A stretch of 64,000 nt of DNA from contig JBEKTQ010000015.1 in the NCBI GenBank assembly GCA_049515895.1, positions 1-64,000 on the forward strand, read 5' to 3'. This DNA is from Candidatus Bathyarchaeia archaeon. Its GTDB lineage: Archaea > Thermoproteota > Bathyarchaeia > Bathyarchaeales > Bathycorpusculaceae. This document shows positions 1-64,000 of the stretch, one piece after another (the stretch's first letter is position 1; the number at the start of each line of letters is the position of its first letter). The notes beneath the pieces were generated by a model that worked only from the letters and a program-made list of their open reading frames with translations, did not search any database and was not told where the DNA came from. The position numbers and the translations under genes were made by a program.

Positions 1-325
1 GCCCATCTCCGGGCTCCCGCTCCCACGGCCCGCACCGGTAAAAGGCTTGGTGAGCCATTACCTCACCAACAACCTGATCGGTCGCGGCCCCATCCTTGGG
101 CGACGCCAAAGAGCATAACTCTGGCGCCTTTTAAGTGAAGACTCATTCCAGAGTTCTTCGCCTATTGGGAATTAGCCCCAGTTTCCCGGGGGTATTCCTA
201 TCCCGAGGGCAGGTTAGCCACGTGTTACTGAGCTGTGCGCCGTGCCTCGTGTTGGCTGAAGCACGCGACTAGCATGTCTTAGTCCTATCCCGATAGCAGT
301 GGGGTCCGGCAGGATCAACCGGAGT
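1..325 (-). rRNA. rrs: 16S rRNA, 5' portion (continues off the left edge)
   Basis: Reverse complement starts ACTCCGGTTGATCCTGCCGGACCCCACTGCTATCGGG, the archaeal 16S 5' signature of TACK type. Confidence 0.97.
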
Positions 326-617
326 TGTGACACTCCGTTTTGATTTCTGCGGATCTTGTTGTTTTTTGTGTGGTACGAATATTTTCGCATTCTTGTGCCT
401 AACTGGATTTGGAGGGAAAAACATTCCACTCATATACGTCAAAGCCCAATTCAGACCTAACTGAGCAATTAGTCAGGTCTACATACATGTCCCCGCAACT
501 GGAGGCCAACTCCATCATCCCTGCAAGGCAATCGCCGTTTCGGTACGGGTTGAGCCGCCGCCATGTGAAAATTGCGGGGTTAGCAATTATAGCTGAATTC
601 TATCAGAAGCGCCTTTA

Positions 618-634
618 TCCGATATAAACATTTC
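618..634 (-). promoter_or_regulatory. Putative rRNA operon promoter (BRE/TATA)
   Basis: Minus strand GAAATGTTTATATCGGA, about 300 bp upstream of 16S and ahead of a structured leader (hairpin AGACCTGACT...AGTTAGGTCT at about 453-480). Confidence 0.5.
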
Positions 635-1140
635 TTTAACATTGAGATAAACATTATCCCGTTAAGGGATCGCCGTTTTGCCGTACTGCATTCAACGGTT
701 TCTGTCTATTTTTTCTGTAGGCACAGTGCAAAAAGCGAAAAAACGTATGCTGCGACTTGGAATTAGGGGTGTCATGTTTCGGTTCTTGGCGTCGACCTTT
801 GAGAAAGTTTTGTTTGTGGCGGTTCAGGTTTGTCCTGTTCCGTGGCTCCATTTGCCTTTACAAAATGTAGTGTAGTCGCAGGTGACGCAGGGGACTTTTA
901 CCCCGAGCTCGCAATGATCAGTAACTTCTATCTCGCTCGTCTTAACTCCTTCTCCGCAACATTGGAATCATGAGTAGTAATATAAGCGGAGTTTCAAAAC
1001 GCAGAACATATCGAAAACCGTAATACCTTTCCCAGCCGCATTAGGCTGGCGTGTGGTTTTACGTGCAGGAAATCCGGCAAATTTTGTTCTTTGTGGATTG
1101 GGTTGGTTTCTTGGTTTGGGGCTTGAGGCGTTTGCAGGTT

Positions 1141-1230
1141 GCGACCCACAACGACCCTACGCGACCCACTGCGACTCCGAACGACTCTAAACGACCCAAT
1201 CCGACTCGGATAGACCCTTAACGACTGAGA
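1141..1230. repeat. Degenerate 10-bp tandem array 1 (9 units, core CGAC)
   Basis: gcgacccaca/acgaccctac/gcgacccact/gcgactccga/acgactctaa/acgacccaat/ccgactcgga/tagaccctta/acgactgaga. Confidence 0.9.
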
Positions 1231-1310
1231 AAATTTACCTTGGAAAAACGACAAAACTTGTACAGCTCTTTTTGGGTTGCTTTGATTGGTCAGAGCTTGA
1301 AGCTTCTGCA

Positions 1311-1410
1311 GGTCACGTTTTTTCCGTTCTTTTCCCGTTTTCTCCCGTTCCATCGCGTTTTTTCCCGTTCTTTCGCGTTCATTAGCGTTTACCAGCGTTC
1401 ATGACGGTTG
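1311..1410. repeat. Degenerate 10-bp tandem array 2 (about 10 units, core CGTT)
   Basis: ggtcacgttt/tttccgttct/tttcccgttt/tctcccgttc/catcgcgttt/tttcccgttc/tttcgcgttc/attagcgttt/accagcgttc/atgacggttg. Confidence 0.9.
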
Positions 1411-1491
1411 ACTTTAACCGGTCAGCATGCCGCTAACTGAAAAAGTCAACGAGACTAAGATTAACCATGCGCAGAACTTGTGAAAACCAAA

Positions 1492-2124
1492 CTAGCCCAA
1501 GGCACATTGTCCCAGAAGCACTCGGAAACCGCTTCCCCGAGCAAGAACTTTGACGTTTCCAAAAGTCTCTTCAAAAGCAGCGGGCAAAGTCTTAGCGCCA
1601 ATTTTGGAGCGAATAACCATTTGGAAAGTTCCCTTGTTCGCCAGCATATGAGGCGCACCTTTCACGATGGCCTTCACCGTCTCCATACCTGCGCTGACGG
1701 GCGGGTTAGATAAAACACAGTTGAACGTTTGCCGTTCCACAGGCGCATAGAATTGTCCGTGACGCACCTCGGCGTTCCAAATTTTGTTCAACTCCATGTT
1801 TTTTCTTGCCAGGCGAACAGCCCGAATATTGACGTCTGTCATTACAACGTGAAGTTTCGGGTTGATTGCTGCAGCAACGATGCCGACTGGGCCGTAACCG
1901 CAGCCGATGTCAAGAACGCATCCCTCCTGCGGCAGCAACATCGATTCAATAAGCAGCCTTGTGCCCAAGTCAATGCGCCGCTTCGAAAAAACGCTTGAAG
2001 CGGTTAGAAACTCGAAGTTTCTTCCACAGAGAAATGTTCGAACAAGCCCGAATCGTTCCTCAGACTTGGGGACGCCTGAAAAATAATGATCCGCGCTATC
2101 AGTGCTGCGGTTGTTCAGGTTCAT
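1492..2124 (-). CDS. Class I SAM methyltransferase, RsmC/MJ0882-like
   Basis: VFSKRRIDLGTRLL, VLDIGCGYG and SNPP motifs. Confidence 0.88.
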   Translation of the reverse strand: MNLNNRSTDSADHYFSGVPKSEERFGLVRTFLCGRNFEFLTASSVFSKRRIDLGTRLLIESMLLPQEGCVLDIGCGYGPVGIVAAAINPKLHVVMTDVNIRAVRLARKNMELNKIWNAEVRHGQFYAPVERQTFNCVLSNPPVSAGMETVKAIVKGAPHMLANKGTFQMVIRSKIGAKTLPAAFEETFGNVKVLARGSGFRVLLGQCALG

Positions 2125-3130
2125 GCTTCGACCCTGTCTTCCAAACCTTCGGGTAAGTACCCCGCTCCATCAACACACGCTCTAGCCCGACAACGGCGCC
2201 ATGCTTCAAATCCATCATCTCTTCCGCTGACATAAGCGCTTTACCTAACGCCACCGCTTCGCCCTTCAAAGTGAAAACCGCCAAAATCGAACCCTTCTTG
2301 ATCCCCGCCTCAAGCTGCAACACGCCAGGGGCAGTCAAATTGGCTCCGTGACACAAGGCGTCTACTGCGGAATCTCGAACAACGACATTAGGCAGCAAGG
2401 AAAGCGCCTCCTCCATAGGAACTATAAACTTATGCAAGATCGTTTCATCCTTCAGTCTTTCCCACTCGCCAAACCAATATGCGACGTCATGCAAAGTTAC
2501 CTTCGAAGCGCTGTTCTCAGTGAACGGTCCAGAACGGGTTCTTCGGAGTTCCTGCATGTGCGCGCCCACACCGAGGATTTCGCCGATGTCAAAGCATAGC
2601 TTGCGAATGTAAGTTCCCGCCTCGCAGCCGACGATGAAGAGCACGTTGCGCCCGTTAGTTTCTAAGTAGTCAATGTAGTAGATGCGTCTTGTTCGAAGCT
2701 GCCGTTTAACTGAAGAGCGCAGCGGCGGGCGCTGGTAAATTTCGTCTTCGAATTCTCCTAGAACCTGTTTGATTTGTGCCTCCTCGGCATCGGCGTGGAG
2801 CTTCATTACACAGACGTATTCTTTGCCGCTGTAGAGAAATGCTTGAACAACCTTTGTTGCATCCTCCAAGGTTATGGGTAAAACTCCGGTTACTTTGGGG
2901 TCAAGCGTGCCTCCGTGCCCGATGCAGTTTAGTTTCATGATTTTTTTTATCCACGCTGCAACTTCGTGGCTTGTGGGACCGGCAGGCTTGTCGAGGTTAA
3001 TCGCACCGTACTTAATGTATTGTTCAGCTGGTCTCTGCGAAGGATTATGCCCATATTTGGGGTTGGTATTGTCCCGTGCCTTCGTTAATAGTTCTCGTTT
3101 GATCTCCCACGGCGGCGTAGTTCTAGGCAT
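2099..3130 (-). CDS. cbf5: H/ACA RNA-guided pseudouridine synthase Cbf5 (TruB family, PUA domain)
   Basis: LDKPAGPTSHEV, GHGGTLDP and GTYIRKLC motifs, C-terminal PUA domain. Confidence 0.97.
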   Translation of the reverse strand: MPRTTPPWEIKRELLTKARDNTNPKYGHNPSQRPAEQYIKYGAINLDKPAGPTSHEVAAWIKKIMKLNCIGHGGTLDPKVTGVLPITLEDATKVVQAFLYSGKEYVCVMKLHADAEEAQIKQVLGEFEDEIYQRPPLRSSVKRQLRTRRIYYIDYLETNGRNVLFIVGCEAGTYIRKLCFDIGEILGVGAHMQELRRTRSGPFTENSASKVTLHDVAYWFGEWERLKDETILHKFIVPMEEALSLLPNVVVRDSAVDALCHGANLTAPGVLQLEAGIKKGSILAVFTLKGEAVALGKALMSAEEMMDLKHGAVVGLERVLMERGTYPKVWKTGSKHEPEQPQH

Positions 3131-3189
3131 AAAGTATTCAATCCTAAACTGTTGATAAGAAAAAGAAACATGAGATATTAAAGTTTAAA

Positions 3190-3468
3190 CTATGCAACTT
3201 TAACGGTCTGCGTCATTTCTTGCAGTTTGCCTGCAGCCTCTAAAACTTGAGCAACTTCATCGTCTGACGCGCCACGTTTAACCTCGATCTTTTCTTGCAG
3301 GGGCATAAGGTGGTTTATGTTTACCCGTCGCCGCTTAACGCCAGTAACCTTCTTTGGTCCGGTGACTAAAACGAAGCTTTTGTCCATGACATCGATAACA
3401 ACACATTTCTTGCCGTTCTCCCGACCGGCTTGCTTTACGCATATTCTTCCAACTTCTATGGCGGGCAT
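3190..3468 (-). CDS. rpl14e: 50S ribosomal protein L14e
   Basis: [26 protein letters not shown]...GVKRRRVN; usual position next to cbf5. Confidence 0.96.
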
Positions 3469-3683
3469 CTAAGTTTCATCTCCTCAAGTGACAAAGATAC
3501 AACAGTCGGCACATATAAGCGTAACATAAATTCGAGTGCCAAATGCGAAAAATGTCAAAACAATATTTTCTTGACTATGGAATATCGTTGTGTGGCCACC
3601 TAAAGTTGCAAAAAAGAAAAAACTGCCGCTCCAAGGTATGCAAAAAACTTAAACAAGACAGTGTTGACAGTATCGATGCTGGT

Positions 3684-3802
3684 GCCGGGGTATCCGAGCC
3701 AGGTCTAAATAGGCGGCCAGATAATTTGATTGCCTAAGATATGGAGGAGGACTTAAGATCCTCTGGCGCAGGCCTTCGTGGGTTCAAGTCCCACCCCCGG
3801 CA
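3684..3802 (+). tRNA. tRNA-Leu(TAA) with 34-nt D-loop intron (3709-3742)
   Basis: Acceptor stem GCCGGGG/CCCCGGC-A, anticodon loop CTTAAGA (3752-3758), long variable arm, GGTTCAAGTCC T-arm. Removing the BHB intron restores ...CCAGGTCTAAGGAGGAGG... Confidence 0.93.
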
Positions 3803-4173
3803 CTAGAAAGCAACCCCCAGAAGTGAAGCAGACAGTATCTTTAGCTGTTTGGCTAGTAAACAAAAAGGAAACTGGAAAAGCAAATCCAAAATGGTTCATT
3901 GTAAAGAAGTTTGTTTAACTGCTCAGCTGGTGATTCTGTATTCAGCTCTGCTGTGAGGAACATACGAACTTTCTTGTAAAGAAAATAAGTTGCTGCACAA
4001 GAAACGGTTTGAAACGGAGAAAGAAAAAGTCACCGCGAAATCCTTCGGTGATTGACTATCGAAACTCAGCGCATTGAAGGATTATCAACTTTCCCAAAGA
4101 AGAGGTTGATAAAATCTTGACTGGTTAAGTGTTTTTTTCATGGAATTATTTAGTGTTTAGATAGTTAGCAAAA

Positions 4174-4221
4174 GAGGGATGTGTTCCCTCTTGGTTGGGA
4201 GGAAAACATCCTCCGTTTTTT
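4174..4221 (+). terminator. Imperfect hairpin followed by T-run
   Basis: GAGGGATGTGTTCCCTC-ttggttgg-GAGGAAAACATCCTC followed by cgtttttt. Confidence 0.35.
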
Positions 4222-4449
4222 AGTCAGGAGCTTTCCTTACTCCTCAAGAAAACATTTCTAATCAACGCTTAAAAACCATATTTCATTATCAAGAATATAT
4301 CCAGGGACTCCCCGGCAGAGATAAAGCCTTAGTTCAACCCAACGTGTGTAACAGAATTAAATCTGACGCCTTGGATGGCGCTTGAAGCCTCCACCAAATC
4401 ATCTTTCTGCAACAATCACAAGGTCGGTCTTGTTAAGTCTGGTATATTT

Positions 4450-4686
4450 TCATTTCTTCAGTTTTCGCAGAGTATAACGTCCTTTTGTGGTTCTTGAGAG
4501 CTCCCAAATCTTGTTTTCGCCATCAATAAAAGCAATACACTCGCCCTTTCCTAAGTTAATAATAAGCATTCTATCGTTGTCGTATAGTTCCTTCTTTGAA
4601 CCTTCAACGCCTAGCAGAGCTTTGAATGCTATTCCAGCTTTACCTTCAAGGTCTTTAAGTCTAACAGGCGCTTTTATTTCAACCAT
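4450..4686 (-). CDS. Hypothetical small protein
   Basis: 78-aa ATG ORF with protein-like composition and an AT-rich TATA-like upstream region; no family recognised. Confidence 0.55.
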   Translation of the reverse strand: MVEIKAPVRLKDLEGKAGIAFKALLGVEGSKKELYDNDRMLIINLGKGECIAFIDGENKIWELSRTTKGRYTLRKLKK

Positions 4687-4900
4687 GAAAAGTCAAATCC
4701 ACTAGAGTTGATTAGGCTAAAATGCTTAAAAAAACAATTGCTAAAACTACTCTTCAGCATAGTGGAGGCATTACTGAAAGTGAACATAACTTCCGTAGTA
4801 ACAATTAGGTAGACTTTAGTTGAAAGAATTCAATGGATTGATGCTATCGACCGTTCGATAAAAAAGGTGAAAATGCGGCTGATACATCTAATGAGGGAGC

Positions 4901-4924
4901 GTTCAAGTCCCGCCCCCGACACCA
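4901..4924 (+). repeat. Degenerate copy of tRNA-Leu 3' end (att-like remnant)
   Basis: gttcaagtcccgcccccgacacca versus gttcaagtcccacccccggcacta at 3782-3805; 21/24 identical. Confidence 0.75.
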
Positions 4925-5089
4925 CTATGGGAAAACTCTCGTGTTGTCCTGGCAATGTTCTTTGTTAATTCCAATTTGCTTAGTTCTTATCATAAGATGG
5001 AATCTTGCCTGCGCTGAATAACCGACCGATAAATCAAATTTATTAAGGTATTTAGCCTTAACAAATTGGGATAGGTTGCTCAGATTTTA

Positions 5090-5590
5090 ATGGTTGAAAG
5101 CCAATTAGAAAAAAAGCAAGGAACCAGTTTTTTAGCTCTTACAGTAATCGTTATTGTTATTCTAGTAGTTGTTATCGGCACTCTTGTCGTGTTAGTTGAT
5201 CCAAATTTTGTTTTCTCACTAGTATCAAACAGGTCCACCTACACGGCTGGGGGCTTAATTTATGAAGTAATTTATGTTGTCCTAACCCTTGTCACCGATG
5301 TCTTGTACCTCTTTGGCGGCGGCGTGATTGCTTTTGGTGCCCTTTTGGTTATTATTAGATTTGTGCAGCAGAAACTCAGGGATCCTTATCAACCGACTTC
5401 CTCAACGCGTACTTTGTCTGGGTATTTAACTTTGAGCTTAAACTTTTTCATCGGGGCAGAAATCGTTAGAACGGTGGTTGTTGGAGAGTCTGAGATTGAA
5501 CTTTTGCTTTTAGTCATCGCCAGCAGAGGTCTTTTCAGTTTGATTCTTTATTTGGAAAGAAGATGGCATGGGTCAGCTGAAACAGAATAG
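5090..5590 (+). CDS. DUF1622-like membrane protein with extra N-terminal TM segment
   Basis: LSGYLTLSLNFFIGAEIVRTV...IASRGLFSLILYLE resembles the DUF1622 pattern; several hydrophobic helices. Confidence 0.7.
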   Translation: MVESQLEKKQGTSFLALTVIVIVILVVVIGTLVVLVDPNFVFSLVSNRSTYTAGGLIYEVIYVVLTLVTDVLYLFGGGVIAFGALLVIIRFVQQKLRDPYQPTSSTRTLSGYLTLSLNFFIGAEIVRTVVVGESEIELLLLVIASRGLFSLILYLERRWHGSAETE

Positions 5591-5725
5591 CATTTCTCTC
5601 CATTTTTGAATGGAATTTTGCGGTTCATTTCAATGTGTACTATTCTTTTTGATGTTTACTACTACACACTTTTGTAAGATAAAATTAATGGCTGTTGCAA
5701 GCCTATCACCTAATCGAGGGAGAAG

Positions 5726-6229
5726 ATGGAAAGAAACGAAGAAAAACTAAAAGAGGCAACAAATCTTTTTTCAGGACCTAATCCAACAATAATCAATGAA
5801 TGCCACGGGTTAACGGTACTTGCGGACTCATTCCTGAGGCAATTATTCTACAATTTTATTGACAACACAAAAAAATACGGTAAAAAAGCAACAACAATAA
5901 GAGTACACTTCGAAGACTCCAATCAAGGCAGCTTAAAGTTGATTTATGAGGATAACGGCGTTGGCGTGCCCTACGAGAATAAATCGCATTTATTCAAGGG
6001 AAGGTTTCAGCACAAGCGGCAGCACCGTTTTGGACTTTTCTTCATTAAAAAAATGATTGATGTTTATGACTGGACGATTGAAGAGAATGGCGAATCCGGC
6101 AAAGGAGCCAAATTCGACATAACTATCCCAAAACTGAACAAAAAAGGAGAAGAAAACTACCAAATATGCAAAAACTCGGCACAAGCAATATTGGTTACCG
6201 GTTCCACACAAGAGGTTCTTGCGCAATAA
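5726..6229 (+). pseudogene. Histidine kinase HATPase fragment with compensating frameshifts
   Basis: N box (QLFYNFIDNTKKY) and G1 box (EDNGVGV) present, F/G2 region scrambled; no H-box or sensor domain. Confidence 0.75.
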
Positions 6230-6383
6230 TCCTATTTAACACAAGACAATTCGATTATGAATTTTGTTCTCTTCCCAACCCTGCTTTCAAAGCCACGGTT
6301 CACCCATACTTTCTGTGAACTTCTGAATCGGCTAAGCCAAAGCCGAGATCCGAAAATGACTCTATTGAAGATCCGTTTTCCAT

Positions 6384-9062
6384 TTATTTCTTTGGGGGCA
6401 AACGTACAATGAAGGTTGTTCCTTTACCCTCTTGGCTATCAAAGGTAACGGTGCCTCCTAACGATTCAGTCATGCGCTTAATGACAGGCAATCCGAAGCC
6501 TTGTCCTTTCGATTTTGTTGTGAACATTGGTGTGAACAATTTGTCTTTTACGTTTTCAGGAATCCCTACGCCAGTATCCTTGACTGTTATGAGGACATCG
6601 TTTGCTTCTTTGTAAGCATGAATAGTTAGTTTTCCACCTTTGGGCATAGCTTGAACCGCATTAGTTACCAAATTGTACAATATGCGGTTAATGAAAGTGG
6701 AGTCAGCCAAAACTTTCCCTGCATCATTTTCAACTTTAACGGTTGCTTTAATGTTACGTGGCAGACCGTTCTTTTTCAACAAATCACCAATTATGCGTTT
6801 TAAGTCTGTTTCTTCTACAATTGGTTTAAGCGGTCTAGCAAAATCTTGCAAGTCAGCAACAATCTTGTTAATATAGTCAACGTTTTTTTCAATTTCCTGC
6901 AAACTTTCTAACGCGCTATTTTTCTCCTCACTCTCCGGCAGCGAAGTCAAATCTGTCTTAGCTAAAAAGACATCACCAGTTATAGCCTGCAATGGATTAC
7001 GAATATCGTGACCAACCATACCTGCAGTGGCACCTATAGTAGCTAAACGCTCGGCATCCTTCAATTGAGCAGCTCTTGTGCTTGCAAGCTCCTCCATTTG
7101 ATTGGCATATTCTTCAACTCGAACAGCAGACTCTTCAAGCTTAACTTGTAGCTCTATTCGATCAGTAATATCCACATTCGACTCCAACATTTCAACAATT
7201 TTGCCGTCACCGCCAAATTTGCCCAACCAATAACTCTGCACAACCACTTTTTCGCCATTTTTACACGTATGAACAACTTCACCTGACCATTTCCCTTCAA
7301 GCTCAAGCTTGTTTAGGATCTCCCCAAGTGGTTGCGGAAATTCCGTCTTCAACAGGCCATTGATGTTTTGTCCAAATGCTTCATTTTTGGTCAAACCATA
7401 CATTTTTTCCGCACCCTTGCTCCAGAAAGTAATTGTGCCGTCCAGTTTCCTAACGATGATAGCATCTGGACTGAGATCGATAAGTGCAGCTTGCCTTGCT
7501 AGAGCTTCCTCTGCTTCCTTGCGCTCGGTAATGTCTTCAAATATGGCTGCAAAGTAGCCTTTCTTTGGGCAGTACACAGAAACAGATAGCCACATGCTTA
7601 ATGGCTTGAAAAATATTTCGAACTTTTCTTTCTTGCAGGTAAGGGAAACTCTCCCGTAAATTTCAAACAGTTCCGGATTAGCTCTTTCAGTTCCTGGTAT
7701 TGCTTCAGTGACTTTCTTACCCACGATTGTCTCTCGCTTCAGTCCCGTTATTCTTTCGAAGGAATCATTGATCTGCAGATAAACAAAGTCTATAGGCTTA
7801 TTATTTTCATCGAATATCATTTTGCAGTAAGCAAAACCATCAATCATGTTGACGAACAAAGAACTGTATTCTTCCTCACTTTTCCTTAATGCGTCTTCAG
7901 CTTTCTTGCGCTCAGTAATATCTCGGAAAATGAGCACAACACCCGTAGTTTTGCCGTCTTTATCTTTTATAGGTGCTCCACTGTCGTCTATTGCAACCTC
8001 TGTCTTGTTCTTCCTAATCAGTACTGTATGGTTAGCTAAACCGCAAATCATACCCCGCTCAAGTACTTTGCTAACTGGGTCTTCAACCTCGAGGTGTGTC
8101 TGCTCATTAACGATGTTGAAAACTTCTTTCACTTGTTTAAGTGAAGCCTCGCCCAATGCCCAACCCGTCAACTCTTCAGCTTCGCCATTCATGAAAATGA
8201 TTTTGCCAGATGTATCAGTGGCTATGACAGCGTCACCGATGCTTGCCAAAGTGGTCGCCCAACGCTGCTCACTTTCTCGCAGAGAAGCTTGCGCCTGTTC
8301 CAGGTCAATTTTGGAAGCAGTTACATTCTTGAGGTTAGCCGTCATCTGGTTGAATGCCATAGATATTTCCCCGATTTCATCTTTCTCATCAGCTTTCAAT
8401 GAATAATCAAGATTACCTAAGCCAATAACTCCTATTCCGTCTTGCAATTCAGAAATTGACTTCAAAGTGCTGCGGTAAGTAATAATGTAGTTTGTGATGA
8501 AGAAAGCACCAAATAGTCCTAATAAAGCAACAATAAGAATGACATCGTTGAAGTTTGATTGGTCAACTTGGCCACGCAGATTCTGTGATAACTGTTGTGT
8601 GTCAAAGGAGAGGGCTTGGTTTTGAACAATCAATCGACTCCATTCTGTTTGAAACTGCGGGAGCACACGCACACTTTCATTCCGAGGAGCGTTTTCCAGA
8701 AAAGATGTTACGCCGCTGAATACGTCTTTCAAGTTTTGCAAGTCGCCGTTGACGTTGTTTACTAGCGCCATCTGCTGTGGGCTGGTAGAATTTAGTTTTG
8801 CTAAGTCAGTTGAAAGTGCTGAAAGCTGTGTTTGCCATAAACTAATATCAGCGCTATTCTGATAGAGGAAATAATCGTTTGAAATATAGTTAAGATCACT
8901 AGCTCTATTTTGAACATCCCATGTAATGCCTTCTTGACTATTTAATTGAGATGTCTGCACCTCCGTTATAATCACTGAAGCGACAATAATAGATAGGATA
9001 ATGCTGAAGATTACTATGCTTATCAGGAATTGAGTCTTAATTTTCATCCATCGCCGCCTCAA
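6384..9062 (-). CDS. Membrane sensor histidine kinase (2 TM, HAMP, 3 PAS, HisKA, HATPase)
   Basis: DEIGEISMAFNQM (HAMP), three PAS/PAC units ending DITER/DITDR, GHDIRNPL H-box, DTGVGI and GQGFGL. Confidence 0.95.
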   Translation of the reverse strand: MRRRWMKIKTQFLISIVIFSIILSIIVASVIITEVQTSQLNSQEGITWDVQNRASDLNYISNDYFLYQNSADISLWQTQLSALSTDLAKLNSTSPQQMALVNNVNGDLQNLKDVFSGVTSFLENAPRNESVRVLPQFQTEWSRLIVQNQALSFDTQQLSQNLRGQVDQSNFNDVILIVALLGLFGAFFITNYIITYRSTLKSISELQDGIGVIGLGNLDYSLKADEKDEIGEISMAFNQMTANLKNVTASKIDLEQAQASLRESEQRWATTLASIGDAVIATDTSGKIIFMNGEAEELTGWALGEASLKQVKEVFNIVNEQTHLEVEDPVSKVLERGMICGLANHTVLIRKNKTEVAIDDSGAPIKDKDGKTTGVVLIFRDITERKKAEDALRKSEEEYSSLFVNMIDGFAYCKMIFDENNKPIDFVYLQINDSFERITGLKRETIVGKKVTEAIPGTERANPELFEIYGRVSLTCKKEKFEIFFKPLSMWLSVSVYCPKKGYFAAIFEDITERKEAEEALARQAALIDLSPDAIIVRKLDGTITFWSKGAEKMYGLTKNEAFGQNINGLLKTEFPQPLGEILNKLELEGKWSGEVVHTCKNGEKVVVQSYWLGKFGGDGKIVEMLESNVDITDRIELQVKLEESAVRVEEYANQMEELASTRAAQLKDAERLATIGATAGMVGHDIRNPLQAITGDVFLAKTDLTSLPESEEKNSALESLQEIEKNVDYINKIVADLQDFARPLKPIVEETDLKRIIGDLLKKNGLPRNIKATVKVENDAGKVLADSTFINRILYNLVTNAVQAMPKGGKLTIHAYKEANDVLITVKDTGVGIPENVKDKLFTPMFTTKSKGQGFGLPVIKRMTESLGGTVTFDSQEGKGTTFIVRLPPKK

Positions 9063-10075
9063 CTGATTATGTTTACTGCATCAGGCTTTACTGATTCTAA
9101 GCCGTTGACATAAACGTAGGTTAGAAAGTTAGGAACTGAATTTGTATTTGTCAAATTATTGCTTATTAGCCACCGGGACTCATCTTGCATGGCCAAAATT
9201 TGAGACTGATCGAGGGTAACTGAAAACTGATAATTTGGCCAAACAGTTGGTAAATATGAGCTACTATAATTTAGAGCCTTCGTTACTATGGCTATAGATT
9301 GGCTTTGATGATTTGTTATAAAGTTTTCAGCTGGGATTAATGCTTTCAAGAATCGCACAATCAAGTCTGAATGCGCTTTAGCCCAGCTTGTTGTACAAGC
9401 TGCATCCCAATAGCCGAATTGGTTGGCTTGGGCGGGCCATACTATGGTGTTGTTACTTAGAAGGCTCTTGATTTGGTTGATGATCGGCTGATAGGTTACA
9501 ACTGCATCTACGGTGCCATTTGCCAGGGAATTTGCCGATTGTCCATTTGGAACATTAACAAGGGTTACGCTACTTGGGCTTATGTTGTTTAGTTCAAGAA
9601 AATTGCCCCAATAGAACTGCGCAATGGTTCCAAAGGCAACTCCTACTTTTTTACCGGCGAGGTGTGAAATATTGTTAATACCTTTGTCTGTTCTGGCAAC
9701 GACATTGTAGATGTTGTATTTGGCGATGCTTCCAAACGTGTAAAAGCTATCATTCGCTAACGCTTCTTCAGCAATAACGAACTCCGATGAGAGAGCTATG
9801 TCAACCTCGCCCTTTAGCATCCCGTTCACAGCAGCGAAGCCTGAGCCGTAGCTCTTGAAAGTTACGTTTAGACCGTTGGCTGAGAAATATTTCTGGTCAT
9901 TAGCTACGTAAATCAACGAGTTAAGTTCAAGAGGAATCACGCCTATGCTGATTGATTCGACGTTGCCCACGAAGGGCCCTTGGAAATGGAGATAAACAAA
10001 TGTACTCAAAACAATAACAACGACCAATATGATAACTACTAAGACTAGCAAATTTCGTCTCTTTTGCAGGGCCAT
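9059..10075 (-). CDS. NitT/TauT (SsuA/NrtA-like) substrate-binding protein
   Basis: N-terminal anchor, YFSANGLNV, LAGKKVGVAFGT, GTVDAVV; 4-nt overlap with the kinase start. Confidence 0.85.
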   Translation of the reverse strand: MALQKRRNLLVLVVIILVVVIVLSTFVYLHFQGPFVGNVESISIGVIPLELNSLIYVANDQKYFSANGLNVTFKSYGSGFAAVNGMLKGEVDIALSSEFVIAEEALANDSFYTFGSIAKYNIYNVVARTDKGINNISHLAGKKVGVAFGTIAQFYWGNFLELNNISPSSVTLVNVPNGQSANSLANGTVDAVVTYQPIINQIKSLLSNNTIVWPAQANQFGYWDAACTTSWAKAHSDLIVRFLKALIPAENFITNHQSQSIAIVTKALNYSSSYLPTVWPNYQFSVTLDQSQILAMQDESRWLISNNLTNTNSVPNFLTYVYVNGLESVKPDAVNIIS

Positions 10076-10327
10076 CCTAAAGCGTCCTCGACAAAGAAAT
10101 TTGATTACCTTTACTTGTCAGCTAAATCTATTTATGGCTATCTAAATAAACGCAAGAAACGGATTTTTCCGGATTTTGATTAATTTAAATGTTTAGTTCA
10201 AAAGCCTTTTCAGGTGCACCCGCAAGTTTGCGTTTGGTTGACATGCGCCAGGCAACGGAGTAAGCCCTTTTTACATTTAGCCTTTTCAACCGCAGCAAAA
10301 ACAGAAATAAAGAAATAATTTTTGAGC

Positions 10328-10804
10328 TTAAGCTAAATAGACAGTTACGTTTCCATCTTTATCTTTAGCCGCACGAACCTTGATTTTTCTCGGAGGTTTC
10401 TGGATACCTCTATCCCAGATTTTCTGGTTAACTTCTTGACTTATAATAAGTCGAGGCAACTCTTCTTCTTCCTCTTCTTCAGAAACCTTCATTTCCAACT
10501 TCATATGCTTCGTTATGAAAATCTTTATCAGCTGCATCGCTCGTGAAGCACGCTTATTCGACGGCCTAACCAACGCTTTCCCCAGAGGGATGGTGTAGGT
10601 TCTCTCTTCAACAATTTCTTCCTCTTCCTTCTTTTTACGTTCAGCCTTAGTTTCCTCTTCTTCAGCAACAGCTTCCTCAGGCTTCGCTTCAGCCGAAGGC
10701 TCCGCCACTAATTCTGGAGCTTGTTCCTCAACGGTTTCTTCTTCAGCGAGCGCTGGCGGCTCTTCTTCTTCGGTGACTTTCTGCGTTTCTTCTTCATTAA
10801 CCAT
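10328..10804 (-). CDS. rpl31e: 50S ribosomal protein L31e with long acidic N-terminal extension
   Basis: EERTYTIPL...RASRAM...IWDRGIQKPPRKIKVRA. Confidence 0.95.
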   Translation of the reverse strand: MVNEEETQKVTEEEEPPALAEEETVEEQAPELVAEPSAEAKPEEAVAEEEETKAERKKKEEEEIVEERTYTIPLGKALVRPSNKRASRAMQLIKIFITKHMKLEMKVSEEEEEEELPRLIISQEVNQKIWDRGIQKPPRKIKVRAAKDKDGNVTVYLA

Positions 10805-10819
10805 CTGAATTTACGTCTC

Positions 10820-10978
10820 CTATGCCTTTATTTTCCTAGTACGCCAATTGCGCCTTTGCTTAGGGTTATTTCTAACTTTACCGTCTGTTCGGGCAATTAC
10901 CCATGTGGGAACAGACGATGCGACTCTTCCAGCTTTAGCTAGCCGAAGCTTCTTAGCTGTTGGTTTAACTCGCGCCAT
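10820..10978 (-). CDS. rpl39e: 50S ribosomal protein L39e (52 aa, missing from the ORF track)
   Basis: Manual translation MARVKPTAKKLRLAKAGRVASSVPTWVIARTDGKVRNNPKQRRNWRTRKIKA; lies next to rpl31e. Confidence 0.95.
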   Translation of the reverse strand: MARVKPTAKKLRLAKAGRVASSVPTWVIARTDGKVRNNPKQRRNWRTRKIKA

Positions 10979-10982
10979 ACTT

Positions 10983-11312
10983 TCATATCCTTCTAATTGT
11001 TGGTTCTCGCTTCCGTGTTTGAAGCTGAATTAATATCTGTTTAAGCTGAGCGTCCGACAACGGAATGGGCAACTTACCCGTCTGCGCCATCTGAATCAGC
11101 TGCATCTCAATCTGCTCTGCAAAATCCTGCTTAACCAATTTAAGGTTGTTTAGCCTTTGCTGAGCTTCAGGCGCCAATATCTTCCTAAGCAGCGCCTGCT
11201 TCTGGGATTCTATCTGGGCTTCTTCTTGGGATTGTCTTTGCTCGTCACTTACTCTACGCTGCATTGACGATAACTTTCGTCTACGGATTTGATCAAGCTC
11301 GTCATCCGACAT
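10983..11312 (-). CDS. PDCD5/TFAR19-family DNA-binding protein
   Basis: MSDDELDQIRRRKL...ILAPEAQQRLNNLKLVK; canonical position after rps19e. Confidence 0.93.
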   Translation of the reverse strand: MSDDELDQIRRRKLSSMQRRVSDEQRQSQEEAQIESQKQALLRKILAPEAQQRLNNLKLVKQDFAEQIEMQLIQMAQTGKLPIPLSDAQLKQILIQLQTRKREPTIRRI

Positions 11313-11317
11313 TGAAT

Positions 11318-11782
11318 CTATTCGCCTTGATACTTCTTGAGCGCAGGGACAGTCTTAACTACCTCTTTATGCAAGTCACCAGCGACCTCTTGAAGCAACT
11401 TACGACCTTTAGGAGTCATCCGTCTTCCCTGAGGCTTAGCAGTTTGAACCAAACCAGCAGTCTCAAGTTGCTGAAGAATCTTGCGAATGTTACTTCCCCC
11501 GGCTTTAGTAGCATGCGACTTTTTAACACCATTGTTCTTTCTTCCGCCGTAATCAGCCCGAAGCTTTTCAAGCCCGATTGGACCATGAACGTAGACTTTG
11601 CGAAGAACAGAAGCGCTTCTGGTGTACCACCAGTTTGGGTTTTGCGGCTGCTTTTCCACGTGGGTGCCTGTTTTAGCGAAGGCTGCCCATGGAAGAGGCT
11701 GGACTTCATCAACGTTTTCTCTAAGATACTTCGCTAACCGATCGATGAATTTTGAAGCTGGAACATCGTGAGGAGTAGTCAA
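11318..11782 (-). CDS. rps19e: 30S ribosomal protein S19e (probable TTG start at 11782)
   Basis: WAAFAKTG...WWYTRSASVLRKVY...GGSNIRKILQQLE. Confidence 0.96.
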   Translation of the reverse strand: MTTPHDVPASKFIDRLAKYLRENVDEVQPLPWAAFAKTGTHVEKQPQNPNWWYTRSASVLRKVYVHGPIGLEKLRADYGGRKNNGVKKSHATKAGGSNIRKILQQLETAGLVQTAKPQGRRMTPKGRKLLQEVAGDLHKEVVKTVPALKKYQGE

Positions 11783-11919
11783 GATTGCTCTAATCCTTTG
11801 TTTTTCCTTGCAGTAAAACAATGAAGCCAAATATAAATGTATTCGGATTGAGAAATTCGTGCTCACGCAATATTAAGCACATCACATTTACCCGAGCTGA
11901 GTGACCTGTCAACGGTTTC

Positions 11920-12186
11920 CTAACGCAGAGATGCTTTCGCTCTAAGCGCGAAAACTCGCAGGTCGATTCTTGACGGGCAAACATAAGTGCAGTATCCGCA
12001 GCCCTCACATAAGTCAACCCTAAGCTGCCGCAGCATTTCCTTTTTGCTTTTTTCGAAAGCCTCTTTGATTAAAACTGGACTCAAGTTGTGCGGGCAGGTG
12101 CGCATGCATACGCCGCATCTGATGCAAACGGCAGTTTTGTTTCTTTGCTTTTCAACAGAATTCTCAAGTGTTTGAAAGGTACCCAT
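11920..12186 (-). CDS. 2x[4Fe-4S] ferredoxin resembling the RnfC C-terminal domain
   Basis: CIRCGVCMRTCP and CEGCGYCTYVCPSRIDL. Confidence 0.85.
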   Translation of the reverse strand: MGTFQTLENSVEKQRNKTAVCIRCGVCMRTCPHNLSPVLIKEAFEKSKKEMLRQLRVDLCEGCGYCTYVCPSRIDLRVFALRAKASLR

Positions 12187-12396
12187 TTTTATCCCTTGCA
12201 GAAAGCTGAATCATGAAGGGAAATTATATAGGTTTTTGCTAAAACAAAATTTTCTTGCCTTTTGTATTAGGGAGCAAGAGTGAGGCTTTTCTGCTTCGTC
12301 AAAAACATGTTAACTTAGCATCAAGCGATCTGCTTTTAGCAATGCTTATTACTTATCGCAGGTGATGTTTATCTGTGTAGATTCCGAGGGCTTTTT

Positions 12397-13425
12397 ATGG
12401 CGATTGAGAAAAACCATTTGCTTTATTCTAGAGATTTCCAGTCGTACTGCAGCAACGCCCAGAAAATCATAGATTCTGAACTTCAATCGCTTTTGCCGAC
12501 CATAGCTGAGTTAAAGCTGCGAAAACAAATCGAGTATGCCCTGCAGACCAGTGGGAAAAGGCTTCGGCCTACCTTAGTTATTTTAAGCGGGGAAAGTGCA
12601 GGCGGCAACAGGAGCCAACTCCGAAAATTGGCGTTAGCGTTTGAGCTGCTTCATTTAGCGACTCTTGTTCATGATGACGTTTTGGATGAGGACATGTTTA
12701 GGCGAAACACCCTCTCAGTCTATGCGAAATGGAACGTTAAAGACGCGATTTTGGTAGGCGATGTGTTAGCCTCGCTTTCACTTTCTCTTTGCAAATGGTA
12801 CAGGCGAGAAATCCTCAACGTGATGATAGATACCTGCATTCAACTTTCAGACGGCGAGTATAGAGATGTCGAGCTAGCTGAAAAGGACTTAAACGAGAAA
12901 GAGTACTTTGAAAAAATAAGAAAAAAATGCTCATCGCTTTTCAGAGCAGCCTGTGAATGCGGAGCTCTTGCAGCTAACGGTTCGAGCATCGTGACCGATG
13001 CCATGAGGCTTTTCGGCGAGAACTACGGGGTTGCCTACCAAATAAAAGACGACATATTGGACGCAGAAGAGTGGGGAAACGATCTGCAACCCGACGTTAA
13101 CAAATTCCGAGCCACTCTTCCAATAATACGGGCGTATGAAAGCGCAGACAAAGAAAAGCAAGTGCGGTTCAAAAGGTTGCTTGCTGCAAAAACAGAGAAA
13201 AATCTCAGTGTTTTCTTAAAAGAAGTTCAGGTTTATTTCGAAAAGGATTCTTTAACTTACTGCGCAAACAGAGTAAACGAATTCGTTAATAGGGCGATTA
13301 CAAGTTTGTCTCCATTAAAAGAAACCCGGTTCAAGGGTTACCTCGTGGAGATGGCTGAGTCTTTAAGAGCCAAAGAACCCGAAATCAGCGTCGAGAAGAT
13401 TTTTGCAGAAACGAAGTTCAAATAG
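12397..13425 (+). CDS. Trans-polyprenyl diphosphate synthase, probably long-chain
   Basis: GKRLRP, first aspartate-rich motif ATLVHDDVLD, second motif YQIKDDILD. Confidence 0.92.
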   Translation: MAIEKNHLLYSRDFQSYCSNAQKIIDSELQSLLPTIAELKLRKQIEYALQTSGKRLRPTLVILSGESAGGNRSQLRKLALAFELLHLATLVHDDVLDEDMFRRNTLSVYAKWNVKDAILVGDVLASLSLSLCKWYRREILNVMIDTCIQLSDGEYRDVELAEKDLNEKEYFEKIRKKCSSLFRAACECGALAANGSSIVTDAMRLFGENYGVAYQIKDDILDAEEWGNDLQPDVNKFRATLPIIRAYESADKEKQVRFKRLLAAKTEKNLSVFLKEVQVYFEKDSLTYCANRVNEFVNRAITSLSPLKETRFKGYLVEMAESLRAKEPEISVEKIFAETKFK

Positions 13426-13511
13426 GACTGCTTCACCAGGTTGTTGCCTCGAAAAGCTTTCATTCCTAAGATTTGATTCTCTTAACTCATCTTAGCTTAG
13501 GAAGCCAAAAT

Positions 13512-15005
13512 TTGACTGAAAAATTAGAGATAACGGGTGAAGTATTATCGGACGAAGCCACGTTGAAAGCCTATTCGTTTGACATGAGCCACTATGCAGT
13601 TAAGCCCCAAATGGTTGCGGTCCCAGCAAACGAAGATGACATAGCCAAGCTAATCGCCTTTGCAAAACAGGAATCGATCCCAATAACCCCGAGGGGAGCA
13701 GGCTCAAACCAATCAGGCTCCGCCGTCGGTTCAGGAATAATTGTTCTCTTCTCCAAGATGAACGCAACTGTTAAGAAGGATGGACGAAAGGTTCAGGTGC
13801 AAGCGGGCGTTATCCACCAAGCTCTGGATCTGTATTTGGCCGCGGATGGGCTAAGGATACCCTATGACCCCACTTCCCGGTCGTTTTGCACCATCGGCGG
13901 AAACGTCGCGACCAAGGCAAGTGGGTTAAGAAGCCTAAAGTATGGGACAGTTGATTCGGCGCTGAGAAGCCTGCGTTTTTTTGATGCCGCCCATGGGTTG
14001 ATTGACACTTCAGGATGCTTACCACAAAACGTTGAAGAAGCCGTACTTGAACTAAAAAAACGACTTATCAGCGATAAAGAGGCAATTGGCATCTTGAACG
14101 TCCGAGGCAACCTCAAATCCAGCAGCGGCTATAATCTGTGCAGCCTAATCCAGCACGAGGAGCCAAGCGAAATTGTCACTCACCTTTTAGCAGGTTCAGT
14201 TGGCACGCTGGGTGTTTTCAGCGAAATAGAGTTGGAGGCAGTTCCCATCCCTGAAAGCCGCAAACTATACATCGTATTTTTCCATTCCTTGCAAGAAGCA
14301 GCAGAAGAGGTGGGAAAACTGGTGAACTTCAAACCATCGGCTATTGAACTTATGGACGCTTACGGTGTCGATTTGCTCAAAGCAACAAACAAAGTCAAAG
14401 TGTCTCCTGATTGCAAAGCGGTTCTGTTTGTCGAATTCGACTCCGACTTAGACCAAGCAAGCATCCAGATGGCTAGCTATTTGAAGGGAAAATCAATAAA
14501 ATTCTCAGTCGAAAATAACCCGAAAAAGCAAGATGAACTCTGGAAAATCAGAGAGTCAATGCTGCTTTGGATAATGAATTCGCTGGAAACGCCGCAGAAG
14601 AGATTCCCGCCTTTTGCAGATGACATAGCCGTACCTCTAGGGCAGCTGCCGAATTTCGTTGCTGCCGTTCAGCAGATATTGGCGAGCTTCGGGACGATCG
14701 CAGTGATTTATGGACATGCAGGTGAAGGAAACCTCCACATAAGACCAATGATCAATATTGAGAACTGGGAAGAAAGCCTCAGAAATCTATCAAGCCTTAT
14801 TTTCAACGCAGCCCTGAAAGCAGGCGGAACCATAACGGCCGAGCATGGACTTGGAAGAAACAGGTCCCTGTACCTTCTTAACGAATGGGGAGAAAAGATC
14901 TACCGCTACTTCATGGAAGTCAAAAAGATTTTCGACCCTGTCGGAATCTTGAACCCAGGAGTAGTGTTCACATCGGATGATTTAACAAGAAACCTCAAGC
15001 TATAG
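13512..15005 (+). CDS. FAD-linked oxidoreductase, GlcD/D-lactate dehydrogenase family
   Basis: PRGAGSN, CTIGGNVAT, GSVGTLG, GHAGEGNLH and AEHGLG; TTG start uncertain. Confidence 0.9.
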   Translation: MTEKLEITGEVLSDEATLKAYSFDMSHYAVKPQMVAVPANEDDIAKLIAFAKQESIPITPRGAGSNQSGSAVGSGIIVLFSKMNATVKKDGRKVQVQAGVIHQALDLYLAADGLRIPYDPTSRSFCTIGGNVATKASGLRSLKYGTVDSALRSLRFFDAAHGLIDTSGCLPQNVEEAVLELKKRLISDKEAIGILNVRGNLKSSSGYNLCSLIQHEEPSEIVTHLLAGSVGTLGVFSEIELEAVPIPESRKLYIVFFHSLQEAAEEVGKLVNFKPSAIELMDAYGVDLLKATNKVKVSPDCKAVLFVEFDSDLDQASIQMASYLKGKSIKFSVENNPKKQDELWKIRESMLLWIMNSLETPQKRFPPFADDIAVPLGQLPNFVAAVQQILASFGTIAVIYGHAGEGNLHIRPMINIENWEESLRNLSSLIFNAALKAGGTITAEHGLGRNRSLYLLNEWGEKIYRYFMEVKKIFDPVGILNPGVVFTSDDLTRNLKL

Positions 15006-15186
15006 CCTTCGACAATGGGCGCAATTGTAGTGTGGCAGCTATAGCAAACTCTTAATACCTGAAAAGCTCCCCTTTTAAATGGTGTTCTTGTGCGTTTTCT
15101 AGAGTTAAACTACCGTGAAAGTTCCATAAATCCATGCTTCGTATTAAGCAGGAAAACTCGCACTCGTGAAGCGGGAGCTGATTGAA

Positions 15187-16398
15187 ATGGCAACCCAAAC
15201 TAAAACAGCCACTTCGCCAACCGCTAAAGATACTGGTTTACGCGGAGTTCTTATCGCAGACACGGCAATATCGCTTATCGACGGATTAAAAGGCGAGCTT
15301 TCTTACCGCGGATTTGACATCCACGACCTAGCCGCTTACTCAACAAGTGAAGAAGTCGCCTATCTCCTTTTGTACGGCAACCTGCCGACATCGTCACAAG
15401 CCGAAGAGTTCTCCAAGACGCTCGCAACGCAAAGAAAACTGCCGCCGAGCATAGTTGAAGTTCTCAAAAAGCTTCCCAGCACAGCCACACCGATGGATGT
15501 TTTGCAAGCAATCATACCTTTGCTAGCGGAATCTGACGCCGAAAAGCGCAACGACTCGAAAGAAGCTAACATGAAACGTGCAGCTCGGCTTGTAGCCGTG
15601 TTACCCACCATCGTTGCGTTTTGGGACAGGATCAGAAAAAACCAGTCCCCGGTTGAGCCAGACGCAAAGCTTGGCAGGGCTGCAAATTTTCTTTACATGC
15701 TTACGGGCAAAGAGCCAGACGAAGAGACGGCTAAGGATTTTGACACCTCCCTGGTTTTGCATGCTGAACACTCGTTTAACGCCTCCACCTTTGCCGCAAG
15801 AGTAGTGGCTTCAACACGAGCACACATGTACGCCGCAATAAGCGCTGCGGTTGGGTCTCTTTCAGGCGAGTTACACGGGGGCGCGAACATGCAGGTCATG
15901 CGGAACCTCGTTGAAATCGACGACCCAGACAAAGTTGAACCCTGGGTCAAAGCAAAGTTTGACAATCATGAACGCGTCATGGGCATGGGCCACGCAGTCT
16001 ACAAAGCATTAGACCCCAGAGCTGATTTGCTGCAACACATCTCAGAGAAACTGGCGAGGCGAACAGGCGAGCCGAAATGGTATCTAATTACCAAGGAAAT
16101 CGAGTTTAATACTCAACGCGAATACCGCCAGCGCAAAGGCGGCGAAATCTACCCAAACGTTGACCTGTATAGCGCCTCCGTCTACCACATGCTCGACATC
16201 CCCGACGATCTATTCACGCCCATCTTCGCAATAGCAAGAGTCCCGGGATGGGCGGCACACATAATCGAAGAAAAGTTTCCCGCGCCGCCAATCAAACCTG
16301 AACTTTACCGTCCAAGCGCACAGTACCAAGGCAACTACTGCGGAATCATAGGCTGCAAATACGAACCAATGGCTAATCGGAGCACAGTAAATCAATAG
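15187..16398 (+). CDS. gltA: Citrate / 2-methylcitrate synthase
   Basis: GLRGV, HAEHSFNASTF, LHGGAN, MGMGHAVYK, PNVDLY. Confidence 0.93.
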   Translation: MATQTKTATSPTAKDTGLRGVLIADTAISLIDGLKGELSYRGFDIHDLAAYSTSEEVAYLLLYGNLPTSSQAEEFSKTLATQRKLPPSIVEVLKKLPSTATPMDVLQAIIPLLAESDAEKRNDSKEANMKRAARLVAVLPTIVAFWDRIRKNQSPVEPDAKLGRAANFLYMLTGKEPDEETAKDFDTSLVLHAEHSFNASTFAARVVASTRAHMYAAISAAVGSLSGELHGGANMQVMRNLVEIDDPDKVEPWVKAKFDNHERVMGMGHAVYKALDPRADLLQHISEKLARRTGEPKWYLITKEIEFNTQREYRQRKGGEIYPNVDLYSASVYHMLDIPDDLFTPIFAIARVPGWAAHIIEEKFPAPPIKPELYRPSAQYQGNYCGIIGCKYEPMANRSTVNQ

Positions 16399-16498
16399 AC
16401 GGCGGTAAAGTAACCGTAACTTTTTTGCGTGTGTCCGCGACGTTTAGCCTGAGTATTTTTGAGGAAAAAGATTTCTGAACCCACCGTTCGTTGATCCA

Positions 16499-17233
16499 TT
16501 ATACAGAGCTGCTGCTTTTTGGTCGCAGCTCTTCCATTATTCTTTTTCTAACTTCCAAAATATGCTTAGTAACCTGAATAGCCTTGGGGCAAACCAGCGT
16601 GCATCGATAGTAAGTTTTGCAGCTCCATGTGCCGTGGGGTTTGTCCATAATCTGCAGGCGTTCAATCATGTCTTTAATTCGACTGTCAAAAATGTACCTG
16701 TGTGCGCGAACAATGGCTGCCGGACCTATGTAAGCAGGGTCTTCTTTCTGGCTGACTGGGCAGGCGGAGACACAGCAGGCGCACATTATACATTTTATGT
16801 CATCGTCAAACTGCGACCGCTCCTCAACCGTCTGCTGATGCTCCTTGCCTTCTTCGGTTGTCGTTAAGATTATGCCGTCAGGCGGGTGAACTGATTTTTC
16901 CCTCGCAAAAAATTCATTCAAATCTACCACTAAATCCTTGACAACTGGAAAGACACTCAGAGGCTCGATCAAGATTTCCTTGTCGGCTGGGTAGTCGCTA
17001 ACCAGTTTCTGGCAAGCCAACGCTGAAACCCCGTTAATCGTCATCCCGTCTGAGCCACAGATGCCATGTGCGCAACTCATTCGGTAGGCCAAGCTGCCGT
17101 CTTGTTCCCATCGGACCTTGTTAAGGCAGTCAAGCAGCCTATCTGTCGATTTTGCATCGACGAAAAAATTGTCATAACGGGGTTCCTTGTCGACTTGCGG
17201 ATCGAACCTGAAGATTCTCAACTTAACGTTCAT
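16499..17233 (-). CDS. sdhB: Succinate dehydrogenase/fumarate reductase Fe-S subunit
   Basis: SCAHGICGSD...LAC, CIMCACCVSACP, CKTYYRCTLVCP. Confidence 0.95.
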   Translation of the reverse strand: MNVKLRIFRFDPQVDKEPRYDNFFVDAKSTDRLLDCLNKVRWEQDGSLAYRMSCAHGICGSDGMTINGVSALACQKLVSDYPADKEILIEPLSVFPVVKDLVVDLNEFFAREKSVHPPDGIILTTTEEGKEHQQTVEERSQFDDDIKCIMCACCVSACPVSQKEDPAYIGPAAIVRAHRYIFDSRIKDMIERLQIMDKPHGTWSCKTYYRCTLVCPKAIQVTKHILEVRKRIMEELRPKSSSSV

Positions 17234-17234
17234 G

Positions 17235-18959
17235 CTAATAAGTCCTCGCTTTAGGTTCAAAACGGGTAACAACAACGGGTTTGTACCGCGCTTCAAGTCC
17301 TTTGGCGGTGTGGAAAACAAGTGTGTGTTTTAGCCAAGCTTCGTCGTTGCGGTCGGGAAAATCGTTGCGGTAGTGGGCTCCGCGGCTCTCTTCGCGGTTC
17401 AACGCAGAGTAGACAATAACTTCGGAAAGCTTCAGCATGTTTTCCAGCTCCAGCGCTCCTTCAAGCTCATAGTTGAAACGTCTGCCGCGATAGCTTAGCC
17501 CAAGATTAGCCATTCTACCTTGAAGCGTGTGAATTATCCTCAGCGCTTGCTCCAAACCCGCCTGGTCACGGAAAACGCTGCATAACAGAGTCATCACCTT
17601 TTCCATCTCTTGACGGATCACAGCAACACGTTCCTTCCCAGAAGAAGCTAGAACCGAATCGATTTTTGAAGAAACCAGGCGCTCAACACCCGCGCCAAAC
17701 TGGGTTTGCGGGTTCGCAGCAACGTAATTCGCGATGTGCAAACCTGCCCTTTTTCCGAAGACACCCAAGTCAACCAGCGAATTGGTTCCAAGTCTATTTG
17801 CCCCATGAACGCTTACGCATGCGCATTCGCCTGCAGCGTATAACCCAGGAATAACGGTGGATTTCTCATCTGCCAGAACCCGCGCTTGAGCATCAGTAGG
17901 GATACCACCCATCATGTAGTGACACGTTGGCGCAACAGGAATTGGCGTTTCGCTGGCGTCTATTCCGAGGTAGGTCTTCACAAACGATGTAACTTCCGAA
18001 AGCTTGAGCTGCAACTGGTCTTTTCCAAGATGAGTCAAATCCAAGTAGACATAGTCAGATCCTTCGATGCCTCTGCCTTTCGCGACCTCGGTTAAGATGG
18101 CTCTGGAAATGATGTCTCGTGGCGCAAGATCCTTCAGTGTGGGCGCGTAACGTTCCATAAACCGTTCACCCTTGCCGTTTAGCAGCACGCCACCCTCAGC
18201 TCTGGCTGCTTCGCTGACTAGTATGCCTAAGCGGTGAATACCAGTTGGGTGAAATTGGACGAACTCCATGTCTTCAAGCGGAACACCTGCATCGAACGCC
18301 AAAGCGAAACCGTCTCCCGTGGCGGCAAACGACATCGAAGTGGTTTGGAAGATTCTGCCGCAACCACCGGTAGTCAACAAAACTGCCTTTGCATGGAAAA
18401 CTATCGGTTCCCCTGTGGCCAGCTCGTACCCTAAGACGCCACTGCATTGTCCTTCAGACATTAGAAGTGATGTGATGAAGACTTCGTTGAATATTTTTAC
18501 TTTCCGAACCATACAGTGGTCATAGAGCGTGTCCATAATAACGCGCCCAGTCCTATCTGAGGCGTAGCAGGCCCGCTTGACAGGCGCTTCCCCGAAGTTT
18601 TTAGTGTGCCCGCCGAATCTGCGCTGCTCGATCTTCCCTTTGTCGTTGCGACTGAAGGGAACCCCAAGATGCTCCAGCTCAATCACCCTTGCCGGTGCTT
18701 CCCGAGCCAAGATTTCAGCCACATCCTGATCGGCTAAATAGTCGCTTCCTTTCACCGTGTCGAACATGTGCCATTCCCAATGGTCTTCTTCCTCGTTCCC
18801 AAGAGCTGCCGCAATGCCGCCTTGTGCCGCGCCGCTGTGACTGCGGGAAGCATACACCTTGCTAACTACAGCTGTGTTACATGTTTCTGAAGCCGTCAAG
18901 GCAGCCGTCATGCCTGCGATGCCCGCGCCAACTATTACCACATCAAATTCTTGAATCAT
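17235..18959 (-). CDS. sdhA: Succinate dehydrogenase/fumarate reductase flavoprotein
   Basis: [15 protein letters not shown] (covalent FAD His), QFHPTG, HYMMGG, HGANRLG, ESRGAH. Confidence 0.96.
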
Positions 18960-20242
18960 CCTTGATTTTCACTCTGTCCATTTGAAATTAGAATGTCTCT
19001 ATTGACCTCTTCAAGCGAATCGCAGCAGGTCATAAGCATGGCCATTCGCAAATCGCTCTTCACATAGTTAAGGTACATTGACACTGCTTCAGGTCCGCCA
19101 GCGAGACTCATCCACGCAAGTGGTCTGCCGATTAACACCACGTCAGCTCCTAAAGCCAGCAGCTTGAGAACATCGAAACCTGTTCTCACTGCGCCGTCAG
19201 CCATAATGGTTATTTTTCCTTTGAACTCGTCGACTATTTCGGGCAGGATCTCTGCCACGCCTCTGCCGCAATCCATTACTCTGCCCCCGTGATTGCTGAC
19301 GTCAAGCGCTTTTGCGCCTGAATCAACAACTTTTCCCGCATCCTCTGCATTCATGATTCCCTTGTAGATGATTGGCTTTTCCGTGGCGTCAACCAGTTCT
19401 TTGAGTTCACTTTCGCTTTTGCGGTAAAGCGGCTTACCCCTCAGGGCCCAGTTAGTTGAGCCGTAACCGTCTAAGTCTACGCCAATTCCTAAGACATTGG
19501 CTTGTTCGCATCGCTGAAAAAGGGTTAGAAGACGCTCTTGCGTCTGCGGTTTAAAAACGGGGATGCCCCAACCGCCAAGCCTGCCAATAACGTCTATTCC
19601 AGGGTGATCTGGCGCATCAACAGTGTGGCCGCTTAACCCAATGGTGCCTGCCTGTTTAGCTCCTTCTACCATGCCTCTCTGAAATTCCGATTCGCTTAAC
19701 GCGTTATTCATGCTTATGACCGTCCCGCTGAAGCTTGTCGCCAAAACTGGAAAAGCAATCTTATTGCCCAGAAAAACCGTTTCTAAAATTGGTTCACTAT
19801 GCTCTCTGATTACCTTCATATTTAGCTTGTACCGTGACAGAGCTTGAAAGTTCGCACTCCACGTTTGGCCTTGCCCCGCGCCTCCGAAGCCGACGGGTTT
19901 ACCGTACTTCATTCCTTGACAGAGCCGGTCAGAGTCTCCGTCACAGACCTTGTTTACCGCACAAACTCTAGCGAGCTGTTTTCTAGCGATGTCACGATAG
20001 TAGGCAATATCTTTTAGTGGCTTTTCACTTGTCGGCGGATAGTTTTTTTCGTATTTTGTCCTTGCAGAGGCGTATTCTTGATCACTGATTTCCACGAGGT
20101 TGCCTTTCCAATGTCCGCAGACCGGGCAACGCCACGCTTCAGCAATTTTCTCCAACCTTATTCCCAAAGGCAGTTCTGCCCCTAGATCACCTTTTTCCTC
20201 GTCAAAAGTGAAACTGCCGCAAAATCCGCATATGAACTTCAA
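18956..20242 (-). CDS. Rubredoxin fused to FMN-dependent alpha-hydroxy-acid dehydrogenase (LldD/glycolate oxidase family)
   Basis: N-terminal CGFCG...WRCPVCG; [20 protein letters not shown]. Confidence 0.9.
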
Positions 20243-20433
20243 GAGACAACCTCTCTACGAAACTAATCTTACAAATTACTTTAGACTCATATTAATTCGA
20301 AGTTTACCGTTTCTAAAAAACTTTTGCAACTCGGCGGAAAGAGAGTTGCAGTTGGAAACACTTAAATCATCGCTTTAAACCCATTCTTATTGATGACATT
20401 CTTCATCCTTTTTCTTAAGAGGAAGTTTTGTTT

Positions 20434-21270
20434 ATGGCCCGAAGAGAATTTGCTTTTGATTTTGTGAAAATCGATATTCCACCTGAAAGACCCAGAGACG
20501 TGGGGATAATAGAGTTCAGGGGACCATACTATAATTCTGTCAGTTACGGTTTCTTGAAAGATTTGCTTGACGACTGGGCGTACTACGTTGACGGATTCAA
20601 GTTTGCAGGCGGCTCCATGCGGCTGCTTCCAAGGGCAAGAGTGCGTCAAATCATTCAGACATGTCATGATCATGGGCTTTACGTGTCCACAGGCGGCTTT
20701 GTTGAGAGAGTGATCGTTCAAGGAGGCGATGCCGTTGACCTATACTTGAAGGAATGTAAACAGTTGGGATTTGACGTTGTCGAAGTTTCAAGCGGTCTCG
20801 CACCCATTTCGCTGGAAGACAAACTTAAGATTATGAGTCAGGTCCAAAAGTTGGGGATGAAACCCAAACCCGAAGTTACAATGATGATTGGTGCAGGCGC
20901 AGGCACCCACATCGCCGGGTACGAGGCAGACATGAAACTGCGAAGCTTTGATGAGTTCTCAGAAGAGGTATCGACCCACATTAAGGCAGGCGTGGAAATG
21001 ATAATGATTGAATCCGAAGGCTTAACCGAAGATTTACCGCCAGAACAATGGAAAACCGACGTCATAAAAAAAATCCTAAACAAATTCGGATCCAAAAACC
21101 TAATGTTTGAAGCGGCAGATCCTCCAGTCTTCAAGTGGTACCTTAAGAACGTCGGCAGAGACGTGAATTTATTTATCGACTACTCGCAAATAGTCGAGTT
21201 TACAGCTTGGAAAACTAAGCTTTGGGGAGACCCCGAAATCTGGCAGGGAAAACGCGTGGAGTATCCATAA
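20434..21270 (+). CDS. ComA (phosphosulfolactate synthase)/HSA32-like TIM-barrel protein
   Basis: PRDVGIIEFRGPYY, VDGFKFAGGS, YVSTGG, GFDVVEVSSG, MIMIESEG, MFEAAD, VNLFID. Confidence 0.88.
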   Translation: MARREFAFDFVKIDIPPERPRDVGIIEFRGPYYNSVSYGFLKDLLDDWAYYVDGFKFAGGSMRLLPRARVRQIIQTCHDHGLYVSTGGFVERVIVQGGDAVDLYLKECKQLGFDVVEVSSGLAPISLEDKLKIMSQVQKLGMKPKPEVTMMIGAGAGTHIAGYEADMKLRSFDEFSEEVSTHIKAGVEMIMIESEGLTEDLPPEQWKTDVIKKILNKFGSKNLMFEAADPPVFKWYLKNVGRDVNLFIDYSQIVEFTAWKTKLWGDPEIWQGKRVEYP

Positions 21271-21362
21271 AAACAAAAGACGAAGAAAGAAAACAGGAAA
21301 AGTTCGTGATTGTTTCCGTTCACTGGGGACATTTTTAAGCCTAGTTTTTTTTACTGGCTGTA

Positions 21363-22178
21363 CTAGCTTGCAGCTTTGTTGACTGTTATTGCCGTTTGGG
21401 AGCCTGTGATTGAACCATTCTGAGAGTCGGTGGCTGTTATTGACTGGGAGCCAGTTGTGTTCAAAGTAACGTCTGTAAAAGTGTAAACTCCCTTATCGCT
21501 TGGTTGGAACCTGCAATCCTTAGGCAAAGTAGCCTGATTATCACTTGATGTTATTTTAACCGTACCAGTGTATGTAGTAACCAACTTCCCTTTGGCATCC
21601 TTCGCCGTAACCTTAACAGAACCCGCCATGCCAGCTGTAACTGGATTCGGAAAATCGGAAACAACCAAGTTTGCGGCGGTTGATGCGGTTTTGGTAGAAG
21701 CAGACGAAGATGTAGAAAATATTGTCGATGCTAACTCGTCAAGTTTTTCGTTAAATTTCTTGGCTGAGAATCCAGCGAGGAATGATATTGAACAGTAAAG
21801 CAGTATGCCCTTTGTGTAGTCGACCTGCGAGACCGAGCCTAAAGTTAATAGTCCGCCCACAATTAGGAAATAAGCGAGCACGCCTAGCACGAATCCAGTA
21901 ACGGGATGATAGAGGTACCACCATCTCCATTTAGGGTCAAAATCGTCTTCACTTGTGTGATAAATGAATCCTCTTATGCCATAGAACACTCCGCCCAATC
22001 CGCCAGCGACTCCAACATACAAGACAGTTTTCAACAAAACACTGTTTAGATGCTCAAAGTATGTTACAGAGGCGATTGCAATCAAGACGAAGATTGCAGC
22101 TAGAAGGTAGAAGCCGACTATCGTTTTCGTTTTCTCAATTTGTTTTTTCTTTTCTTGCGTCTCGGGGCTTTCAGTCAT
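21363..22178 (-). CDS. 4-TM membrane protein with C-terminal Ig-like beta domain
   Basis: AGGLGG...WYLYHPVTGFVLG...SFLAGFS TM block, Ser/Thr linker, VTAKDAKG...YTGTVKITSSD beta-sandwich. Start uncertain. Confidence 0.75.
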   Translation of the reverse strand: MTESPETQEKKKQIEKTKTIVGFYLLAAIFVLIAIASVTYFEHLNSVLLKTVLYVGVAGGLGGVFYGIRGFIYHTSEDDFDPKWRWWYLYHPVTGFVLGVLAYFLIVGGLLTLGSVSQVDYTKGILLYCSISFLAGFSAKKFNEKLDELASTIFSTSSSASTKTASTAANLVVSDFPNPVTAGMAGSVKVTAKDAKGKLVTTYTGTVKITSSDNQATLPKDCRFQPSDKGVYTFTDVTLNTTGSQSITATDSQNGSITGSQTAITVNKAAS

Positions 22179-22460
22179 TATTTTCACCTCCCTGCCGGCA
22201 GTAGAGGAAGATGAATTGCAGTTGTTGCAGACCTGTGTCATGACTGCAAGTTTCAGCAGAGGAGAAAGAATAGAACTAAATCCGCCTTTAATTCATGATT
22301 CGAGGCGTGGCTCAGGATACTAAGTTGGAGCTTACGAGACTGAAATTCCTTAAATTCAGCGCTATTATCAGGCAAGGGTTTGATCAATAGTCTAGTCAAA
22401 TGTTTCCTATCTATTAAGATTTCTGCATTAAGATTTCTTGAAGCAGGGAGGACAATCTGC

Positions 22461-23816
22461 CTAACTAAAAGACAGACTTTCCGTCATCTTACGTACCTCA
22501 ATATTTTCCAGACAAGTCACCGCATCTATGATGCCCCCTTTTCTTTCTTCATCAATAAACCCAGAAACCAAAGACGAAAACTTTTCAGTTGCACCCGCCA
22601 GGTTCATTGGTCTGGTTAAGAATCCTTCATAATCCTCAACTTTCTTGGTGACGGTTTTCCCGTTATTTAGATAAATCGTTATTTCGCAGGGCATGGCTTT
22701 TGGAAACCGCTTGCTTAACTCGGTAGAAGGGGTCACCTGAATCTTCTTTAAGAGAGCCTGCACATCGACTCCCATTACTCTTTTGTGAGTGTATTGTTCG
22801 GGAGTGACCTCGCCATCTATCAGCGCCACTGAAAGAATGTAGGGGAGACTGTGGTCTGCTTCCTCTTTCGTTTTTACGGACTTTTTTTCGCCTTCTTCTC
22901 CGCCCCCGATTATGTTGTATGCGACATCGAAAATGCTGACGCTGATGGAATCTACATCTTGCGCCCTAACGCCTTGCTTCCGCAGGGACAGAATGCAGTC
23001 TATGGCTGATTGAGAATGGATCTCGGCATTGTATTTTTTCAATATGGTGCGGTCCACTATCTCTAGGTTTTCCTTGCGCCAGTCAATCTCGAAGCGTCCA
23101 GCAATTGAATCCATGAATCCTTTGTTGCCTTCGAAAACTTCCAGCGGACCCGTGATACCCGCTCCAGCCAGAAAAGCGTTATGCAAAGCACAAGAAGCCA
23201 TGAACGGGTATGCGATGCCTTTCCAATTTGAGAGTTTTCCAGTTCGTGTAACCCGAAGCGCGTTAAGAGATGTACCGCTTATCGCGATGGCGTTAGCAGT
23301 TTTAGACGGGTTGAGTCCCAACGCTTTGGAAACGCCGGCCGCTACGGCGTATGCTCCTTGAGTCACATGGTCAAAACCCTTGTCTCTTACGGGTGCAACC
23401 TCGCTTAGACGGCATTGAACCTGGTAAGCCACTGCCAAAGCAACCAAAAAATCCTTCCCTGATGCATCGGCGTACTCTGAAGCCGCAAGAACTGAAGCAA
23501 GGTTGTCGCTGGGATGGCAAGTCTCGCCTTTAGAGAGGAAACTATCGTTAAAATCCAAGTACCTGACCAAAGCCCCGTTGATGAGCGCTGCTCGATCAGG
23601 GGCGGTTTTTCCTCCACCAATCAAGGTACACAAGGGTGACCCGCCGAACTCGCTTTCAAGCTTACGTATGGAATTCACAGGTTGACTGTGCAATGCGCCA
23701 ATGGCGCAGCCTAACGCGTCAAGAACCCTGATTTTTAGCTGCTCAACGGATTTGCTTGACAGATCCTCAAAGTTGGACTCCTGAACGAAGGCAGCGAGCT
23801 CTTCAACACAAGTCAA
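22461..23816 (-). CDS. prpD: MmgE/PrpD family protein (2-methylcitrate dehydratase-like)
   Basis: LVRYLDFND, CHPSDN, GFDHV, SNWKG, AEIHSQS, ADHSLPY. Confidence 0.9.
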   Translation of the reverse strand: MTCVEELAAFVQESNFEDLSSKSVEQLKIRVLDALGCAIGALHSQPVNSIRKLESEFGGSPLCTLIGGGKTAPDRAALINGALVRYLDFNDSFLSKGETCHPSDNLASVLAASEYADASGKDFLVALAVAYQVQCRLSEVAPVRDKGFDHVTQGAYAVAAGVSKALGLNPSKTANAIAISGTSLNALRVTRTGKLSNWKGIAYPFMASCALHNAFLAGAGITGPLEVFEGNKGFMDSIAGRFEIDWRKENLEIVDRTILKKYNAEIHSQSAIDCILSLRKQGVRAQDVDSISVSIFDVAYNIIGGGEEGEKKSVKTKEEADHSLPYILSVALIDGEVTPEQYTHKRVMGVDVQALLKKIQVTPSTELSKRFPKAMPCEITIYLNNGKTVTKKVEDYEGFLTRPMNLAGATEKFSSLVSGFIDEERKGGIIDAVTCLENIEVRKMTESLSFS

Positions 23817-23946
23817 TTACACAAATCTCCTTTCAACTGTCCAATTTAGTTAAACTTGTTGAAGCAATAAAACTTGCCCCGCGAGGTCCACTTAATCAAG
23901 CTGAAAAAATTCTTATGCTGCGACTGCCACCTAGCTATTGGTTATT

Positions 23947-25086
23947 TTGAACTTAACTGAGAATGAAGCTAAGCAGGTGTTTGTTAAGTACGGTATTCCA
24001 ATTCCGAAAGGCATGTTGATCGCTGATTCCAAGCAAACCGCAGAAGCCGTAATCAACCTGAAGCCGCCTTACATGGTTAAGGCGCAAGTTCCCGCAGGTG
24101 GAAGAGGAAAAGCTGGAGGAATCATACCTGCCTCATCAATGCACGAGGCAGAAGAAGTCGCTGCCAAACTTCTTGGAGCACAAATAAAGAACCTTCCCGT
24201 CAAGAAAGTTCTAATCGAGGAAAAGCTGCCAGTAAAGAAAGAATTGTACTTTGGCATCACAGTCGACCGATTTAACCGTAGCTACGTTGCTTTAGCTTCA
24301 GGAATGGGCGGAGTAGAAATCGAAGAAGTAGCCGAGAAAACGCCTAAAGCCATCGTAAGGACCATTATTGATTTTCAATTGGGCATGCGTGCTTTTCAAG
24401 CATTAGCAGTGGCTAAGCAATTAGGCTACGGCGGAAGCCAACTTCTCGAATTGTCAGGTATTATTCAGAAACTTTATCAAGCATGCGTTGAAAGCGACGC
24501 TGAAATGGCGGAGATTAATCCCTTGGTGGAAACGGATGTTGGAAGTTTTGTGGCTGCTGACGCTCGAATGGTAATTGATGATAACGCGCTGTTTAGGCAT
24601 CCGGAGTATGAGGCAAATGAAGTTCAAATGCTTTCGCCTGCGGAAGCTTTTGCTTCAAGGAATAATTTGGCTTACGTTAAGCTTGAGGGTGACATAGGGG
24701 TCGTCGGAAACGGCGCTGGGTTGGTAATGGCAACGCTCGATCTCCTGACTTTTTTCGGCGGCAAACCCGCGAATTTTTTAGATGTAGGCGGCGGAGCAAA
24801 TATGGAAGCGATCAGGGCGGCTTTAGAAATCGTCCTCAGCGACCCAGATACAAAAGCAGTTTTGGTCAACGTTCTTGGCGGGATAACGCGTTGTGATGAG
24901 GTTGCAAGAGGCATAGTTGAAGCCCTCAAAGACACCAAGGCGAGGAAGCCGTTGGCTGTTAGACTAGTTGGCACAAACCAGATGGAAGGACAAAAAATTC
25001 TCTCTGATGCTGGCATAAGCGTTTTAGATAGCATGGAGAAAGCGGCAAGACGGGCAGTTGAGTTTGCGGCGGAGGAAAAGCGGTAA
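23947..25086 (+). CDS. sucC: Succinyl-CoA synthetase beta subunit
   Basis: VKAQVPAGGRGKAGG, EINPL, GNGAGLVMAT, PANFLDVGGGA, GGITRCD. Confidence 0.95.
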   Translation: MNLTENEAKQVFVKYGIPIPKGMLIADSKQTAEAVINLKPPYMVKAQVPAGGRGKAGGIIPASSMHEAEEVAAKLLGAQIKNLPVKKVLIEEKLPVKKELYFGITVDRFNRSYVALASGMGGVEIEEVAEKTPKAIVRTIIDFQLGMRAFQALAVAKQLGYGGSQLLELSGIIQKLYQACVESDAEMAEINPLVETDVGSFVAADARMVIDDNALFRHPEYEANEVQMLSPAEAFASRNNLAYVKLEGDIGVVGNGAGLVMATLDLLTFFGGKPANFLDVGGGANMEAIRAALEIVLSDPDTKAVLVNVLGGITRCDEVARGIVEALKDTKARKPLAVRLVGTNQMEGQKILSDAGISVLDSMEKAARRAVEFAAEEKR

Positions 25087-25964
25087 TGGGAATTTTGGTT
25101 GACTCGAACACCAGAGCTATTGTTCAAGGTATCACTGGCAAACAAGGCAGCTACCAGACTAAACTTATGCTCGAATACGGCACGAAAATTGTTGCGGGAG
25201 TCGTCCCTGGCAAAGGTGAAACCAAAGTCAACGGATTGCCCGTTTTTGACACTGTAAGTGAGACTTTCGATGATTATTCACCCAATGCTTCGATAATTTT
25301 TGTGCCTGCGCAATTTGCGCATGACGCTGTTTTAGAAGCGATTGCCAACAAAATCAAAACAATCGTCGTAATTACTGAACATTTACCCATTAGAGACACA
25401 ATAAATATCATGTTGTATGCGGCTCAATCGCAGGTTACGGTTATTGGTCCGAACACCCCAGGAATCATCACTCCCGGTGAATGCAAGCTTGGAATAATGC
25501 CAGCCGACGTTTTTGCGTCCGGCGGCGTAGGTTTGGTCTCAAGAAGCGGTACACTCACATACGAAATAGCCGCTGGGCTTACAGCCAAGGGTTTCGGGCA
25601 GTCAACCTGCGTCGGCGTCGGTGGCGACCCCGTCGCGGGCTTAAACTTCATTGAGGCCCTAGAACTGTTTAATGCTGACTCGAAAACGAAGGCTGTGGTT
25701 CTAATCGGCGAAATCGGTGGCAACATGGAAGAGCTAACGGCACAGTACATTGCCCAGACACACTATCCTAAGCCGGTTGTGGCTTACGTGGCTGGCCGTT
25801 TTGCACCAGAAGGCAAGCGCATGGGCCACGCGGGAGCTATCATAACGGGTAAGCAGGGGACGGCCCAAAGCAAGATTGACGCGTTTTCAAGCGTTGGAGT
25901 GAAGGTTGCTGAAATGCCAAGCGATGTTGCAGCTTTGTTGATCAATGAACTTGGGCATCCCTAA
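25086..25964 (+). CDS. sucD: Succinyl-CoA synthetase alpha subunit
   Basis: [32 protein letters not shown] (phospho-His). Confidence 0.96.
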
Positions 25965-26096
25965 AAAACAAGTTACCGATAACTGTGTCGTTGAGCCCAA
26001 GCGCCAACTTGGGTTCCAAAAGATTTATCTTTAAACCTAAACAGACTACTAGATGACTGCCATGTTTTGAGCAGTTTTTTAGAGCGAGACGTTTTT

Positions 26097-27053
26097 ATGA
26101 GCCAGAATAACTCCAGAAAAATTAGTTCCGAAGACCTTAAGCAGTTCGATGGGTCAAATGGAAAACCTTTATACGTTGTTTTCAAGGGCAAAATATACGA
26201 CTTGACAACCAGCCAGCTTTGGCTTGAAGGCAAACACATGGGCATGCACGGCAGAACCGACGATTTAACTGAAGCAATAAAAACCGCTCCGCATGGCGAA
26301 GACAACGTTTACAGATTCCCGATTGTCGGCGAAATTGCCGAAGCGGTTATGCAGGCTCCAGTTGCCACGCCTGCAGTGGAAAAGCCTGTTGAGCCCCAAG
26401 TTCAGCCCGTAATCGGCACTTCTCCCGCAGTCATGGAGAGACGCACGTTCCTAAAGCTGGCAGCGGCGGCGGGAGGAGCAATAACGATCGCGGCACTGTT
26501 TTCAACCCTAAAAGCTGGAACTTTTGTGCCACCGCCGACCGCAACAGCAGCTTGGCCTGTGGTCACCGTTACAAACATAGGTAAGTTGACAAATCTCACA
26601 CCAATAGTGTTCTATTACCCTTTAACCAGCACACCGAATTACCTTGTTAAGTTAGGGGTGGCAGCCACAGGTGGCATCGGACCTGAAAAAGACATAGTGG
26701 CCTTCAGCGCGATTTGCCAGCACTTGGGATGCGAGTACGGTTTCGTGGCTCCAGGCGGCTCACCACCCTGCAACTCCGCTTATAAGGTGGCTATTCCTAT
26801 GGGCTACTGCTGCTGCCACGGCTCACAGTACGATTTCGTTCGTGGCGCGAAGGTGATTGGAGGCCCAGCTCCACGACCTGTGCCTATGGTTCAACTACAA
26901 CTGAATTCAGCAACAGGAGATATAACCGCTGTTGGGATGCAGTCGCCAACGATTTTTGGGCATGGGCCGCCTGGAACCATGGATCCCGCGTTGGTTATGC
27001 AGTATGATTTGCAGGGTGGAGATTTAGTGACGCAATCCACTGTTTTGGGATGA
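26097..27053 (+). CDS. Cytochrome b5-like domain + Tat anchor + Rieske [2Fe-2S] protein (SoxL/AioB-like)
   Basis: LKQFDG..GKPLYV.FKGKIYDLT..W.EGKH...APHG (b5-like); MERRTFLK plus TM helix; CQHLGC and CCCHGSQYD; GPAPRP. Confidence 0.9.
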   Translation: MSQNNSRKISSEDLKQFDGSNGKPLYVVFKGKIYDLTTSQLWLEGKHMGMHGRTDDLTEAIKTAPHGEDNVYRFPIVGEIAEAVMQAPVATPAVEKPVEPQVQPVIGTSPAVMERRTFLKLAAAAGGAITIAALFSTLKAGTFVPPPTATAAWPVVTVTNIGKLTNLTPIVFYYPLTSTPNYLVKLGVAATGGIGPEKDIVAFSAICQHLGCEYGFVAPGGSPPCNSAYKVAIPMGYCCCHGSQYDFVRGAKVIGGPAPRPVPMVQLQLNSATGDITAVGMQSPTIFGHGPPGTMDPALVMQYDLQGGDLVTQSTVLG

Positions 27054-27060
27054 CTTGATT

Positions 27061-28578
27061 ATGTCTGAAGAAATTGAGAAGAAGAATGCTTATGACAAAC
27101 TTGTCGACTGGTTTGACGTGAAGTTCGGCTTCGCTAAGACTCCGCTTAAGCCGATTCCAGACTTTATGATGAACCCGATTTATTGGCTTGGCTTGCTGTT
27201 AGCGGTGACTTTCGGCTTGCAGGCTTTAACCGGGATCTTCATGCTTCTCTACTACGTCCCCACGCCTGCCCAAGCCTTCTCGTCGACAGCATCGATTATC
27301 AGTTCGGTGCCTCTTGGCTCGCTTGTTGAAACCTTCCACCTGTACACCGCCTACGCCATGATTATCTTAATGTTTTTGCATTTGGTCCGCAACTTTTTCG
27401 GCAGCGCACATAAAGGCAACAGGGATTTGATGTGGCTTGTCGGAATCGTATTAGCCGTCGTGGTGATTAGCTTCGGCGTGACAGGGTACCTTTTGCCGTG
27501 GACGGTGATTTCTAAGTCTGCAAGCGACGTCGCCATCGGATTCCTAAACTTCTTCCCGGTTGGAATTGCAAACCTGGGAAAGTTCGTGGCGGTAGGCTCC
27601 GGCAGCGATGCATCGGAGTTGACAACTTTCCTTCACATCCACACCGTTTTCCTTCCATTGGCGTTGATCGGGCTTTTAGGGTTGAAGATTTACATGTACG
27701 AGGTCCACGGCCCAATGTATGTGCCAGCATACGGGAAACCTGGAAAAGGCAAGTACAATAATTGGTTCCCAAAAATCTTCCTCTACTTTGTCATGCTTGC
27801 AAGCGCTTACGTGGCGATTTTGCTGGCTGCATCTTCTCTTTTCCCGCTTTCCTTGCCGCCTGCATACTCCGCGGCCACAGCCGGTGCCTACGTCGTCCAG
27901 CCTGATTGGTATCTGCTTTGGGTTTATCAACTCTTGAAAATCCAAGTTTTTGAAGGACCCGCAGCAGCTTACTTGATAGCTGCGCTGATTGCTTTCGGAG
28001 TGCTTCTTTTCCTTATGCCTTTCTACGACCGAAGCAAACGAAGAAACATCAGCCAAAGACCAGTCTACACTACAATCGGCTCGGTGCTAATAATTGAGCT
28101 TATTACGCTAACCATTTGGGGATACTTGACTCCTGGAATAATAATCCCAGACTACCAAGCCGTTTTGGTTTTAGGCGGAGTAGCTGTCGCAACTATCGCT
28201 GTGATATGGGCCGTTTATAGAATTAGACGAAAAACAAACGCAGCATCTATGCTGCCCGCGCAATCGACCACTAACTCCCTCTCAACCAACTCATCTGGAA
28301 CGAGTCCTGCCTCCATAGTGCAGGCATCTGCTCAACCTAAGAAACAAAGGGTCAAGCTAGCTGGTCAGAGCCTATTCAATCCGTTCACTGCTGTCTTCGC
28401 AATTTTCCTTGCGGTTGCATCAGTTTCTTTAGCATCAGCCGTAAACATGCTACCCACCATCTTGGCGAACGGACCGTTTTTTGCCTTGGCTCTGAGCGCT
28501 TTTGCCGTTTCGTCTTTTTTCATGTGTCGGATGCTTCGGAAGTTTGTTTTATCGTATGAGGGAGCGGTGGCTAAATAA
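27061..28578 (+). CDS. Cytochrome b of a Rieske/cytochrome b complex (fused b6 + subunit IV type, extra C-terminal helices)
   Basis: QALTGIFMLLYYVP, H-x13-H in helix B, TGYLLPW, QPDWY (PEWY equivalent), PFYDRS...RP. Confidence 0.92.
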   Translation: MSEEIEKKNAYDKLVDWFDVKFGFAKTPLKPIPDFMMNPIYWLGLLLAVTFGLQALTGIFMLLYYVPTPAQAFSSTASIISSVPLGSLVETFHLYTAYAMIILMFLHLVRNFFGSAHKGNRDLMWLVGIVLAVVVISFGVTGYLLPWTVISKSASDVAIGFLNFFPVGIANLGKFVAVGSGSDASELTTFLHIHTVFLPLALIGLLGLKIYMYEVHGPMYVPAYGKPGKGKYNNWFPKIFLYFVMLASAYVAILLAASSLFPLSLPPAYSAATAGAYVVQPDWYLLWVYQLLKIQVFEGPAAAYLIAALIAFGVLLFLMPFYDRSKRRNISQRPVYTTIGSVLIIELITLTIWGYLTPGIIIPDYQAVLVLGGVAVATIAVIWAVYRIRRKTNAASMLPAQSTTNSLSTNSSGTSPASIVQASAQPKKQRVKLAGQSLFNPFTAVFAIFLAVASVSLASAVNMLPTILANGPFFALALSAFAVSSFFMCRMLRKFVLSYEGAVAK

Positions 28579-29231
28579 TGAAGCGTGACTTTGACTCTTT
28601 GCGTGTCACTGCCTATTTCCTTTTGGTTTTTCTAATTGTTGTTGGAGTGGCAGTTTGGCTTTTGAACCTAATCAGTCAACAAAGGATTTTCGGTTTCTTG
28701 ATGGGCGCTGAATTCGTTGCGTTCGCCATGCTCGTCTACCTTTTTTACATGGAAGACCCCGTAGCCGCCAAGAAAATATTATTCTCGGGGTTCGTTGCCT
28801 TAGGAATCCTAGTTGTATTAGCGGCTGCCGTTTTAGGAGGCATTGGTACACCTGCGACGTTGCCCAAACCCAATGTCTCAGTAACCCTCTACGCGGGGGA
28901 AGTTTCTCTTACACAGTACGGGTTCGGCAACGACGCAATCTCCATAACTTCGCCGGGTCCGACTTTAACCTTCACCGTTGGCGATGTTGTGAACATGACC
29001 GTTTTCAACGCGGGAACCATGCCTCATAATTGGGCGCTAGTCGCTTCCAAGGATACCTCAGGCAAAGTTCTGTTCGGCGCAGTAATCGACAGCGGTCAAG
29101 TCCCCATACCGCCTAACGAAACAGCATCGGTTGTTTTTAGAGTCACAAAATCGGGGAACTACTTCTACATTTGTCAGGTTGCGGGTCACGTTCAGTCAGG
29201 CATGTGGGGTAATGTGGTAGTGAATCCGTGA
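28578..29231 (+). CDS. Membrane-anchored (3 TM) blue copper protein, sulfocyanin/rusticyanin-like
   Basis: PGPTL...MPHNW...YICQVAGHVQSGMWG gives the type-1 Cu ligand set H/C/H/M. Confidence 0.9.
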   Translation: MKRDFDSLRVTAYFLLVFLIVVGVAVWLLNLISQQRIFGFLMGAEFVAFAMLVYLFYMEDPVAAKKILFSGFVALGILVVLAAAVLGGIGTPATLPKPNVSVTLYAGEVSLTQYGFGNDAISITSPGPTLTFTVGDVVNMTVFNAGTMPHNWALVASKDTSGKVLFGAVIDSGQVPIPPNETASVVFRVTKSGNYFYICQVAGHVQSGMWGNVVVNP

Positions 29232-30013
29232 CACAAAAAATCGCTGAAGAATTTTCTGCCTCGTGCCTATTTTTCTTTGCAAGCTTGCTCACTGGCCTAG
29301 TAAGCGTCATGGCGTTGAGTTTTGTTTGGGCAAAACAAAGAGCCGAAAAGCAACTTGAACCCCAAAAAACAGCGGGTTTCCTTGCCAATGAGCAAAGAGC
29401 ACTGAATTTTTACAAAATATTTTCCTTTGCCTACGACATTTTGAACCCGTACCTGTATACTGATGCCATGCGCAGCGAAATTGTAAATCAAATCGAAAAC
29501 GGCGCAAACCAGCGGGTGCTTGACGTCGGATGCGGAACAGGCTACACCACGTCAGGAGTTTTGAAGCGGAAAGACGTTTCGGAGGTTGTCGGTTTGGACA
29601 TGAATCCCGTACAACTAAAAAGAGCCGTCAAGAACCTGCACTCAGAAAAGGGGAGAACGCTTATTTCAAGAGGCGACGCGGACAACTTGCCGTTCATCGA
29701 CTCGTCTTTCGACGCGGTAATTTCTGTTGGAGCCGTCGAGTATTTTCAAGACCCTGAAAAAACGGTGAAAGAGCTGACTAGGGTCGCAAGACCTGGTGGA
29801 ACCGTGATTGTGGGCGGTCCTGAATCGAGATGGTTCAGCAAGTTTGCTTTAAACAGGGTTTTCTATACGCCCTCACCCGAGGAAATGGAGAGTATTTTCG
29901 GCAAAGCGGACCTTGTCAGGGTGAAATCCCACTTGACGGGCGTGAAAACTTTTTTCGGAACAAACAAATACGTCGTGTTTGCAGTAGGGAAGAAACCAGA
30001 AAGCCCACGGTGA
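29228..30013 (+). CDS. Prenylquinol C-methyltransferase (MenG/UbiE, VTE3-like)
   Basis: FYKIFSFAYDILNPYLYTDAMR, VLDVGCGTG, GDADNLPF...SFD; N-terminal TM; faces the menA-like gene. Confidence 0.75.
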   Translation: MTQKIAEEFSASCLFFFASLLTGLVSVMALSFVWAKQRAEKQLEPQKTAGFLANEQRALNFYKIFSFAYDILNPYLYTDAMRSEIVNQIENGANQRVLDVGCGTGYTTSGVLKRKDVSEVVGLDMNPVQLKRAVKNLHSEKGRTLISRGDADNLPFIDSSFDAVISVGAVEYFQDPEKTVKELTRVARPGGTVIVGGPESRWFSKFALNRVFYTPSPEEMESIFGKADLVRVKSHLTGVKTFFGTNKYVVFAVGKKPESPR

Positions 30014-30026
30014 AAGGCAGCGAAAC

Positions 30027-31058
30027 TTAAGCTCTTTTTCTTGTATTAAGCAGTGTCCAAGCTACCGGGGCATAAGCAGCCACCAACACCCCCAAGATGT
30101 AGGCGAGTTGAACTGGGTTGGCCATGTTCAAGATCCCTGCGACTGAGTAGCCTGCGATTAAACCGAAGCTGGTGACGCTGTGTGCCACTATCATATCGAG
30201 GTTAGCGGGAGCCATCAGCCGCGGGTTATCTTTATGCGCCCGAACGACCCTGATCGAGCGGATCACGAGGGGCAGTGAGAGCAAAGCGAAAAGTGTGTAG
30301 AGCGGTATGATGCCCAGCAAAGCGGAAGCAACGATTATGGCGTAAGTGCATATCCAACTCGCCACGTAAAGTTTGACGCCTGCCTCTTTGCCGTACCTTG
30401 CGACAAGCGTGAGTTTCCCGGCAGCCGTGTCCTCTGCGATATCGGGAATCTCGTTTATCACAATCATCGAGAACAGCATTACCCCCAAAGGCAAAGTCGC
30501 CAAAAACGCCTGCAGGGTCAGGGTTTGTGCTTGAACGTAAAAGGCGCCTAAACCTATTATTGAGCCAAAATTCACCAGTAGGGCAAGCTCGCCCAGCCCG
30601 TGGTGGCTGAAGCTTATGGGTGGAGCGGTGTAGAAGACAGCGCAAAATACGCCGAATACCCCGAATGCCAAGATAGGTAAGCCCCGGGTTAACGTTAGGT
30701 ATAACCCCACAGCCAAAGTGACTAGGTAGCAGAGCGTGAAAGCTTTAAACATGCTCCTAGGCGCCAGAAGCCCGTTGCTCAGGGTCCCGCTGCCGCCCGA
30801 ATACGGGTTCTTCTCGCCCGGCCCAAGCGTGTCCACGCTGTGCTTGTAGTCGAAGTAGTCGTCGGTCATGTTTAAGCCGATGTGATTGATGATAATGGCA
30901 ACGAGCACAAGCAGAAAATAAAGCGGGGAAAACCCACTTTTAGTTGCCCAGCTAACTAAGCCGCCTAGGACAGCGGGAAAGATGCTGGGAGGAACAAAGT
31001 GGTAGCGGAAGGCGAGCCACCAGACTTTCGCTTTACTTGTTTTAGGTATGAACGTCAT
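30027..31058 (-). CDS. menA: 1,4-dihydroxy-2-naphthoate polyprenyltransferase (MenA/UbiA family)
   Basis: NMTDDYFDYKHSVD, YSGGSG, YTAPP...GLGE, NEIPDIAEDTAAGKLTL. Confidence 0.88.
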   Translation of the reverse strand: MTFIPKTSKAKVWWLAFRYHFVPPSIFPAVLGGLVSWATKSGFSPLYFLLVLVAIIINHIGLNMTDDYFDYKHSVDTLGPGEKNPYSGGSGTLSNGLLAPRSMFKAFTLCYLVTLAVGLYLTLTRGLPILAFGVFGVFCAVFYTAPPISFSHHGLGELALLVNFGSIIGLGAFYVQAQTLTLQAFLATLPLGVMLFSMIVINEIPDIAEDTAAGKLTLVARYGKEAGVKLYVASWICTYAIIVASALLGIIPLYTLFALLSLPLVIRSIRVVRAHKDNPRLMAPANLDMIVAHSVTSFGLIAGYSVAGILNMANPVQLAYILGVLVAAYAPVAWTLLNTRKRA

Positions 31059-31226
31059 GACTATTCAATCCAGCAAGAAATGTTGGACTAATGGTTGACT
31101 ATGAAATAAATCAACCAAATAAGTCCTTATTCAATGGGTTAGCGATAGCAGGCGCCAAAACGTCTGCGTCTAAACAACCTAACTGCGCTAACTATCTTGA
31201 TAAAACTTTTGATTAAAAAACAAGAG

Positions 31227-31526
31227 CTATTGAGCCGCTTCTTGTGCTTTGCGTTTCCTGAAGAGGATGAACACGTGTCCTCTAACTTCAACCAACGCGG
31301 AATGGGTCTGCTCCGCGGCTTTAGACGCTATTGTCTGAGCCGTGTTACTTCCTTGCAAGGCTGCTGGCAAAATTCTGACCTTAACCATCTTGTTTTTCTC
31401 CAGTTGCTTTTCTATCTCTCCTGCGCACTGCTGGGTTAAGCCTTCTTTGCCGACCCAGATGGTTGGGTTCTCATCCTTAAGTACGTGCCTAACGTGACGT
31501 TTCATTCGTGTCTTTATTTTGCTCAA
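31227..31526 (-). CDS. YhbY/CRM RNA-binding protein
   Basis: PTIWVGKEGLT...MVKVRIL...VEVRGHVFILFR. Confidence 0.92.
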   Translation of the reverse strand: MSKIKTRMKRHVRHVLKDENPTIWVGKEGLTQQCAGEIEKQLEKNKMVKVRILPAALQGSNTAQTIASKAAEQTHSALVEVRGHVFILFRKRKAQEAAQ

Positions 31527-31848
31527 GATCCTCTTGCTCCTTTCTCTTTCTTAACATTATACGGATTTGATTGCCGCAGTTTAAGCAGGTTATTACAACA
31601 TGAGGCTCCCTTTTCTGCTTTACCCTAAACCTACAATTATAGCCTTGTACGAGCAGCGCATTGCATTTTTTGCATGTTTGTCTCCGAAAGTCAATGGGCA
31701 CACGGATTCTTGCAGCCATGGCGATCCTTCGAGCAGATTTAACGTACTGCATGGCTAATTTAGGGTCACTTACAGAAACATTCTTTGCCTCATCAAACAA
31801 TGTTTGAATCCGCTGCCTCGCTATTTGCTTAACGCTGGTTTGCCTCAT
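31489..31848 (-). CDS. rnp4: RNase P protein component 4 (Rpp21)
   Basis: IARQRIQTLF...YVKSARRIA...CKKC...CLNCG. Confidence 0.94.
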   Translation of the reverse strand: MRQTSVKQIARQRIQTLFDEAKNVSVSDPKLAMQYVKSARRIAMAARIRVPIDFRRQTCKKCNALLVQGYNCRFRVKQKREPHVVITCLNCGNQIRIMLRKRKEQEDLEQNKDTNETSR

Positions 31849-31902
31849 TTAGCCTTCACAAACAACCAATTGACATCAGGAAAATAACACTTGCGCCTTT
31901 AA

Positions 31903-32811
31903 TCAGTTGTTTCCCCAAAGTTCAACTTTCAACCGTTTCAGCGCTTCATGAATCTCAAGCGGCTTGTTTTTCAGAGTCCGCTGGGCTTTTGAGGTGTCAA
32001 GCGACGAATCCATCGGTCGTTTTGCAGGCCACTTGAACTCCGAAGACAGAACGGGGTCGATAAGGGTTTTGTCCAAGTCAAATGTTTCAGCGATCAGTTG
32101 GGCAAACTGGAATCTGCTGACCCTTGTGACACCGCAAAGGTGGAAGGTCCCGGTTAAGCGTCGTTCAGCCGCTTCCAGAGTCATCTCTGCAAGATTAGTG
32201 TTTAGTGTGGGCGTGTTCCACTGATCAGTAACGATTTTCACGCGCTCTCCTTTGCGGAGCGTTTCGATTAGCCATAGGGCAAAGTTTACTTTTCCAGCTG
32301 CCGGAGTGGACCCGTAAATGACGCTTGGCCTACCTATGAGATATTCTGGCTGAGCATTGACCAACTCTTCAGCCTTGAGCTTGGTTAGCCCATAGTTATT
32401 AATCGGGTTAGGCGTATCCAACTCGGAGTAATTGCCTTTTTCGCCGTTAAAAACGTAATCCGTTGAAATGTAAATCAAAAAAGAACCCTCGCTCTTGGCT
32501 GCTTCGACGATGTTTCGGGTGCCTTCAACGTTGATTTTCCAGGCAAGCTCTTTGTTCAATTCACACTTATCGACGTCAGTCAGGGTCGCTGCGTGAACCA
32601 CAACGTCGGGCTTAACGCGCCTAAACGCTTGGTCAACCAACTCTTTGTTTGAAACGTCAAATTTCACAAAGTTGCCGCAAACGGGAATCTCTTGGACATC
32701 ACACGAGTAGACTTCAATGTTTCTTTCAAGTGCCATCTTCGCAAGTTTTGAGCCATAGAGACCGCTGGCTCCAGTGATTAGAAGTTTCAGTGGAATCCAC
32801 CGAGCTTCCAC
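31903..32811 (-). CDS. rmlD: dTDP-4-dehydrorhamnose reductase (start may be CTG at 32790)
   Basis: ITGASGLYG, TDVDKCE, ISTDYVFNG, YGLTK, DQWNTPT. Confidence 0.92.
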   Translation of the reverse strand: MEARWIPLKLLITGASGLYGSKLAKMALERNIEVYSCDVQEIPVCGNFVKFDVSNKELVDQAFRRVKPDVVVHAATLTDVDKCELNKELAWKINVEGTRNIVEAAKSEGSFLIYISTDYVFNGEKGNYSELDTPNPINNYGLTKLKAEELVNAQPEYLIGRPSVIYGSTPAAGKVNFALWLIETLRKGERVKIVTDQWNTPTLNTNLAEMTLEAAERRLTGTFHLCGVTRVSRFQFAQLIAETFDLDKTLIDPVLSSEFKWPAKRPMDSSLDTSKAQRTLKNKPLEIHEALKRLKVELWGNN

Positions 32812-33794
32812 GGTGTAGGATGAAGAATCACGTCGTTAGCGAACGGAGTCCACCAATGCTCGTTGTCGAGGTACCAGCGGACCGTGGACTCTAAAGATTC
32901 TTCAAAGCTACATTTCGGCAGCCAATTCAATGTCTTCCTTATTTTTGACGAATCCAAGCTGTACCTTGTATCGTGTCCAGGACGATCTTCAACAAAATTA
33001 ATCAAACTCTCAGGTTTGCGCAGTGCAGCAAGGATTTTCTTTGCAATCTCTACGTTGGGAATTTCGTTTCCAGCTGAAATGTTATATACTTCACCGGCTT
33101 TGCCCTTCTCAAGAACCGTTGCGATTGCTTCACAGTGATCTTGGACGTATATCCAATCGCGGATGTTTTTGCCAGACCCGTAGATGGGTATTGGAAGATC
33201 CCTTTGGGCACGTATAATGGTTTTCGGAATAAGTTTCTCGGGTAATTGGTAGGGACCGAAATTGTTTGTGCAGCGGGTGATAGACACATTCAAGTTGTAA
33301 GTTCTATAGTACGAAAGGACAAACATGTCAGCGGCAGCTTTGGAAGCGGAGTAAGGATTGGACGGTTTAGGCGGCTCATCTTCAGTAAATGAACCTTCCA
33401 GCGCTTCACCGTAAACCTCATCAGTTGAAACCTGCAAAAGCCGGACTTTATGGTTATGCCTTCGTATTGCTTCTAAGACTGTGAAGGTGCCAATCGTGTT
33501 GTTCTGCAGAAACACGTTTGGGTCGGCGATACTTCTGTCCACATGAGTCTCCGCAGCAATGTTAACAATGGCGTCCACCTGATGGATGAGCCTGCTTATA
33601 AGCAATGGATTGCAAATGTCGCCTTTAATGAAGGTGTACCTTTTGTCGTTTTCAACATCATGCAGGTTAGCCGGGTTGGCACCTATACCTATCTTGTCGA
33701 CGTTTATCAATTCATGATCAGGGCACTTCTCAAGGATGTACCGGCAAAAATTGCTGCCGATGAAACCTAAACCGCCAGTAACTAACAATCTCAT
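32787..33794 (-). CDS. rmlB: dTDP-glucose 4,6-dehydratase
   Basis: GGLGFIG, AAETHVDRSI, STDEVYG, YSASK, DRPGHD. Confidence 0.96.
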   Translation of the reverse strand: MRLLVTGGLGFIGSNFCRYILEKCPDHELINVDKIGIGANPANLHDVENDKRYTFIKGDICNPLLISRLIHQVDAIVNIAAETHVDRSIADPNVFLQNNTIGTFTVLEAIRRHNHKVRLLQVSTDEVYGEALEGSFTEDEPPKPSNPYSASKAAADMFVLSYYRTYNLNVSITRCTNNFGPYQLPEKLIPKTIIRAQRDLPIPIYGSGKNIRDWIYVQDHCEAIATVLEKGKAGEVYNISAGNEIPNVEIAKKILAALRKPESLINFVEDRPGHDTRYSLDSSKIRKTLNWLPKCSFEESLESTVRWYLDNEHWWTPFANDVILHPTPWKLGGFH

Positions 33795-33800
33795 GGTTGA

Positions 33801-34322
33801 TCACTTGTGAGCCGGGAGATTCCAGTCCCAAGCTTTACCGACACGCATATCCGTTTTTTTGCCGTTTATAATTTTGGGGATAAGTGAGGGGTCATTCCAG
33901 GGTCTGCGTTCTTCGTCGGGGTTGGCGGGATCATAGAGGTTGGTTGTAAAGTACAGCAGTATAGCCAATTCGTCACCGAGCGCTTTAAAACCATGCCAGT
34001 AATGACCGGGAACGCGCACTAGCTGCAGGTTTAGTGCGCTTGAGATAACCTCGTTAAGTTCGTTGGTGTCTTCGTCGAAAGCGCAGATTTTTATTAATCC
34101 TTTAATCGCCAGGAAATAATCTGTTTGCCCTTTGAGATGCCTGTGCCATGCACGGATGACTCCGGGATAAGTAGATGAAAGATTCGCTTGCGCAACCGTG
34201 TCTTCACCGAACAGGTCCTTCCAGTCTTTGCGCATAACTTCAGTGAAAGAGCCGCGTTCATCTGGCAAACGATTTATTGGCTTTACCCGTATCCCCTCTA
34301 ACATGACATTGCTTCCCTGCAT
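33801..34322 (-). CDS. rmlC: dTDP-4-dehydrorhamnose 3,5-epimerase
   Basis: DERGSFTE, VIRAWHRH, WHGFK; located in the rml cluster. Confidence 0.9.
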   Translation of the reverse strand: MQGSNVMLEGIRVKPINRLPDERGSFTEVMRKDWKDLFGEDTVAQANLSSTYPGVIRAWHRHLKGQTDYFLAIKGLIKICAFDEDTNELNEVISSALNLQLVRVPGHYWHGFKALGDELAILLYFTTNLYDPANPDEERRPWNDPSLIPKIINGKKTDMRVGKAWDWNLPAHK

Positions 34323-34365
34323 TAATGCCTATAATAATATTTATAATAGTTGTTGTGTTCTCGGG

Positions 34366-35424
34366 TTAAACTTCTAGCTCCGAGTAGTCGCCTACATGCA
34401 GCTTGATGGTCCTGTTCCTCTGGTTCTTTGTCACTTTTGCGTTTTTTCCAATTAGACTGTCTTCCAGCCGCTCAATGTCTTTAACAATGACGTTTTCTTG
34501 TATAACGCAGTATTCGATGTTGGAGTTGACGACTTGCGACCCGTTGCCAACACTGGTGTATGGTCCAATGAATGAGTTTTCAATCAACGTGCCTCTTCCT
34601 ATTACACATGGTCCTCTGATGGTACTATTCACAACTTTGGCTTCTGGCTCAATCTTAACTCTGCCGTCTATTGAACTGTTTATTACTTGCCCTTTTACGT
34701 CAAGCGTGATGTATTCATCGAGGATCTTCGCGTTTGCCGATAGAATATCGTCTTTTTTACCTGTGTCCAGCCACCAAGAATTCAAGATTTCAGCTTTGAC
34801 CTTGAAACCCATGTTTATCATTTCTTGGATAGCATCAGTGATTTCCAGCTCTCCCCGCCAAGAGGGCTTTATCCGCTCTATCGCCTGGTGGATTTTGCCT
34901 GAGAAGAGATATGTGCCTATGATTGCAAGGTTACCCATCCGGGTCTGAGGCTTCTCAACCAATTTGAGTATGTTTCCTTTTTCATCAAGTTGAGCTATGC
35001 CAAAACTGGATGGGTTATCTACCTCTTTGAGGATGATGAGTCCATCAAGATGTTCACTTTTGAATTTCTTCACAAACGAATTTAGTCCTTGACCAGTAAC
35101 GTTGTCACCGAGGCACATGACGAAAGAATCTTGCCCCAAAAACCGTTTAGCAGTCTTAACCGCATGCGCTAAACCAAGCGGCTCTTGAGGAATATAGGTA
35201 ACATCAATGCCCCATGCTGAACCATCGTTAACGTAGTCCTTAACGTATTGTCCAGTCTCGGGCGCAGTGATTATGCCGACTTTCTTTATTGTGGTCGACG
35301 CGACCTGGTCAAGAACGTACCCTAATATGGGTTTGTTAGCCACTGGAATGAGCTGTTTTGCGCAAGTGAAAGTCAAAGGTCTAAGACGAGTGCCTTTTCC
35401 CCCGCTGAGAACAAGTGCTTTCAT
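34366..35424 (-). CDS. rmlA: Glucose-1-phosphate thymidylyltransferase (long form)
   Basis: MKALVLSGGKGTRLRPLT, KQLIPVANKP, RGELEITD, WLDTG. Confidence 0.95.
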   Translation of the reverse strand: MKALVLSGGKGTRLRPLTFTCAKQLIPVANKPILGYVLDQVASTTIKKVGIITAPETGQYVKDYVNDGSAWGIDVTYIPQEPLGLAHAVKTAKRFLGQDSFVMCLGDNVTGQGLNSFVKKFKSEHLDGLIILKEVDNPSSFGIAQLDEKGNILKLVEKPQTRMGNLAIIGTYLFSGKIHQAIERIKPSWRGELEITDAIQEMINMGFKVKAEILNSWWLDTGKKDDILSANAKILDEYITLDVKGQVINSSIDGRVKIEPEAKVVNSTIRGPCVIGRGTLIENSFIGPYTSVGNGSQVVNSNIEYCVIQENVIVKDIERLEDSLIGKNAKVTKNQRNRTIKLHVGDYSELEV

Positions 35425-35517
35425 GTAAATCCCAAATGCTAGTTTTAGTTTCAATTATAACCTGCTTTTTCACTTAAAGCTTACGTTAAAACAACCATTT
35501 ACCCCAAATATTTTCTA

Positions 35518-37143
35518 CTAATCGGACGTTGCTTGTCTCGCAATCGAATAACGCGAATTAGACCCGCCCATTAATTTTTCAATGACATTTAACAGAAAAC
35601 GTACGAGTCCTCGAAGAGGCCCGAGTGCATCTGAGATTTGACGAAGAGTAGTTAGGTCCCCTCTGTCGATGGTCCGGGTTACTATGGCAGCCAAAACGAA
35701 GATTATCGGGAAAACAATTATTCCTATGACTAACTGTTCCAGCGGGACTGAGACAAACCTGAACGCAGCTAGAGGTAACTTCGAAATCAGAATGTAGGTT
35801 GAACCGGCGGCTATGCCTGAAGACAACAGAATCTTAACGGAAGACAACCAATCCACTGACACCCCGAATTTCTTCTTAAGGAAGCTTAGCCCAACGAATA
35901 AACTTGGTAGACCAACAGTTAAAGAAGTAGCAATTAACCCCACCACACCGAACTGAGAAATTAACAGGAAACCAACGGGAACACCAATCCCAACTTGAAG
36001 AACAGAAAGGCCCAGGTTGAATTTTGTGAATCCTTGTCCCAGCAGCAAGTTGCTTATACTTAGGCTTCCCAAAGCAGCGTAAAGATAAGTAACTGAAAGT
36101 AACGCCAAGAACAATGGAGCCGAGGAATAACTGTTGCGGTATATGAATCCGACGCCGGGTTGCGCAAGCGCAATAACCAAGGCTGCGACTGGCACGACAA
36201 TAAGCGAGGCATACTTTACCGAATATTGAAATACAGTTTTCAGGGTATCATGATCTTTTCGGTAGTCCAGTTTCGAGAAAGCGGGAAATAACATGGTTGT
36301 GACGGGCGTAGCGAAGAAAGTTATTAGAATCGAGAAATTTATGGCCAAGTTGTAGTTTCCGATCAGGGCGTTATTTGTTACGTAAAATGCCAGTATGTAA
36401 CTGTAGAATGCCGTCAGTAATCCGGTAAGTATGGTACCGATCGAAACAGGAATGCCATATCCCAACATGGTTTTGATCGTCGAAATGATCTCAGTTCTTG
36501 TTGATGATTTAGGTAGCAATCTGTAGATACTCCACACTATAATTACTCCAGCTAGCCCAGCAATCAGGGCGGAAACGGTGTAACCTGTTATCGCTCCTAG
36601 AGTCCCAAAACCTAACAGTACAAGTCCAATTATCAAACCAGTTTTGATGGTTGACTGAATTATCAGCATGAAGCTGTAGTAGTGCATTATTTCCAGTCCG
36701 GTGAAAGCGGCAGTTGCGGAGTTCACCAGCGCCCCCGATAGGATAAAGAACGAGGCGATTTGAATTAACGGAACTATTGTGGGACGGTGCAGACTTGAGG
36801 CTATAAAAGGAGAAAGAGCAAATGAGAGGAGAGAAAGCGATAAGCCTAGCGCAATCTCGAAAACTAAACCTGAGACTATGATGCCTCTTATTCTTGTTTT
36901 GTCTTCAACGTTGTACTGCGCGGAGTATTTTACCATAGCTGAGTTTACTCCGCAATCACGAAATGTGGCGATTAGTGTCGGTCCGACGAGGGCTATTGAG
37001 TATAAACCGTAGTTTTGTGCACCAAGAATGTAAGTGATTGCCAAGATTCCTACGAAAGAGATGACCGTGGAGGCAATTAGGCCCCACATAAGGTTGAAGC
37101 CGCCTCTTGCTGAAACCTTCGCCATCTCTGTGCCTTTACTCAT
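35518..37143 (-). CDS. Oligosaccharide flippase (Wzx/MOP family)
   Basis: About 14 TM helices, LGAQNYGLY, LFPAFSKL; glycan-locus context. Confidence 0.88.
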   Translation of the reverse strand: MSKGTEMAKVSARGGFNLMWGLIASTVISFVGILAITYILGAQNYGLYSIALVGPTLIATFRDCGVNSAMVKYSAQYNVEDKTRIRGIIVSGLVFEIALGLSLSLLSFALSPFIASSLHRPTIVPLIQIASFFILSGALVNSATAAFTGLEIMHYYSFMLIIQSTIKTGLIIGLVLLGFGTLGAITGYTVSALIAGLAGVIIVWSIYRLLPKSSTRTEIISTIKTMLGYGIPVSIGTILTGLLTAFYSYILAFYVTNNALIGNYNLAINFSILITFFATPVTTMLFPAFSKLDYRKDHDTLKTVFQYSVKYASLIVVPVAALVIALAQPGVGFIYRNSYSSAPLFLALLSVTYLYAALGSLSISNLLLGQGFTKFNLGLSVLQVGIGVPVGFLLISQFGVVGLIATSLTVGLPSLFVGLSFLKKKFGVSVDWLSSVKILLSSGIAAGSTYILISKLPLAAFRFVSVPLEQLVIGIIVFPIIFVLAAIVTRTIDRGDLTTLRQISDALGPLRGLVRFLLNVIEKLMGGSNSRYSIARQATSD

Positions 37144-37349
37144 GATTTTTCCCAAGTTTGTTCTCAAATGTGAAGTTAAACTATCGATTGGGTACCCTTG
37201 CGTTTATCGCTTTTGGTTCAAAGCACCAAATTCAGAATTTAAAAGAAAATGCATTAAAATTTGCGTGCGAGAGTTTGAACGTACACATTGTTTCTTCTCA
37301 GGTTTTTTCAGGCATTCAAGTTCGCTTACAAAATGAATTTTGTTTCTTG

Positions 37350-38693
37350 TTAGCTGCCTAAGCCTAAGGCGACGAATTTGAGTTTCTTGCTGTATTTTTC
37401 GGGGTCGTATATGCGTCTTCCATCTATGAGTATAGGCTGCTTCATGTTCTTAGTATAGTCTTCAGGAGTAAGTTCTTTGAATTCCTTCCATTCAGTGACA
37501 ATAATGGCGCAGTCCGCGTTTTTGATGCAGTCAAGCCCTGAAGCGGCATAGCGGATTTTGCCCTTAAAAATGAATTTTGCTGTTTGCGAGGCGACTGGGT
37601 CGTAGGCTGTTACGTCTGCCCCCTCTTTTAACAGCTGATTTATTATGGGGACAACTCGGGCTTCTCTCATGTCGTCAGTGTTGGGTTTGAATGCCAACCC
37701 TAAGATGGCGATTCTTTTGCCTTCTAAACTGCCGAGTTGCTGTTTGCAGAATTCTACGGCTTTGAGAGGTTGCGTGTGGTTTAAGTTTTCAACTGATTCC
37801 AAAAGATCAGGGGTATAGCCTAAGTTTTTTGAGCATGCCATTAAGGCTCTCACGTCTTTAGGGAGACAGGAACCGCCATAACCTAAGCCCGCATCTAGGA
37901 ATTTGGATCCAATGCGTTTATCTAAACCTATGGCTGCCGCAACCACTTTAACATCCACACCGGGTATTTTTTCGCAAATGTTGGCTATTGTATTGATGAA
38001 GCTGATTTTTGTGGCTAACATGGCGTTGCTCGCGTATTTGATGAGTTCAGCTGTGGACAGGGTCGTTCTGATTAATGGGGGCATTTTGGCGCTGTAGAAG
38101 TCTCGGTATAAATCTTCCACGGCGTCGCCTGATCTTTTGTCATAGGAGCCTATTACGACGCGGTCAGCGTTTAGGGTATCTTCGAATGCGAATCCTTCAC
38201 GTAGAAATTCGGGTTTCATGCATAGGCCAAAATGTGCCCCACAGGATTTGAGCGATTCCTTTTCAAGTATTGGTTTCACGATGTTTTGGGTCGTCCCCGG
38301 AATAACTGTGCTCTTGATTATTGTGATGTGGTAGTTGGTTTTCTTGATAAGCGCTTTGCCGATGTCGTGCGCGGCTAACTCGACGTATTTGAGGTCTATG
38401 CCTCCATCGTTCTTGCTTGGAGTCCCAACCGTGACAAAAGTAAAGTCTGATTCGACGACAACTTTTTCGGTTTGATTAACAACGCATTTCAAATTGCCGC
38501 TCTCAACGCTTGCCTTAAGTTTTTCCTCAAGCCCGGGCTCATGAAAGGGTGGGATTCCTTGATTGATTTTTCTTGCCTTTGCCCTATCTACTTCACAGGC
38601 TGTAACTTTGTAGCCTTTGCTTGAGAAACCCACTGCCGTGCATAAGCCAACGTAACCTGCGCCTATGATGGAGATTTTCGGCTGGTTTTTCAA
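37350..38693 (-). CDS. ugd: UDP-glucose/GDP-mannose 6-dehydrogenase
   Basis: GAGYVG, VGTP, KSTV.PGT, PEFLREG, GYGGSCLPKD, AFKPNTDD. Confidence 0.93.
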   Translation of the reverse strand: MKNQPKISIIGAGYVGLCTAVGFSSKGYKVTACEVDRAKARKINQGIPPFHEPGLEEKLKASVESGNLKCVVNQTEKVVVESDFTFVTVGTPSKNDGGIDLKYVELAAHDIGKALIKKTNYHITIIKSTVIPGTTQNIVKPILEKESLKSCGAHFGLCMKPEFLREGFAFEDTLNADRVVIGSYDKRSGDAVEDLYRDFYSAKMPPLIRTTLSTAELIKYASNAMLATKISFINTIANICEKIPGVDVKVVAAAIGLDKRIGSKFLDAGLGYGGSCLPKDVRALMACSKNLGYTPDLLESVENLNHTQPLKAVEFCKQQLGSLEGKRIAILGLAFKPNTDDMREARVVPIINQLLKEGADVTAYDPVASQTAKFIFKGKIRYAASGLDCIKNADCAIIVTEWKEFKELTPEDYTKNMKQPILIDGRRIYDPEKYSKKLKFVALGLGS

Positions 38694-38787
38694 GAGGTAA
38701 GCCTCGGACGGGCGTTAATTTGAATTTAATAATCAGGTTAAATATATATGGGTTCATACTAAAAGAGAAAGGCAAAGGGCGAGGTCT

Positions 38788-39639
38788 ATGATCCGTAAGG
38801 TTATCGTCCCAGCTGCAGGGTTGGGCACGCGGCTACTTCCAGCCACTAAAGAACAGCCTAAAGAGATGCTGCCGATTTTCACAAAGACACCTCTCGGCGA
38901 TCTGGTGGTGAAGCCTGTCGTGCAACTGGTTTTTGAGCAGTTATATGACGCTGGACTGCGTGAGTTTTGTTATGTTGTCGGCAGAGGTAAACGCGCCATA
39001 GAGGATCATTTTACTCCTGATGAACACTGTATCAAAACGCTGGAAAGCCTAGGGAAAAGCGGGCAAGCTGTTGATCTTAAGAGTTTTTATGACAAGCTTA
39101 ATTCTTCCACGACGATGTGGGTTAATCAACCTGAGCCAAAAGGTTTTGGCAACGCAGTTTTGATGGCTGAACCTTTCGTTGGGAATGAAAGCTGCCTTGT
39201 TCACGCAGGGGACAGTTGCATAATTTCGAAAGATATGGATTATTTGAAAAAGTTGGTTGAAGCTTTTGAGCGGCTGAAGGCGGACGCGGCATTCGTTGTT
39301 TTGGATATTGAGAATCCCAAGAAATATGGGGTTGTTGAAGGTGACGAGGTAGAGCCTGGGATAATTAGTGTTAGGGCAGTGGTTGAGAAACCTGAGAAGC
39401 CCAAGACGCGTTGGGCAATTATAGCCATATACGCTTTTCAGCCTGTAATCTTCAAGGCGTTGGAAAACACAAGGCCGGGAAAGAACGGCGAGATCCAGCT
39501 TACCGACGCAATCCAAAAGCTAGTTGACTGGGGTTTGAAGGTGTACGCTGTAAAGCTTGAAAACAGCTACGGTCATCTGGATATTGGCAGTCCAGAAGGA
39601 TATTGGCAATCTTTGGAACTGTCTCATCGCGTTTTATAG
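38788..39639 (+). CDS. galU: UTP-glucose-1-phosphate uridylyltransferase
   Basis: PAAGLGTRLLPATK..PKEMLP, VEKP, GEIQLTDAI. Confidence 0.92.
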   Translation: MIRKVIVPAAGLGTRLLPATKEQPKEMLPIFTKTPLGDLVVKPVVQLVFEQLYDAGLREFCYVVGRGKRAIEDHFTPDEHCIKTLESLGKSGQAVDLKSFYDKLNSSTTMWVNQPEPKGFGNAVLMAEPFVGNESCLVHAGDSCIISKDMDYLKKLVEAFERLKADAAFVVLDIENPKKYGVVEGDEVEPGIISVRAVVEKPEKPKTRWAIIAIYAFQPVIFKALENTRPGKNGEIQLTDAIQKLVDWGLKVYAVKLENSYGHLDIGSPEGYWQSLELSHRVL

Positions 39640-39794
39640 GAGACCAATTCCTTGTGGATAAAAAATCATGGAAAATCTAGAAGAGATAAAGGCGCGGCTT
39701 AATTCACTTTTTCATTATTGCTGCTTGGTAGTTCTCCCGAAGGTCCACATGACTATTTCAAAGAGTTATTCAAGATTGCAACCTAAAATTTAAA

Positions 39795-40760
39795 TTATGA
39801 TTTACTCACATGTTGCTTGTACCATTCAACAGTTTTTTCTAATCCTTCAGCAAAATCCATTTTAGCCTCAAACCCAAACTCTGCTCTTGCTCTCGTTACA
39901 TCTAAACATCTTCGTGGTTGACCATCTGGTTTAGAAGTATCCCAGATTATTTGGCCCTTGAATCCTGAAATTTTGGCTACAGTGCCTACAAGCTCTTTTA
40001 TCGTTATTTCTTTTCCTGCTCCGAGGTTAACCGGGGCTGGCTTATCATATTTTTCTGCAGCGGTTATAATTCCTTCTGCCGCATCGTCTACGTACAAAAA
40101 TTCCCGTGATGCTGCACCTGTTCCCCAAACCACTACTTTTTCTTCTCCCTTTTCAGTTGCATCTACGAATTTTTTTATAACAGCCGGAATAACATGTGAT
40201 GATTCAGGATTAAAGTTATCACCAGGCCCATAGAGGTTTACAGGGAGTAAATAGATAATGTTCATACCATATTGTTGCCTGTACGCTTGGGCCATCACAA
40301 GAAGTGCTTTCTTAGCAATGCCGTACGGGGCATTTGTTTCCTCAGGATATCCGTTCCACAGATCATCCTCTCTAAATGGTACGGGCGTAAATTTCGGATA
40401 CGCACATACTGTTCCAATTTGAACGAATTTCTTTGCTTTAGAAATTCTAGCGGCTTCTATGAGCTGGGTACCCATCAGGATATTATCGTAAAACAGCGCT
40501 CCAGGATATTTCTGATTATACCCTATCCCGCCTACACGTGCAGCAAGATGAATAACTACGTCAGCGTTTTCCACAACTTTTTGGCAATTATCCCATATTC
40601 TTAAATCGAAATCTCGGCTTCGCGGAATGAAAATTTGATTTGGACGAACCTCCCTTTTGTGAAGTAGATTTTCAACTATATGATTGCCTAAGAATCCAGC
40701 GCCACCTGTTAATAAGATCTTTTTATCCTTCCAAAAGATTGTCAATCTATTTTCCACCAT
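39795..40760 (-). CDS. fcl: GDP-L-fucose synthase
   Basis: [47 protein letters not shown]. Confidence 0.93.
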
Positions 40761-41785
40761 CGATTTGGAAAGTTTTTACGCAGTATTTTGTCGCCTTCCC
40801 CCATAGGCTTTAATCCGATTTTGCGCATGTCGGCATCAACCATAATCTTGACCAAGTCTTTGAACCGTATCTTGGGTTCCCACCCAAGAACTTTCTTGAT
40901 TTTTCTTGAGTCAGCAGCGAGATCTTCCGTTTCAGTTGGTCTAAAATATTTCTGGTCAGTTTTTACAAATTCTTCCCAGTTCAACCCGGCGTAGCAGAAC
41001 GCTTGTTCGACAAACTCTTGCACAGAATGCTGCTCCCCAGTCCCTACGACGAAATCATCTGCTTTGTCTTGTTGAAGAATTTGCCACATAACTTCAACAT
41101 ATTCTGGAGCAAAGCCCCAGTCTCGCTTAGGTTCAAGATTACCGAGAAATAATGCTTGCTGTTTTTTGGCGACGATATTTGCAATTGCCATAGTAATTTT
41201 TCTGGTAACAAATATTTCACCTCTACGCGGTGATTCATGGTTAAAAAGAATACCATTGCAAGCAAACAGTTTATAGCCCAGCCGATAATTTTTGGTCATC
41301 CAAAAGGCATAAACTTTGGCCGCAGCATAGGGACTTGTTGGAGAAAAGGGTGTATTTTCGTTTTGAGGAGAAGAAGCTCGCCCAAACATTTCACTGCTAG
41401 ACGCTTGATAGTACTTTATGTTATTTCCGCTACGTCTTATTGACTCGAGTATTCTAGTGGAGCCTAGAGCAGTTACGTTTGCGGTATATTCTGGCATACT
41501 GAAACTTACTTTAACATGACTTTGAGCGGCTAAATGATATACTTCCTCAGGTTTGACATTGTAGAGAATATCTGAAACTTGTTCAGAGTCAGATAAATCG
41601 CCATAGTGCAAGAAAAGTCTTGCGTTTAGTTCGTGAGGATCGACATATATATGATTAATTCTTTCTGTGTTAAATGTGCTTGCTCGCCTTATAATTCCAT
41701 GCACTTCATAGTCCTTTGAAAGCAAAAACTCAGCCAAATAAGAACCATCTTGTCCGGTGATTCCCGTAATCAGTGCTTTCTTCAT
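40742..41785 (-). CDS. gmd: GDP-mannose 4,6-dehydratase
   Basis: [40 protein letters not shown]. Confidence 0.97.
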
Positions 41786-41960
41786 TCATGCTCACTGTCT
41801 TAAGATTTGTCCTTCGGGTTATTTTAACATTGTATAAATGGGATTTGTGAGGTTATGAAGTTTCAGAAAAAGGCTTTCAGTAAATTTTTGAGGAACAGTA
41901 AATCTATCTTAGTTATCAATTAGAAAAATATTTTCCGCAAATTACCAGAAATTTTCAATT

Positions 41961-43124
41961 TTAACAATTAGCTAATGTTCCTTTTAGAAAAGAAATAATT
42001 TTATCCACTTCAGGAATTGTCAAGTCTGGATAAATTGGAAGACACAAAATTCCATTTGATATTTTGCATGAATTTATTAATCGATATTCATTAACCAAAT
42101 CATCTTTATTTCCTTTAAAATAATCAAAGTCAACAGTAAGAGGGAAGAAATACTTCCTCGATTTGATTTGATGCTTGAGAAGCACTGAATAGATTTTGTC
42201 TCTCTTTTCCTTGCTTTCAAAACAAACAGGCATGTAACTGTAATTGTATTTTGAAGAGATAATCTTCTGGAATTTTATGCCGCTTAGCCGCGACAATTCT
42301 TCGACATAATGTTCGTAAAGCAGTCGTCTGCGCCCAATTGCTCCCTCAACAGTTTCGAGATTACACAAACCCATTGCAGCTTGAAACTCACTCATCTTAG
42401 CATTAGTACCAGGAAGAACAACCTCTTCCTCAGACTTGATACCATGATTTCTCATAAGAATTAGCGTTTCAAATATTTTTTCTTCTTTAGCAACAACCGC
42501 ACCGCCCTCAATCGTATTAAAAACTTTGGTAGCATGAAAACTCAATGTCGAAGCGTCACCAAAGTCGGTTATAGGCTGATTCTCGTACTCGACTCCAAAG
42601 GCATGAGCAGCGTCGTAAATGATTTTTAAGTTATGTTTATCTGCAATTTCTTGCAAGTGATTTACATAACAAGGATTACCATAAACATGGACAGGAAGTA
42701 TAGCCGTAGTCTTATTAGTTATTTTCTTTTCCACATCAATTGGGTCAATATTGTAGGTTGTTGGATCTATATCTGCAAAAACGGGAGTTAATCCTTCCCA
42801 TAGCAAAACATTTGTAGTTGCAGCAAACGTAAAGGGAGTTGTAATAACTTCACCTTTGATGCCAAATGCTTTCAACGCAGTGTGAAGAGTCAGAGTACCA
42901 TTCGACATGAGCACTAGGTTTTTGACCTTTAGATAATCTTCTAATTTTCTCCTAAGTAATTGTACAAACTCACCGTCGTTTGTCAACCAACAATTGGCCC
43001 ATATTTTTCTCAAGTAATAAATATATTTATCGATAGGCGGCAAATCAGTTCTAGTCACATTTATTAACGGAGACCCGACCTGTTTTTTTGGTTCGATAGA
43101 TTTCGCTTCGCCGTTATTGATCAA
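41961..43124 (-). CDS. DegT/DnrJ sugar aminotransferase (VioA-like)
   Basis: ITTPFTFAAT, PVHVYGNP, YDAAHAFG, SFHATKVFNTIEGG. Confidence 0.93.
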   Translation of the reverse strand: MINNGEAKSIEPKKQVGSPLINVTRTDLPPIDKYIYYLRKIWANCWLTNDGEFVQLLRRKLEDYLKVKNLVLMSNGTLTLHTALKAFGIKGEVITTPFTFAATTNVLLWEGLTPVFADIDPTTYNIDPIDVEKKITNKTTAILPVHVYGNPCYVNHLQEIADKHNLKIIYDAAHAFGVEYENQPITDFGDASTLSFHATKVFNTIEGGAVVAKEEKIFETLILMRNHGIKSEEEVVLPGTNAKMSEFQAAMGLCNLETVEGAIGRRRLLYEHYVEELSRLSGIKFQKIISSKYNYSYMPVCFESKEKRDKIYSVLLKHQIKSRKYFFPLTVDFDYFKGNKDDLVNEYRLINSCKISNGILCLPIYPDLTIPEVDKIISFLKGTLANC

Positions 43125-43677
43125 AAAACGAATCTCCCTTCATTGCTTCAACCGTGTAATGAATAGGCATAAGATCCCGTTTCGGGGTGGGAAGGGATTT
43201 TATTTTTACACTTGAAAATTCTGAAAGCAACGTCCTTAAGCCATATTCGCTAAAACGCCAGCAATCAGGCAACGGACCATGAATCCGAAAATTAAAAGGG
43301 ACCGTTAAAAGCAAAATACCCCCTGGCTTCAATAATCTCAAAATTTCTTTGATCGCTGAAAAAGGATTCAAAGTATGTTCTATAACTTCCGTGCAAACTA
43401 CTACATCGAACTTTCCATCAGGCATAAATCTATTGTATTTGGTAATATCGGCAATATACTTTGCCCCTGAATTTGGGTCAATATCCAGGGTCTCAATTTT
43501 GGCTTTTTTAAAATAAGCCTTTGCACCCTCGTGAATCTGTGGAGCAATATCTAAAACCAAACGTTCTGGAGAATCATATTTTTCAGCAGCAACTATTAAA
43601 AATCTACTTATGTTATTCCGAATTTTAGTATAACATTCTCGGTCGAATTTGCTCACTACGGCGCGCTTAGTATTCAT
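43114..43677 (-). CDS. Class I SAM methyltransferase (type 11-like)
   Basis: FDVVVCTEVIEH, LLKPGG, HGPLPDCWRF. Confidence 0.85.
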   Translation of the reverse strand: MNTKRAVVSKFDRECYTKIRNNISRFLIVAAEKYDSPERLVLDIAPQIHEGAKAYFKKAKIETLDIDPNSGAKYIADITKYNRFMPDGKFDVVVCTEVIEHTLNPFSAIKEILRLLKPGGILLLTVPFNFRIHGPLPDCWRFSEYGLRTLLSEFSSVKIKSLPTPKRDLMPIHYTVEAMKGDSFFDQ

Positions 43678-44967
43678 TTAAACCCGCTCGTCAAACAATA
43701 ATTCAATCATGCTACAATCGAAAGTAGGTATTTTAAGTTTAGAAAAAACTGATTTGCGCTCGGAAAAACTGTCATCAATGAAAATTGCATCTTCTGGGTC
43801 AATAAAATCTGCTTTAGATTCATTCTTACGAAGCCAAATAACTTCATCGAAAATATTTCCAAGTCGCCATTTCTTGAGGGTAGGACCAAGTTTGTCAGCA
43901 GATTTTGTTATTAAGATAATTTTGCAACCTTTATTAATTGCTTGAAACAAAAAACTGATTAGACAAGTATTCACTTTGTCGTCAATAATTAAAGTGTCAT
44001 CCAAATCGACGTACACCTTGTTGTATCGGATATTGTGCTTGTATCTATTAATTAAGGCGCGATCGATTTCAAGATCATAACTATTTGCCATTATCTCTAT
44101 GTTCAAGGCTTCTGCTTCATAAATACTTAACAACGGGAAATTGACGCCCAATACCCTGTTCGTTGCCATAGTTCCACTAATTCTTGGAGCGATTTCAAGC
44201 AATTTTACGATTCCCGAATTTGAAATCTTCAATTGAAAGAACCAAGCACCATGAAATTCCAATTCCTTTGAAATGATATTTGCAATTTTTTGAAATTCCA
44301 TATTGGTCTTGTTATCTATCGGTTTGCTATTCATCGATATTCCTGCTTTGATTCGGACTCTTTCTCTGCCTCTGCAGAAAAGTAGACCTTTCCGTCTATC
44401 CGTGAAACAATCTACCGTGTATTCTTTACCAGGGAGATATTCTAAAATCAATAAATCCGGGGTATTTTCCAAAATCATTTCAAGAGCTTTTGGATTTTCT
44501 ACTTTAGAAGCATCTTGGGAGCCTTGACCTCTGTCAGGTTTTACGAATACAGGGAAATCGGTAACATCAGAAGGGTCATTAAAAACCTTGGGAACAGGTA
44601 ACAAGTCTTTGAATTTTTCGTAAGTCCTGGATTTATATCTACATATCAAACAAGTTTCTAAAGGAGAAGAAATTATTCTTGCTTTAATATTTTTACTGTT
44701 TTGAACCAAAGCTAAAATTATATCATCGTAAGCTGGAAATAAATAGTCTATTTTGTACTTTTCTGTTAAATCATTTAAAGTTCTAATCCATGCGCCCTCG
44801 TAAATACTAGGAATTATGAAATGATTATTAAAAACAAATGAAGCATGATTTGATACATCGCTCCCTGCCGAATAAAGCTGAACGTCTTTACAGAACTGAA
44901 GAGATTTGTGTATTTCTAATCCGATTTCAGAGCCACCCGGAAATATTAACACGTTTTTCTTGTCCAA
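43678..44967 (-). CDS. ATP-grasp protein with C-terminal HAD-like domain
   Basis: FPVFVKPDRGQGS, EYLPGKEYTVD, LLEIAPR; YVDLDDTL...IFIDDS. Confidence 0.85.
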   Translation of the reverse strand: MDKKNVLIFPGGSEIGLEIHKSLQFCKDVQLYSAGSDVSNHASFVFNNHFIIPSIYEGAWIRTLNDLTEKYKIDYLFPAYDDIILALVQNSKNIKARIISSPLETCLICRYKSRTYEKFKDLLPVPKVFNDPSDVTDFPVFVKPDRGQGSQDASKVENPKALEMILENTPDLLILEYLPGKEYTVDCFTDRRKGLLFCRGRERVRIKAGISMNSKPIDNKTNMEFQKIANIISKELEFHGAWFFQLKISNSGIVKLLEIAPRISGTMATNRVLGVNFPLLSIYEAEALNIEIMANSYDLEIDRALINRYKHNIRYNKVYVDLDDTLIIDDKVNTCLISFLFQAINKGCKIILITKSADKLGPTLKKWRLGNIFDEVIWLRKNESKADFIDPEDAIFIDDSFSERKSVFSKLKIPTFDCSMIELLFDERV

Positions 44968-45021
44968 AGTCTAACGCCTCAAGATAGTGACCAAAGAAAC
45001 CAAAGCACGATTTTTTGTACG

Positions 45022-46185
45022 CTACTTATAAGTGTAGTCTCCTTTTAAGAAAGATTTTAGATTCTTTAGGTATTCGTTATATTCATAGTGTTTATGACAA
45101 AGTTCAAATTGCTCACTTTGATAATCTTTGTAATTTTCTTCATTATCAAGATACTTTAGGTCAAAACCAATTTTCTCAATCAGAGCATCGTAATCACCGT
45201 AAACGGTTCGGAGCGATCTAAAATCTTCCGTAAAAAAGGACGGATTATAAACGCTAAAGCTAATTCCGCCACTAAATATGGGTTCAACAAAATAACCATC
45301 TAAACCTTCGCCGAAGGTCAAAGCCCATTTTGCCTTTGAAATAGTTGCTTTGTACTCTTGGTAGGTCATTTTACGGATTGTTTGAAGTTTAAGATGGGGA
45401 AATTGCCGTGCAATCAGATTAAGTACTTCGGATCTCCGTGGGTGCAAATCGGGTGAAATTATCATCAAGTTTTCTTTTTCACAGTAATTTTTAAAATGAT
45501 ATTTCTCTGGACTTACAAAAACTGATAGACCATGCAAAGGAAAACCGAGTTTATTCCTGAGCTCAATTGTGGAATATTTTGAATGACCCGTAGTGCAAGT
45601 CAATTTTCCAAATCGACCTAATTTCTCTATGTATTTCATGGAGGGCAGAGAGTCTATATTTTGAATCATTATGTTAATTTGAATATTTTTTATTCGTTTT
45701 AAACTAAGATAGTCATTACGAGAAAGACTTAACAAGAATTTAGGGATTGCGTGTTCAGGAATATGCAGTTGTAAGTTTTCAAGTTTGTCAAAATAAGTTA
45801 ACACTTGTGAAAAGCTGAACATGATATTATCATTTTCAAATTTAGAATATTTCAGTAATGGGGGATCGCACGGATAATTGCACAGAAGAGTTTCAGCATT
45901 GTGTATATGTTTAAGTTTATTGGTTTCTTCGAAAATTGATGAAATCGACAAAATACCTCCATTCACTATATCAAGCCCTGGTGCCAAAAAAATAATCAGT
46001 CTCTTAGTGTTTTTGCTATAATTAGTCTCCAGCAATTGCTTTTGATTCGCACGTACTCTGCGAGCCCTCGGTGAAAGCGAAAAGACCCGCCCATTAATCA
46101 AATCAACAATTTCAATAACTGGTTGCGTCAATTTCACCGGAATCCGTGGAAACCAGTCCCTTAGATAGTCTCTTGCGCTTTTCAT
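45022..46185 (-). CDS. Hypothetical glycan-locus protein (possible GT-B-like)
   Basis: 387-aa ORF with NGGILSI and LTFGEGLDGYFVE; assignment from context only. Confidence 0.6.
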   Translation of the reverse strand: MKSARDYLRDWFPRIPVKLTQPVIEIVDLINGRVFSLSPRARRVRANQKQLLETNYSKNTKRLIIFLAPGLDIVNGGILSISSIFEETNKLKHIHNAETLLCNYPCDPPLLKYSKFENDNIMFSFSQVLTYFDKLENLQLHIPEHAIPKFLLSLSRNDYLSLKRIKNIQINIMIQNIDSLPSMKYIEKLGRFGKLTCTTGHSKYSTIELRNKLGFPLHGLSVFVSPEKYHFKNYCEKENLMIISPDLHPRRSEVLNLIARQFPHLKLQTIRKMTYQEYKATISKAKWALTFGEGLDGYFVEPIFSGGISFSVYNPSFFTEDFRSLRTVYGDYDALIEKIGFDLKYLDNEENYKDYQSEQFELCHKHYEYNEYLKNLKSFLKGDYTYK

Positions 46186-46534
46186 TGCGTTTTACTCTTT
46201 TTCCAAATATTTATTATTCATTTTGCAACAAACAGATATAATAATACTTTGCGAGAAAAAAATCAATTGCTGGATAGTACCTGTAAGGGCCTCAATAATC
46301 CTGCCCGTAGGTCAATCAGTTTATCATATCTGTTTTCAACCAAATGTGAGTTGAAGTATAAAATACTGAGTTGGGTTTAAGCAGGCAGAACAATTTGTCC
46401 TAATAAACGGAAGGCTTAGAATGATAGGAAAAAGTCCCATAGCGACGTTATGGGTTAATGTATTTATTAAGAAAGCTGAAGAAAAGCAAGACTTGAAAGT
46501 GAGAAAGCATGGAGGAAAATCTGGTACAATTACT

Positions 46535-47343
46535 TTAAGGATTTGTTGGATTTTGGATTGGTTGTTTGCAGATTGAAAGGAACCCGAAGGAATAATCGTC
46601 TTCTGCAGTGATAAAGTTTGAAAGAGATAAATTGGGAACTTTTTTGTCTCTGCTTTCTTTCTGCCTGACACCTTTGTATATAATGTCTTGCCCCAACATG
46701 GTTACATTTCGAAAGTAATGTTTCAAAAGCCGTTCCGTTCAAATTCTTCCCGTTGTAATTCCCCAATGTGGAAAGGATTAAATGACCACAATGCAGTTCT
46801 TTTTCCGTTTGGACAACCTATATATGCTGTTCTATTTGGATTAAGCACTCTCGCAATCTCCGCCATGAATCTGTGTTGGCATAGTTCATTCATGTGCTCC
46901 AAGACGTCGAAACTAATGACAGCATCGAAAGCACCTGAATCGAAATCAAGTTTTGTAACATCCATCTCTTTAAACTTTAGATTTGGAGTTTTAAAATTTT
47001 TCAAATCATATTCTATAGCCACTCTAGATATATCTACGCCGATAATCGATTTTGCGCCGCTCACAGCAAGATGATGGGTTCCGTATCCAGCACCACAACC
47101 TGCATCTAAGCAGACACAGTCACTTACATAAGGAAGAACCCATTGGTATCTGTGAACATGTGCCAATACCACGAAATCATGACTCGCACACGCCGACTGC
47201 CATTTTTCAATAACAAGACGTTCATCATCACCGCTTACTCTCATGTTTTGAATAAAATGAGGCAGAGAAGGCAGTTTGGTAATAAGTTGAACTGGATGCT
47301 TAAGACCCCACATCAACAGGTCAAATTTGCTCATGCAATTCAC
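46535..47343 (-). pseudogene. SAM methyltransferase frameshifted by a 5-bp duplication
   Basis: HVHRY, LDAGCGAGYG, FDVLEH, NPFHIGE; frame breaks at GAACG-GAACG (46731-46740) and resumes in the 46535..46726 ORF. Confidence 0.8.
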
Positions 47344-47459
47344 TAACCTCAGTTTTCACGGGTAATTGTTAAAATAGCTTTTGTTAGTTTAGAGGGTGCT
47401 AATAAACGTTAACTAATCTCAGTAAACTCAACAATAATAACTTGAAGAGTAGTTAAATG

Positions 47460-48479
47460 TCATGCCGTTAGGAACAAATAAGAAAGTCTAGTCTTAACCA
47501 TTTTGGTCGTAATTGTTTTGTCGTTAACTACACGATTTTTTTGCAATATTTGTCTTCGGCTTAAAATATATTTGTAGTTCTTGATAATCCAACAAAAAGC
47601 ATTTAGAATTGCAATTGATCTTTGGGTATCATTAAGTGAAAAAAACAAGAAGCCGCATATTTCTATGCTTGCAAGTTTTGGCAGGTTTCTAGCAATGTTC
47701 AATTTTTCATAATTAGTTAGCAATATAGCAAATCTATTTTTGGTCTGATGAAAAACAAAAAAAGGAATCACCCCGTCCTTATGTGTTATTCCGCCTCTTG
47801 CGTGAAAGGAGAGAGCCAAATTGCTTACAACTAATTTATAGCCCTTCATACGCAAACGCCAAGACAAATCCAAATCTTCACAATAAAAAACGAATGAACT
47901 ATCAAAAAGCTGTGAGCCCATTTTCACTTCATCAATGGTTTTTTTCTTTATAAGAAACGCTGCACCATCTGCATAAAATATTTCTTCAAATAAACTGTAG
48001 TTTTCTTTATCCTTGAGGCCATTATTTTTAAGGTATGAAAAGCCTAAATTATCTACTTCACCACCGAGACTATCTATAATTGTGGGTTTTGTAAGCTGCA
48101 TCAATTTACTCTGAACGGCACCGATTGAATTGTCTGTTTCTGCAATAGATACCAAATGCTTCAAACAATTTTCGTCAACAACAACATCAGGATTTAAGAA
48201 AAATAAGTATTCAGCTTTTGGATTTACAAAACATAAACTTCTGTTATATCCCTCCGCGTATCCAAAATTTTCAGCATTTGAGAAAAATTTTATTCGAGCA
48301 TCATATGAAAACAAAAGCTTTGCATTAACAAAACTGTTATCGGTGGAGCAATTGTCCAACAAAATGACTTCAAATGCTGGGTAGGACAATTTAAGAACAG
48401 AAGAAAGACAGCCCGCCAAATATTTATCACCGTTAAAATTGAGAATTATTATAGAAACATATGGCATGCTTCTTAGCAT
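47460..48479 (-). CDS. GT2 glycosyltransferase (WbbL/rhamnosyltransferase-like)
   Basis: VSIIILNFNG, DNCSTD, FLNPD, YCEDLDLSWR. Confidence 0.9.
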   Translation of the reverse strand: MLRSMPYVSIIILNFNGDKYLAGCLSSVLKLSYPAFEVILLDNCSTDNSFVNAKLLFSYDARIKFFSNAENFGYAEGYNRSLCFVNPKAEYLFFLNPDVVVDENCLKHLVSIAETDNSIGAVQSKLMQLTKPTIIDSLGGEVDNLGFSYLKNNGLKDKENYSLFEEIFYADGAAFLIKKKTIDEVKMGSQLFDSSFVFYCEDLDLSWRLRMKGYKLVVSNLALSFHARGGITHKDGVIPFFVFHQTKNRFAILLTNYEKLNIARNLPKLASIEICGFLFFSLNDTQRSIAILNAFCWIIKNYKYILSRRQILQKNRVVNDKTITTKMVKTRLSYLFLTA

Positions 48480-48491
48480 ATAAAGTAACTC

Positions 48492-51308
48492 TCATGCAGT
48501 CCAGTTTTTGTAAGGTGCAATGTGTAATGCAGCATTAAGAAGATCATCTAACATATTGTTATCTGATCCCGAAAACTCGGCAGAACCAAGTCTAATAAAA
48601 TCTCCTGAATTTTTCCCGTCTGCTGCGGGAAAGACCTTTACCCAACTACTTGCCATGGAAGAATTAACGACATTTGCCAAAACATAACTTACTTCAGAAG
48701 AACTTATGGGATAAAGGGCTGAATAATTTGAAGATATTCCCCATGCAACACCCTCATTTGTCACCGATGTACTGGATGCATTATAGCTATTGCTAAAATC
48801 TGACTGCACCCCGAGAATATTTATTGAAACCTGCTCTGGCAAAGTTGTGAAAGGTCCATCGCTGTGACCCTCATAGAGAAATGGAGCGTCGCCAATCCAG
48901 ACTACTCTCCCTCCTGCATTGAGAAAGCTACGCACGAGGGAAGTTGAATCCTGACTTGTTAATATTGTATCTGGAACTGTGCCCGTAGGCAAAACTAGAA
49001 CTGATTCGCTGGCTGAATTATTCTCGATTGAATTAGTCATCCATTCATTCAATTTATCAGCATCGAGGCCTGCAAATTCATTTGATTGCAGAAACGTGAC
49101 AATCCCAGTAAGGTTTTGCACCCCTGAAGTTGGATATTTGGAATCAAAGAAGTAGACTTTTGTTAAAGATTCTGCAGTATCTAGCATTTCGTCTGCAAGT
49201 GTGCTGTTAAATTTAATTAACTCTGCATTTCCAACCTGTTTTTCGAGGGAAAAGTACGGGGCTTCTAGCAAATTTTGTGGATTAAAAGTGAATCGTGATG
49301 AATCGTTTTGCCCATAGGTTAAATCTTCAGATCCAATGTAAACATACGAAATATTGTAATACAATAATGAGTCTAATAGTGATATACCAGCGGGTCTTTC
49401 CTTAAGTGCGGTTAGAAGGTTTTCATATTTTGCGGAAAAACTGTCTAAACTGTACGGGTATATTGTCTTTCTCTGCGCTATCGAAGTTACATATTGTCCA
49501 GAATCACCGCTGCTCACTAACACTATTGAATCCATAGGAGTATTAGTTTTCATCCATAGCATGAGGGTTATATCATTCGGACCTAAAACGTCGTATGTCT
49601 TTAGATCTGCTTTCACAACGTTAATTTGACCCTCAAATTCTCGGAAACCGACTACAAAAATATTTCCAAACAAAAGCAAAAGAATAAGTATAGCATATAA
49701 TTTTCTATGAGATGCTCGAAGGCTGCGATTTGCTTTCATGGAAACGCATTTTAACAATAGATCAATGCTAAAAAATAAAAGATAGATTGATACTGCGGCA
49801 AGTAAAATACTAGGTATCAAGATAAATGAAAAAACTCGTTGTGACGGAAACAAATCGTAACCTATAAAAATAATTCTTTTGTTACTCAAAAAAAGCAAAT
49901 AGAAGAACAATAATCCCATCAAACTCATTATCAATAAAGCAGGTTTCAGCAGGAAATTAGGCAACATTGTTTTTACACGCTTTGATTTCAGACAAAACAA
50001 TGCAAGTACCGGAACTGCAATTATTGAAATGAATGTAAATATGAGCACTGTGCCAAACTGTGTTACAAGCAAATTAGGCAAAAAATTTGACAAAATCAAG
50101 TGCCTAATAGCGGTGTCAGTTAACAGGTTTGGAATATCAACCAAGATGGCACCACTTGGAATATCTGAAGCATAACCACCATTGTTGGAAGAGAAAATAA
50201 TATGATAAAGTGAGTTGAAATAAGGTAAAACAAATAAAAGTGGAACTAAAGCAATTAAAAATGATCCGATCTTTCGTCTAGATATATATGAAAAGAAGCT
50301 TTTAATATTCTCAACGAAATTAGCCTTCGCATAATACGTTTTTCTGATAAGGGTAAATGATACGATTATGAGGAACCAAAAGAAAATGAAAAGCATCGAA
50401 ACGGAATAGACTTCTATAGAGAAATAAACAAAAAGTGCCAATAGGAACAAAGAAGAGAATCTTGCACTTTGACTTTCGAAAGGAAGTAACACAACTCCTA
50501 AACTCGAAATGCAGATATAGATCGAAAAAATGAAGGGAACACCACTCCAACCCAATACTTGCCAGATCACTGTCCCGCTAACCAAAAAGACAGAGCAAAA
50601 GCTAGCTATTAATGCTACAATCGAATTTTTGAACAAACTTTTGGCCGACGAATAGAAAGAAAGGGCAATTAGACCTGGAAACAAAGACATAAATAAAGGC
50701 ACAATTTGATAAATCGGTATTCCAAGAATTGTTGCAATGAAGGCACCGATACTATAAAAGCCCATGCCATAAGTCTGCTGAAAAGCGGCATAAGGTGCGG
50801 TTGTGCCTCCAAGTAATGCATGAGGATTGGCTAAAGTTACTCTAAGCATAAAAGTGTGGAACGCGCCATCATCGGCGGTGGATCCGTAATAACCTGAAAT
50901 CAAAGAACTTGATAGTAGCCACGCGGCAACCAGTATTACAAATATTGTAAGGAATACTAAAAGTTCACGTCTTTCATGCAGAATTCCAATTTTAAGAGCC
51001 CCATTCTTCTCTTCTCTTACCAGAAGCAAAAATACCCCAATTATTGTAACAGTTAGGAGAACGTACGAGCTAAATCGAATTGTAATTCCACCTAAAGAAA
51101 AGAGTTCCAAAAAAATCGAGGCAAACGCCATTCCCATTATTATCTTGAGATTTAGTTTTTGAATAAAATCTAACTTAACTAGAGATCTTTGAGCAAAAAG
51201 ATTAGTAATAAGGTGCCCCATCAAAAAGAAAATGGTACATGAGAGAAAAATGAAGGATAGAGGACTAAGAAGCCCTATAGGAAGAACATTAAACACTTTT
51301 CTATTCAC
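48492..51308 (-). CDS. Large polytopic membrane protein (GT-C-like) with extracellular C-terminal domain
   Basis: More than 12 TM helices, DDGAFH loop after the first TM block, WMKTNTP...DSGQY...YVYIG soluble domain. Confidence 0.65.
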   Translation of the reverse strand: MNRKVFNVLPIGLLSPLSFIFLSCTIFFLMGHLITNLFAQRSLVKLDFIQKLNLKIIMGMAFASIFLELFSLGGITIRFSSYVLLTVTIIGVFLLLVREEKNGALKIGILHERRELLVFLTIFVILVAAWLLSSSLISGYYGSTADDGAFHTFMLRVTLANPHALLGGTTAPYAAFQQTYGMGFYSIGAFIATILGIPIYQIVPLFMSLFPGLIALSFYSSAKSLFKNSIVALIASFCSVFLVSGTVIWQVLGWSGVPFIFSIYICISSLGVVLLPFESQSARFSSLFLLALFVYFSIEVYSVSMLFIFFWFLIIVSFTLIRKTYYAKANFVENIKSFFSYISRRKIGSFLIALVPLLFVLPYFNSLYHIIFSSNNGGYASDIPSGAILVDIPNLLTDTAIRHLILSNFLPNLLVTQFGTVLIFTFISIIAVPVLALFCLKSKRVKTMLPNFLLKPALLIMSLMGLLFFYLLFLSNKRIIFIGYDLFPSQRVFSFILIPSILLAAVSIYLLFFSIDLLLKCVSMKANRSLRASHRKLYAILILLLLFGNIFVVGFREFEGQINVVKADLKTYDVLGPNDITLMLWMKTNTPMDSIVLVSSGDSGQYVTSIAQRKTIYPYSLDSFSAKYENLLTALKERPAGISLLDSLLYYNISYVYIGSEDLTYGQNDSSRFTFNPQNLLEAPYFSLEKQVGNAELIKFNSTLADEMLDTAESLTKVYFFDSKYPTSGVQNLTGIVTFLQSNEFAGLDADKLNEWMTNSIENNSASESVLVLPTGTVPDTILTSQDSTSLVRSFLNAGGRVVWIGDAPFLYEGHSDGPFTTLPEQVSINILGVQSDFSNSYNASSTSVTNEGVAWGISSNYSALYPISSSEVSYVLANVVNSSMASSWVKVFPAADGKNSGDFIRLGSAEFSGSDNNMLDDLLNAALHIAPYKNWTA

Positions 51309-52317
51309 ACATTGTTATAGAACGGTATAATTCCAAATGTCTCAAAGCAGCTTTATTCCAATTAAATTCGCTTGCTTTTGATATTGCTCGTGCACCTAGT
51401 CGATCTCGCACGTCAGGATTATTAATCAGAAATAGAATAGAATCACGCAACGCAGCTCTGTCCCCTTGCCTAAGCAAGAAACCCAAATCTTTGGCTATTA
51501 TTTGTTGAAAATCTCCTGTTGAATAAGCAATGACTGGAAGTCCGCACGCCATTGCTTCCACGACAGAGAGACCAAATCCTTCTATTTCTGAAACGTGAAC
51601 ATAAACATCGGAGGCATTTAATAATTCCGCCAGAAGTGGTTCAGGAATACTTTCAAAATGAAGGATTCTTAAAGATTGTTTTTTCGCGAGGTCCAATATA
51701 TCAGGCAAACACTCACCTTTACCTACTAAGATCAGAACAGCATTTTGAATTCCTGATAGTGCTTTAACAATATCAATTTGTCTCTTATGCCTAACCAATC
51801 GTCCCACACTAATAACGACAAAAGATTCGTTTATCTGATATTCATTGCGGGTCTTTTCTCTGATAAGTCGATTGCTAGTAAAAATGTCACTCACTCCATG
51901 ATAAATCACCGAGACTTTTTCGGAGTCTAAACCTTTCCTTAATAAAGCCTGTTTAGTAGCGTAAGATGGAACAATAACGTGTTTCGCTCGCTTACACTGA
52001 TAATATTCGAAGAGACCAAAAGCGGAATAGCGTATTCCTAATCGAGAATAATCATGGTGGTAGGTTTCGACTATGTTGGGGTGCGTGACAAGAAACCCAG
52101 CACCCTCATTTGAATGGACAACATCGTACTTTCTAAAATCCAAAACTGCGTTATTTGCCATAAGAAGCAATGGACCTAAATTTAGCACCCTAAAATTCGT
52201 TGTGAAAATATCCACTGAAACGCCAAGCGATTCAAGTGCCTTTTTCAAATTCCACGAAAATTTTCCAGTACCGAATTCTTGCAGACCATACGCATAAGTT
52301 AAGAAAGCTATCCGCAC
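51301..52317 (-). CDS. GT4 glycosyltransferase
   Basis: VGRLVRHK, EGFGLSVVEAMACGLPV. Confidence 0.92.
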   Translation of the reverse strand: MRIAFLTYAYGLQEFGTGKFSWNLKKALESLGVSVDIFTTNFRVLNLGPLLLMANNAVLDFRKYDVVHSNEGAGFLVTHPNIVETYHHDYSRLGIRYSAFGLFEYYQCKRAKHVIVPSYATKQALLRKGLDSEKVSVIYHGVSDIFTSNRLIREKTRNEYQINESFVVISVGRLVRHKRQIDIVKALSGIQNAVLILVGKGECLPDILDLAKKQSLRILHFESIPEPLLAELLNASDVYVHVSEIEGFGLSVVEAMACGLPVIAYSTGDFQQIIAKDLGFLLRQGDRAALRDSILFLINNPDVRDRLGARAISKASEFNWNKAALRHLELYRSITMCE

Positions 52318-53531
52318 GTAAGATTTGTTCCCTCATTTATTTTTGTTAATACTTCAATCATTCTTTTGCCAATCATTTCAGACGTTAAGAATTCTGAAAC
52401 ATACCGTCGACCATTTAAGCCAAATTTAAGACAAGACTCTCTATCAGTATAAAGAGCTAAAACAGCTTTTGCAAATCCACTTGCATCTTTAGGCTTAACA
52501 ATTATCCCAGACCGGGTTGATTCAACGTATCTTGCAGCTTCCCCGTTTGAAACACATACTATGGGTTTACCGTGAGCTTGATACTCAAAAACTTTTGTAG
52601 GAAGCCCCAAATCCACAATGTTTGAATTCGCCATCGGAAGAATGAAAACATCTGAAGAATTTAAAAAAGATTCCAGATCATCTTTGGAAAGGAAACGAGT
52701 ATCCAGGACTATATTTTGGAGACCAGAGGCTTCAATAGACTGCCTCAGTTTGTCAGCCATTTCCCCAACACCTCTAATAACAAAAAATATGCCCTTCTCA
52801 TTTTCTAATATTTTTGCGCCTTCTAAAACTACTTCAAGATCGTATCCCAAACCCAAAACGCCCGAATACATAACAACAAAACGGTCACCAGAATCATGAA
52901 TAGTATTCATAGGTGGGATTTTTTTTACACCAACTTCGATTACGTGAATCTTAGCTGGATCTATCCCATATTTGGCCACTATGGCGCGTTTATATCCTGT
53001 ACTGATAGGTGTTATTACATCAGGGATTACATAGGATATCCGCGCTAGGAAATCTAGAAATTTCTTAACATATTTTGATCGTACAATCTCCATTTCATAA
53101 AATACTTCGGGCCACAAATCATCAACATTCCTTGCAATGGGTGCTCTCTTAATAATGCCATATGTGATCATAGGGAAAAAAGAGAACAAGTTTGGATTAG
53201 CACCCCAAATTACGTCAGTTTTTCCTACAAAAGGTAGGGCAAATAAAGAAGAAAGAACAAAAGTGAAATGCAAGAAAATTCGTTTTAGATTACTGTTATG
53301 AGGAATTGACGGGATCCAAACCCGACAAACTCTTACAGAACCTAGCAGTTCATTTACCATAGCTTTGTGCCTATATTCTTTCGGGACTATACCATGCGGA
53401 TAATGAGGAAAAGCAGTCACAACGGTGACTTCACAACCACAACTAACTAAACCATTAACCACGTTAGAAGCTCGAGTACTGCCACCACCCATGTCAGGAG
53501 GGAAATATTGAGCTAAGACAAGAACTTTCAT
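52308..53531 (-). CDS. GT4 glycosyltransferase (WbuB-like)
   Basis: QYFPPD, FPHYPHG, DLWPE, PTKVFEY. Confidence 0.9.
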   Translation of the reverse strand: MKVLVLAQYFPPDMGGGSTRASNVVNGLVSCGCEVTVVTAFPHYPHGIVPKEYRHKAMVNELLGSVRVCRVWIPSIPHNSNLKRIFLHFTFVLSSLFALPFVGKTDVIWGANPNLFSFFPMITYGIIKRAPIARNVDDLWPEVFYEMEIVRSKYVKKFLDFLARISYVIPDVITPISTGYKRAIVAKYGIDPAKIHVIEVGVKKIPPMNTIHDSGDRFVVMYSGVLGLGYDLEVVLEGAKILENEKGIFFVIRGVGEMADKLRQSIEASGLQNIVLDTRFLSKDDLESFLNSSDVFILPMANSNIVDLGLPTKVFEYQAHGKPIVCVSNGEAARYVESTRSGIIVKPKDASGFAKAVLALYTDRESCLKFGLNGRRYVSEFLTSEMIGKRMIEVLTKINEGTNLTCG

Positions 53532-53775
53532 GTTAACAACGCCACATGGTTGAACACATACAATTGATGCAACTATTAGCTTTACAGAATTTCATTAAAT
53601 CGTTAATATTCAAACATGATTTTCTTGAATAATGAGCGAAAAATGCCAAAGACATCATGAAAAAGAAGAAGCTACCCTTGTTAACCACTTGGGGTATATT
53701 GGTTGCTTCAGCTAGCAAATTAAAGCCTGAAAAACGTTTTTTGCAAGAAGCTAGGATTATAACTTAAACCGACTT

Positions 53776-54720
53776 TTATTTTTCATTTTTTTTAATTCTT
53801 GAAATAGCGTATAATGTTATAGCAGTTGACAACATGAAAAAAGCCATGAAAATAAATGACATTGAAGCCAAGGCTATATTTGTTACAATTCTATGTTCAT
53901 CAGCATAAAGCTGCAACATCCAAGCTCCAAAAAGGGTGCCTAAAGCTAGGAATATTATTCCGGGTACGCCAACAGCCAGAAGCGGTCTATCTTCAACCAC
54001 TAACCTGATTATTGACTTAAGAAGACCAATTCCATGAGTGAGTGGATGCTCACTTGACGTCTTCTTTCCAGCACTATCTTTGTACTTGCAAGAGATTGGA
54101 ACTTCACAAAATGTTAGGCCGAATTTTTTAAGTTCCATAAGAAGCTCAATACTGGCACCCATACCCATCTCGGACAAAGTTAAACACTCTAGAGCCCGAG
54201 AATTATAAGCTCTGAAACCGCTTTGGGCGTCGCTAACACCGTTTTTGGCGGATCCGTTAACCAATTTAGTGATAACCTTTACGCCAATTTGCCGATAAAT
54301 AGGCATTTCAACTGTACCGTTTTTGTCGATAAACCTGCTGCCAACAACAACGTCACAATCCCCGTTTACTATAGGGTTTATTAAAAGTGGAATCTCTTGA
54401 GGATCATGCTGTCCATCGGCGTCTATAGTGATAAACACGTCTGCATTCAGCGATCGAGCGTTCTTAAATAAACTCTGAAGGGCAGCGCCATATCCTAAAT
54501 TCGAACTATGTTTAATAACATCTGCACCTGAACGTTCAGCAACTTTTGACGTATGATCACTGGAACCATCATCACATACAATAACTTCGTCTGCAAACTT
54601 TTGGGCATCCAAAATTATTCTTGCTATATTTCTTTCTTCATTAAAGGCTGGTATACCGACGACAATGAATGGCTTTGCCTCAGTGAACGCGTTGGTCTCA
54701 ATCGCTTCTATTTCAACCAT
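53776..54720 (-). CDS. GT2 polyprenol-phosphate glycosyltransferase with C-terminal TMs
   Basis: IPAFNEE, DDGSSD, DADGQH, DAQSGFRAY. Confidence 0.9.
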   Translation of the reverse strand: MVEIEAIETNAFTEAKPFIVVGIPAFNEERNIARIILDAQKFADEVIVCDDGSSDHTSKVAERSGADVIKHSSNLGYGAALQSLFKNARSLNADVFITIDADGQHDPQEIPLLINPIVNGDCDVVVGSRFIDKNGTVEMPIYRQIGVKVITKLVNGSAKNGVSDAQSGFRAYNSRALECLTLSEMGMGASIELLMELKKFGLTFCEVPISCKYKDSAGKKTSSEHPLTHGIGLLKSIIRLVVEDRPLLAVGVPGIIFLALGTLFGAWMLQLYADEHRIVTNIALASMSFIFMAFFMLSTAITLYAISRIKKNEK

Positions 54721-54848
54721 TTACCTTTCTTTCCTTCAAGCTAAGAGATACCCAGTTTTTATTGTATGAGCCAATTTAAAAAGGCTACGCATCTCAAATC
54801 TACTTAATAAACATTTGGAGAATAAGCGACGTCGCAAGAAATCCATAT

Positions 54849-55790
54849 TTAGGTGGCAAATGTGTTTTCTTCAATCAGCACTCGGAGGCCATCCCTCAAA
54901 GGAACCATCGGCTTATAACCCAAGAACTTCTCAGCCTTAGAGATATTTGCATAACTATCCTTAATATCGCCGACTCGAGACTTTTCATGACGAATCTCCA
55001 AGTTTGCGTCAGCCAACTTCAAAATTGTTTCAGCTAACTCATTAATAGAAGTGTTCTTGCCAGAGCCGATATTGAAAACTTCGCCCACAGCCTTGCCGTT
55101 TTCCATGGAAGTCAAAACTGCCTCAACCACATCTTTCACATTAACAAAGTCTCTAGTTTGTGAACCATCACCATAAATAACCAAAGGTGACTTCTGCTTC
55201 GTAAATTCGATGAAGCGCGTAATCACTCCGCTATAATCATTCATGCCTTGTCTCGGACCATAAACATTAAAGAAACGTAAAATAACTGACCCTAAAAGTT
55301 TCCTCGCACTAAAGCCCAAACAATAACGTTCGCCCAGCAACTTTGACTCTGCATAAGGCGAAATCGGGTTAGTCCGCGCTTCTTCGGTTAGAGGCAGGAA
55401 TTCAGGATTACCACAAACTGCGCAGCTGGACGCAAAAACGAATCGATCAACTCGCTTTTCAATACTTGAACGAAGCAAATTCAATGTTCCCGTAAGGTTG
55501 ATTTCAAAAGTTAGATCAGGATTCTTAACCGAGAAAGGCACGCTAGTCAAAGCTGCCAAATGAACAACTGTATCGATATCATCAAGAGACTTTCTTACAA
55601 GCGAAGCATCACGAATGTCGCCCTTAACAAAATCCACTTTACCCCAACTCAAATATCTCTGAATATTGGTTAGGCTGCCAGTGGATAAGTCATCAATAAT
55701 CCTAACAGCATAACCGTCGTTAACTAATCGGTCAACCAGATGGCTACCGATAAATCCAGCCCCGCCTGTTACCAAGACTTTCGTGGGCAT
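54849..55790 (-). CDS. NAD-dependent nucleotide-sugar epimerase (GalE/WbpP-like)
   Basis: GGAGFIG, YAESK, RFFNVYGPRQ, GDGSQTRDF. Confidence 0.92.
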   Translation of the reverse strand: MPTKVLVTGGAGFIGSHLVDRLVNDGYAVRIIDDLSTGSLTNIQRYLSWGKVDFVKGDIRDASLVRKSLDDIDTVVHLAALTSVPFSVKNPDLTFEINLTGTLNLLRSSIEKRVDRFVFASSCAVCGNPEFLPLTEEARTNPISPYAESKLLGERYCLGFSARKLLGSVILRFFNVYGPRQGMNDYSGVITRFIEFTKQKSPLVIYGDGSQTRDFVNVKDVVEAVLTSMENGKAVGEVFNIGSGKNTSINELAETILKLADANLEIRHEKSRVGDIKDSYANISKAEKFLGYKPMVPLRDGLRVLIEENTFAT

Positions 55791-55823
55791 GCGAATTAAT
55801 TACCGATTAAATATTTCATAAAG

Positions 55824-56186
55824 TCATCTGTTTGAGTGCATTACAGCCAAGAAAAACGCAAACGACGAATCAGTTGCCCAGTTTTTGGCCGAAGCATTGC
55901 CTAATTTCTGAGCAACTAAACTAATTTTTACGGCAAGCTGAAACCCAATCAACTTCAACGACTTAATGACACTGCTTTCCAAAAGCCCTTCCAACTTACC
56001 AATGACAGCAAAGATACTTTTAGCCAAAGAGGTGCTACGTATGTTTTCTGCTACTTTTATCGTCAAATCAACTAGCACTCTGTCAATTCTAGGCAAGGCT
56101 TTGAACCATACGCCGGCGCGCATGGCTTTTAACTTTAATCTTATCAGTTGTGTTCTATTTAGGTAACTGGAAGCGCCTTCTTGCAT
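55824..56186 (-). CDS. Hypothetical basic protein
   Basis: 120-aa ATG ORF with helical amphipathic composition, same orientation as its neighbours. Confidence 0.65.
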   Translation of the reverse strand: MQEGASSYLNRTQLIRLKLKAMRAGVWFKALPRIDRVLVDLTIKVAENIRSTSLAKSIFAVIGKLEGLLESSVIKSLKLIGFQLAVKISLVAQKLGNASAKNWATDSSFAFFLAVMHSNR

Positions 56187-56394
56187 TTCTGTTTAAGCCG
56201 CCATTTTGCGTTCGATTAACCCTTAGCATGAGTTAACCCTAAAAAGACTTTTGGTAATGAGGACGGAAGGACAAACCAAATATCTTTAGCGGTTTCAGAA
56301 TATTTTTGAAAACAAGGTAAAACTTTGCAGTTTAGACTATTAGACTGGGGTCGAACCCAAGTTTGAAAAAGCAAAGCGCTAAAACGCGTTGGAT

Positions 56395-57063
56395 TTAAGA
56401 TTTAGGTTTTATGCAAAGCAGCTGAAACGCCGTAGTCGGACATTTATATACAAATGGATCGGACAACCTAGAAAGCAAACTTCCAAGAACTTCAGGCTTG
56501 ATGGTAGCTGAACCACTTTCTCCCCTAAGTCCTAGAAGACCATCTATGCCGAAAACGACATAACCGCTTTTGGACATTTCTTGCACTGTCCAACCACACT
56601 TGTGAATTTGCAAAGGATTATCATCTTCAAGGTGACATTTAGGATTGAAACCGTTTGGAGTCGAAATTATTACTTTTTTCTTAGAAATTCTTTCCATGTC
56701 CTCAATTAGCTGCTTCGCTTGAGGCTTCGTTAGGTGCTCTATAACGTCGAAAGCAGCTACACAATCAAAGGAATTATCTTTCAAAGGCAGATAGGTCAAA
56801 TCTGCAAGAATATAATCCTCAAAGTAACCGGTTTTTTTATTTAACCTTAGACTGGGAACATGTCTGTCGATTCCAATAGTACGTTTGTTGCGGACATGTT
56901 TTGCGGCTGGAGATCTGACACCACAACCAAGCTCAATGAAACTATTACAATTAACAAGCTCACTTTTTAGTTTAGATTCCAGAAAACTATTGAATTTTTG
57001 CTTGTAAAACCGTATCAAGCGATGCTGAAAACTTCTGGCATGACTTTGTGGATGGTCTTCCAA
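56395..57063 (-). CDS. Class I SAM methyltransferase
   Basis: IELGCG, SFDCVAAFDVIEHL, STPNG. Confidence 0.85.
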   Translation of the reverse strand: MEDHPQSHARSFQHRLIRFYKQKFNSFLESKLKSELVNCNSFIELGCGVRSPAAKHVRNKRTIGIDRHVPSLRLNKKTGYFEDYILADLTYLPLKDNSFDCVAAFDVIEHLTKPQAKQLIEDMERISKKKVIISTPNGFNPKCHLEDDNPLQIHKCGWTVQEMSKSGYVVFGIDGLLGLRGESGSATIKPEVLGSLLSRLSDPFVYKCPTTAFQLLCIKPKS

Positions 57064-57072
57064 ATCTTTTTT

Positions 57073-59892
57073 TCAACGCCTCTTTTTCATATTTGTACCC
57101 CTTAGAATTCCTAGGATTTCCTCTCTGTTAATATAGACATATAATGCGCAAATAGCTGCAGTGGCAGATATTGATATTACCGCGGCATAATAGAACCAAA
57201 GTTGAGGTTCATACTCAAGTGTTATATAAAATTGACCTGTTTTTTCAATTACAAGCCCTTGAAGGCCAAGATACAAAGCAGTAGAGGTAACTTGCTTACC
57301 GTCTGCATAAGCAACCCAGGATTTATCAAACGCTTGAGTGGTTGCGAGAATGAAGGGTTGACTTGCATTCACCGTTACTATTATTTTTGTGGGGTTTAGG
57401 TTTTGTACATTCAAGATTGTTGCAGTTTGGTTTTGGAGGGTATCATTGAAAAGATTGCCAAGTCCAGCAGTGTTTAATACATGAATGAAACCAGTTACGC
57501 TAACGTTTTGCAACCATAAGGTGGATTGAGAAGCTAGGGTAGCATTAAGACCAAACCAAACTTGTATTCTGAGATATTCAGCATTTGAGAATCGCGAAAA
57601 TGTAAAAGATTTAGGGGTCAATGGAAAAGTCCCATTGTTCACTGTCACCACTGAAGCGTTATTTATGACGCCCATATTTGAATCATACTGTACCATGCAT
57701 ATTTGAACATCAATAGCATTTTGTCCCGTCACAGTAGCATTAATCGCATAATTGGTGGCTTTCTGAGTAGGCAAAAGAGGAGATTCGATTTCTTCCAAAT
57801 ACGCAGTGGAACTTGAAAGCTCCGTTTTAAGGTAATTATCATCTTGACTTACTATTCCCGCACTTTGCATTTGACGCATACTTTGGTTAGAATATATTGT
57901 AGCCTGCCAATCTTGAACAGCAGCATCGGAACTAAAGTTCCAGTTCTCTTCAAAAATTGTTTTATTTTCTATTGCGATGTCTGATTGCTGTAATGATGAC
58001 GGCGATATCACGTACAAAGAGGGCGTAGCCTCAGCATACTCGTAAATATTCAACTCCCCAAATCTTTCAACTAAACGAAGATAAGGCTGCTCAGCAAAGA
58101 AAGCCTGCACTTCAGCAGGAGACATTATATCTGTATAGTTATAGTTAGGAGGCTGTTCAATTGAGAAAGTCTGCTCATTGGCAGGCGTTATATCTGTAAA
58201 GTTATATTCATCTCTACCCGTAAAATTATAGTAAACATCATTGCGTTGCAAAATATATTGAACACCAAGCAAATCCAACAACGCCTTGAACTCAAGTGGA
58301 TTATTGTAAACCATTGTATAATTTAATTCTTCAAGAATAGCAGCGGTATCATTATTGATTTTATAACCATTGAGAGAATCCGTTGAAACAAGTGGTTTAT
58401 CAATCAAACTATCTATCAATTGATCAGTGCCATAATACCCTGAAGCCCAATTGTAAGGCATCTGATAAAAATCATCAAGAGGCGTGATCAGAACCTTCCC
58501 GTCGCCTTGCTGACTGTTAATCCAGTTAGTTGCTTGAAGCCAATAATCAGGAATTTTAACATACGAAGAGAAAGGCAGTTTCGAAGTGTAAGTTTCAATT
58601 GGCCCGTAAGTCCCATTAGGCGCGTGTGCGATAAAAATTAACGGATAAACAGCTGCAACAAACATCAATAGCACCAAAAATACGATCAAACCCTTAGTGA
58701 ACCGAAAATTAAATCTTTTAATCTTAGCGTTCGCAAGATTTCCGACAGAGTACCCAACAAGCAAAGCCAAAAATGGCATCATCAACAACGTAAACTTAGA
58801 TGTAGGTTCTCTAAACATGCTCATCAAAGAGATATGTTGGTAAATCCACAAATCATTAATCGACCCATTCAAACCCTTTGCAAAGAACAATAAAACAAGA
58901 ATTGCCCCCATTACATATGCGTTAAAACGCGATTTTTCACCTTTAAAAAGCAAAGCAGAGGCAGCAACAAGAAAAGGAGCAAAAACCAAAATTACTAAAA
59001 CGGGATTCGAGTAAATGCTAAGTGTATTTGCTGGAACATAATCAGATAACCAACCCCAAAAACCATTCAACCAAAACAAATTCAAGAAAGACGCTCGTTC
59101 AGTGGTCCAGCTCCAAGCAGTAGCACTAATTGAGGAACTAAAGGCTTGAGATGAAAGGAAATAATAGTTTAGAATTGGAATTATCCACCACAAATTAATT
59201 GGGATTGCTAAACCTGCAATTTTGCCAAACGAAATGAGAAGTTGACGTAAATGTTTTCTAAACTTAACCAAGTAATATACAACAAAAATGCAAAGTCCAA
59301 AAGCCATCAACGCTAAATTTGCAGGATTTATACTTGCAAAAGAAAAAGCCACCACAGAGATTAACGCAAAATAAATAATATTTCGGTTGGCTTTTTTGTT
59401 ATCTTTCTGATAGGTTGCGTTTACAATTTTGACAAACAAAACCAACAAAAGAGGAAGGAAAGCGTAAATCCATATAAATCCTATATTGCGTCTGTTGTCA
59501 AGTGCAAAAAAATTAAACATGTAAAAAAAACCAGCGGCAAAGCCAGCGAATTTAAGTTCTGGGTAAACTGTCTTCGAAAAATAATACATGGAAAACCCCC
59601 CTATCATAAACAGAAAAGTTTGGAAAATAATCTGAACGTAGCCTACACTCAATCCTAAGTAAACTAAAAAGGTACTAGGATATTGATAAAGTGCGTAAGC
59701 CGGTGTTGGAGTTGCGGAACCAAGAAAAGCATTTGACCACAAAAATGTCCCTGTTCTAAAAGAGTTTGAAGGGTTCAAAAAGATAGGAAAATCATCGCCG
59801 TTACTAATAATATATCCGGATCTTAACCAAAGAAGTGGAACTAATCCTGCAATGAAGAGAAGAATTAATTCAATTGCAGTAGTCTTATTCAT
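57073..59892 (-). CDS. Large membrane protein, AftD/DUF3367-like GT-C candidate
   Basis: N-terminal GDD loop, about 12 TM helices, MFREPTSKF, KIPDYW, LGVQYILQRND, beta-rich domain, C-terminal TM. Confidence 0.65.
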   Translation of the reverse strand: MNKTTAIELILLFIAGLVPLLWLRSGYIISNGDDFPIFLNPSNSFRTGTFLWSNAFLGSATPTPAYALYQYPSTFLVYLGLSVGYVQIIFQTFLFMIGGFSMYYFSKTVYPELKFAGFAAGFFYMFNFFALDNRRNIGFIWIYAFLPLLLVLFVKIVNATYQKDNKKANRNIIYFALISVVAFSFASINPANLALMAFGLCIFVVYYLVKFRKHLRQLLISFGKIAGLAIPINLWWIIPILNYYFLSSQAFSSSISATAWSWTTERASFLNLFWLNGFWGWLSDYVPANTLSIYSNPVLVILVFAPFLVAASALLFKGEKSRFNAYVMGAILVLLFFAKGLNGSINDLWIYQHISLMSMFREPTSKFTLLMMPFLALLVGYSVGNLANAKIKRFNFRFTKGLIVFLVLLMFVAAVYPLIFIAHAPNGTYGPIETYTSKLPFSSYVKIPDYWLQATNWINSQQGDGKVLITPLDDFYQMPYNWASGYYGTDQLIDSLIDKPLVSTDSLNGYKINNDTAAILEELNYTMVYNNPLEFKALLDLLGVQYILQRNDVYYNFTGRDEYNFTDITPANEQTFSIEQPPNYNYTDIMSPAEVQAFFAEQPYLRLVERFGELNIYEYAEATPSLYVISPSSLQQSDIAIENKTIFEENWNFSSDAAVQDWQATIYSNQSMRQMQSAGIVSQDDNYLKTELSSSTAYLEEIESPLLPTQKATNYAINATVTGQNAIDVQICMVQYDSNMGVINNASVVTVNNGTFPLTPKSFTFSRFSNAEYLRIQVWFGLNATLASQSTLWLQNVSVTGFIHVLNTAGLGNLFNDTLQNQTATILNVQNLNPTKIIVTVNASQPFILATTQAFDKSWVAYADGKQVTSTALYLGLQGLVIEKTGQFYITLEYEPQLWFYYAAVISISATAAICALYVYINREEILGILRGTNMKKRR

Positions 59893-60024
59893 TGATTAGA
59901 GTCCAGCCGCCATTACACTGATTGACCTGTTTTTATTACCATTTCTCTATAAGAAGGTTAAGCTTTGTATAAATTAAGAAACAAATGTGAATAAAAAGGA
60001 GATTATTAATAAATTATTTTTCCA

Positions 60025-61053
60025 TCATGAAACGACGAAATTTGGCACTCCGATAGTCCTGAAAACATTTAATTTACAGTAGCCCTTCATCATTTTTTTC
60101 ACGATTTCTCGGTCGCTAATTTTTCTTATCTGTTGAACTGCAGCCCGATAACGAAAGGTGTCTGGAAGAGATTTAAAATTCCAAAAAATCGCTTTTAATA
60201 TATTTTGAGAAGTGTTTGGTTTAAGAACGCACATCCAAAAAACAGATTCAAAAATAAGTAGAGCAACGTAAAGGGGAACGGTTTTAAACATATTTGATAA
60301 ATCATAGTTTTTTATGAGGGTCCGCAAAGTGTTTCTTTCCCTAAGAAAGACTCGCCTAACATTTGTTTCATAGCTTGTTGTCTTGATAACGCCGCCTAGA
60401 ATGCTTGCACCACTCGCATGATAGATTTTGGCAGTTTTGTTCACCGTTATTTTGTACCCTGCCAGTTGCACGCGCCAACATAAATCAAGGTCCTCTGCAA
60501 ACATGAAATATTTTTCATCGAAAAAACCAATCTTTCTTAAGAGTTCTGCTTTAATCATCATCGCGCAACCAGATACAAAAAAAACACTCACATTATCTAA
60601 AGAACTTTTTACCGCTAATGGATAACCAAACCTATCTATCCCAACGCCTATTTCTTGTATTGAACTATTATTTTTTAGATCAAATACAGCCGGACCTAAA
60701 ATACCAATCGAGCCATCACTATCAGCAGTACCAATCAGCTTTTCAAGCAGGTCCTTCTCTACGGAAGTGTCGTTATTGAGCAGAAATACATAATCAGCTT
60801 TCCGACTAAGAGCAAATTCGATGGCTAAATTGTTTCCTTTTGCAAATCCAAAATTCTTAACAGTCTGCAAAAGCGTAATGTTCGGAAAATTCTTGCTCAC
60901 GAAATCCGCCGAATCATCAGTTGAAGCATTGTCATAAACAACTATTCTGCAATTAGTATAAGTCTGCAGTTCAAGTGAAGAGAGACACGCCTTTAGATAT
61001 TCCACACCGTTATAATTGAGGACAATAACGTAAACAAGAGGAGTGCTAGTCAT
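60025..61053 (-). CDS. GT2 glycosyltransferase
   Basis: VLNYNG, DNASTD, LLNND, FAEDLDLCWR. Confidence 0.92.
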   Translation of the reverse strand: MTSTPLVYVIVLNYNGVEYLKACLSSLELQTYTNCRIVVYDNASTDDSADFVSKNFPNITLLQTVKNFGFAKGNNLAIEFALSRKADYVFLLNNDTSVEKDLLEKLIGTADSDGSIGILGPAVFDLKNNSSIQEIGVGIDRFGYPLAVKSSLDNVSVFFVSGCAMMIKAELLRKIGFFDEKYFMFAEDLDLCWRVQLAGYKITVNKTAKIYHASGASILGGVIKTTSYETNVRRVFLRERNTLRTLIKNYDLSNMFKTVPLYVALLIFESVFWMCVLKPNTSQNILKAIFWNFKSLPDTFRYRAAVQQIRKISDREIVKKMMKGYCKLNVFRTIGVPNFVVS

Positions 61054-62137
61054 TGGTTATCCGCTTCAGGAATTCGTCAGCCGTCTTCTCCCAAGAGAAT
61101 TGTTTAGAATAATTCAAGGCATTATTACTTAACCGTTCTCTAAGGGAGCTATCCCCTAATATTCTTAGTGTTTTGTCTGCAAGATCCTCAATATTGCCGG
61201 TCTCCGCCAGCAAACCTGTTTCCGAATTAATTATGCTATCGCAAAGTCCAGGCACATCATAAGCGACCGCGGGTACCCCTAGCGCGTTAGCTTCAATGAC
61301 ATTTAGGCCCCAGCCTTCTCGTAATCCTGGAACCACTAGAACCCAACCCTTTTTCATTAACTCCCTTCGCTCAGCATTATCCAAGTTTCCAAGAAAACTG
61401 ATCCCCTTCTCGGAAATGCGTTCAAGCGTGCGTCGAAATGGTCCATCACCGAAAACCCACAATTCAGAATCAGACAAATGGTCTTTCACTATCTTAAACG
61501 CTTTGAGTGCGTGATCAGGTCGCTTAGCTCGTTTCAAACGACCTGAGAAAACCACAACTGGCTTAGAATCTTTCTCGGGTAAACAATCCAAAGGCTTAAA
61601 ATTCAAACCCTGAGGAACAACAGAAACGCGTTTAAACCCCAAATTTGTCAGGTCTTTACGTGTGCTCTCGGAAACTGTTACTGTAGGCACGTCAACATAC
61701 TGTTTTAGCCAACGATTCTCAAGAAAATGATAACCCAAGTAACTAATTGGAAAAGGCATTTCATAAAACCAGTACTCTCGAGCCAACTGATGAATTAAAG
61801 CCACAACTTTCTCGTTATTTTTTATGAATTTTGGCGCAAAAAAAGGGACAGTATTAATCTCATCAATGACTACGTCAAATTTTTGTGCTTTAAATCGTTT
61901 AGCGTAATTTTTTTTGGCTGCCTGATAAACAGTTAATCTTCCGCCTGCTCTAACAATCTCTATTCCATCGAGAAAATCTTCTCTCTTGCTACCAGGAAAT
62001 TGGGAAGTAAACAAGCTAACTTCGTGACCTGATGCAACCCAGCGTTTTGCAACTTCGTGGGTAAAAACTTCAGCTCCGCCCATGTCGGGGTTAAGCCAAC
62101 AACGCCAATTAAGCCAAAGGATCTTCAAACTTTCCAT
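61046..62137 (-). CDS. GT4 glycosyltransferase
   Basis: GGAEVF, SGRLKRAKRPD, EGWGLNVIEANA. Confidence 0.92.
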   Translation of the reverse strand: MESLKILWLNWRCWLNPDMGGAEVFTHEVAKRWVASGHEVSLFTSQFPGSKREDFLDGIEIVRAGGRLTVYQAAKKNYAKRFKAQKFDVVIDEINTVPFFAPKFIKNNEKVVALIHQLAREYWFYEMPFPISYLGYHFLENRWLKQYVDVPTVTVSESTRKDLTNLGFKRVSVVPQGLNFKPLDCLPEKDSKPVVVFSGRLKRAKRPDHALKAFKIVKDHLSDSELWVFGDGPFRRTLERISEKGISFLGNLDNAERRELMKKGWVLVVPGLREGWGLNVIEANALGVPAVAYDVPGLCDSIINSETGLLAETGNIEDLADKTLRILGDSSLRERLSNNALNYSKQFSWEKTADEFLKRITND

Positions 62138-62153
62138 TCACTTCACTATATAA

Positions 62154-62906
62154 CTAGAAACTGCGTTTCGGACCTTTTGTAACGGAAGTTTGCCGTTGAT
62201 ACCATCGAATCACTCTAAGCCTGTAAGCTATTCCAAGCAAATCGAGAAACATGTGCCACATCTCTTTTGGCTTGAACTCAGCATCTAACTTGATATTTAC
62301 AGGCATCTCAACAACTTTTAGACCATAAAGATTCGCGACCGCCAGCAACTCAACGTCGAAAGCATAACGCTTGACAGCCAATCTGGGAAAAATGTCGATA
62401 AACGCACTTTTCTTCATTGCTTTGAGCCCAGACTGGGTATCTTTAAGAGGCAACCCAGTAAGAAAACGAACCAAGCCATTGAAGACTTCGCTCAAAATTC
62501 GTCGAGACACCGGCACTTCTACTTGGGAATCAACATGCCGTTTAGAAGCTATAACAATGTCACCTTGCTTTAAAGCTTCAAGATATTCTGAAATAGTTCC
62601 TAAGTCGATGTCCATATCGCCATCAGTAAAAATCACGACGCTCCCACTAGTCTGCATAAAACCAGTCTTCACAGCATACCCTTTCCCCACGTTCTCTTTG
62701 TAACTCAACACTTTAACGTGACCGTTTCTCCCAGCGTACTTCCTCGCTATTGCCAAAGTGCAGTCTTTACTCCCGTCATCAACGACGACAATTTCATACG
62801 GCAAATTCTTACGCTTGAAAACAGCGTCTATGGTTCCGAGGGTGTCTTCGATGAAAAGTTCTTCATTGTAAGCTGGAATCACAAATGACAGTTCAACTTG
62901 CTCCAT
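62154..62906 (-). CDS. GT2 dolichyl-phosphate hexosyltransferase-like
   Basis: IPAYNEE, DDGSKD, GKGYAV, TDGD, DTQSGLK, AFDVELL. Confidence 0.9.
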   Translation of the reverse strand: MEQVELSFVIPAYNEELFIEDTLGTIDAVFKRKNLPYEIVVVDDGSKDCTLAIARKYAGRNGHVKVLSYKENVGKGYAVKTGFMQTSGSVVIFTDGDMDIDLGTISEYLEALKQGDIVIASKRHVDSQVEVPVSRRILSEVFNGLVRFLTGLPLKDTQSGLKAMKKSAFIDIFPRLAVKRYAFDVELLAVANLYGLKVVEMPVNIKLDAEFKPKEMWHMFLDLLGIAYRLRVIRWYQRQTSVTKGPKRSF

Positions 62907-63179
62907 CTAAAGCAACTCCGTTTTTTTTCCTTTATTTTTACTTTTGCAAGCAAGTTGTAAAATGACTCCAGCAGCCAAAGCAAAATAGGCCAAATCCGCT
63001 GCATTGGAAGCCCATGCTGATCCTACGGCCAAAAGAACAGCGGCGGCAAATAAGAGCGCCATAAATCCCGCGATGAATGGGTAACCCCAATCTCCCTTAG
63101 ACCATTCGCTAAACTTAACGTAAATGTTGGAGAGGTATTCTCTTTTTGTCATCACGAGTGTTGTCGTTGACATTAGCAT
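62907..63179 (-). CDS. Small 2-TM membrane protein
   Basis: WGYPFIAGFMALL...AADLAYFALAAGVILQL; abuts the GT2 gene. Confidence 0.7.
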   Translation of the reverse strand: MLMSTTTLVMTKREYLSNIYVKFSEWSKGDWGYPFIAGFMALLFAAAVLLAVGSAWASNAADLAYFALAAGVILQLACKSKNKGKKTELL

Positions 63180-63315
63180 TTTAATCGGATTTAACGTTTA
63201 CCCTTAATTACTCCCACATCATCCATACTTAATGAGTAGCAGTATGCCTGCTAGCTGATGTGCTGAAAACATTCTCCCGGATGTTTGAGAGCATCTGACT
63301 TTCACCTTACATCAA

Positions 63316-63999
63316 CTAATTTGAAGCATATTTGTAAATAGCAATTTCGCCACTATGGTAGATTTCATGAAATGATGACGACACAGTTGGTTGCCCATAC
63401 CATCCTTTTCCATTTACCCACCATATTAGATATATTTGTGTGTGTCCTTCTTGGACAATTCTCATTGCGGCAGTAGCTGGATCCTCAAAGCCGTAGTATC
63501 TAACCTGATTCACATTTAGAGTTAGCAATGCCCAACCGTAAAAGGCGGTGTGAGTGAGCAAAAGTGCACTGCTATTTACGTTCTCTTTGAACCATTGAAG
63601 GACGTTGACTGTACTTTGACAGTCGGCAGCCGATATAGTGTTCTGCAGCATTGAGGTTGGAATTTGGCTAAGATAAGCATTGAATTGCTTTGGATCAAAG
63701 TACGCCAAGGGTTGTTGTGATGTCATAAATATAAAGCCAAGACTCAGAACAGTCGTTGACAAGACAAGATATAAAACTGCAATTCTCTGCAAGGTGAATA
63801 TGGAGCGCTTCCATCTAATTGTTTTCAGCCTGCTCAGGCTTTCTGTCGCGTAGAATGCAATTGGATACACGAGCATCAATAACCAACGGTAAGGACTCAC
63901 GGAAGTCGGTATCAACAGTAAAATCAAGCTCAAAAGAAGCCAAGATCTGAGTTGCAGGTTTCCAAATTGCTTGAAACTTATCGCCATCAAAGGCAACAA
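63316..63999 (-). CDS. Membrane protein, C-terminal part (runs off the right edge)
   Basis: TM helices followed by a soluble domain (LQWFKEN...IYLIWW); open at the window edge. Confidence 0.7.
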   Translation of the reverse strand: MLPLMAISFKQFGNLQLRSWLLLSLILLLIPTSVSPYRWLLMLVYPIAFYATESLSRLKTIRWKRSIFTLQRIAVLYLVLSTTVLSLGFIFMTSQQPLAYFDPKQFNAYLSQIPTSMLQNTISAADCQSTVNVLQWFKENVNSSALLLTHTAFYGWALLTLNVNQVRYYGFEDPATAAMRIVQEGHTQIYLIWWVNGKGWYGQPTVSSSFHEIYHSGEIAIYKYASN

Positions 64000-64000
64000 A

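Follow-up and report, generated by a model that had tools for sequence, protein, structure and literature searches.

Bathyarchaeia are usually viewed as strictly anaerobic, and oxygen-respiring members from soil and peat have already been published. The genes for ribosomal protein S19e (rps19e) and the YhbY RNA-binding protein are normally close neighbours in this lineage, with a usual spacing of about 100-250 bp. The spacing is below 400 bp in 37 of the 50 Bathyarchaeia genomes outside the host genus having both genes on one contig, a count made by hand pairing among the S19e/YhbY matches listed. In the stretch of 64,000 nucleotides analysed here (hereafter the window), the same two genes enclose a block of about 19 kb (positions 11920-31058), a split that exceeds chance. 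With this block, a peat member of the lineage keeps the predicted quinone-dependent core of an oxygen-respiring chain. We read the block, with a probability of about 65%, as a composite respiratory and TCA cycle gene cluster residing in a hot spot, inherited vertically within a sub-clade and feeding the aerobic chain of a facultative (micro)aerobe.

Gene content of the S19e-YhbY interval

The ORF listing with Pfam and NCBIfam searches yields 17 ORFs in the block, given here with the flanking genes.

10328..10804, minus: ribosomal protein L31e, flank (PF01198, 35 bits, residues 68-147); ORF call probably over-extended N-terminally
10820..10978, minus: 52-aa basic ORF in the L39e position, flank (ORF listing); putative L39e, judged by size, composition and position
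10983..11312, minus: PDCD5-like dsDNA-binding protein, flank (PF01984, 89.7 bits)
11318..11866, minus: ribosomal protein S19e, bounding the hot spot on the left (PF01090, 167.9 bits)
11920..12186, minus: 2x[4Fe-4S] ferredoxin (Fer4 families)
12397..13425, plus: polyprenyl diphosphate synthase (PF00348, 183.7 bits)
13473..15005, plus: GlcD-like FAD-linked 2-hydroxyacid dehydrogenase/oxidase (PF01565 and PF02913)
15166..16398, plus: citrate synthase/2-methylcitrate synthase type II (TIGR01800, 437.9 bits, cut-off 421.3)
16499..17320, minus: succinate dehydrogenase iron-sulfur subunit SdhB (NF004616, 270 bits, cut-off 228)
17235..18959, minus: succinate dehydrogenase flavoprotein SdhA (TIGR01816, sdhA_forward, 771.4 bits, cut-off 727.35)
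18956..20242, minus: rubredoxin plus FMN-dependent 2-hydroxyacid dehydrogenase, LldD-like (PF00301 and PF01070)
20428..21270, plus: ComA-family (phosphosulfolactate synthase-like) protein (PF02679, 207 bits)
21363..22241, minus: 292-aa membrane protein (hydropathy)
22461..23816, minus: MmgE/PrpD-family dehydratase (PF03972 and PF19305)
23938..25086, plus: succinyl-CoA synthetase beta subunit SucC (NF001913, 441.5 bits, cut-off 370)
25086..25964, plus: succinyl-CoA synthetase alpha subunit SucD (NF004230, 402.4 bits, cut-off 336)
26067..27053, plus: Rieske iron-sulfur protein (PF00355, 22.2 bits, cut-off 20.3); true start probably the ATG at 26097
27055..28578, plus: long cytochrome b (PF00033 and PF00032)
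28578..29231, plus: type-1 (blue) copper protein, sulfocyanin/plastocyanin-like (cupredoxin families including PF06525 and PF00127)
29228..30013, plus: UbiE/MenG-like class I SAM methyltransferase (PF01209, 50.7 bits, cut-off 20.1)
30027..31058, minus: MenA-like UbiA-family prenyltransferase (PF01040, 79.5 bits)
31227..31526, minus: YhbY/CRS1 RNA-binding protein, bounding the hot spot on the right (PF01985, 62.5 bits)
31489..31848, minus: RNase P subunit Rpr2/Rpp21 (rnp4), flank (PF04032, 69.6 bits)

A sequence-only reading of this DNA had described 16 metabolic genes splitting the yhbY-rps19e string, between rnp4-yhbY and rps19e-PDCD5-rpl39e-rpl31e. The block, its flanks (L39e by size and place) and the usual adjacency of the flanking genes are all confirmed; the count rises to 17 ORFs, the ComA-family gene and the 292-aa membrane protein having been unlisted. 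Searches of the block and its borders in the window agree with that reading in finding no integrase (Pfam) and no flanking repeat, and found no tRNA either.

The polyprenyl diphosphate synthase stays below the cut-off of every NCBIfam equivalog and has a paralogue of 47% identity on another contig; its predicted role is side-chain supply. The GlcD-like ORF scores under the glcD equivalog cut-off and, among the relatives' loci compared, occurs only in full-block genomes. A genome search detected no paralogue of the citrate synthase, which is single-copy. The LldD-like gene adjoins SdhA in relatives too; here, a 4-nt overlap with the sdhA start makes its co-translation with SdhAB probable. The function of the ComA-family protein is uncertain (arch_ComA, 69.8 bits against a cut-off of 280), and the MmgE/PrpD-family ORF is under the PrpD equivalog cut-offs. 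The 292-aa protein exhibits three predicted TM helices, a Ser/Thr-rich linker and a beta-rich C-terminal domain, matches no Pfam family, and has paralogues on five other contigs of the genome.

The Rieske protein exhibits an N-terminal cytochrome b5-like domain (PF00173, 21.1 bits, below the 23.7 cut-off), an internal twin-arginine signal/anchor (TIGR01409, 20.7 against 16.7) and the cluster boxes CQHLGC and CCCH. Its Rieske domain (AF2 pLDDT 83-96) matches AioB in Foldseek with a TM score of 0.86. The best 120 homologues listed are mostly 312-328 aa long, PF00173 being present in several. In the cytochrome b, the N- and C-terminal domains are fused, with about 10 TM helices by hydropathy; its best NCBIfam match is SoxC, under the cut-off. 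The Qo motif PDWY (P283-D284-W285-Y286) is invariant, a motif associated with menaquinol oxidation in PMC4122944. The blue copper protein, membrane-anchored by three N-terminal TM helices and exhibiting a C199/H204/M209 spacing, probably takes electrons from the Rieske centre. The methyltransferase has one N-terminal TM helix and scores 65.8 on TIGR01934 (cut-off 158); the MenA-like prenyltransferase is just short of the menA cut-off (TIGR00751, 100.1 against 102.15).

The respiratory chain outside the block

A terminal oxidase, which the sequence-only reading did not see, is indeed absent from the window and present in the genome. Contig C18 encodes CoxII-I-III-IV beside an ATP synthase, and also blue copper proteins and a CtaB-like UbiA protein. 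Contig C6 carries an FpoF-like gene and an 11-subunit complex-I-like operon, and TatC is present in all three Rieske-bearing genomes and in neither of the two without Rieske (five tested). With the oxidase on another contig, the complex-I-like operon and TatC, a full aerobic chain is therefore encoded. COX1 occurs in 38 of the 101 genomes of the genus, far more widely than cytochrome b (14) or the MenA-like gene (15, including 14 of the 14 cytochrome b genomes), and thus the oxidase does without the block module. The gene set of the block is a coherent, quinone-centred respiratory one, as proposed; it is not "largely self-contained", since the oxidase, complex-I-like operon, TatC and ATP synthase are located elsewhere.

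Some parts were looked for and not found. The host genome is a MAG rated 100% complete, in which an absence is no proof; HemB (ALAD) and HemC of tetrapyrrole synthesis were not found there, though the chain needs haem. Among five genomes, the SdhC/D anchor (PF01127) and, for the quinone head-group pathway, MqnA/D and MenB were detected in none. Given these missing quinone genes and the unreached MenA and MenG equivalogs, the identity of the quinone is a conjecture. As head-group pathway, SdhCD and HemB/HemC were not found, respiration may rely on salvaged cofactors: haem and a naphthoquinone precursor probably have to be salvaged, or else come from as-yet-unrecognised pathways.

In the scheme that we favour, SdhAB, the two 2-hydroxyacid dehydrogenases and the complex-I-like enzyme would reduce a menaquinone-type quinone, for which block genes would supply side chain, prenylation and methylation. 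Rieske/cytochrome b would oxidise the quinol and pass electrons to the membrane-anchored blue copper protein, which would in turn reduce the A-type heme-copper oxidase of C18; the proton gradient would power the A-type ATP synthase encoded beside that oxidase. Because the genome retains genes for CdhC (acetyl-CoA synthase), three POR-family loci (PFOR) and Hdr/[NiFe]-hydrogenase clusters, we regard the organism as a probable facultative (micro)aerobe.

These same genes would also fit an anaerobic or protective role in place of aerobic energy conservation, in which SdhAB serves as a menaquinol:fumarate reductase, and Rieske/cytochrome b/copper protein and the oxidase mainly scavenge oxygen on behalf of an oxygen-sensitive acetogen, or feed other acceptors. 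The listed holders of the stretch, which are peat and wetland metagenomes (with no RNA run among the matches listed), and the haem synthesis not found in the genome would agree with it, as would the PDWY-type low-potential quinol oxidase, suited to menaquinone, which is also used in fumarate respiration according to PMC4122944. However, SdhA passes the "forward" equivalog (771 against 727) but falls far short of the fumarate reductase models, the four-subunit A-type oxidase lies beside the ATP synthase operon, citrate synthase, SucCD and the aconitase-family genes of the genome point to an oxidative cycle, and 11 of the 14 genomes with cytochrome b also have COX1. We consider such a role unlikely, and retain aerobic respiration as the more probable function of the block.

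The junction as a hot spot

S19e and YhbY were detected in 92 and 91 of the 101 genus genomes, respectively. Both flanks share a contig in 68 genomes of the genus: 35 have a gap below 1 kb, 19 one of 1.4-8 kb and 7 one of 18-24 kb, and in the remaining 7 the two genes are rearranged or distant. The gaps contain pieces of the block or a Nuo/Fpo-like operon with Hdr-like genes; other contents are terminase, DNA methylase, MazE, transposases, XPB/DUF790 and hemerythrin. Prophage scraps are found there in some other genomes, and a 19.6-kb defence island in a genome of another family. Across the genus, insertion and rearrangement make this junction a hot spot.

Four modules make up the block: ferredoxin with polyprenyl synthase; CS-SdhBA-LldD-like-ComA-like-PrpD; SucCD; and Rieske-cytochrome b-blue copper-methyltransferase-MenA-like. 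Relatives hold them singly, at other places of the genome or as decayed remnants. The full block, in identical order and site, is found in G064, G092, G115 and four named loci. The fourth module stands alone at the junction in G053, G105, G107, G016 and G004; SdhAB with SucCD stands alone in G101 and G110. The second module is on a separate contig in G053, G016 and G105, where it lacks the gene for the 292-aa protein; this accessory gene is missing from G064 as well. In G094, oxidase, quinone genes, the second module and Rieske/cytochrome b share one contig, off the junction. The UbiA gene is broken in G115, G016 and G081, and a 74-aa remnant of it adjoins YhbY in G063. The ferredoxin is the most persistent resident of the junction, kept without the remaining block in G051, G019 and G020.

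Descent of the block

The host lineage is Bathyarchaeia, and every named close homologue of cytochrome b, SdhA and Rieske comes from a Bathyarchaeia MAG, except two bacteria-labelled rows. We take the latter as mislabels, the "Limnocylindrales" contig exhibiting the same archaeal gene order. A chimera fusing a respirer's contig to a Bathyarchaeia ribosomal string might be suspected in a MAG of 53 contigs with 4.9% estimated contamination and small GC-rich contigs, one of which encodes an unrelated cytochrome b. This is practically ruled out: the same junctions recur in independent genomes and named contigs, flanks and block co-diverge, and unitigs span the two junctions without a single difference (11809-15989 and 30390-31462 in one run, 30387-31462 in another) at an even read depth along the stretch. 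An independent study covers all 30 bins of the stretch.

The sequence-only reading had the module as probably acquired. A self-contained island recently transferred from an unrelated respirer could account for a hypervariable site holding mobile or defence genes in other genomes, for the block GC of 0.479 (98.8th percentile among same-size genome windows), and for the patchiness of the Rieske/cytochrome b part, detected in 14 of 101 genus genomes (cytochrome b) and in none of 16 genomes of the family's other genera or of 16 of the order's other families; SdhA was also nearest to bacterial clusters in an Atlas feature search (a lead only). We nevertheless regard such a transfer as very improbable, given the order and site shared with the nearest species and four named Bathyarchaeia contigs, the parts outside the block, and the lack of an integrase, tRNA or boundary repeat. 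SdhA homologues, present in 61 of the 101 genus genomes, form a continuum of 66-100% identity, every named one from Bathyarchaeia. The cytochrome b falls within a clade marked 100* (23 rows, 21 labelled Bathyarchaeia), the sisters of which are two more Bathyarchaeia rows and the next relatives Bathyarchaeia and Nitrososphaerales, not bacteria. Cytochrome b identity correlates with flank identity (r = 0.88 over 45 non-independent pairs from 10 genomes); because it co-diverged with the flanks, the block appears to have been inherited vertically within the sub-clade, with repeated loss or trimming thereafter. Vertical descent in a known respiring lineage, which the sequence-only reading named as counter-evidence to its view, holds in part: inheritance looks vertical within this sub-clade, and respiring soil and peat Bathyarchaeia are in print. 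Acquisition at the base of the sub-clade is plausible, as Rieske/cytochrome b is a minority trait of the genus not found in the other genera and families.

In a flank tree built by quick search from 478 columns, with few of its branches starred, all 12 cytochrome-b-positive rows belong to a clade marked 97* (28 rows), with none among the 22 rows outside. Cytochrome b presence requires 9 changes on this short tree against a shuffled mean of 10.9, and some exchange of the block among close relatives may have occurred. The high GC could reflect a foreign origin or merely conserved enzyme genes; the tetranucleotide distance of the block is unremarkable (82nd percentile).

Contents and setting of the block

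The window makes up the initial 64 kb of contig C15 in an archaeal MAG (G000; 3.18 Mb, 53 contigs, GC ~0.44). It holds 17 ORFs between the genes for S19e and YhbY, as identified by ORF listing, Pfam and NCBIfam.

11318-11866: rps19e (S19e)
11920-31058: the block. First part: ferredoxin, polyprenyl synthase, GlcD-like FAD oxidase, citrate synthase, SdhB, SdhA. Middle: rubredoxin-FMN dehydrogenase, ComA-family protein, unassigned membrane protein, PrpD-family protein, SucC, SucD. Last part: Rieske protein, long cytochrome b, membrane-anchored blue copper protein, UbiE-like methyltransferase, MenA-like UbiA prenyltransferase
31227-31526: yhbY

Beyond these limits, the S19e side continues with a PDCD5-like gene, a 52-aa ORF at the L39e position and the L31e gene, and the YhbY side with Rpr2. 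The block that the sequence-only reading had placed within the ribosomal gene string is borne out, with 17 genes for the 16 claimed. Citrate synthase (TIGR01800), SucC and SucD all score above the cut-offs of their NCBIfam models. For a methylcitrate cycle reading of citrate synthase and PrpD, no PEP-mutase/PrpB-type match was found in any of five genomes compared (G000 and its relatives G064, G053, G101 and G051; "the panel").

Read coverage holds at both junctions, where the earlier reading had allowed for assembly chimeras. Unitigs of run X1 span 11809-15989 (S19e/ferredoxin) and 30390-31462 (UbiA/YhbY) without differences, and a unitig of run X2 spans 30387-31462. Depth is even over 20 kb, and run X3, from another study, covers 30 of 30 bins. 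X1 and X2 are possibly the source samples and hence not independent; the independent evidence is the synteny conserved in other genomes. The runs holding the block stretch are peat and wetland metagenomes, and no RNA run was among those listed as holding window positions 24000-32000.

The Rieske, cytochrome b and copper proteins

Both domains of cytochrome b were identified (N-terminal PF00033, 100.7 bits; C-terminal PF00032, 42.1 bits). Its Qo motif is PDWY at residues 283-286; among 80 aligned rows P and W are invariant, Y is present in 79, and the second position is D in 63 and E in 17. The PDWY form has been linked to menaquinol-oxidising, low-potential systems in the available text of Kao and Hunte (PMC4122944). 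Of the four histidines expected as ligands of the two b haems, H95/H109 and H196 are present, and K211 aligns with the fourth histidine of cytochrome b6. K211 is invariant in the 80 aligned archaeal rows, Nitrososphaerales included, and H218, seven residues on, is found in 79 of them; both are candidate ligands of haem bH in this family. A missing fourth histidine as a trait of this locus was accordingly ruled out, being family-wide (80/80 rows). The same text of Kao and Hunte (PMC4122944) reports loss of this haem ligand for Pyrobaculum only.

The Rieske protein exhibits the features of a [2Fe-2S] domain (PF00355, 22.2 against a cut-off of 20.3; CQHLGC and CCCH boxes). It is predicted to be exported by the Tat route (TIGR01409 TAT signal, 20.7 against 16.7), with a TatC gene on contig C13. 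A cytochrome b5-like domain precedes the twin-arginine anchor at the N-terminus. This assignment is based on a Pfam match just below threshold in the window protein, on precomputed PF00173 matches and on NCBI homologue names: several homologues carry PF00173 or the name "cytochrome b5 domain-containing protein". The best 120 homologues listed are mostly full-length (312-328 aa, 56-92% identity). An alignment of 34 sequences shows no variation at H47, H51 or H66. Judged by HSP spans, the N-terminal extension is limited to the 23-row cytochrome b clade described below. The AF2 model is confident for the Rieske domain only (N-terminal domain pLDDT ~47-73), and Foldseek returned Rieske-domain matches only, to arsenite oxidase AioB and Sulfolobus SoxF (Rieske II). 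A cytoplasmic cytochrome b5-like domain on the Rieske anchor, as predicted from sequence, could act on the N-side of the complex as an additional gate for electrons.

The rest of the chain in the genome

The sequence-only reading had looked to the rest of the genome for oxidase, haem and Tat genes. The oxidase (contig C18) and TatC (C13) were found there; ALAD/HemC and cytochrome bd were not. On C18, CoxII-CoxI-CoxIII-CoxIV, two further cupredoxins and a CtaB-like UbiA gene adjoin the A-type ATP synthase operon. The oxidase is of the A-type heme-copper family (C18:17473-20914; PF00115 at 434.6 bits, with PF00116, PF00510 and PF03626). On contig C6, an 11-subunit complex-I-like operon comes after an FpoF-like gene. 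In the panel, TatC is present in the three genomes with the Rieske gene (G000, G064, G053) and absent from the two without it (G101, G051). CdhC and POR_N are found in five of five genomes, and G000 has three POR-family loci as well as Hdr/[NiFe]-hydrogenase clusters.

COX1 occurs in 38 of the 101 genomes of the window's genus, and in 11 of the 14 with cytochrome b. The MenA-like gene is present in all 14 cytochrome-b genomes and in one other. By our own count, 27 of the 38 oxidase genomes are without cytochrome b and the MenA-like gene. Across the class, COX1 is concentrated in one other family (f35; 20 of 22 genomes at E<=0.001, 18 over the cut-off), and it was found in none of 16 genomes from other genera of the window's family.

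SdhAB and the supply of quinone and haem

SdhA exceeds the cut-off of the "forward" SDH model (TIGR01816, 771 against 727), as does SdhB its own (NF004616, 270 against 228), and the two are classed as flavoprotein and iron-sulfur subunits of complex II. The operon consists of the LldD-like gene, SdhA and SdhB only, and a membrane anchor of the SdhC/D type (PF01127) was found in none of the five panel genomes. CCG proteins of G000 sit in Hdr/hydrogenase clusters. Since neither an SdhCD nor a CCG anchor accompanies SdhAB, we do not class it as a proven quinone reductase. Two anchor candidates were rejected: the CCG/HdrB-like protein on contig C8 belongs to an HdrBC-[NiFe]-hydrogenase cluster, and a 292-aa membrane protein with three TM helices occurs neither in G064 nor in the Sdh modules that G053, G016 and G105 carry. 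A further observation concerns the rubredoxin-FMN 2-hydroxyacid dehydrogenase fusion (window 18956-20242), which lies directly upstream of SdhA wherever the module occurs (loci L162, L164, L165 and L166); in the window its stop overlaps the sdhA start by 4 nt. It may be a functional partner of SdhAB.

The putative quinone-tailoring enzymes are recognised by their families (MenA-like, PF01040 at 79.5 against 34.2; UbiE-like, PF01209 at 50.7 against 20.1), and their nearest specific models stay below cut-off (TIGR00751, 100.1 against 102.15; TIGR01934, 65.8 against 158). For the head group, neither MqnA/D (PF02621) nor MenB (TIGR01929) was matched in any of the five genomes; in 14 named control genomes the two models match in 4 and 11, respectively. 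As for haem, ALAD and HemC were found only in G053 among the five. In the genus ALAD is present in 57 of 101 genomes; it is lacking in 8 of the 14 with cytochrome b and, by our own count, in 20 of the 38 with the oxidase. Nothing in G000 corresponds to the nine-gene hem cluster of G053 and G092; on contig C21 a homologue of that cluster's upstream neighbour is followed by no hem genes. CtaA was matched in none of the five genomes, a result that is uninformative as the Sulfolobus control was silent too. Cytochrome bd is absent from G000, and G053 alone among the five has it. Because a head-group pathway, SdhC/D and trunk haem genes were not found, we infer, and do not observe, the quinone, its link to SDH and the haem supply.

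Modules and their decay in relatives

The same genes are found in the same order at the same site in the closest species (G064, G092 and G115) and in four named Bathyarchaeia contigs (loci L036-L039). The block is thus not private to G000. It is modular and common to relatives, in which parts of it occur separately. Rieske-cytochrome b-copper protein-methyltransferase-UbiA stand alone at the site in G053, G105, G107, G016 and G004, preceded by ferredoxin or prenyl synthase; SdhAB with SucCD stand alone in G101 and G110, and ferredoxin with SucCD in G094. The unit from citrate synthase through SdhBA, the LldD-like and the ComA-like genes to PrpD keeps its internal order on another contig in G053, G016 and G105, and in G105 only 2.7 kb separate it from the oxidase operon. 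One contig of G094 carries, off site, the oxidase, methyltransferase-UbiA, prenyl synthase, the citrate synthase-to-PrpD unit and Rieske-cytochrome b-copper protein. Decay is visible in UbiA, which is split in G115, G016 and G081 and reduced in G063 to a 74-residue fragment beside YhbY.

The S19e-YhbY junction as a hot spot

For Bathyarchaeia outside the genus, S19e and YhbY were paired by hand among the matches listed (39 S19e rows were left out). In the 50 genomes with both on one contig, the spacing is <400 bp in 37 and 1.7-2.2 kb in 6; in 7 the two genes are far apart or inverted. The genus was sampled with 100 other species drawn from a larger set in the genome collection, and 68 genomes have both genes on one contig. 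There the gap is 56-971 bp in 35, 1.4-8 kb in 19 and 18-24 kb in 7 (the window included), and the genes are rearranged or far apart in 7. Some gaps are empty; others contain a small copper protein, ferredoxin by itself, parts of the block or other cargo. The latter includes a terminase large subunit, DNA methylases, MazE, transposases, AAA_14/DUF4143, XPB with DUF790, hemerythrin and shikimate kinase.

In G113, from another branch of the genus, the same site holds a different energy-metabolism cargo. Its gap of ~24 kb (L146/L147, G113:C113:13200-38300) contains a polyprenyl synthase, two ArsR regulators, FrhB-like and HdrABC/MvhD-like genes, a complete 11-subunit Nuo/Fpo-like (complex-I-like) operon, an MFS transporter and a UbiE methyltransferase. 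The gap of G108 is of similar size and opens with the same polyprenyl synthase. In a genome of another family (G204), the junction is occupied by a 19.6-kb defence island (L177, G204:C3:68400-88399) with helicase, KAP NTPase, GmrSD, Schlafen-like/AlbA_2 and AbiEi/AbiEii genes.

Occupancy of this one site is variable among relatives, as expected of a mobile island, with gaps from 56 bp to ~24 kb and differing contents. At the borders of the window's block, we found no integrase or recombinase (Pfam), no tRNA (ARAGORN) and no att repeats (repeat search); the border repeats are short and at chance level, and none pairs both junctions. Bacterial integration hot spots hold variable cargo between fixed core genes. 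The S19e-YhbY junction is similar in its fixed core-gene pair and its highly variable cargo, including prophage, transposase and defence genes. It differs in that the window copy lacks an integrase, a tRNA and att-like repeats, and in that its cargo is core energy metabolism co-diverging with the flanks.

Some junctions deserve separate mention. That of L126 (G079:C3:796200-802700) resembles the remnant of a prophage, having genes for a terminase large subunit, a DNA methylase and a MazE-like protein; the adjoining YhbY is matched as two overlapping pieces, which suggests a frameshift. In G081, S19e and YhbY lie 971 bp apart on its contig C16, and a second, partial YhbY on its C15 adjoins a mini-block of Rieske, cytochrome b and split UbiA genes, which may reflect either strain variation within the bin or duplication of the junction. 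Elsewhere in G204 (L178), a Cox operon, a CtaB-like gene and Rieske and cytochrome b genes form one cluster.

Inheritance and origin

The sequence-only reading of an acquired island in a fermenter is right only in part. The block is a real and coherent feature. The named close homologues of its cytochrome b, SdhA and Rieske protein are Bathyarchaeia MAGs. Two rows carry bacterial labels, and one contig so labelled exhibits the same archaeal gene order and is therefore read as mislabelled. A bacterial origin of SdhA would agree with an Atlas feature search, a tool that gives no alignment, in which bacterial clusters rank first. However, the sequence search returned, among the best 120 database homologues, only a continuum of 66-100% identity in which every named sequence is from Bathyarchaeia. 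SdhA is present in 61 of the 101 genus genomes, in two identity classes. The composition of the block is raised in GC (0.479 against 0.443 +/- 0.020 in same-size genome windows; 98.8th percentile) and ordinary in tetranucleotide distance (82nd percentile).

In a quick-search tree of the flank proteins (478 columns, branches mostly unstarred), all 12 cytochrome-b-positive rows fall in a 97* clade of 28 rows, and none of the 22 rows outside it is positive. Within this clade the full-block genomes group with G101 (SDH and SucCD only) and G051 (ferredoxin only), a grouping best read as losses. On this weak tree cytochrome b presence requires 9 changes, against a mean of 10.9 after shuffling. Presence of the gene is a labile trait, and close species may have exchanged it. 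Pairwise identities of cytochrome b and of the flanks are correlated (r = 0.88, over 45 non-independent pairs from 10 genomes). In the cytochrome b tree (80 sequences) the window is one of 23 rows that form a 100* clade with a long stem, and 21 of these rows are labelled Bathyarchaeia; next out come two Bathyarchaeia rows, then Bathyarchaeia and Nitrososphaerales mixed. Among 200 other genomes sampled across the class, cytochrome b from outside the genus reaches 52% identity at most. In our reading, the Rieske/cytochrome b/quinone module entered, or persisted only in, one sub-clade of the genus, from an unsampled Thermoproteota-type source. We read the remaining block genes as an older property of the lineage, and the window's species group as having later brought the modules together in the hot spot.

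Comparison with known systems

The chains of Sulfolobales and Nitrososphaeria use blue copper carriers in place of cytochrome c. The present genes resemble those systems (in Sulfolobales, of SoxM/SoxABCD type with sulfocyanin) in combining an A-type oxidase and blue copper carriers with a long cytochrome b and a Rieske protein. SoxC, SoxL2 and sulfocyanin/rusticyanin give the best NCBIfam matches, with all Sox equivalogs far under cut-off, and cytochrome b is 38-50% identical to those of Nitrososphaerales, Methanodesulfokora and Thermoprotei. Unlike the Sox systems, the Rieske protein has a clade-specific cytochrome b5-like domain, and the complex III genes are joined in a cluster with quinone-tailoring genes.

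Respiration genes in Bathyarchaeia as such are already known. "Houtuousia" (order Houtuarculales, GTDB o__40CM-2-53-6) is described in the available text of Hou et al. 2023 (PMC10321748) as (micro)aerobic soil Bathyarchaeia with cytochrome c oxidases and TCA and glyoxylate cycles, lacking the Wood-Ljungdahl pathway and PFOR; the available part of a 2025 review repeats this description. Houtuousia and the present lineage are alike as soil Bathyarchaeia with heme-copper (cytochrome c) oxidase genes and a fairly complete TCA cycle, features that Hou et al. read in Houtuousia as an adaptation to (micro)oxic soil. Houtuousia, as so described, lacks the H4MPT Wood-Ljungdahl pathway and PFOR and has isocitrate lyase and malate synthase, whereas here CdhC and POR are present in five of five genomes, and a PEP-mutase/ICL-superfamily match in none. 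Membership in Houtuousia was rejected because of CdhC and POR. The terms "quinone" and "terminal oxidase" do not occur in the available text of Hou et al. (PMC10321748). In the part available of a 2025 peat study, a single sentence and a figure give one FEN-987 MAG a potential to respire oxygen, sulfite and nitrite, similar to the present case in being a peat member of Bathyarchaeia with claimed oxygen respiration alongside anaerobic options. The accessible main text of that study does not use "cytochrome c oxidase", "terminal oxidase", "complex III" or "heme-copper". The literature searched, to which the supplementary tables of PMC10321748 did not belong, describes no quinone/complex III module of Bathyarchaeia, no placement of one in a ribosomal gene string and no missing cofactor pathways. 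Papers pairing "Bathyarchaeia" with "menaquinone" are, by title and abstract, not on such a module.

Lactic acid bacteria and Streptococcus agalactiae are mainly fermentative and respire when given external haem and a quinone or its precursor, according to the text available of PMC11220326 and PMC6030563. The likeness lies in respiratory enzymes with incomplete cofactor pathways, here prenyl synthase, MenA-like and methyltransferase genes without Men/Mqn or HemB/HemC. In contrast to the bd oxidase and NDH-2 described for those bacteria, G000 is an archaeon with a full complex I/II/III/IV-type set.

A possible reading and its significance

We tentatively propose, at a probability of roughly one in four, that G000 is a facultative aerobe respiring on borrowed cofactors: it would have kept the acetyl-CoA pathway, run a complete complex I/II/III/IV-type chain and carried the quinone core as a hot-spot cassette. 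The cassette would comprise the side-chain synthase, MenA-like prenyltransferase, methyltransferase, cytochrome b5-Rieske fusion, cytochrome b, blue copper protein, SdhAB and TCA enzymes, and its location between ribosomal genes would make it easy to lose, trim or swap among species. With no haem synthesis and no known head-group pathway, the organism would respire only in places where haem and a naphthoquinone precursor come from its neighbours. We infer this salvage from absences in a MAG. If true, the haem/quinone-dependent respiration of lactic acid bacteria would have a counterpart among archaea.

The novelty lies in the variant, with a genus that is probably facultative, a modular cassette placed at a hot spot and, possibly, the salvage of cofactors. 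In the literature searched, oxygen respiration in the class has so far been credited to one soil genus without the Wood-Ljungdahl pathway and to one peat MAG. The present data add a second, species-rich peat/soil genus with a heme-copper oxidase in about a third of its species, and within it a sub-clade with the whole chain alongside retained anaerobic machinery. The genes of the trait are arranged as modules at a hot spot of rearrangement and have been lost repeatedly, which offers a concrete system for studying how an anaerobic lineage gains, consolidates and loses aerobic respiration. From the apparent absence of haem and head-group synthesis it is predicted that cofactor cross-feeding governs whether these archaea respire, which, if so, bears on enrichment strategies and on carbon turnover at peat oxic-anoxic interfaces.

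Other features of the window and genome

Three stretches of the window outside the block were noted.

1-325, minus strand: part of an archaeal 16S rRNA gene (model positions 1-301)
3469-5089: ~1.6 kb without an ORF of at least 80 aa, GC ~0.39-0.41, between a Cbf5/TruB-like cluster and a DUF1622 gene
41000-61000: GC-poor stretch (0.371, against the genome mean of 0.443)

As the contig begins inside the 16S rRNA gene, the rRNA operon was broken by assembly. The stretch at 3469-5089 has no Rfam match at gathering threshold. Five G000 contigs (C48 and C50-C53; 2.7-3.7 kb) have GC of 0.55-0.60, against 0.44 in the remainder, and are likely bin contaminants; on C52 (L004, C52:1-2127) there is a cytochrome b just 30% identical to that of the window. 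The stretch at 41000-61000 comes after a series of genes for nucleotide sugars and polysaccharides. At the 19-kb scale it is the most extreme of the genome in GC as well as in tetranucleotide distance, and it is probably a surface-glycan island of recent acquisition.

Follow-up and report, generated by a model that had tools for sequence, protein, structure and literature searches.

The window analysed here is a 64,000-nucleotide stretch of a Bathyarchaeia contig. On its forward strand, positions 26097 to 27053 form a single uninterrupted frame of 318 codons plus a stop, open throughout; a TTG at 26067 offers a possible upstream start, and the ATG at 26097 gives the N-terminus found in relatives (MSQNN...). 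The product is a fusion of four parts: a heme domain of the cytochrome b5M type, i.e., MAPR-like b5 (residues 1-82; 26097-26342), a flexible linker (residues 83-112; 26343-26432), an internal twin-arginine signal-anchor (26433-26510) and a Rieske [2Fe-2S] domain that is predicted to be exported (residues ~150-318; 26544-27050). This architecture is confirmed by homologues and by family models: among the matches listed, 115 of 120 homologues, with identities down to 57%, cover at least 93% of the protein, and across 23 relatives Pfam finds Rieske in 23, TAT_signal in 23 and Cyt-b5 in 20 (E ≤ 0.01). Short-read contigs agree with the window, with record 4 of X1 spanning 26138-27100 with 0 differences and 0 gaps and records 12 and 13 of X2 tiling 26016-27100 with 0 differences, although X1 and X2 are possibly the source samples and hence are not independent of the assembly. 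Record 19 of X4 comes from a soil relative and covers 26286-26446, with 0 gaps and 17 substitutions, and no indels are listed inside 26097-27053 across the contigs of X1, X2 and X4. A stop or frameshift in the linker, which an earlier note on this DNA had named as evidence that would speak against the fusion, is thus absent from both the window and the read-derived contigs. The AlphaFold2 model of the whole protein is poor (mean pLDDT 57.5), with values below 50 for residues 40-69 and 84-151 and of about 30 for the linker.

The N-terminal domain belongs, as judged by its sequence, to the cytochrome b5M family and is a candidate bis-His heme binder. With phmmer, residues 1-85 give gapless matches over 72-74 residues to two PDB sequences, 6vz6_A (E 7.2e-17) and 6nzx_A (E 1.6e-16), which bears out the b5-like domain of about 80 residues described in the earlier note. 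The crystal structures 6VZ6, from Methanococcoides burtonii, and 6NZX, from a Hadesarchaea archaeon, are heme-bound, with two axial His residues and additional Ser and His contacts; the axial ligands are H42 and H61 in the published numbering, with a hydrogen bond from Ser34, and the heme is six-coordinate, bis-His and buried (accessible text of 10.1101/2021.11.30.470528). H47 in GKHMGMH (26235-26237) and H66 in APHG (26292-26294) align with the two axial His residues, so that the ligands proposed earlier in these two motifs were correct in substance, and S39 (26211-26213) and H51 (26247-26249) align with the further heme contacts. The spacing of S39, H47 and H66 (8 and 19 residues) is the same as in the aligned PDB chain, and S39, W42, H47, H51 and H66 are invariant in 23/23 relatives. 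The Pfam Cyt-b5 model (PF00173) scores residues 11-80 at 21.2 bits (E 3e-4; cut-off 23.7) and the b5 stretch at 24.1 bits against the same cut-off in a genome-wide scan; three of the 23 relatives miss E 0.01. The shared features are those of a b5 fold sequence of about 75 residues with its heme ligands, but the solved proteins are free-standing and 78 residues long, whereas the domain described here forms the N-terminus of a membrane respiratory subunit. Other b5M domains often occur outside the cytoplasm, as repeats that follow a signal peptide or a lipoprotein signal, and the family has no fixed cellular side.

The linker is rich in Val, Pro, Ala and Gln (V7, P6, A5 and Q3 out of 30 residues) and differs in sequence, and slightly in length, among relatives, giving poorly conserved alignment columns. 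It is followed at 26433 by MERRTFLK (M113 to K120, with the arginines at 115 and 116) and a hydrophobic stretch to L138. R115, R116, F118, L119 and K120 are invariant in 23/23 relatives. Pfam TAT_signal scores residues 113-131 at 19.2 bits, below its cut-off of 22.7, and NCBIfam TIGR01409 gives 20.8, above its cut-off of 16.7, while the top 19-residue Kyte-Doolittle window (1.71), the strongest in the protein, lies at residues 117-136. The linker, internal twin-arginine motif and transmembrane helix reported in the earlier note are, therefore, all present and conserved. The genome encodes TatC (120.8 bits, contig C13). From the sequence and established Tat biology we infer an N-in topology, in which the signal-anchor is predicted to remain uncleaved, the heme domain would stay in the cytoplasm and the Rieske head would be exported via Tat; the twin arginines and a single helix between the two domains, together with the presence of TatC, fit the same arrangement as put forward in the note.

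The Rieske domain is recognized by Pfam at residues 197-264 (22.2 bits, above the cut-off of 20.3) and contains C207-Q-H209-L-G-C212 (26715-26732) and C238-C-C240-H241-G-S (26808-26825), both invariant in 23/23 relatives; the patterns CxHxGC and CxCHGS are Rieske cluster-binding boxes I and II. Two nucleotides past the stop codon begins a SoxC-like cytochrome b of 507 residues (27055-28578, forward strand), the partner subunit, which matches Pfam Cytochrome_B (1.2e-28) and Cytochrom_B_C (1.1e-10) and reaches 211 bits, under the cut-off, with the NCBIfam SoxC model. Its H95, H109, H196, K211 and H218 are invariant in 13/13 sequences and the Qo motif is present as PDWY; the fourth heme-ligand position is thus occupied by Lys211, not His, and a replacement of His by Lys in the cytochrome b of archaea is not mentioned in the accessible text of PMC4122944. 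The next gene on the same strand (28578-29231) encodes a membrane-anchored blue-copper (cupredoxin) protein with Pfam matches to Cu-oxidase_2/3, SoxE and Copper-bind, and this protein is likely to accept the electrons of the Rieske head. In 8/8 fused loci the genes follow one another as Rieske, cytochrome b and cupredoxin, with cytochrome b directly downstream of the fusion. Two other names for the Rieske subunit were considered and rejected. One source calls it AioB, the small subunit of arsenite oxidase, but this fails at NCBIfam TIGR02694 (77.7 bits, equivalog cut-off 95.65), and the neighbour is a cytochrome b, not a molybdopterin subunit; the SoxL2 Rieske protein of Sulfolobales fails at TIGR03171 (66.4 bits, equivalog cut-off 582.1).

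Of 80 related loci 8 carry the fusion, as do 8 of the 401 genomes of the class, all within one family of Bathyarchaeia, whose carriers live in soil and peat. In the Rieske part, identity to the closest non-fused relatives is 42-58%. In 19 of 20 non-fused relatives an RR or KR motif lies 7-30 residues from the N-terminus, and a b5M gene, as a possible precursor of the fusion, was present within ~6 kb of the non-fused Rieske gene at 0 of 72 loci. COX1 is encoded in the genome studied here and in 4/5 other carriers tested vs 1/5 non-carriers of the same genus; no second archaeal-type Rieske gene was found in this genome. Relatives conserve the fusion, and purifying selection acts on it (dN/dS ~0.1). 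For the N-terminal domain dN/dS is ~0.11, with a median of 0.106 over 21 less saturated pairs, and the linker has the highest value of the four regions (0.26), in a four-region comparison in which dS is high (1.5-1.9) and filtering left no more than 12-14 of 36 pairs. P0168, a lone sequence from a contig of 905 bp, was examined as a second b5M-Tat architecture with other cargo and set aside: only its first 47-67% matches the fused Rieske family, and its C-terminal part is without a homologue.

A natural variant provides some evidence on the partner of the heme domain. At one locus (L087) the Rieske head has been deleted and the b5M domain, linker and anchor are kept as a 166-aa ORF, which overlaps the start of an intact 500-aa cytochrome b; this is the one variant locus with DNA. 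Three more Rieske-less proteins are 76-91% identical to this form. The heme residues are kept in all four, RR has become TR in three, and the dN/dS of the N-terminal domain in this lineage is still 0.14-0.22. The change to TR where there is no head to export also speaks, if indirectly, for the proposed Tat-dependent export of the Rieske domain. That a b5M domain and its anchor are kept ahead of cytochrome b after the Rieske head has been lost suggests that the heme domain works with cytochrome b. The cupredoxin at L087 is, on the other hand, shortened (170 vs 217 aa), and the gene cluster of the variant may simply be decaying.

Taken with the conserved gene order, these observations lead us to a reading to which we give a probability of about one-half, namely that the gene encodes the Rieske subunit of an archaeal quinol:blue-copper-protein oxidoreductase to which a bis-His b5M domain has been added as an electron module on the N-side. 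The host would be an aerobic soil or peat lineage of Bathyarchaeia that uses a Rieske/cytochrome b complex, and whose Rieske subunit gained the N-terminal heme domain. The twin-arginine helix would insert N-in and the Rieske head would be exported in a folded state via Tat, so that the heme domain would remain cytoplasmic, tethered at the N-side of the complex by its linker of ~30 residues. Such a tethered heme may serve as an electron-transfer module that works with cytochrome b, relaying electrons between the heme bH/Qi side, and hence the quinone pool, and some partner in the cytoplasm, so that the complex would gain a third redox entry or exit besides Qo and Qi. The cytoplasmic redox port proposed in the earlier note is plausible as a function of the domain on the N-side, and the Rieske-less variant lends the idea indirect support. 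The fusion suggests an undescribed electron connection between the cytoplasm and the membrane complex.

A stronger form of this proposal is that the b5M heme is a true third redox port, through which soluble cytoplasmic dehydrogenases feed electrons into, or withdraw them from, the quinone pool via the N-side heme of cytochrome b; we hold this form to be tentative and rather doubtful. Candidate partners would include the rubredoxin-fused FMN dehydrogenase and the neighbouring SdhAB, which lacks a recognized membrane anchor of the classical kind. In that case the complex would also serve otherwise anchor-less enzymes as their membrane anchor and quinone reductase, with the Rieske-less variant (b5M, anchor and cytochrome b) as a pared-down form of this activity. 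The sdhBA genes are close to the fusion in 2/8 relatives and lie within 7 kb of it in the window. The description of SdhAB as anchor-less in the earlier note stands insofar as the genome has no match to the Sdh_cyt anchor family, but two CCG-domain proteins, a possible non-classical Sdh anchor, are encoded on other contigs, so the absence of an anchor is not established. The specific link of the heme domain to SdhAB or the soluble flavoenzymes, also raised there, was supported by no test in our analysis.

Heme cn of cytochrome b6f has been proposed to play a role in electron input from the stromal side, and a true third port would be an archaeal functional counterpart of this input. Heme cn (also ci) is absent from bc1, according to the accessible text of PMC4122944. 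The likeness is one of functional analogy only, an extra N-side heme in a Rieske/cytochrome b complex, and not of homology: heme cn has a covalent bond to cytochrome b6 and lies within it at Qi, whereas the extra heme predicted here would be carried by a tethered domain of a different subunit. Canonical Rieske subunits (bc1, b6f and archaeal SoxL/SoxF-type; Class III Tat substrates) share with the fusion the uncleaved twin-arginine signal-anchor, the cluster-binding boxes and the adjoining cytochrome b, but have a short hydrophilic N-region before the twin arginines in place of an apparently folded heme domain of 82 residues and a 30-residue linker. An internal Tat motif is also known from QcrA/Sco2149, the three-helix Rieske protein of actinobacteria and a dual Sec/Tat substrate of Class IV (accessible text of PMC3471235 and PMC5449189); in that protein, however, the motif is preceded by two membrane helices and not by a soluble cofactor domain. 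The predicted topology and order of parts match those of Class V Tat substrates (FecR), which have a folded N-domain on the cis side, an internal uncleaved Tat signal and an exported C-domain (accessible text of PMC13673990). FecR is an anti-sigma signalling regulator without a redox cofactor, whereas both domains here are of redox-cofactor type and appear to belong to a respiratory subunit.

A literature search found no paper describing a b5M-Tat-Rieske fusion, in agreement with the earlier note, which knew of no such fusion among characterized Rieske/cytochrome b complexes. Neither 'Rieske' nor 'Bathyarchae' occurs in the main text of two cytb5M preprints (one of them 10.1101/2021.11.30.470528). 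Few energy-converting enzymes have been studied as closely as Rieske/cytochrome b complexes and, as far as the searched literature shows, the known ones pass electrons only via two quinone sites and the outward Rieske head; a cytoplasmic heme domain would add a connection to the soluble side. It would also give a first functional context to cytochrome b5M, the prokaryotic family from which eukaryotic MAPR/PGRMC proteins are proposed to descend, bring a redox enzyme into a rare Tat class with a folded cytoplasmic domain before an internal signal, and mark aerobic soil and peat Bathyarchaeia in a lineage otherwise held to be anaerobic.

It is also conceivable, if unlikely, that the Rieske helix is merely an anchor and that the b5M domain carries electrons in the cytoplasm for other enzymes, e.g., membrane desaturases or oxygenases or soluble flavoenzymes, while exchanging none with the Rieske/cytochrome b complex. 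Membrane anchoring is known from eukaryotic b5 and MAPR proteins, and the arrangement would resemble that of tail-anchored eukaryotic cytochrome b5. Retention of only the b5M domain and helices in the truncated forms would fit such a role, as would the fusion of other b5M proteins to unrelated membrane domains, such as DUF2231 in P0164, and the two free b5M paralogues encoded in the genome, one of which lies beside an OYE-like flavoenzyme. Against this role, the domain turned up on no subunit other than the Rieske protein encoded ahead of cytochrome b (8/8 loci), even the truncated form is translationally overlapped with cytochrome b, and a simple anchor could have been acquired anywhere.

We consider it quite improbable that the domain is a biogenesis or regulatory module, which would sense heme, redox state or O2, or deliver heme, and would act on Tat export of the Rieske head, on heme loading of cytochrome b or on the activity of the complex. 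Export-control chaperones act at the Tat signal in other Tat substrates, and the heme domain is placed directly ahead of such a signal. FecR, the known Class V substrate, is a signalling protein, and the eukaryotic MAPR relatives have been implicated in heme handling (accessible text of 10.1101/2021.11.30.470528). Against this, a buried six-coordinate bis-His heme, as in the solved relatives, is typical of electron carriers and ill-suited to gas binding or heme hand-over. Moreover, the domain has outlasted both the Rieske head and the decay of the twin arginines, and its role is, therefore, not limited to the control of Tat export.

It is very improbable that there is no functional fusion at all, with the open frame arising from an error of assembly or annotation, or with the cell making only a b5M fragment and, separately, a normal Rieske protein from Met 26433: a frame break in the linker of L008/G342, a single species genome, and a cluster of 206 aa (P0097) with only the Rieske part, on a 75-kb contig, would agree with it, but the frame is unbroken in the window and the read-derived contigs, nearly all homologues listed span both parts, 8 of 12 close metagenome loci are full-length (316-319 aa; three others run off the contig and one is the truncated form), the L008 break sits in an A7 homopolymer, a typical place for indel errors, and may be one, and no stop codon precedes the Rieske part at which a separate b5M product could terminate. 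Met 26433, the alternative start raised in the earlier note, is ruled out as the start of the sole product by the purifying selection that acts on the 112 codons upstream of it. A second Rieske product lacking b5M could be made from this codon as well. A start-type codon occurs two codons before the twin arginines in 7/8 DNA sequences, and of 23 proteins 16 have Met at this position, 5 have Leu and 2 have Ile.

The N-terminal domain of the fused protein (open reading frame 26097-27053, forward strand) is a cytochrome b5M, a small cytochrome of known structure. When residues 1-85 were compared with all PDB sequences by phmmer, 6vz6_A (E 7.2e-17) and 6nzx_A (E 1.6e-16) were matched, 78-residue proteins that align without gaps over 72-74 residues. 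According to 10.1101/2021.11.30.470528, 6VZ6 (Methanococcoides burtonii) and 6NZX (a Hadesarchaeon) are "cytb5M" proteins crystallised with bound heme; H42 and H61 are the axial ligands of the iron, S34 contributes a hydrogen bond, and H46 makes an extra heme contact in 6NZX. The aligned PDB chains number these heme residues one higher than that preprint does. The cytb5M spacing (Ser, then His at +8, +4 and +15) is that of S39, H47, H51 and H66 in the fused protein. Across 23 aligned relatives with identity down to 56%, none of these residues varies, and neither do W42, G45 and the A64-P65 pair. The ligand candidates proposed in the earlier note, GKHMGMH with H47 and APHG with H66, are thus the true ligand motifs of a family whose heme binding is proven.

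The sole strongly hydrophobic stretch of the fused protein (residues 117-136, Kyte-Doolittle 19-residue mean 1.71) directly follows an invariant M/L-x-R-R-x-F-L-K, and between the b5M domain and this Tat motif runs a ~30-residue linker rich in Val, Pro, Ala and Gln. Function at the Qo site requires the Rieske head on the outside, and Tat exports whatever follows its signal, so the b5M domain should stay cytoplasmic on its linker. Passages of a 2026 review (PMC13673990) describe an N-domain, internal Tat signal and exported C-domain as the design of "Class V Tat substrates", with FecR as an example, and place ordinary Rieske proteins in Class III and three-helix actinobacterial Rieske proteins in Class IV. 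In predicted topology, the fused protein has exactly the design that these passages give for FecR, and the arrangement that we infer, a cytoplasmic b5M domain and an exported Rieske head, has a published precedent. A start-type codon lies two codons ahead of RR in seven of eight DNA sequences (ATG in six, TTG in one; ATT in the other), and the 23 aligned proteins have Met (16), Leu (5) or Ile (2) at this position; an additional product lacking the b5M domain may be made from there.

In the window, the fused gene lies in the same gene island as TCA-cycle and quinone-biosynthesis genes and is followed in order by genes for a 507-aa cytochrome b (27055-28578), starting two bases past the Rieske stop, a membrane-anchored cupredoxin and a UbiE-like methyltransferase. 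The Rieske, cytochrome b, cupredoxin order is present in all eight species-level loci with the fused gene, with the UbiE-like gene next in six; a polyprenyl synthase gene or sucCD lies upstream, and in L005 and L006 SdhBA is directly upstream. The window's own genome encodes TatC, one COX1 and, on other contigs, two CCG-domain proteins; no Sdh_cyt-family anchor was found in it, nor a second archaeal-type Rieske homologue at E <= 1e-10. None of these results ties the b5M domain to SdhAB or the soluble flavoenzymes, which the earlier note named as possible partners. In small samples of related genomes, COX1 was found in four of the five other carriers examined, all but G358 (95% complete), and in 1 of 5 non-carriers of the same genus. 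A Bathyarchaeia taxonomy paper (PMC10321748) attributes cytochrome c oxidases and (micro)aerobic life to a soil genus; the term "cytochrome b" is absent from its main text.

The cytochrome b itself has Lys211 (27685-27687) at the position of the fourth heme-ligand His, in helix D at the N-side heme. This residue aligns with the His of the cytochrome b6 in 7r0w_I, and all 13 archaeal cytochromes b that were aligned, including those of non-fused relatives, have a lysine there. The four heme-ligand His of cytochrome b are called strictly conserved in sections of PMC4122944, where no mention of Lys at the fourth position was found.

Our preferred reading, with a probability of about one half, is that the b5M heme domain would serve as an N-side electron-transfer module acting together with cytochrome b. 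A Rieske-less variant, found among short b5M proteins matching the linker and anchor, bears on the partner of this domain. On a 44.8-kb metagenome contig (L087; region 5001-7509), a polyprenyl synthase gene is followed by a 166-aa ORF, an intact 500-aa cytochrome b overlapping that ORF by an ATGA start/stop, a 170-aa cupredoxin and, on the opposite strand, UbiA. The 166-aa protein consists of the b5M domain, linker, METREFLK, helix and a duplicated helix, with no Rieske domain. The same form is seen in clusters P0272 (five member sequences), P0275 and P0273, whose identity to the L087 ORF is 76-91%; the proteins are 166-177 aa long, and DNA context is available for L087 only. S39, W42, H47, H51 and H66 are kept in all four sequences and the twin arginine is Thr-Arg in three, which supports Tat dependence if, as it appears, the RR motif is needed only while a folded head awaits export. 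The b5M domain of L087 has a dN/dS of 0.14-0.22 against full-length relatives (7 pairs). Because the b5M domain and anchor are kept beside cytochrome b without a Rieske head, the variant suggests that the partner of the heme domain is cytochrome b or the membrane and not the Rieske cluster. A mere membrane tether, in which the fused helix holds a b5-type carrier serving other enzymes, is an unlikely explanation of the b5M domain, and a role of the b5M domain in biogenesis or sensing is somewhat less likely still. The L087 cluster may be undergoing loss, since its cupredoxin is shortened too; among the 12 closest metagenome loci, eight are full-length (316-319 aa), L087 is the only Rieske-less one and three run off the contig.

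That there is no functional fusion at all is very improbable: the b5M-Rieske fusion is conserved and under selection. The frame is uninterrupted from 26067 (TTG) or 26097 (ATG) to 27053; relatives begin at the ATG with MSQNN-like N-termini, which gives the window's protein 318 residues. Among contigs independently built from short reads, X1 record 4 covers 26138-27100 with 0 differences and X2 records 12 and 13 together tile 26016-27100, X1 and X2 possibly being source samples of the assembly; X4 record 19, from a soil relative, bridges 26286-26446 with substitutions only. No indel within 26097-27053 is reported among these contigs. One species genome (L008:6234-6365; G342:C5:73173-74127) loses the frame within the linker, at seven consecutive A; an assembly indel is the probable cause, the alternative being a gene naturally divided between a b5M and a Rieske piece. 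A word-indexed search at E <= 1e-3 returned 618 relatives; 115 of the 120 listed cover at least 93% of the query (57-92% identity, 300-363 residues) and the other five are pieces of 206-300 aa. Across the window and eight species-level loci, pairwise dN/dS was 0.11 for the b5M domain, 0.26 for the linker, 0.11 for the Tat-anchor and 0.06 for the Rieske domain, with dS close to saturation and only 12-14 of 36 pairs passing a dS < 3 filter. Among closer metagenome relatives (dS 0.3-1.5, 21 pairs), the median dN/dS of the b5M domain was 0.106.

Pfam Cyt-b5 matched residues 11-80 at 21.2 bits (E 3e-4), slightly below its cut-off of 23.7, and the same stretch scored 24.1 bits, above it, in a genome-wide scan. 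TAT_signal (residues 113-131) scored 19.2 bits, below 22.7, the NCBIfam twin-arginine model 20.8, above 16.7, and Pfam Rieske (residues 197-264) 22.2 bits, above 20.3. Scanned separately, the 23 aligned members all matched Rieske and TAT_signal, and 20 matched Cyt-b5. The top NCBIfam Rieske matches all fall under their equivalog cut-offs (arsenite-oxidase small subunit, 77.7 vs 95.65; SoxL2, 66 vs 582), so calling relatives "arsenite oxidase small subunit", as one source does, is unsupported.

In a collection of species-representative genomes, 512 stretches encode a relative. Among the best 80, residues 1-318 are matched only by the eight fused loci, all Bathyarchaeia MAGs; in the other 72, from Nitrososphaerales, other Bathyarchaeia, Thermoplasmata and others, the match begins at about residue 95-158. 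A tblastn search with the N-domain alone was positive in 8 of the 80 loci and found no b5M domain within about 6 kb of the 72 non-fused Rieske genes. In 19 of 20 non-fused relatives inspected, the ORF starts 7-30 hydrophilic residues ahead of the RR (or KR) motif. A sample of 401 class genomes gave a full-length match in seven and two adjacent pieces in one; these eight carriers are largely the genomes of the fused loci, and the two counts are not independent. All eight belong to family f1 (genera g1, 4 of 41 with the window's own genome counted; g6, 2 of 12; g23, 2 of 2). Families f33 and f24 have Rieske homologues without the fusion, and free b5M genes (matches to residues ~5-85) occur across the whole class, two of them (82 aa and ~115 aa) in the window's own genome. 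At 50% clustering, P0119 is the sole full-length fusion representative among the 150 best of 1699 matches, so the fusion represents a single, fairly young domain gain inside one family. One source assigns a 76% identical fused protein, P0023, to 'Candidatus Limnocylindrales bacterium'; as every other relative with a name belongs to Bathyarchaeia, that label probably reflects misbinning.

The earlier note had not recognised the fusion among characterised Rieske/cytochrome b complexes, and no description was found in the literature searched, including the main text of two cytb5M preprints. The Rieske proteins in the one Bathyarchaeia paper mentioning both b5 and Rieske are small, soluble and unrelated. 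The individual parts and this class of topology are established; their combination and place in a respiratory complex appear undescribed.

Several further observations were made. A gene at 18956-20242 (reverse strand) fuses a rubredoxin domain to an FMN-dependent 2-hydroxyacid dehydrogenase domain, overlaps SdhA (17235-18959, reverse strand) and is apparently co-transcribed with SdhA and SdhB; we take it to recall flavocytochrome b2, with rubredoxin replacing the b5 domain. In L005 and L006, the interval from SdhA to the polyprenyl synthase gene lacks it. The assembly also has a 2-kb contig, G000:C52:1-2064 (L085), that encodes a 152-aa Rieske protein of bacterial type, a cytochrome b6-like protein and a CxxCH cytochrome and is probably a contaminant (genome contamination estimate 4.87%). 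Four non-fused loci, L010, L012, L017 (each at ~6001) and L014 (2994), labelled together as Nitrososphaerales, Thaumarchaeota, Bathyarchaeia and unclassified 'bacterium', have Lys-Arg (SKRNFLK) in the signal motif, not Arg-Arg. Free b5M paralogues lie at G000:C8:12185-12421 and G000:C19:14949-15197 (both reverse strand); the latter has a hydrophobic N-terminal extension and adjoins an Old-Yellow-Enzyme-like flavin oxidoreductase fragment. Proteins P0122, P0124, P0128 and P0131 have a signal-anchor or lipoprotein signal followed by 3-6 b5M domains in tandem, and some have acidic tails rich in Asp, Glu and His; they are presumably extracytoplasmic multi-heme b-type chains.
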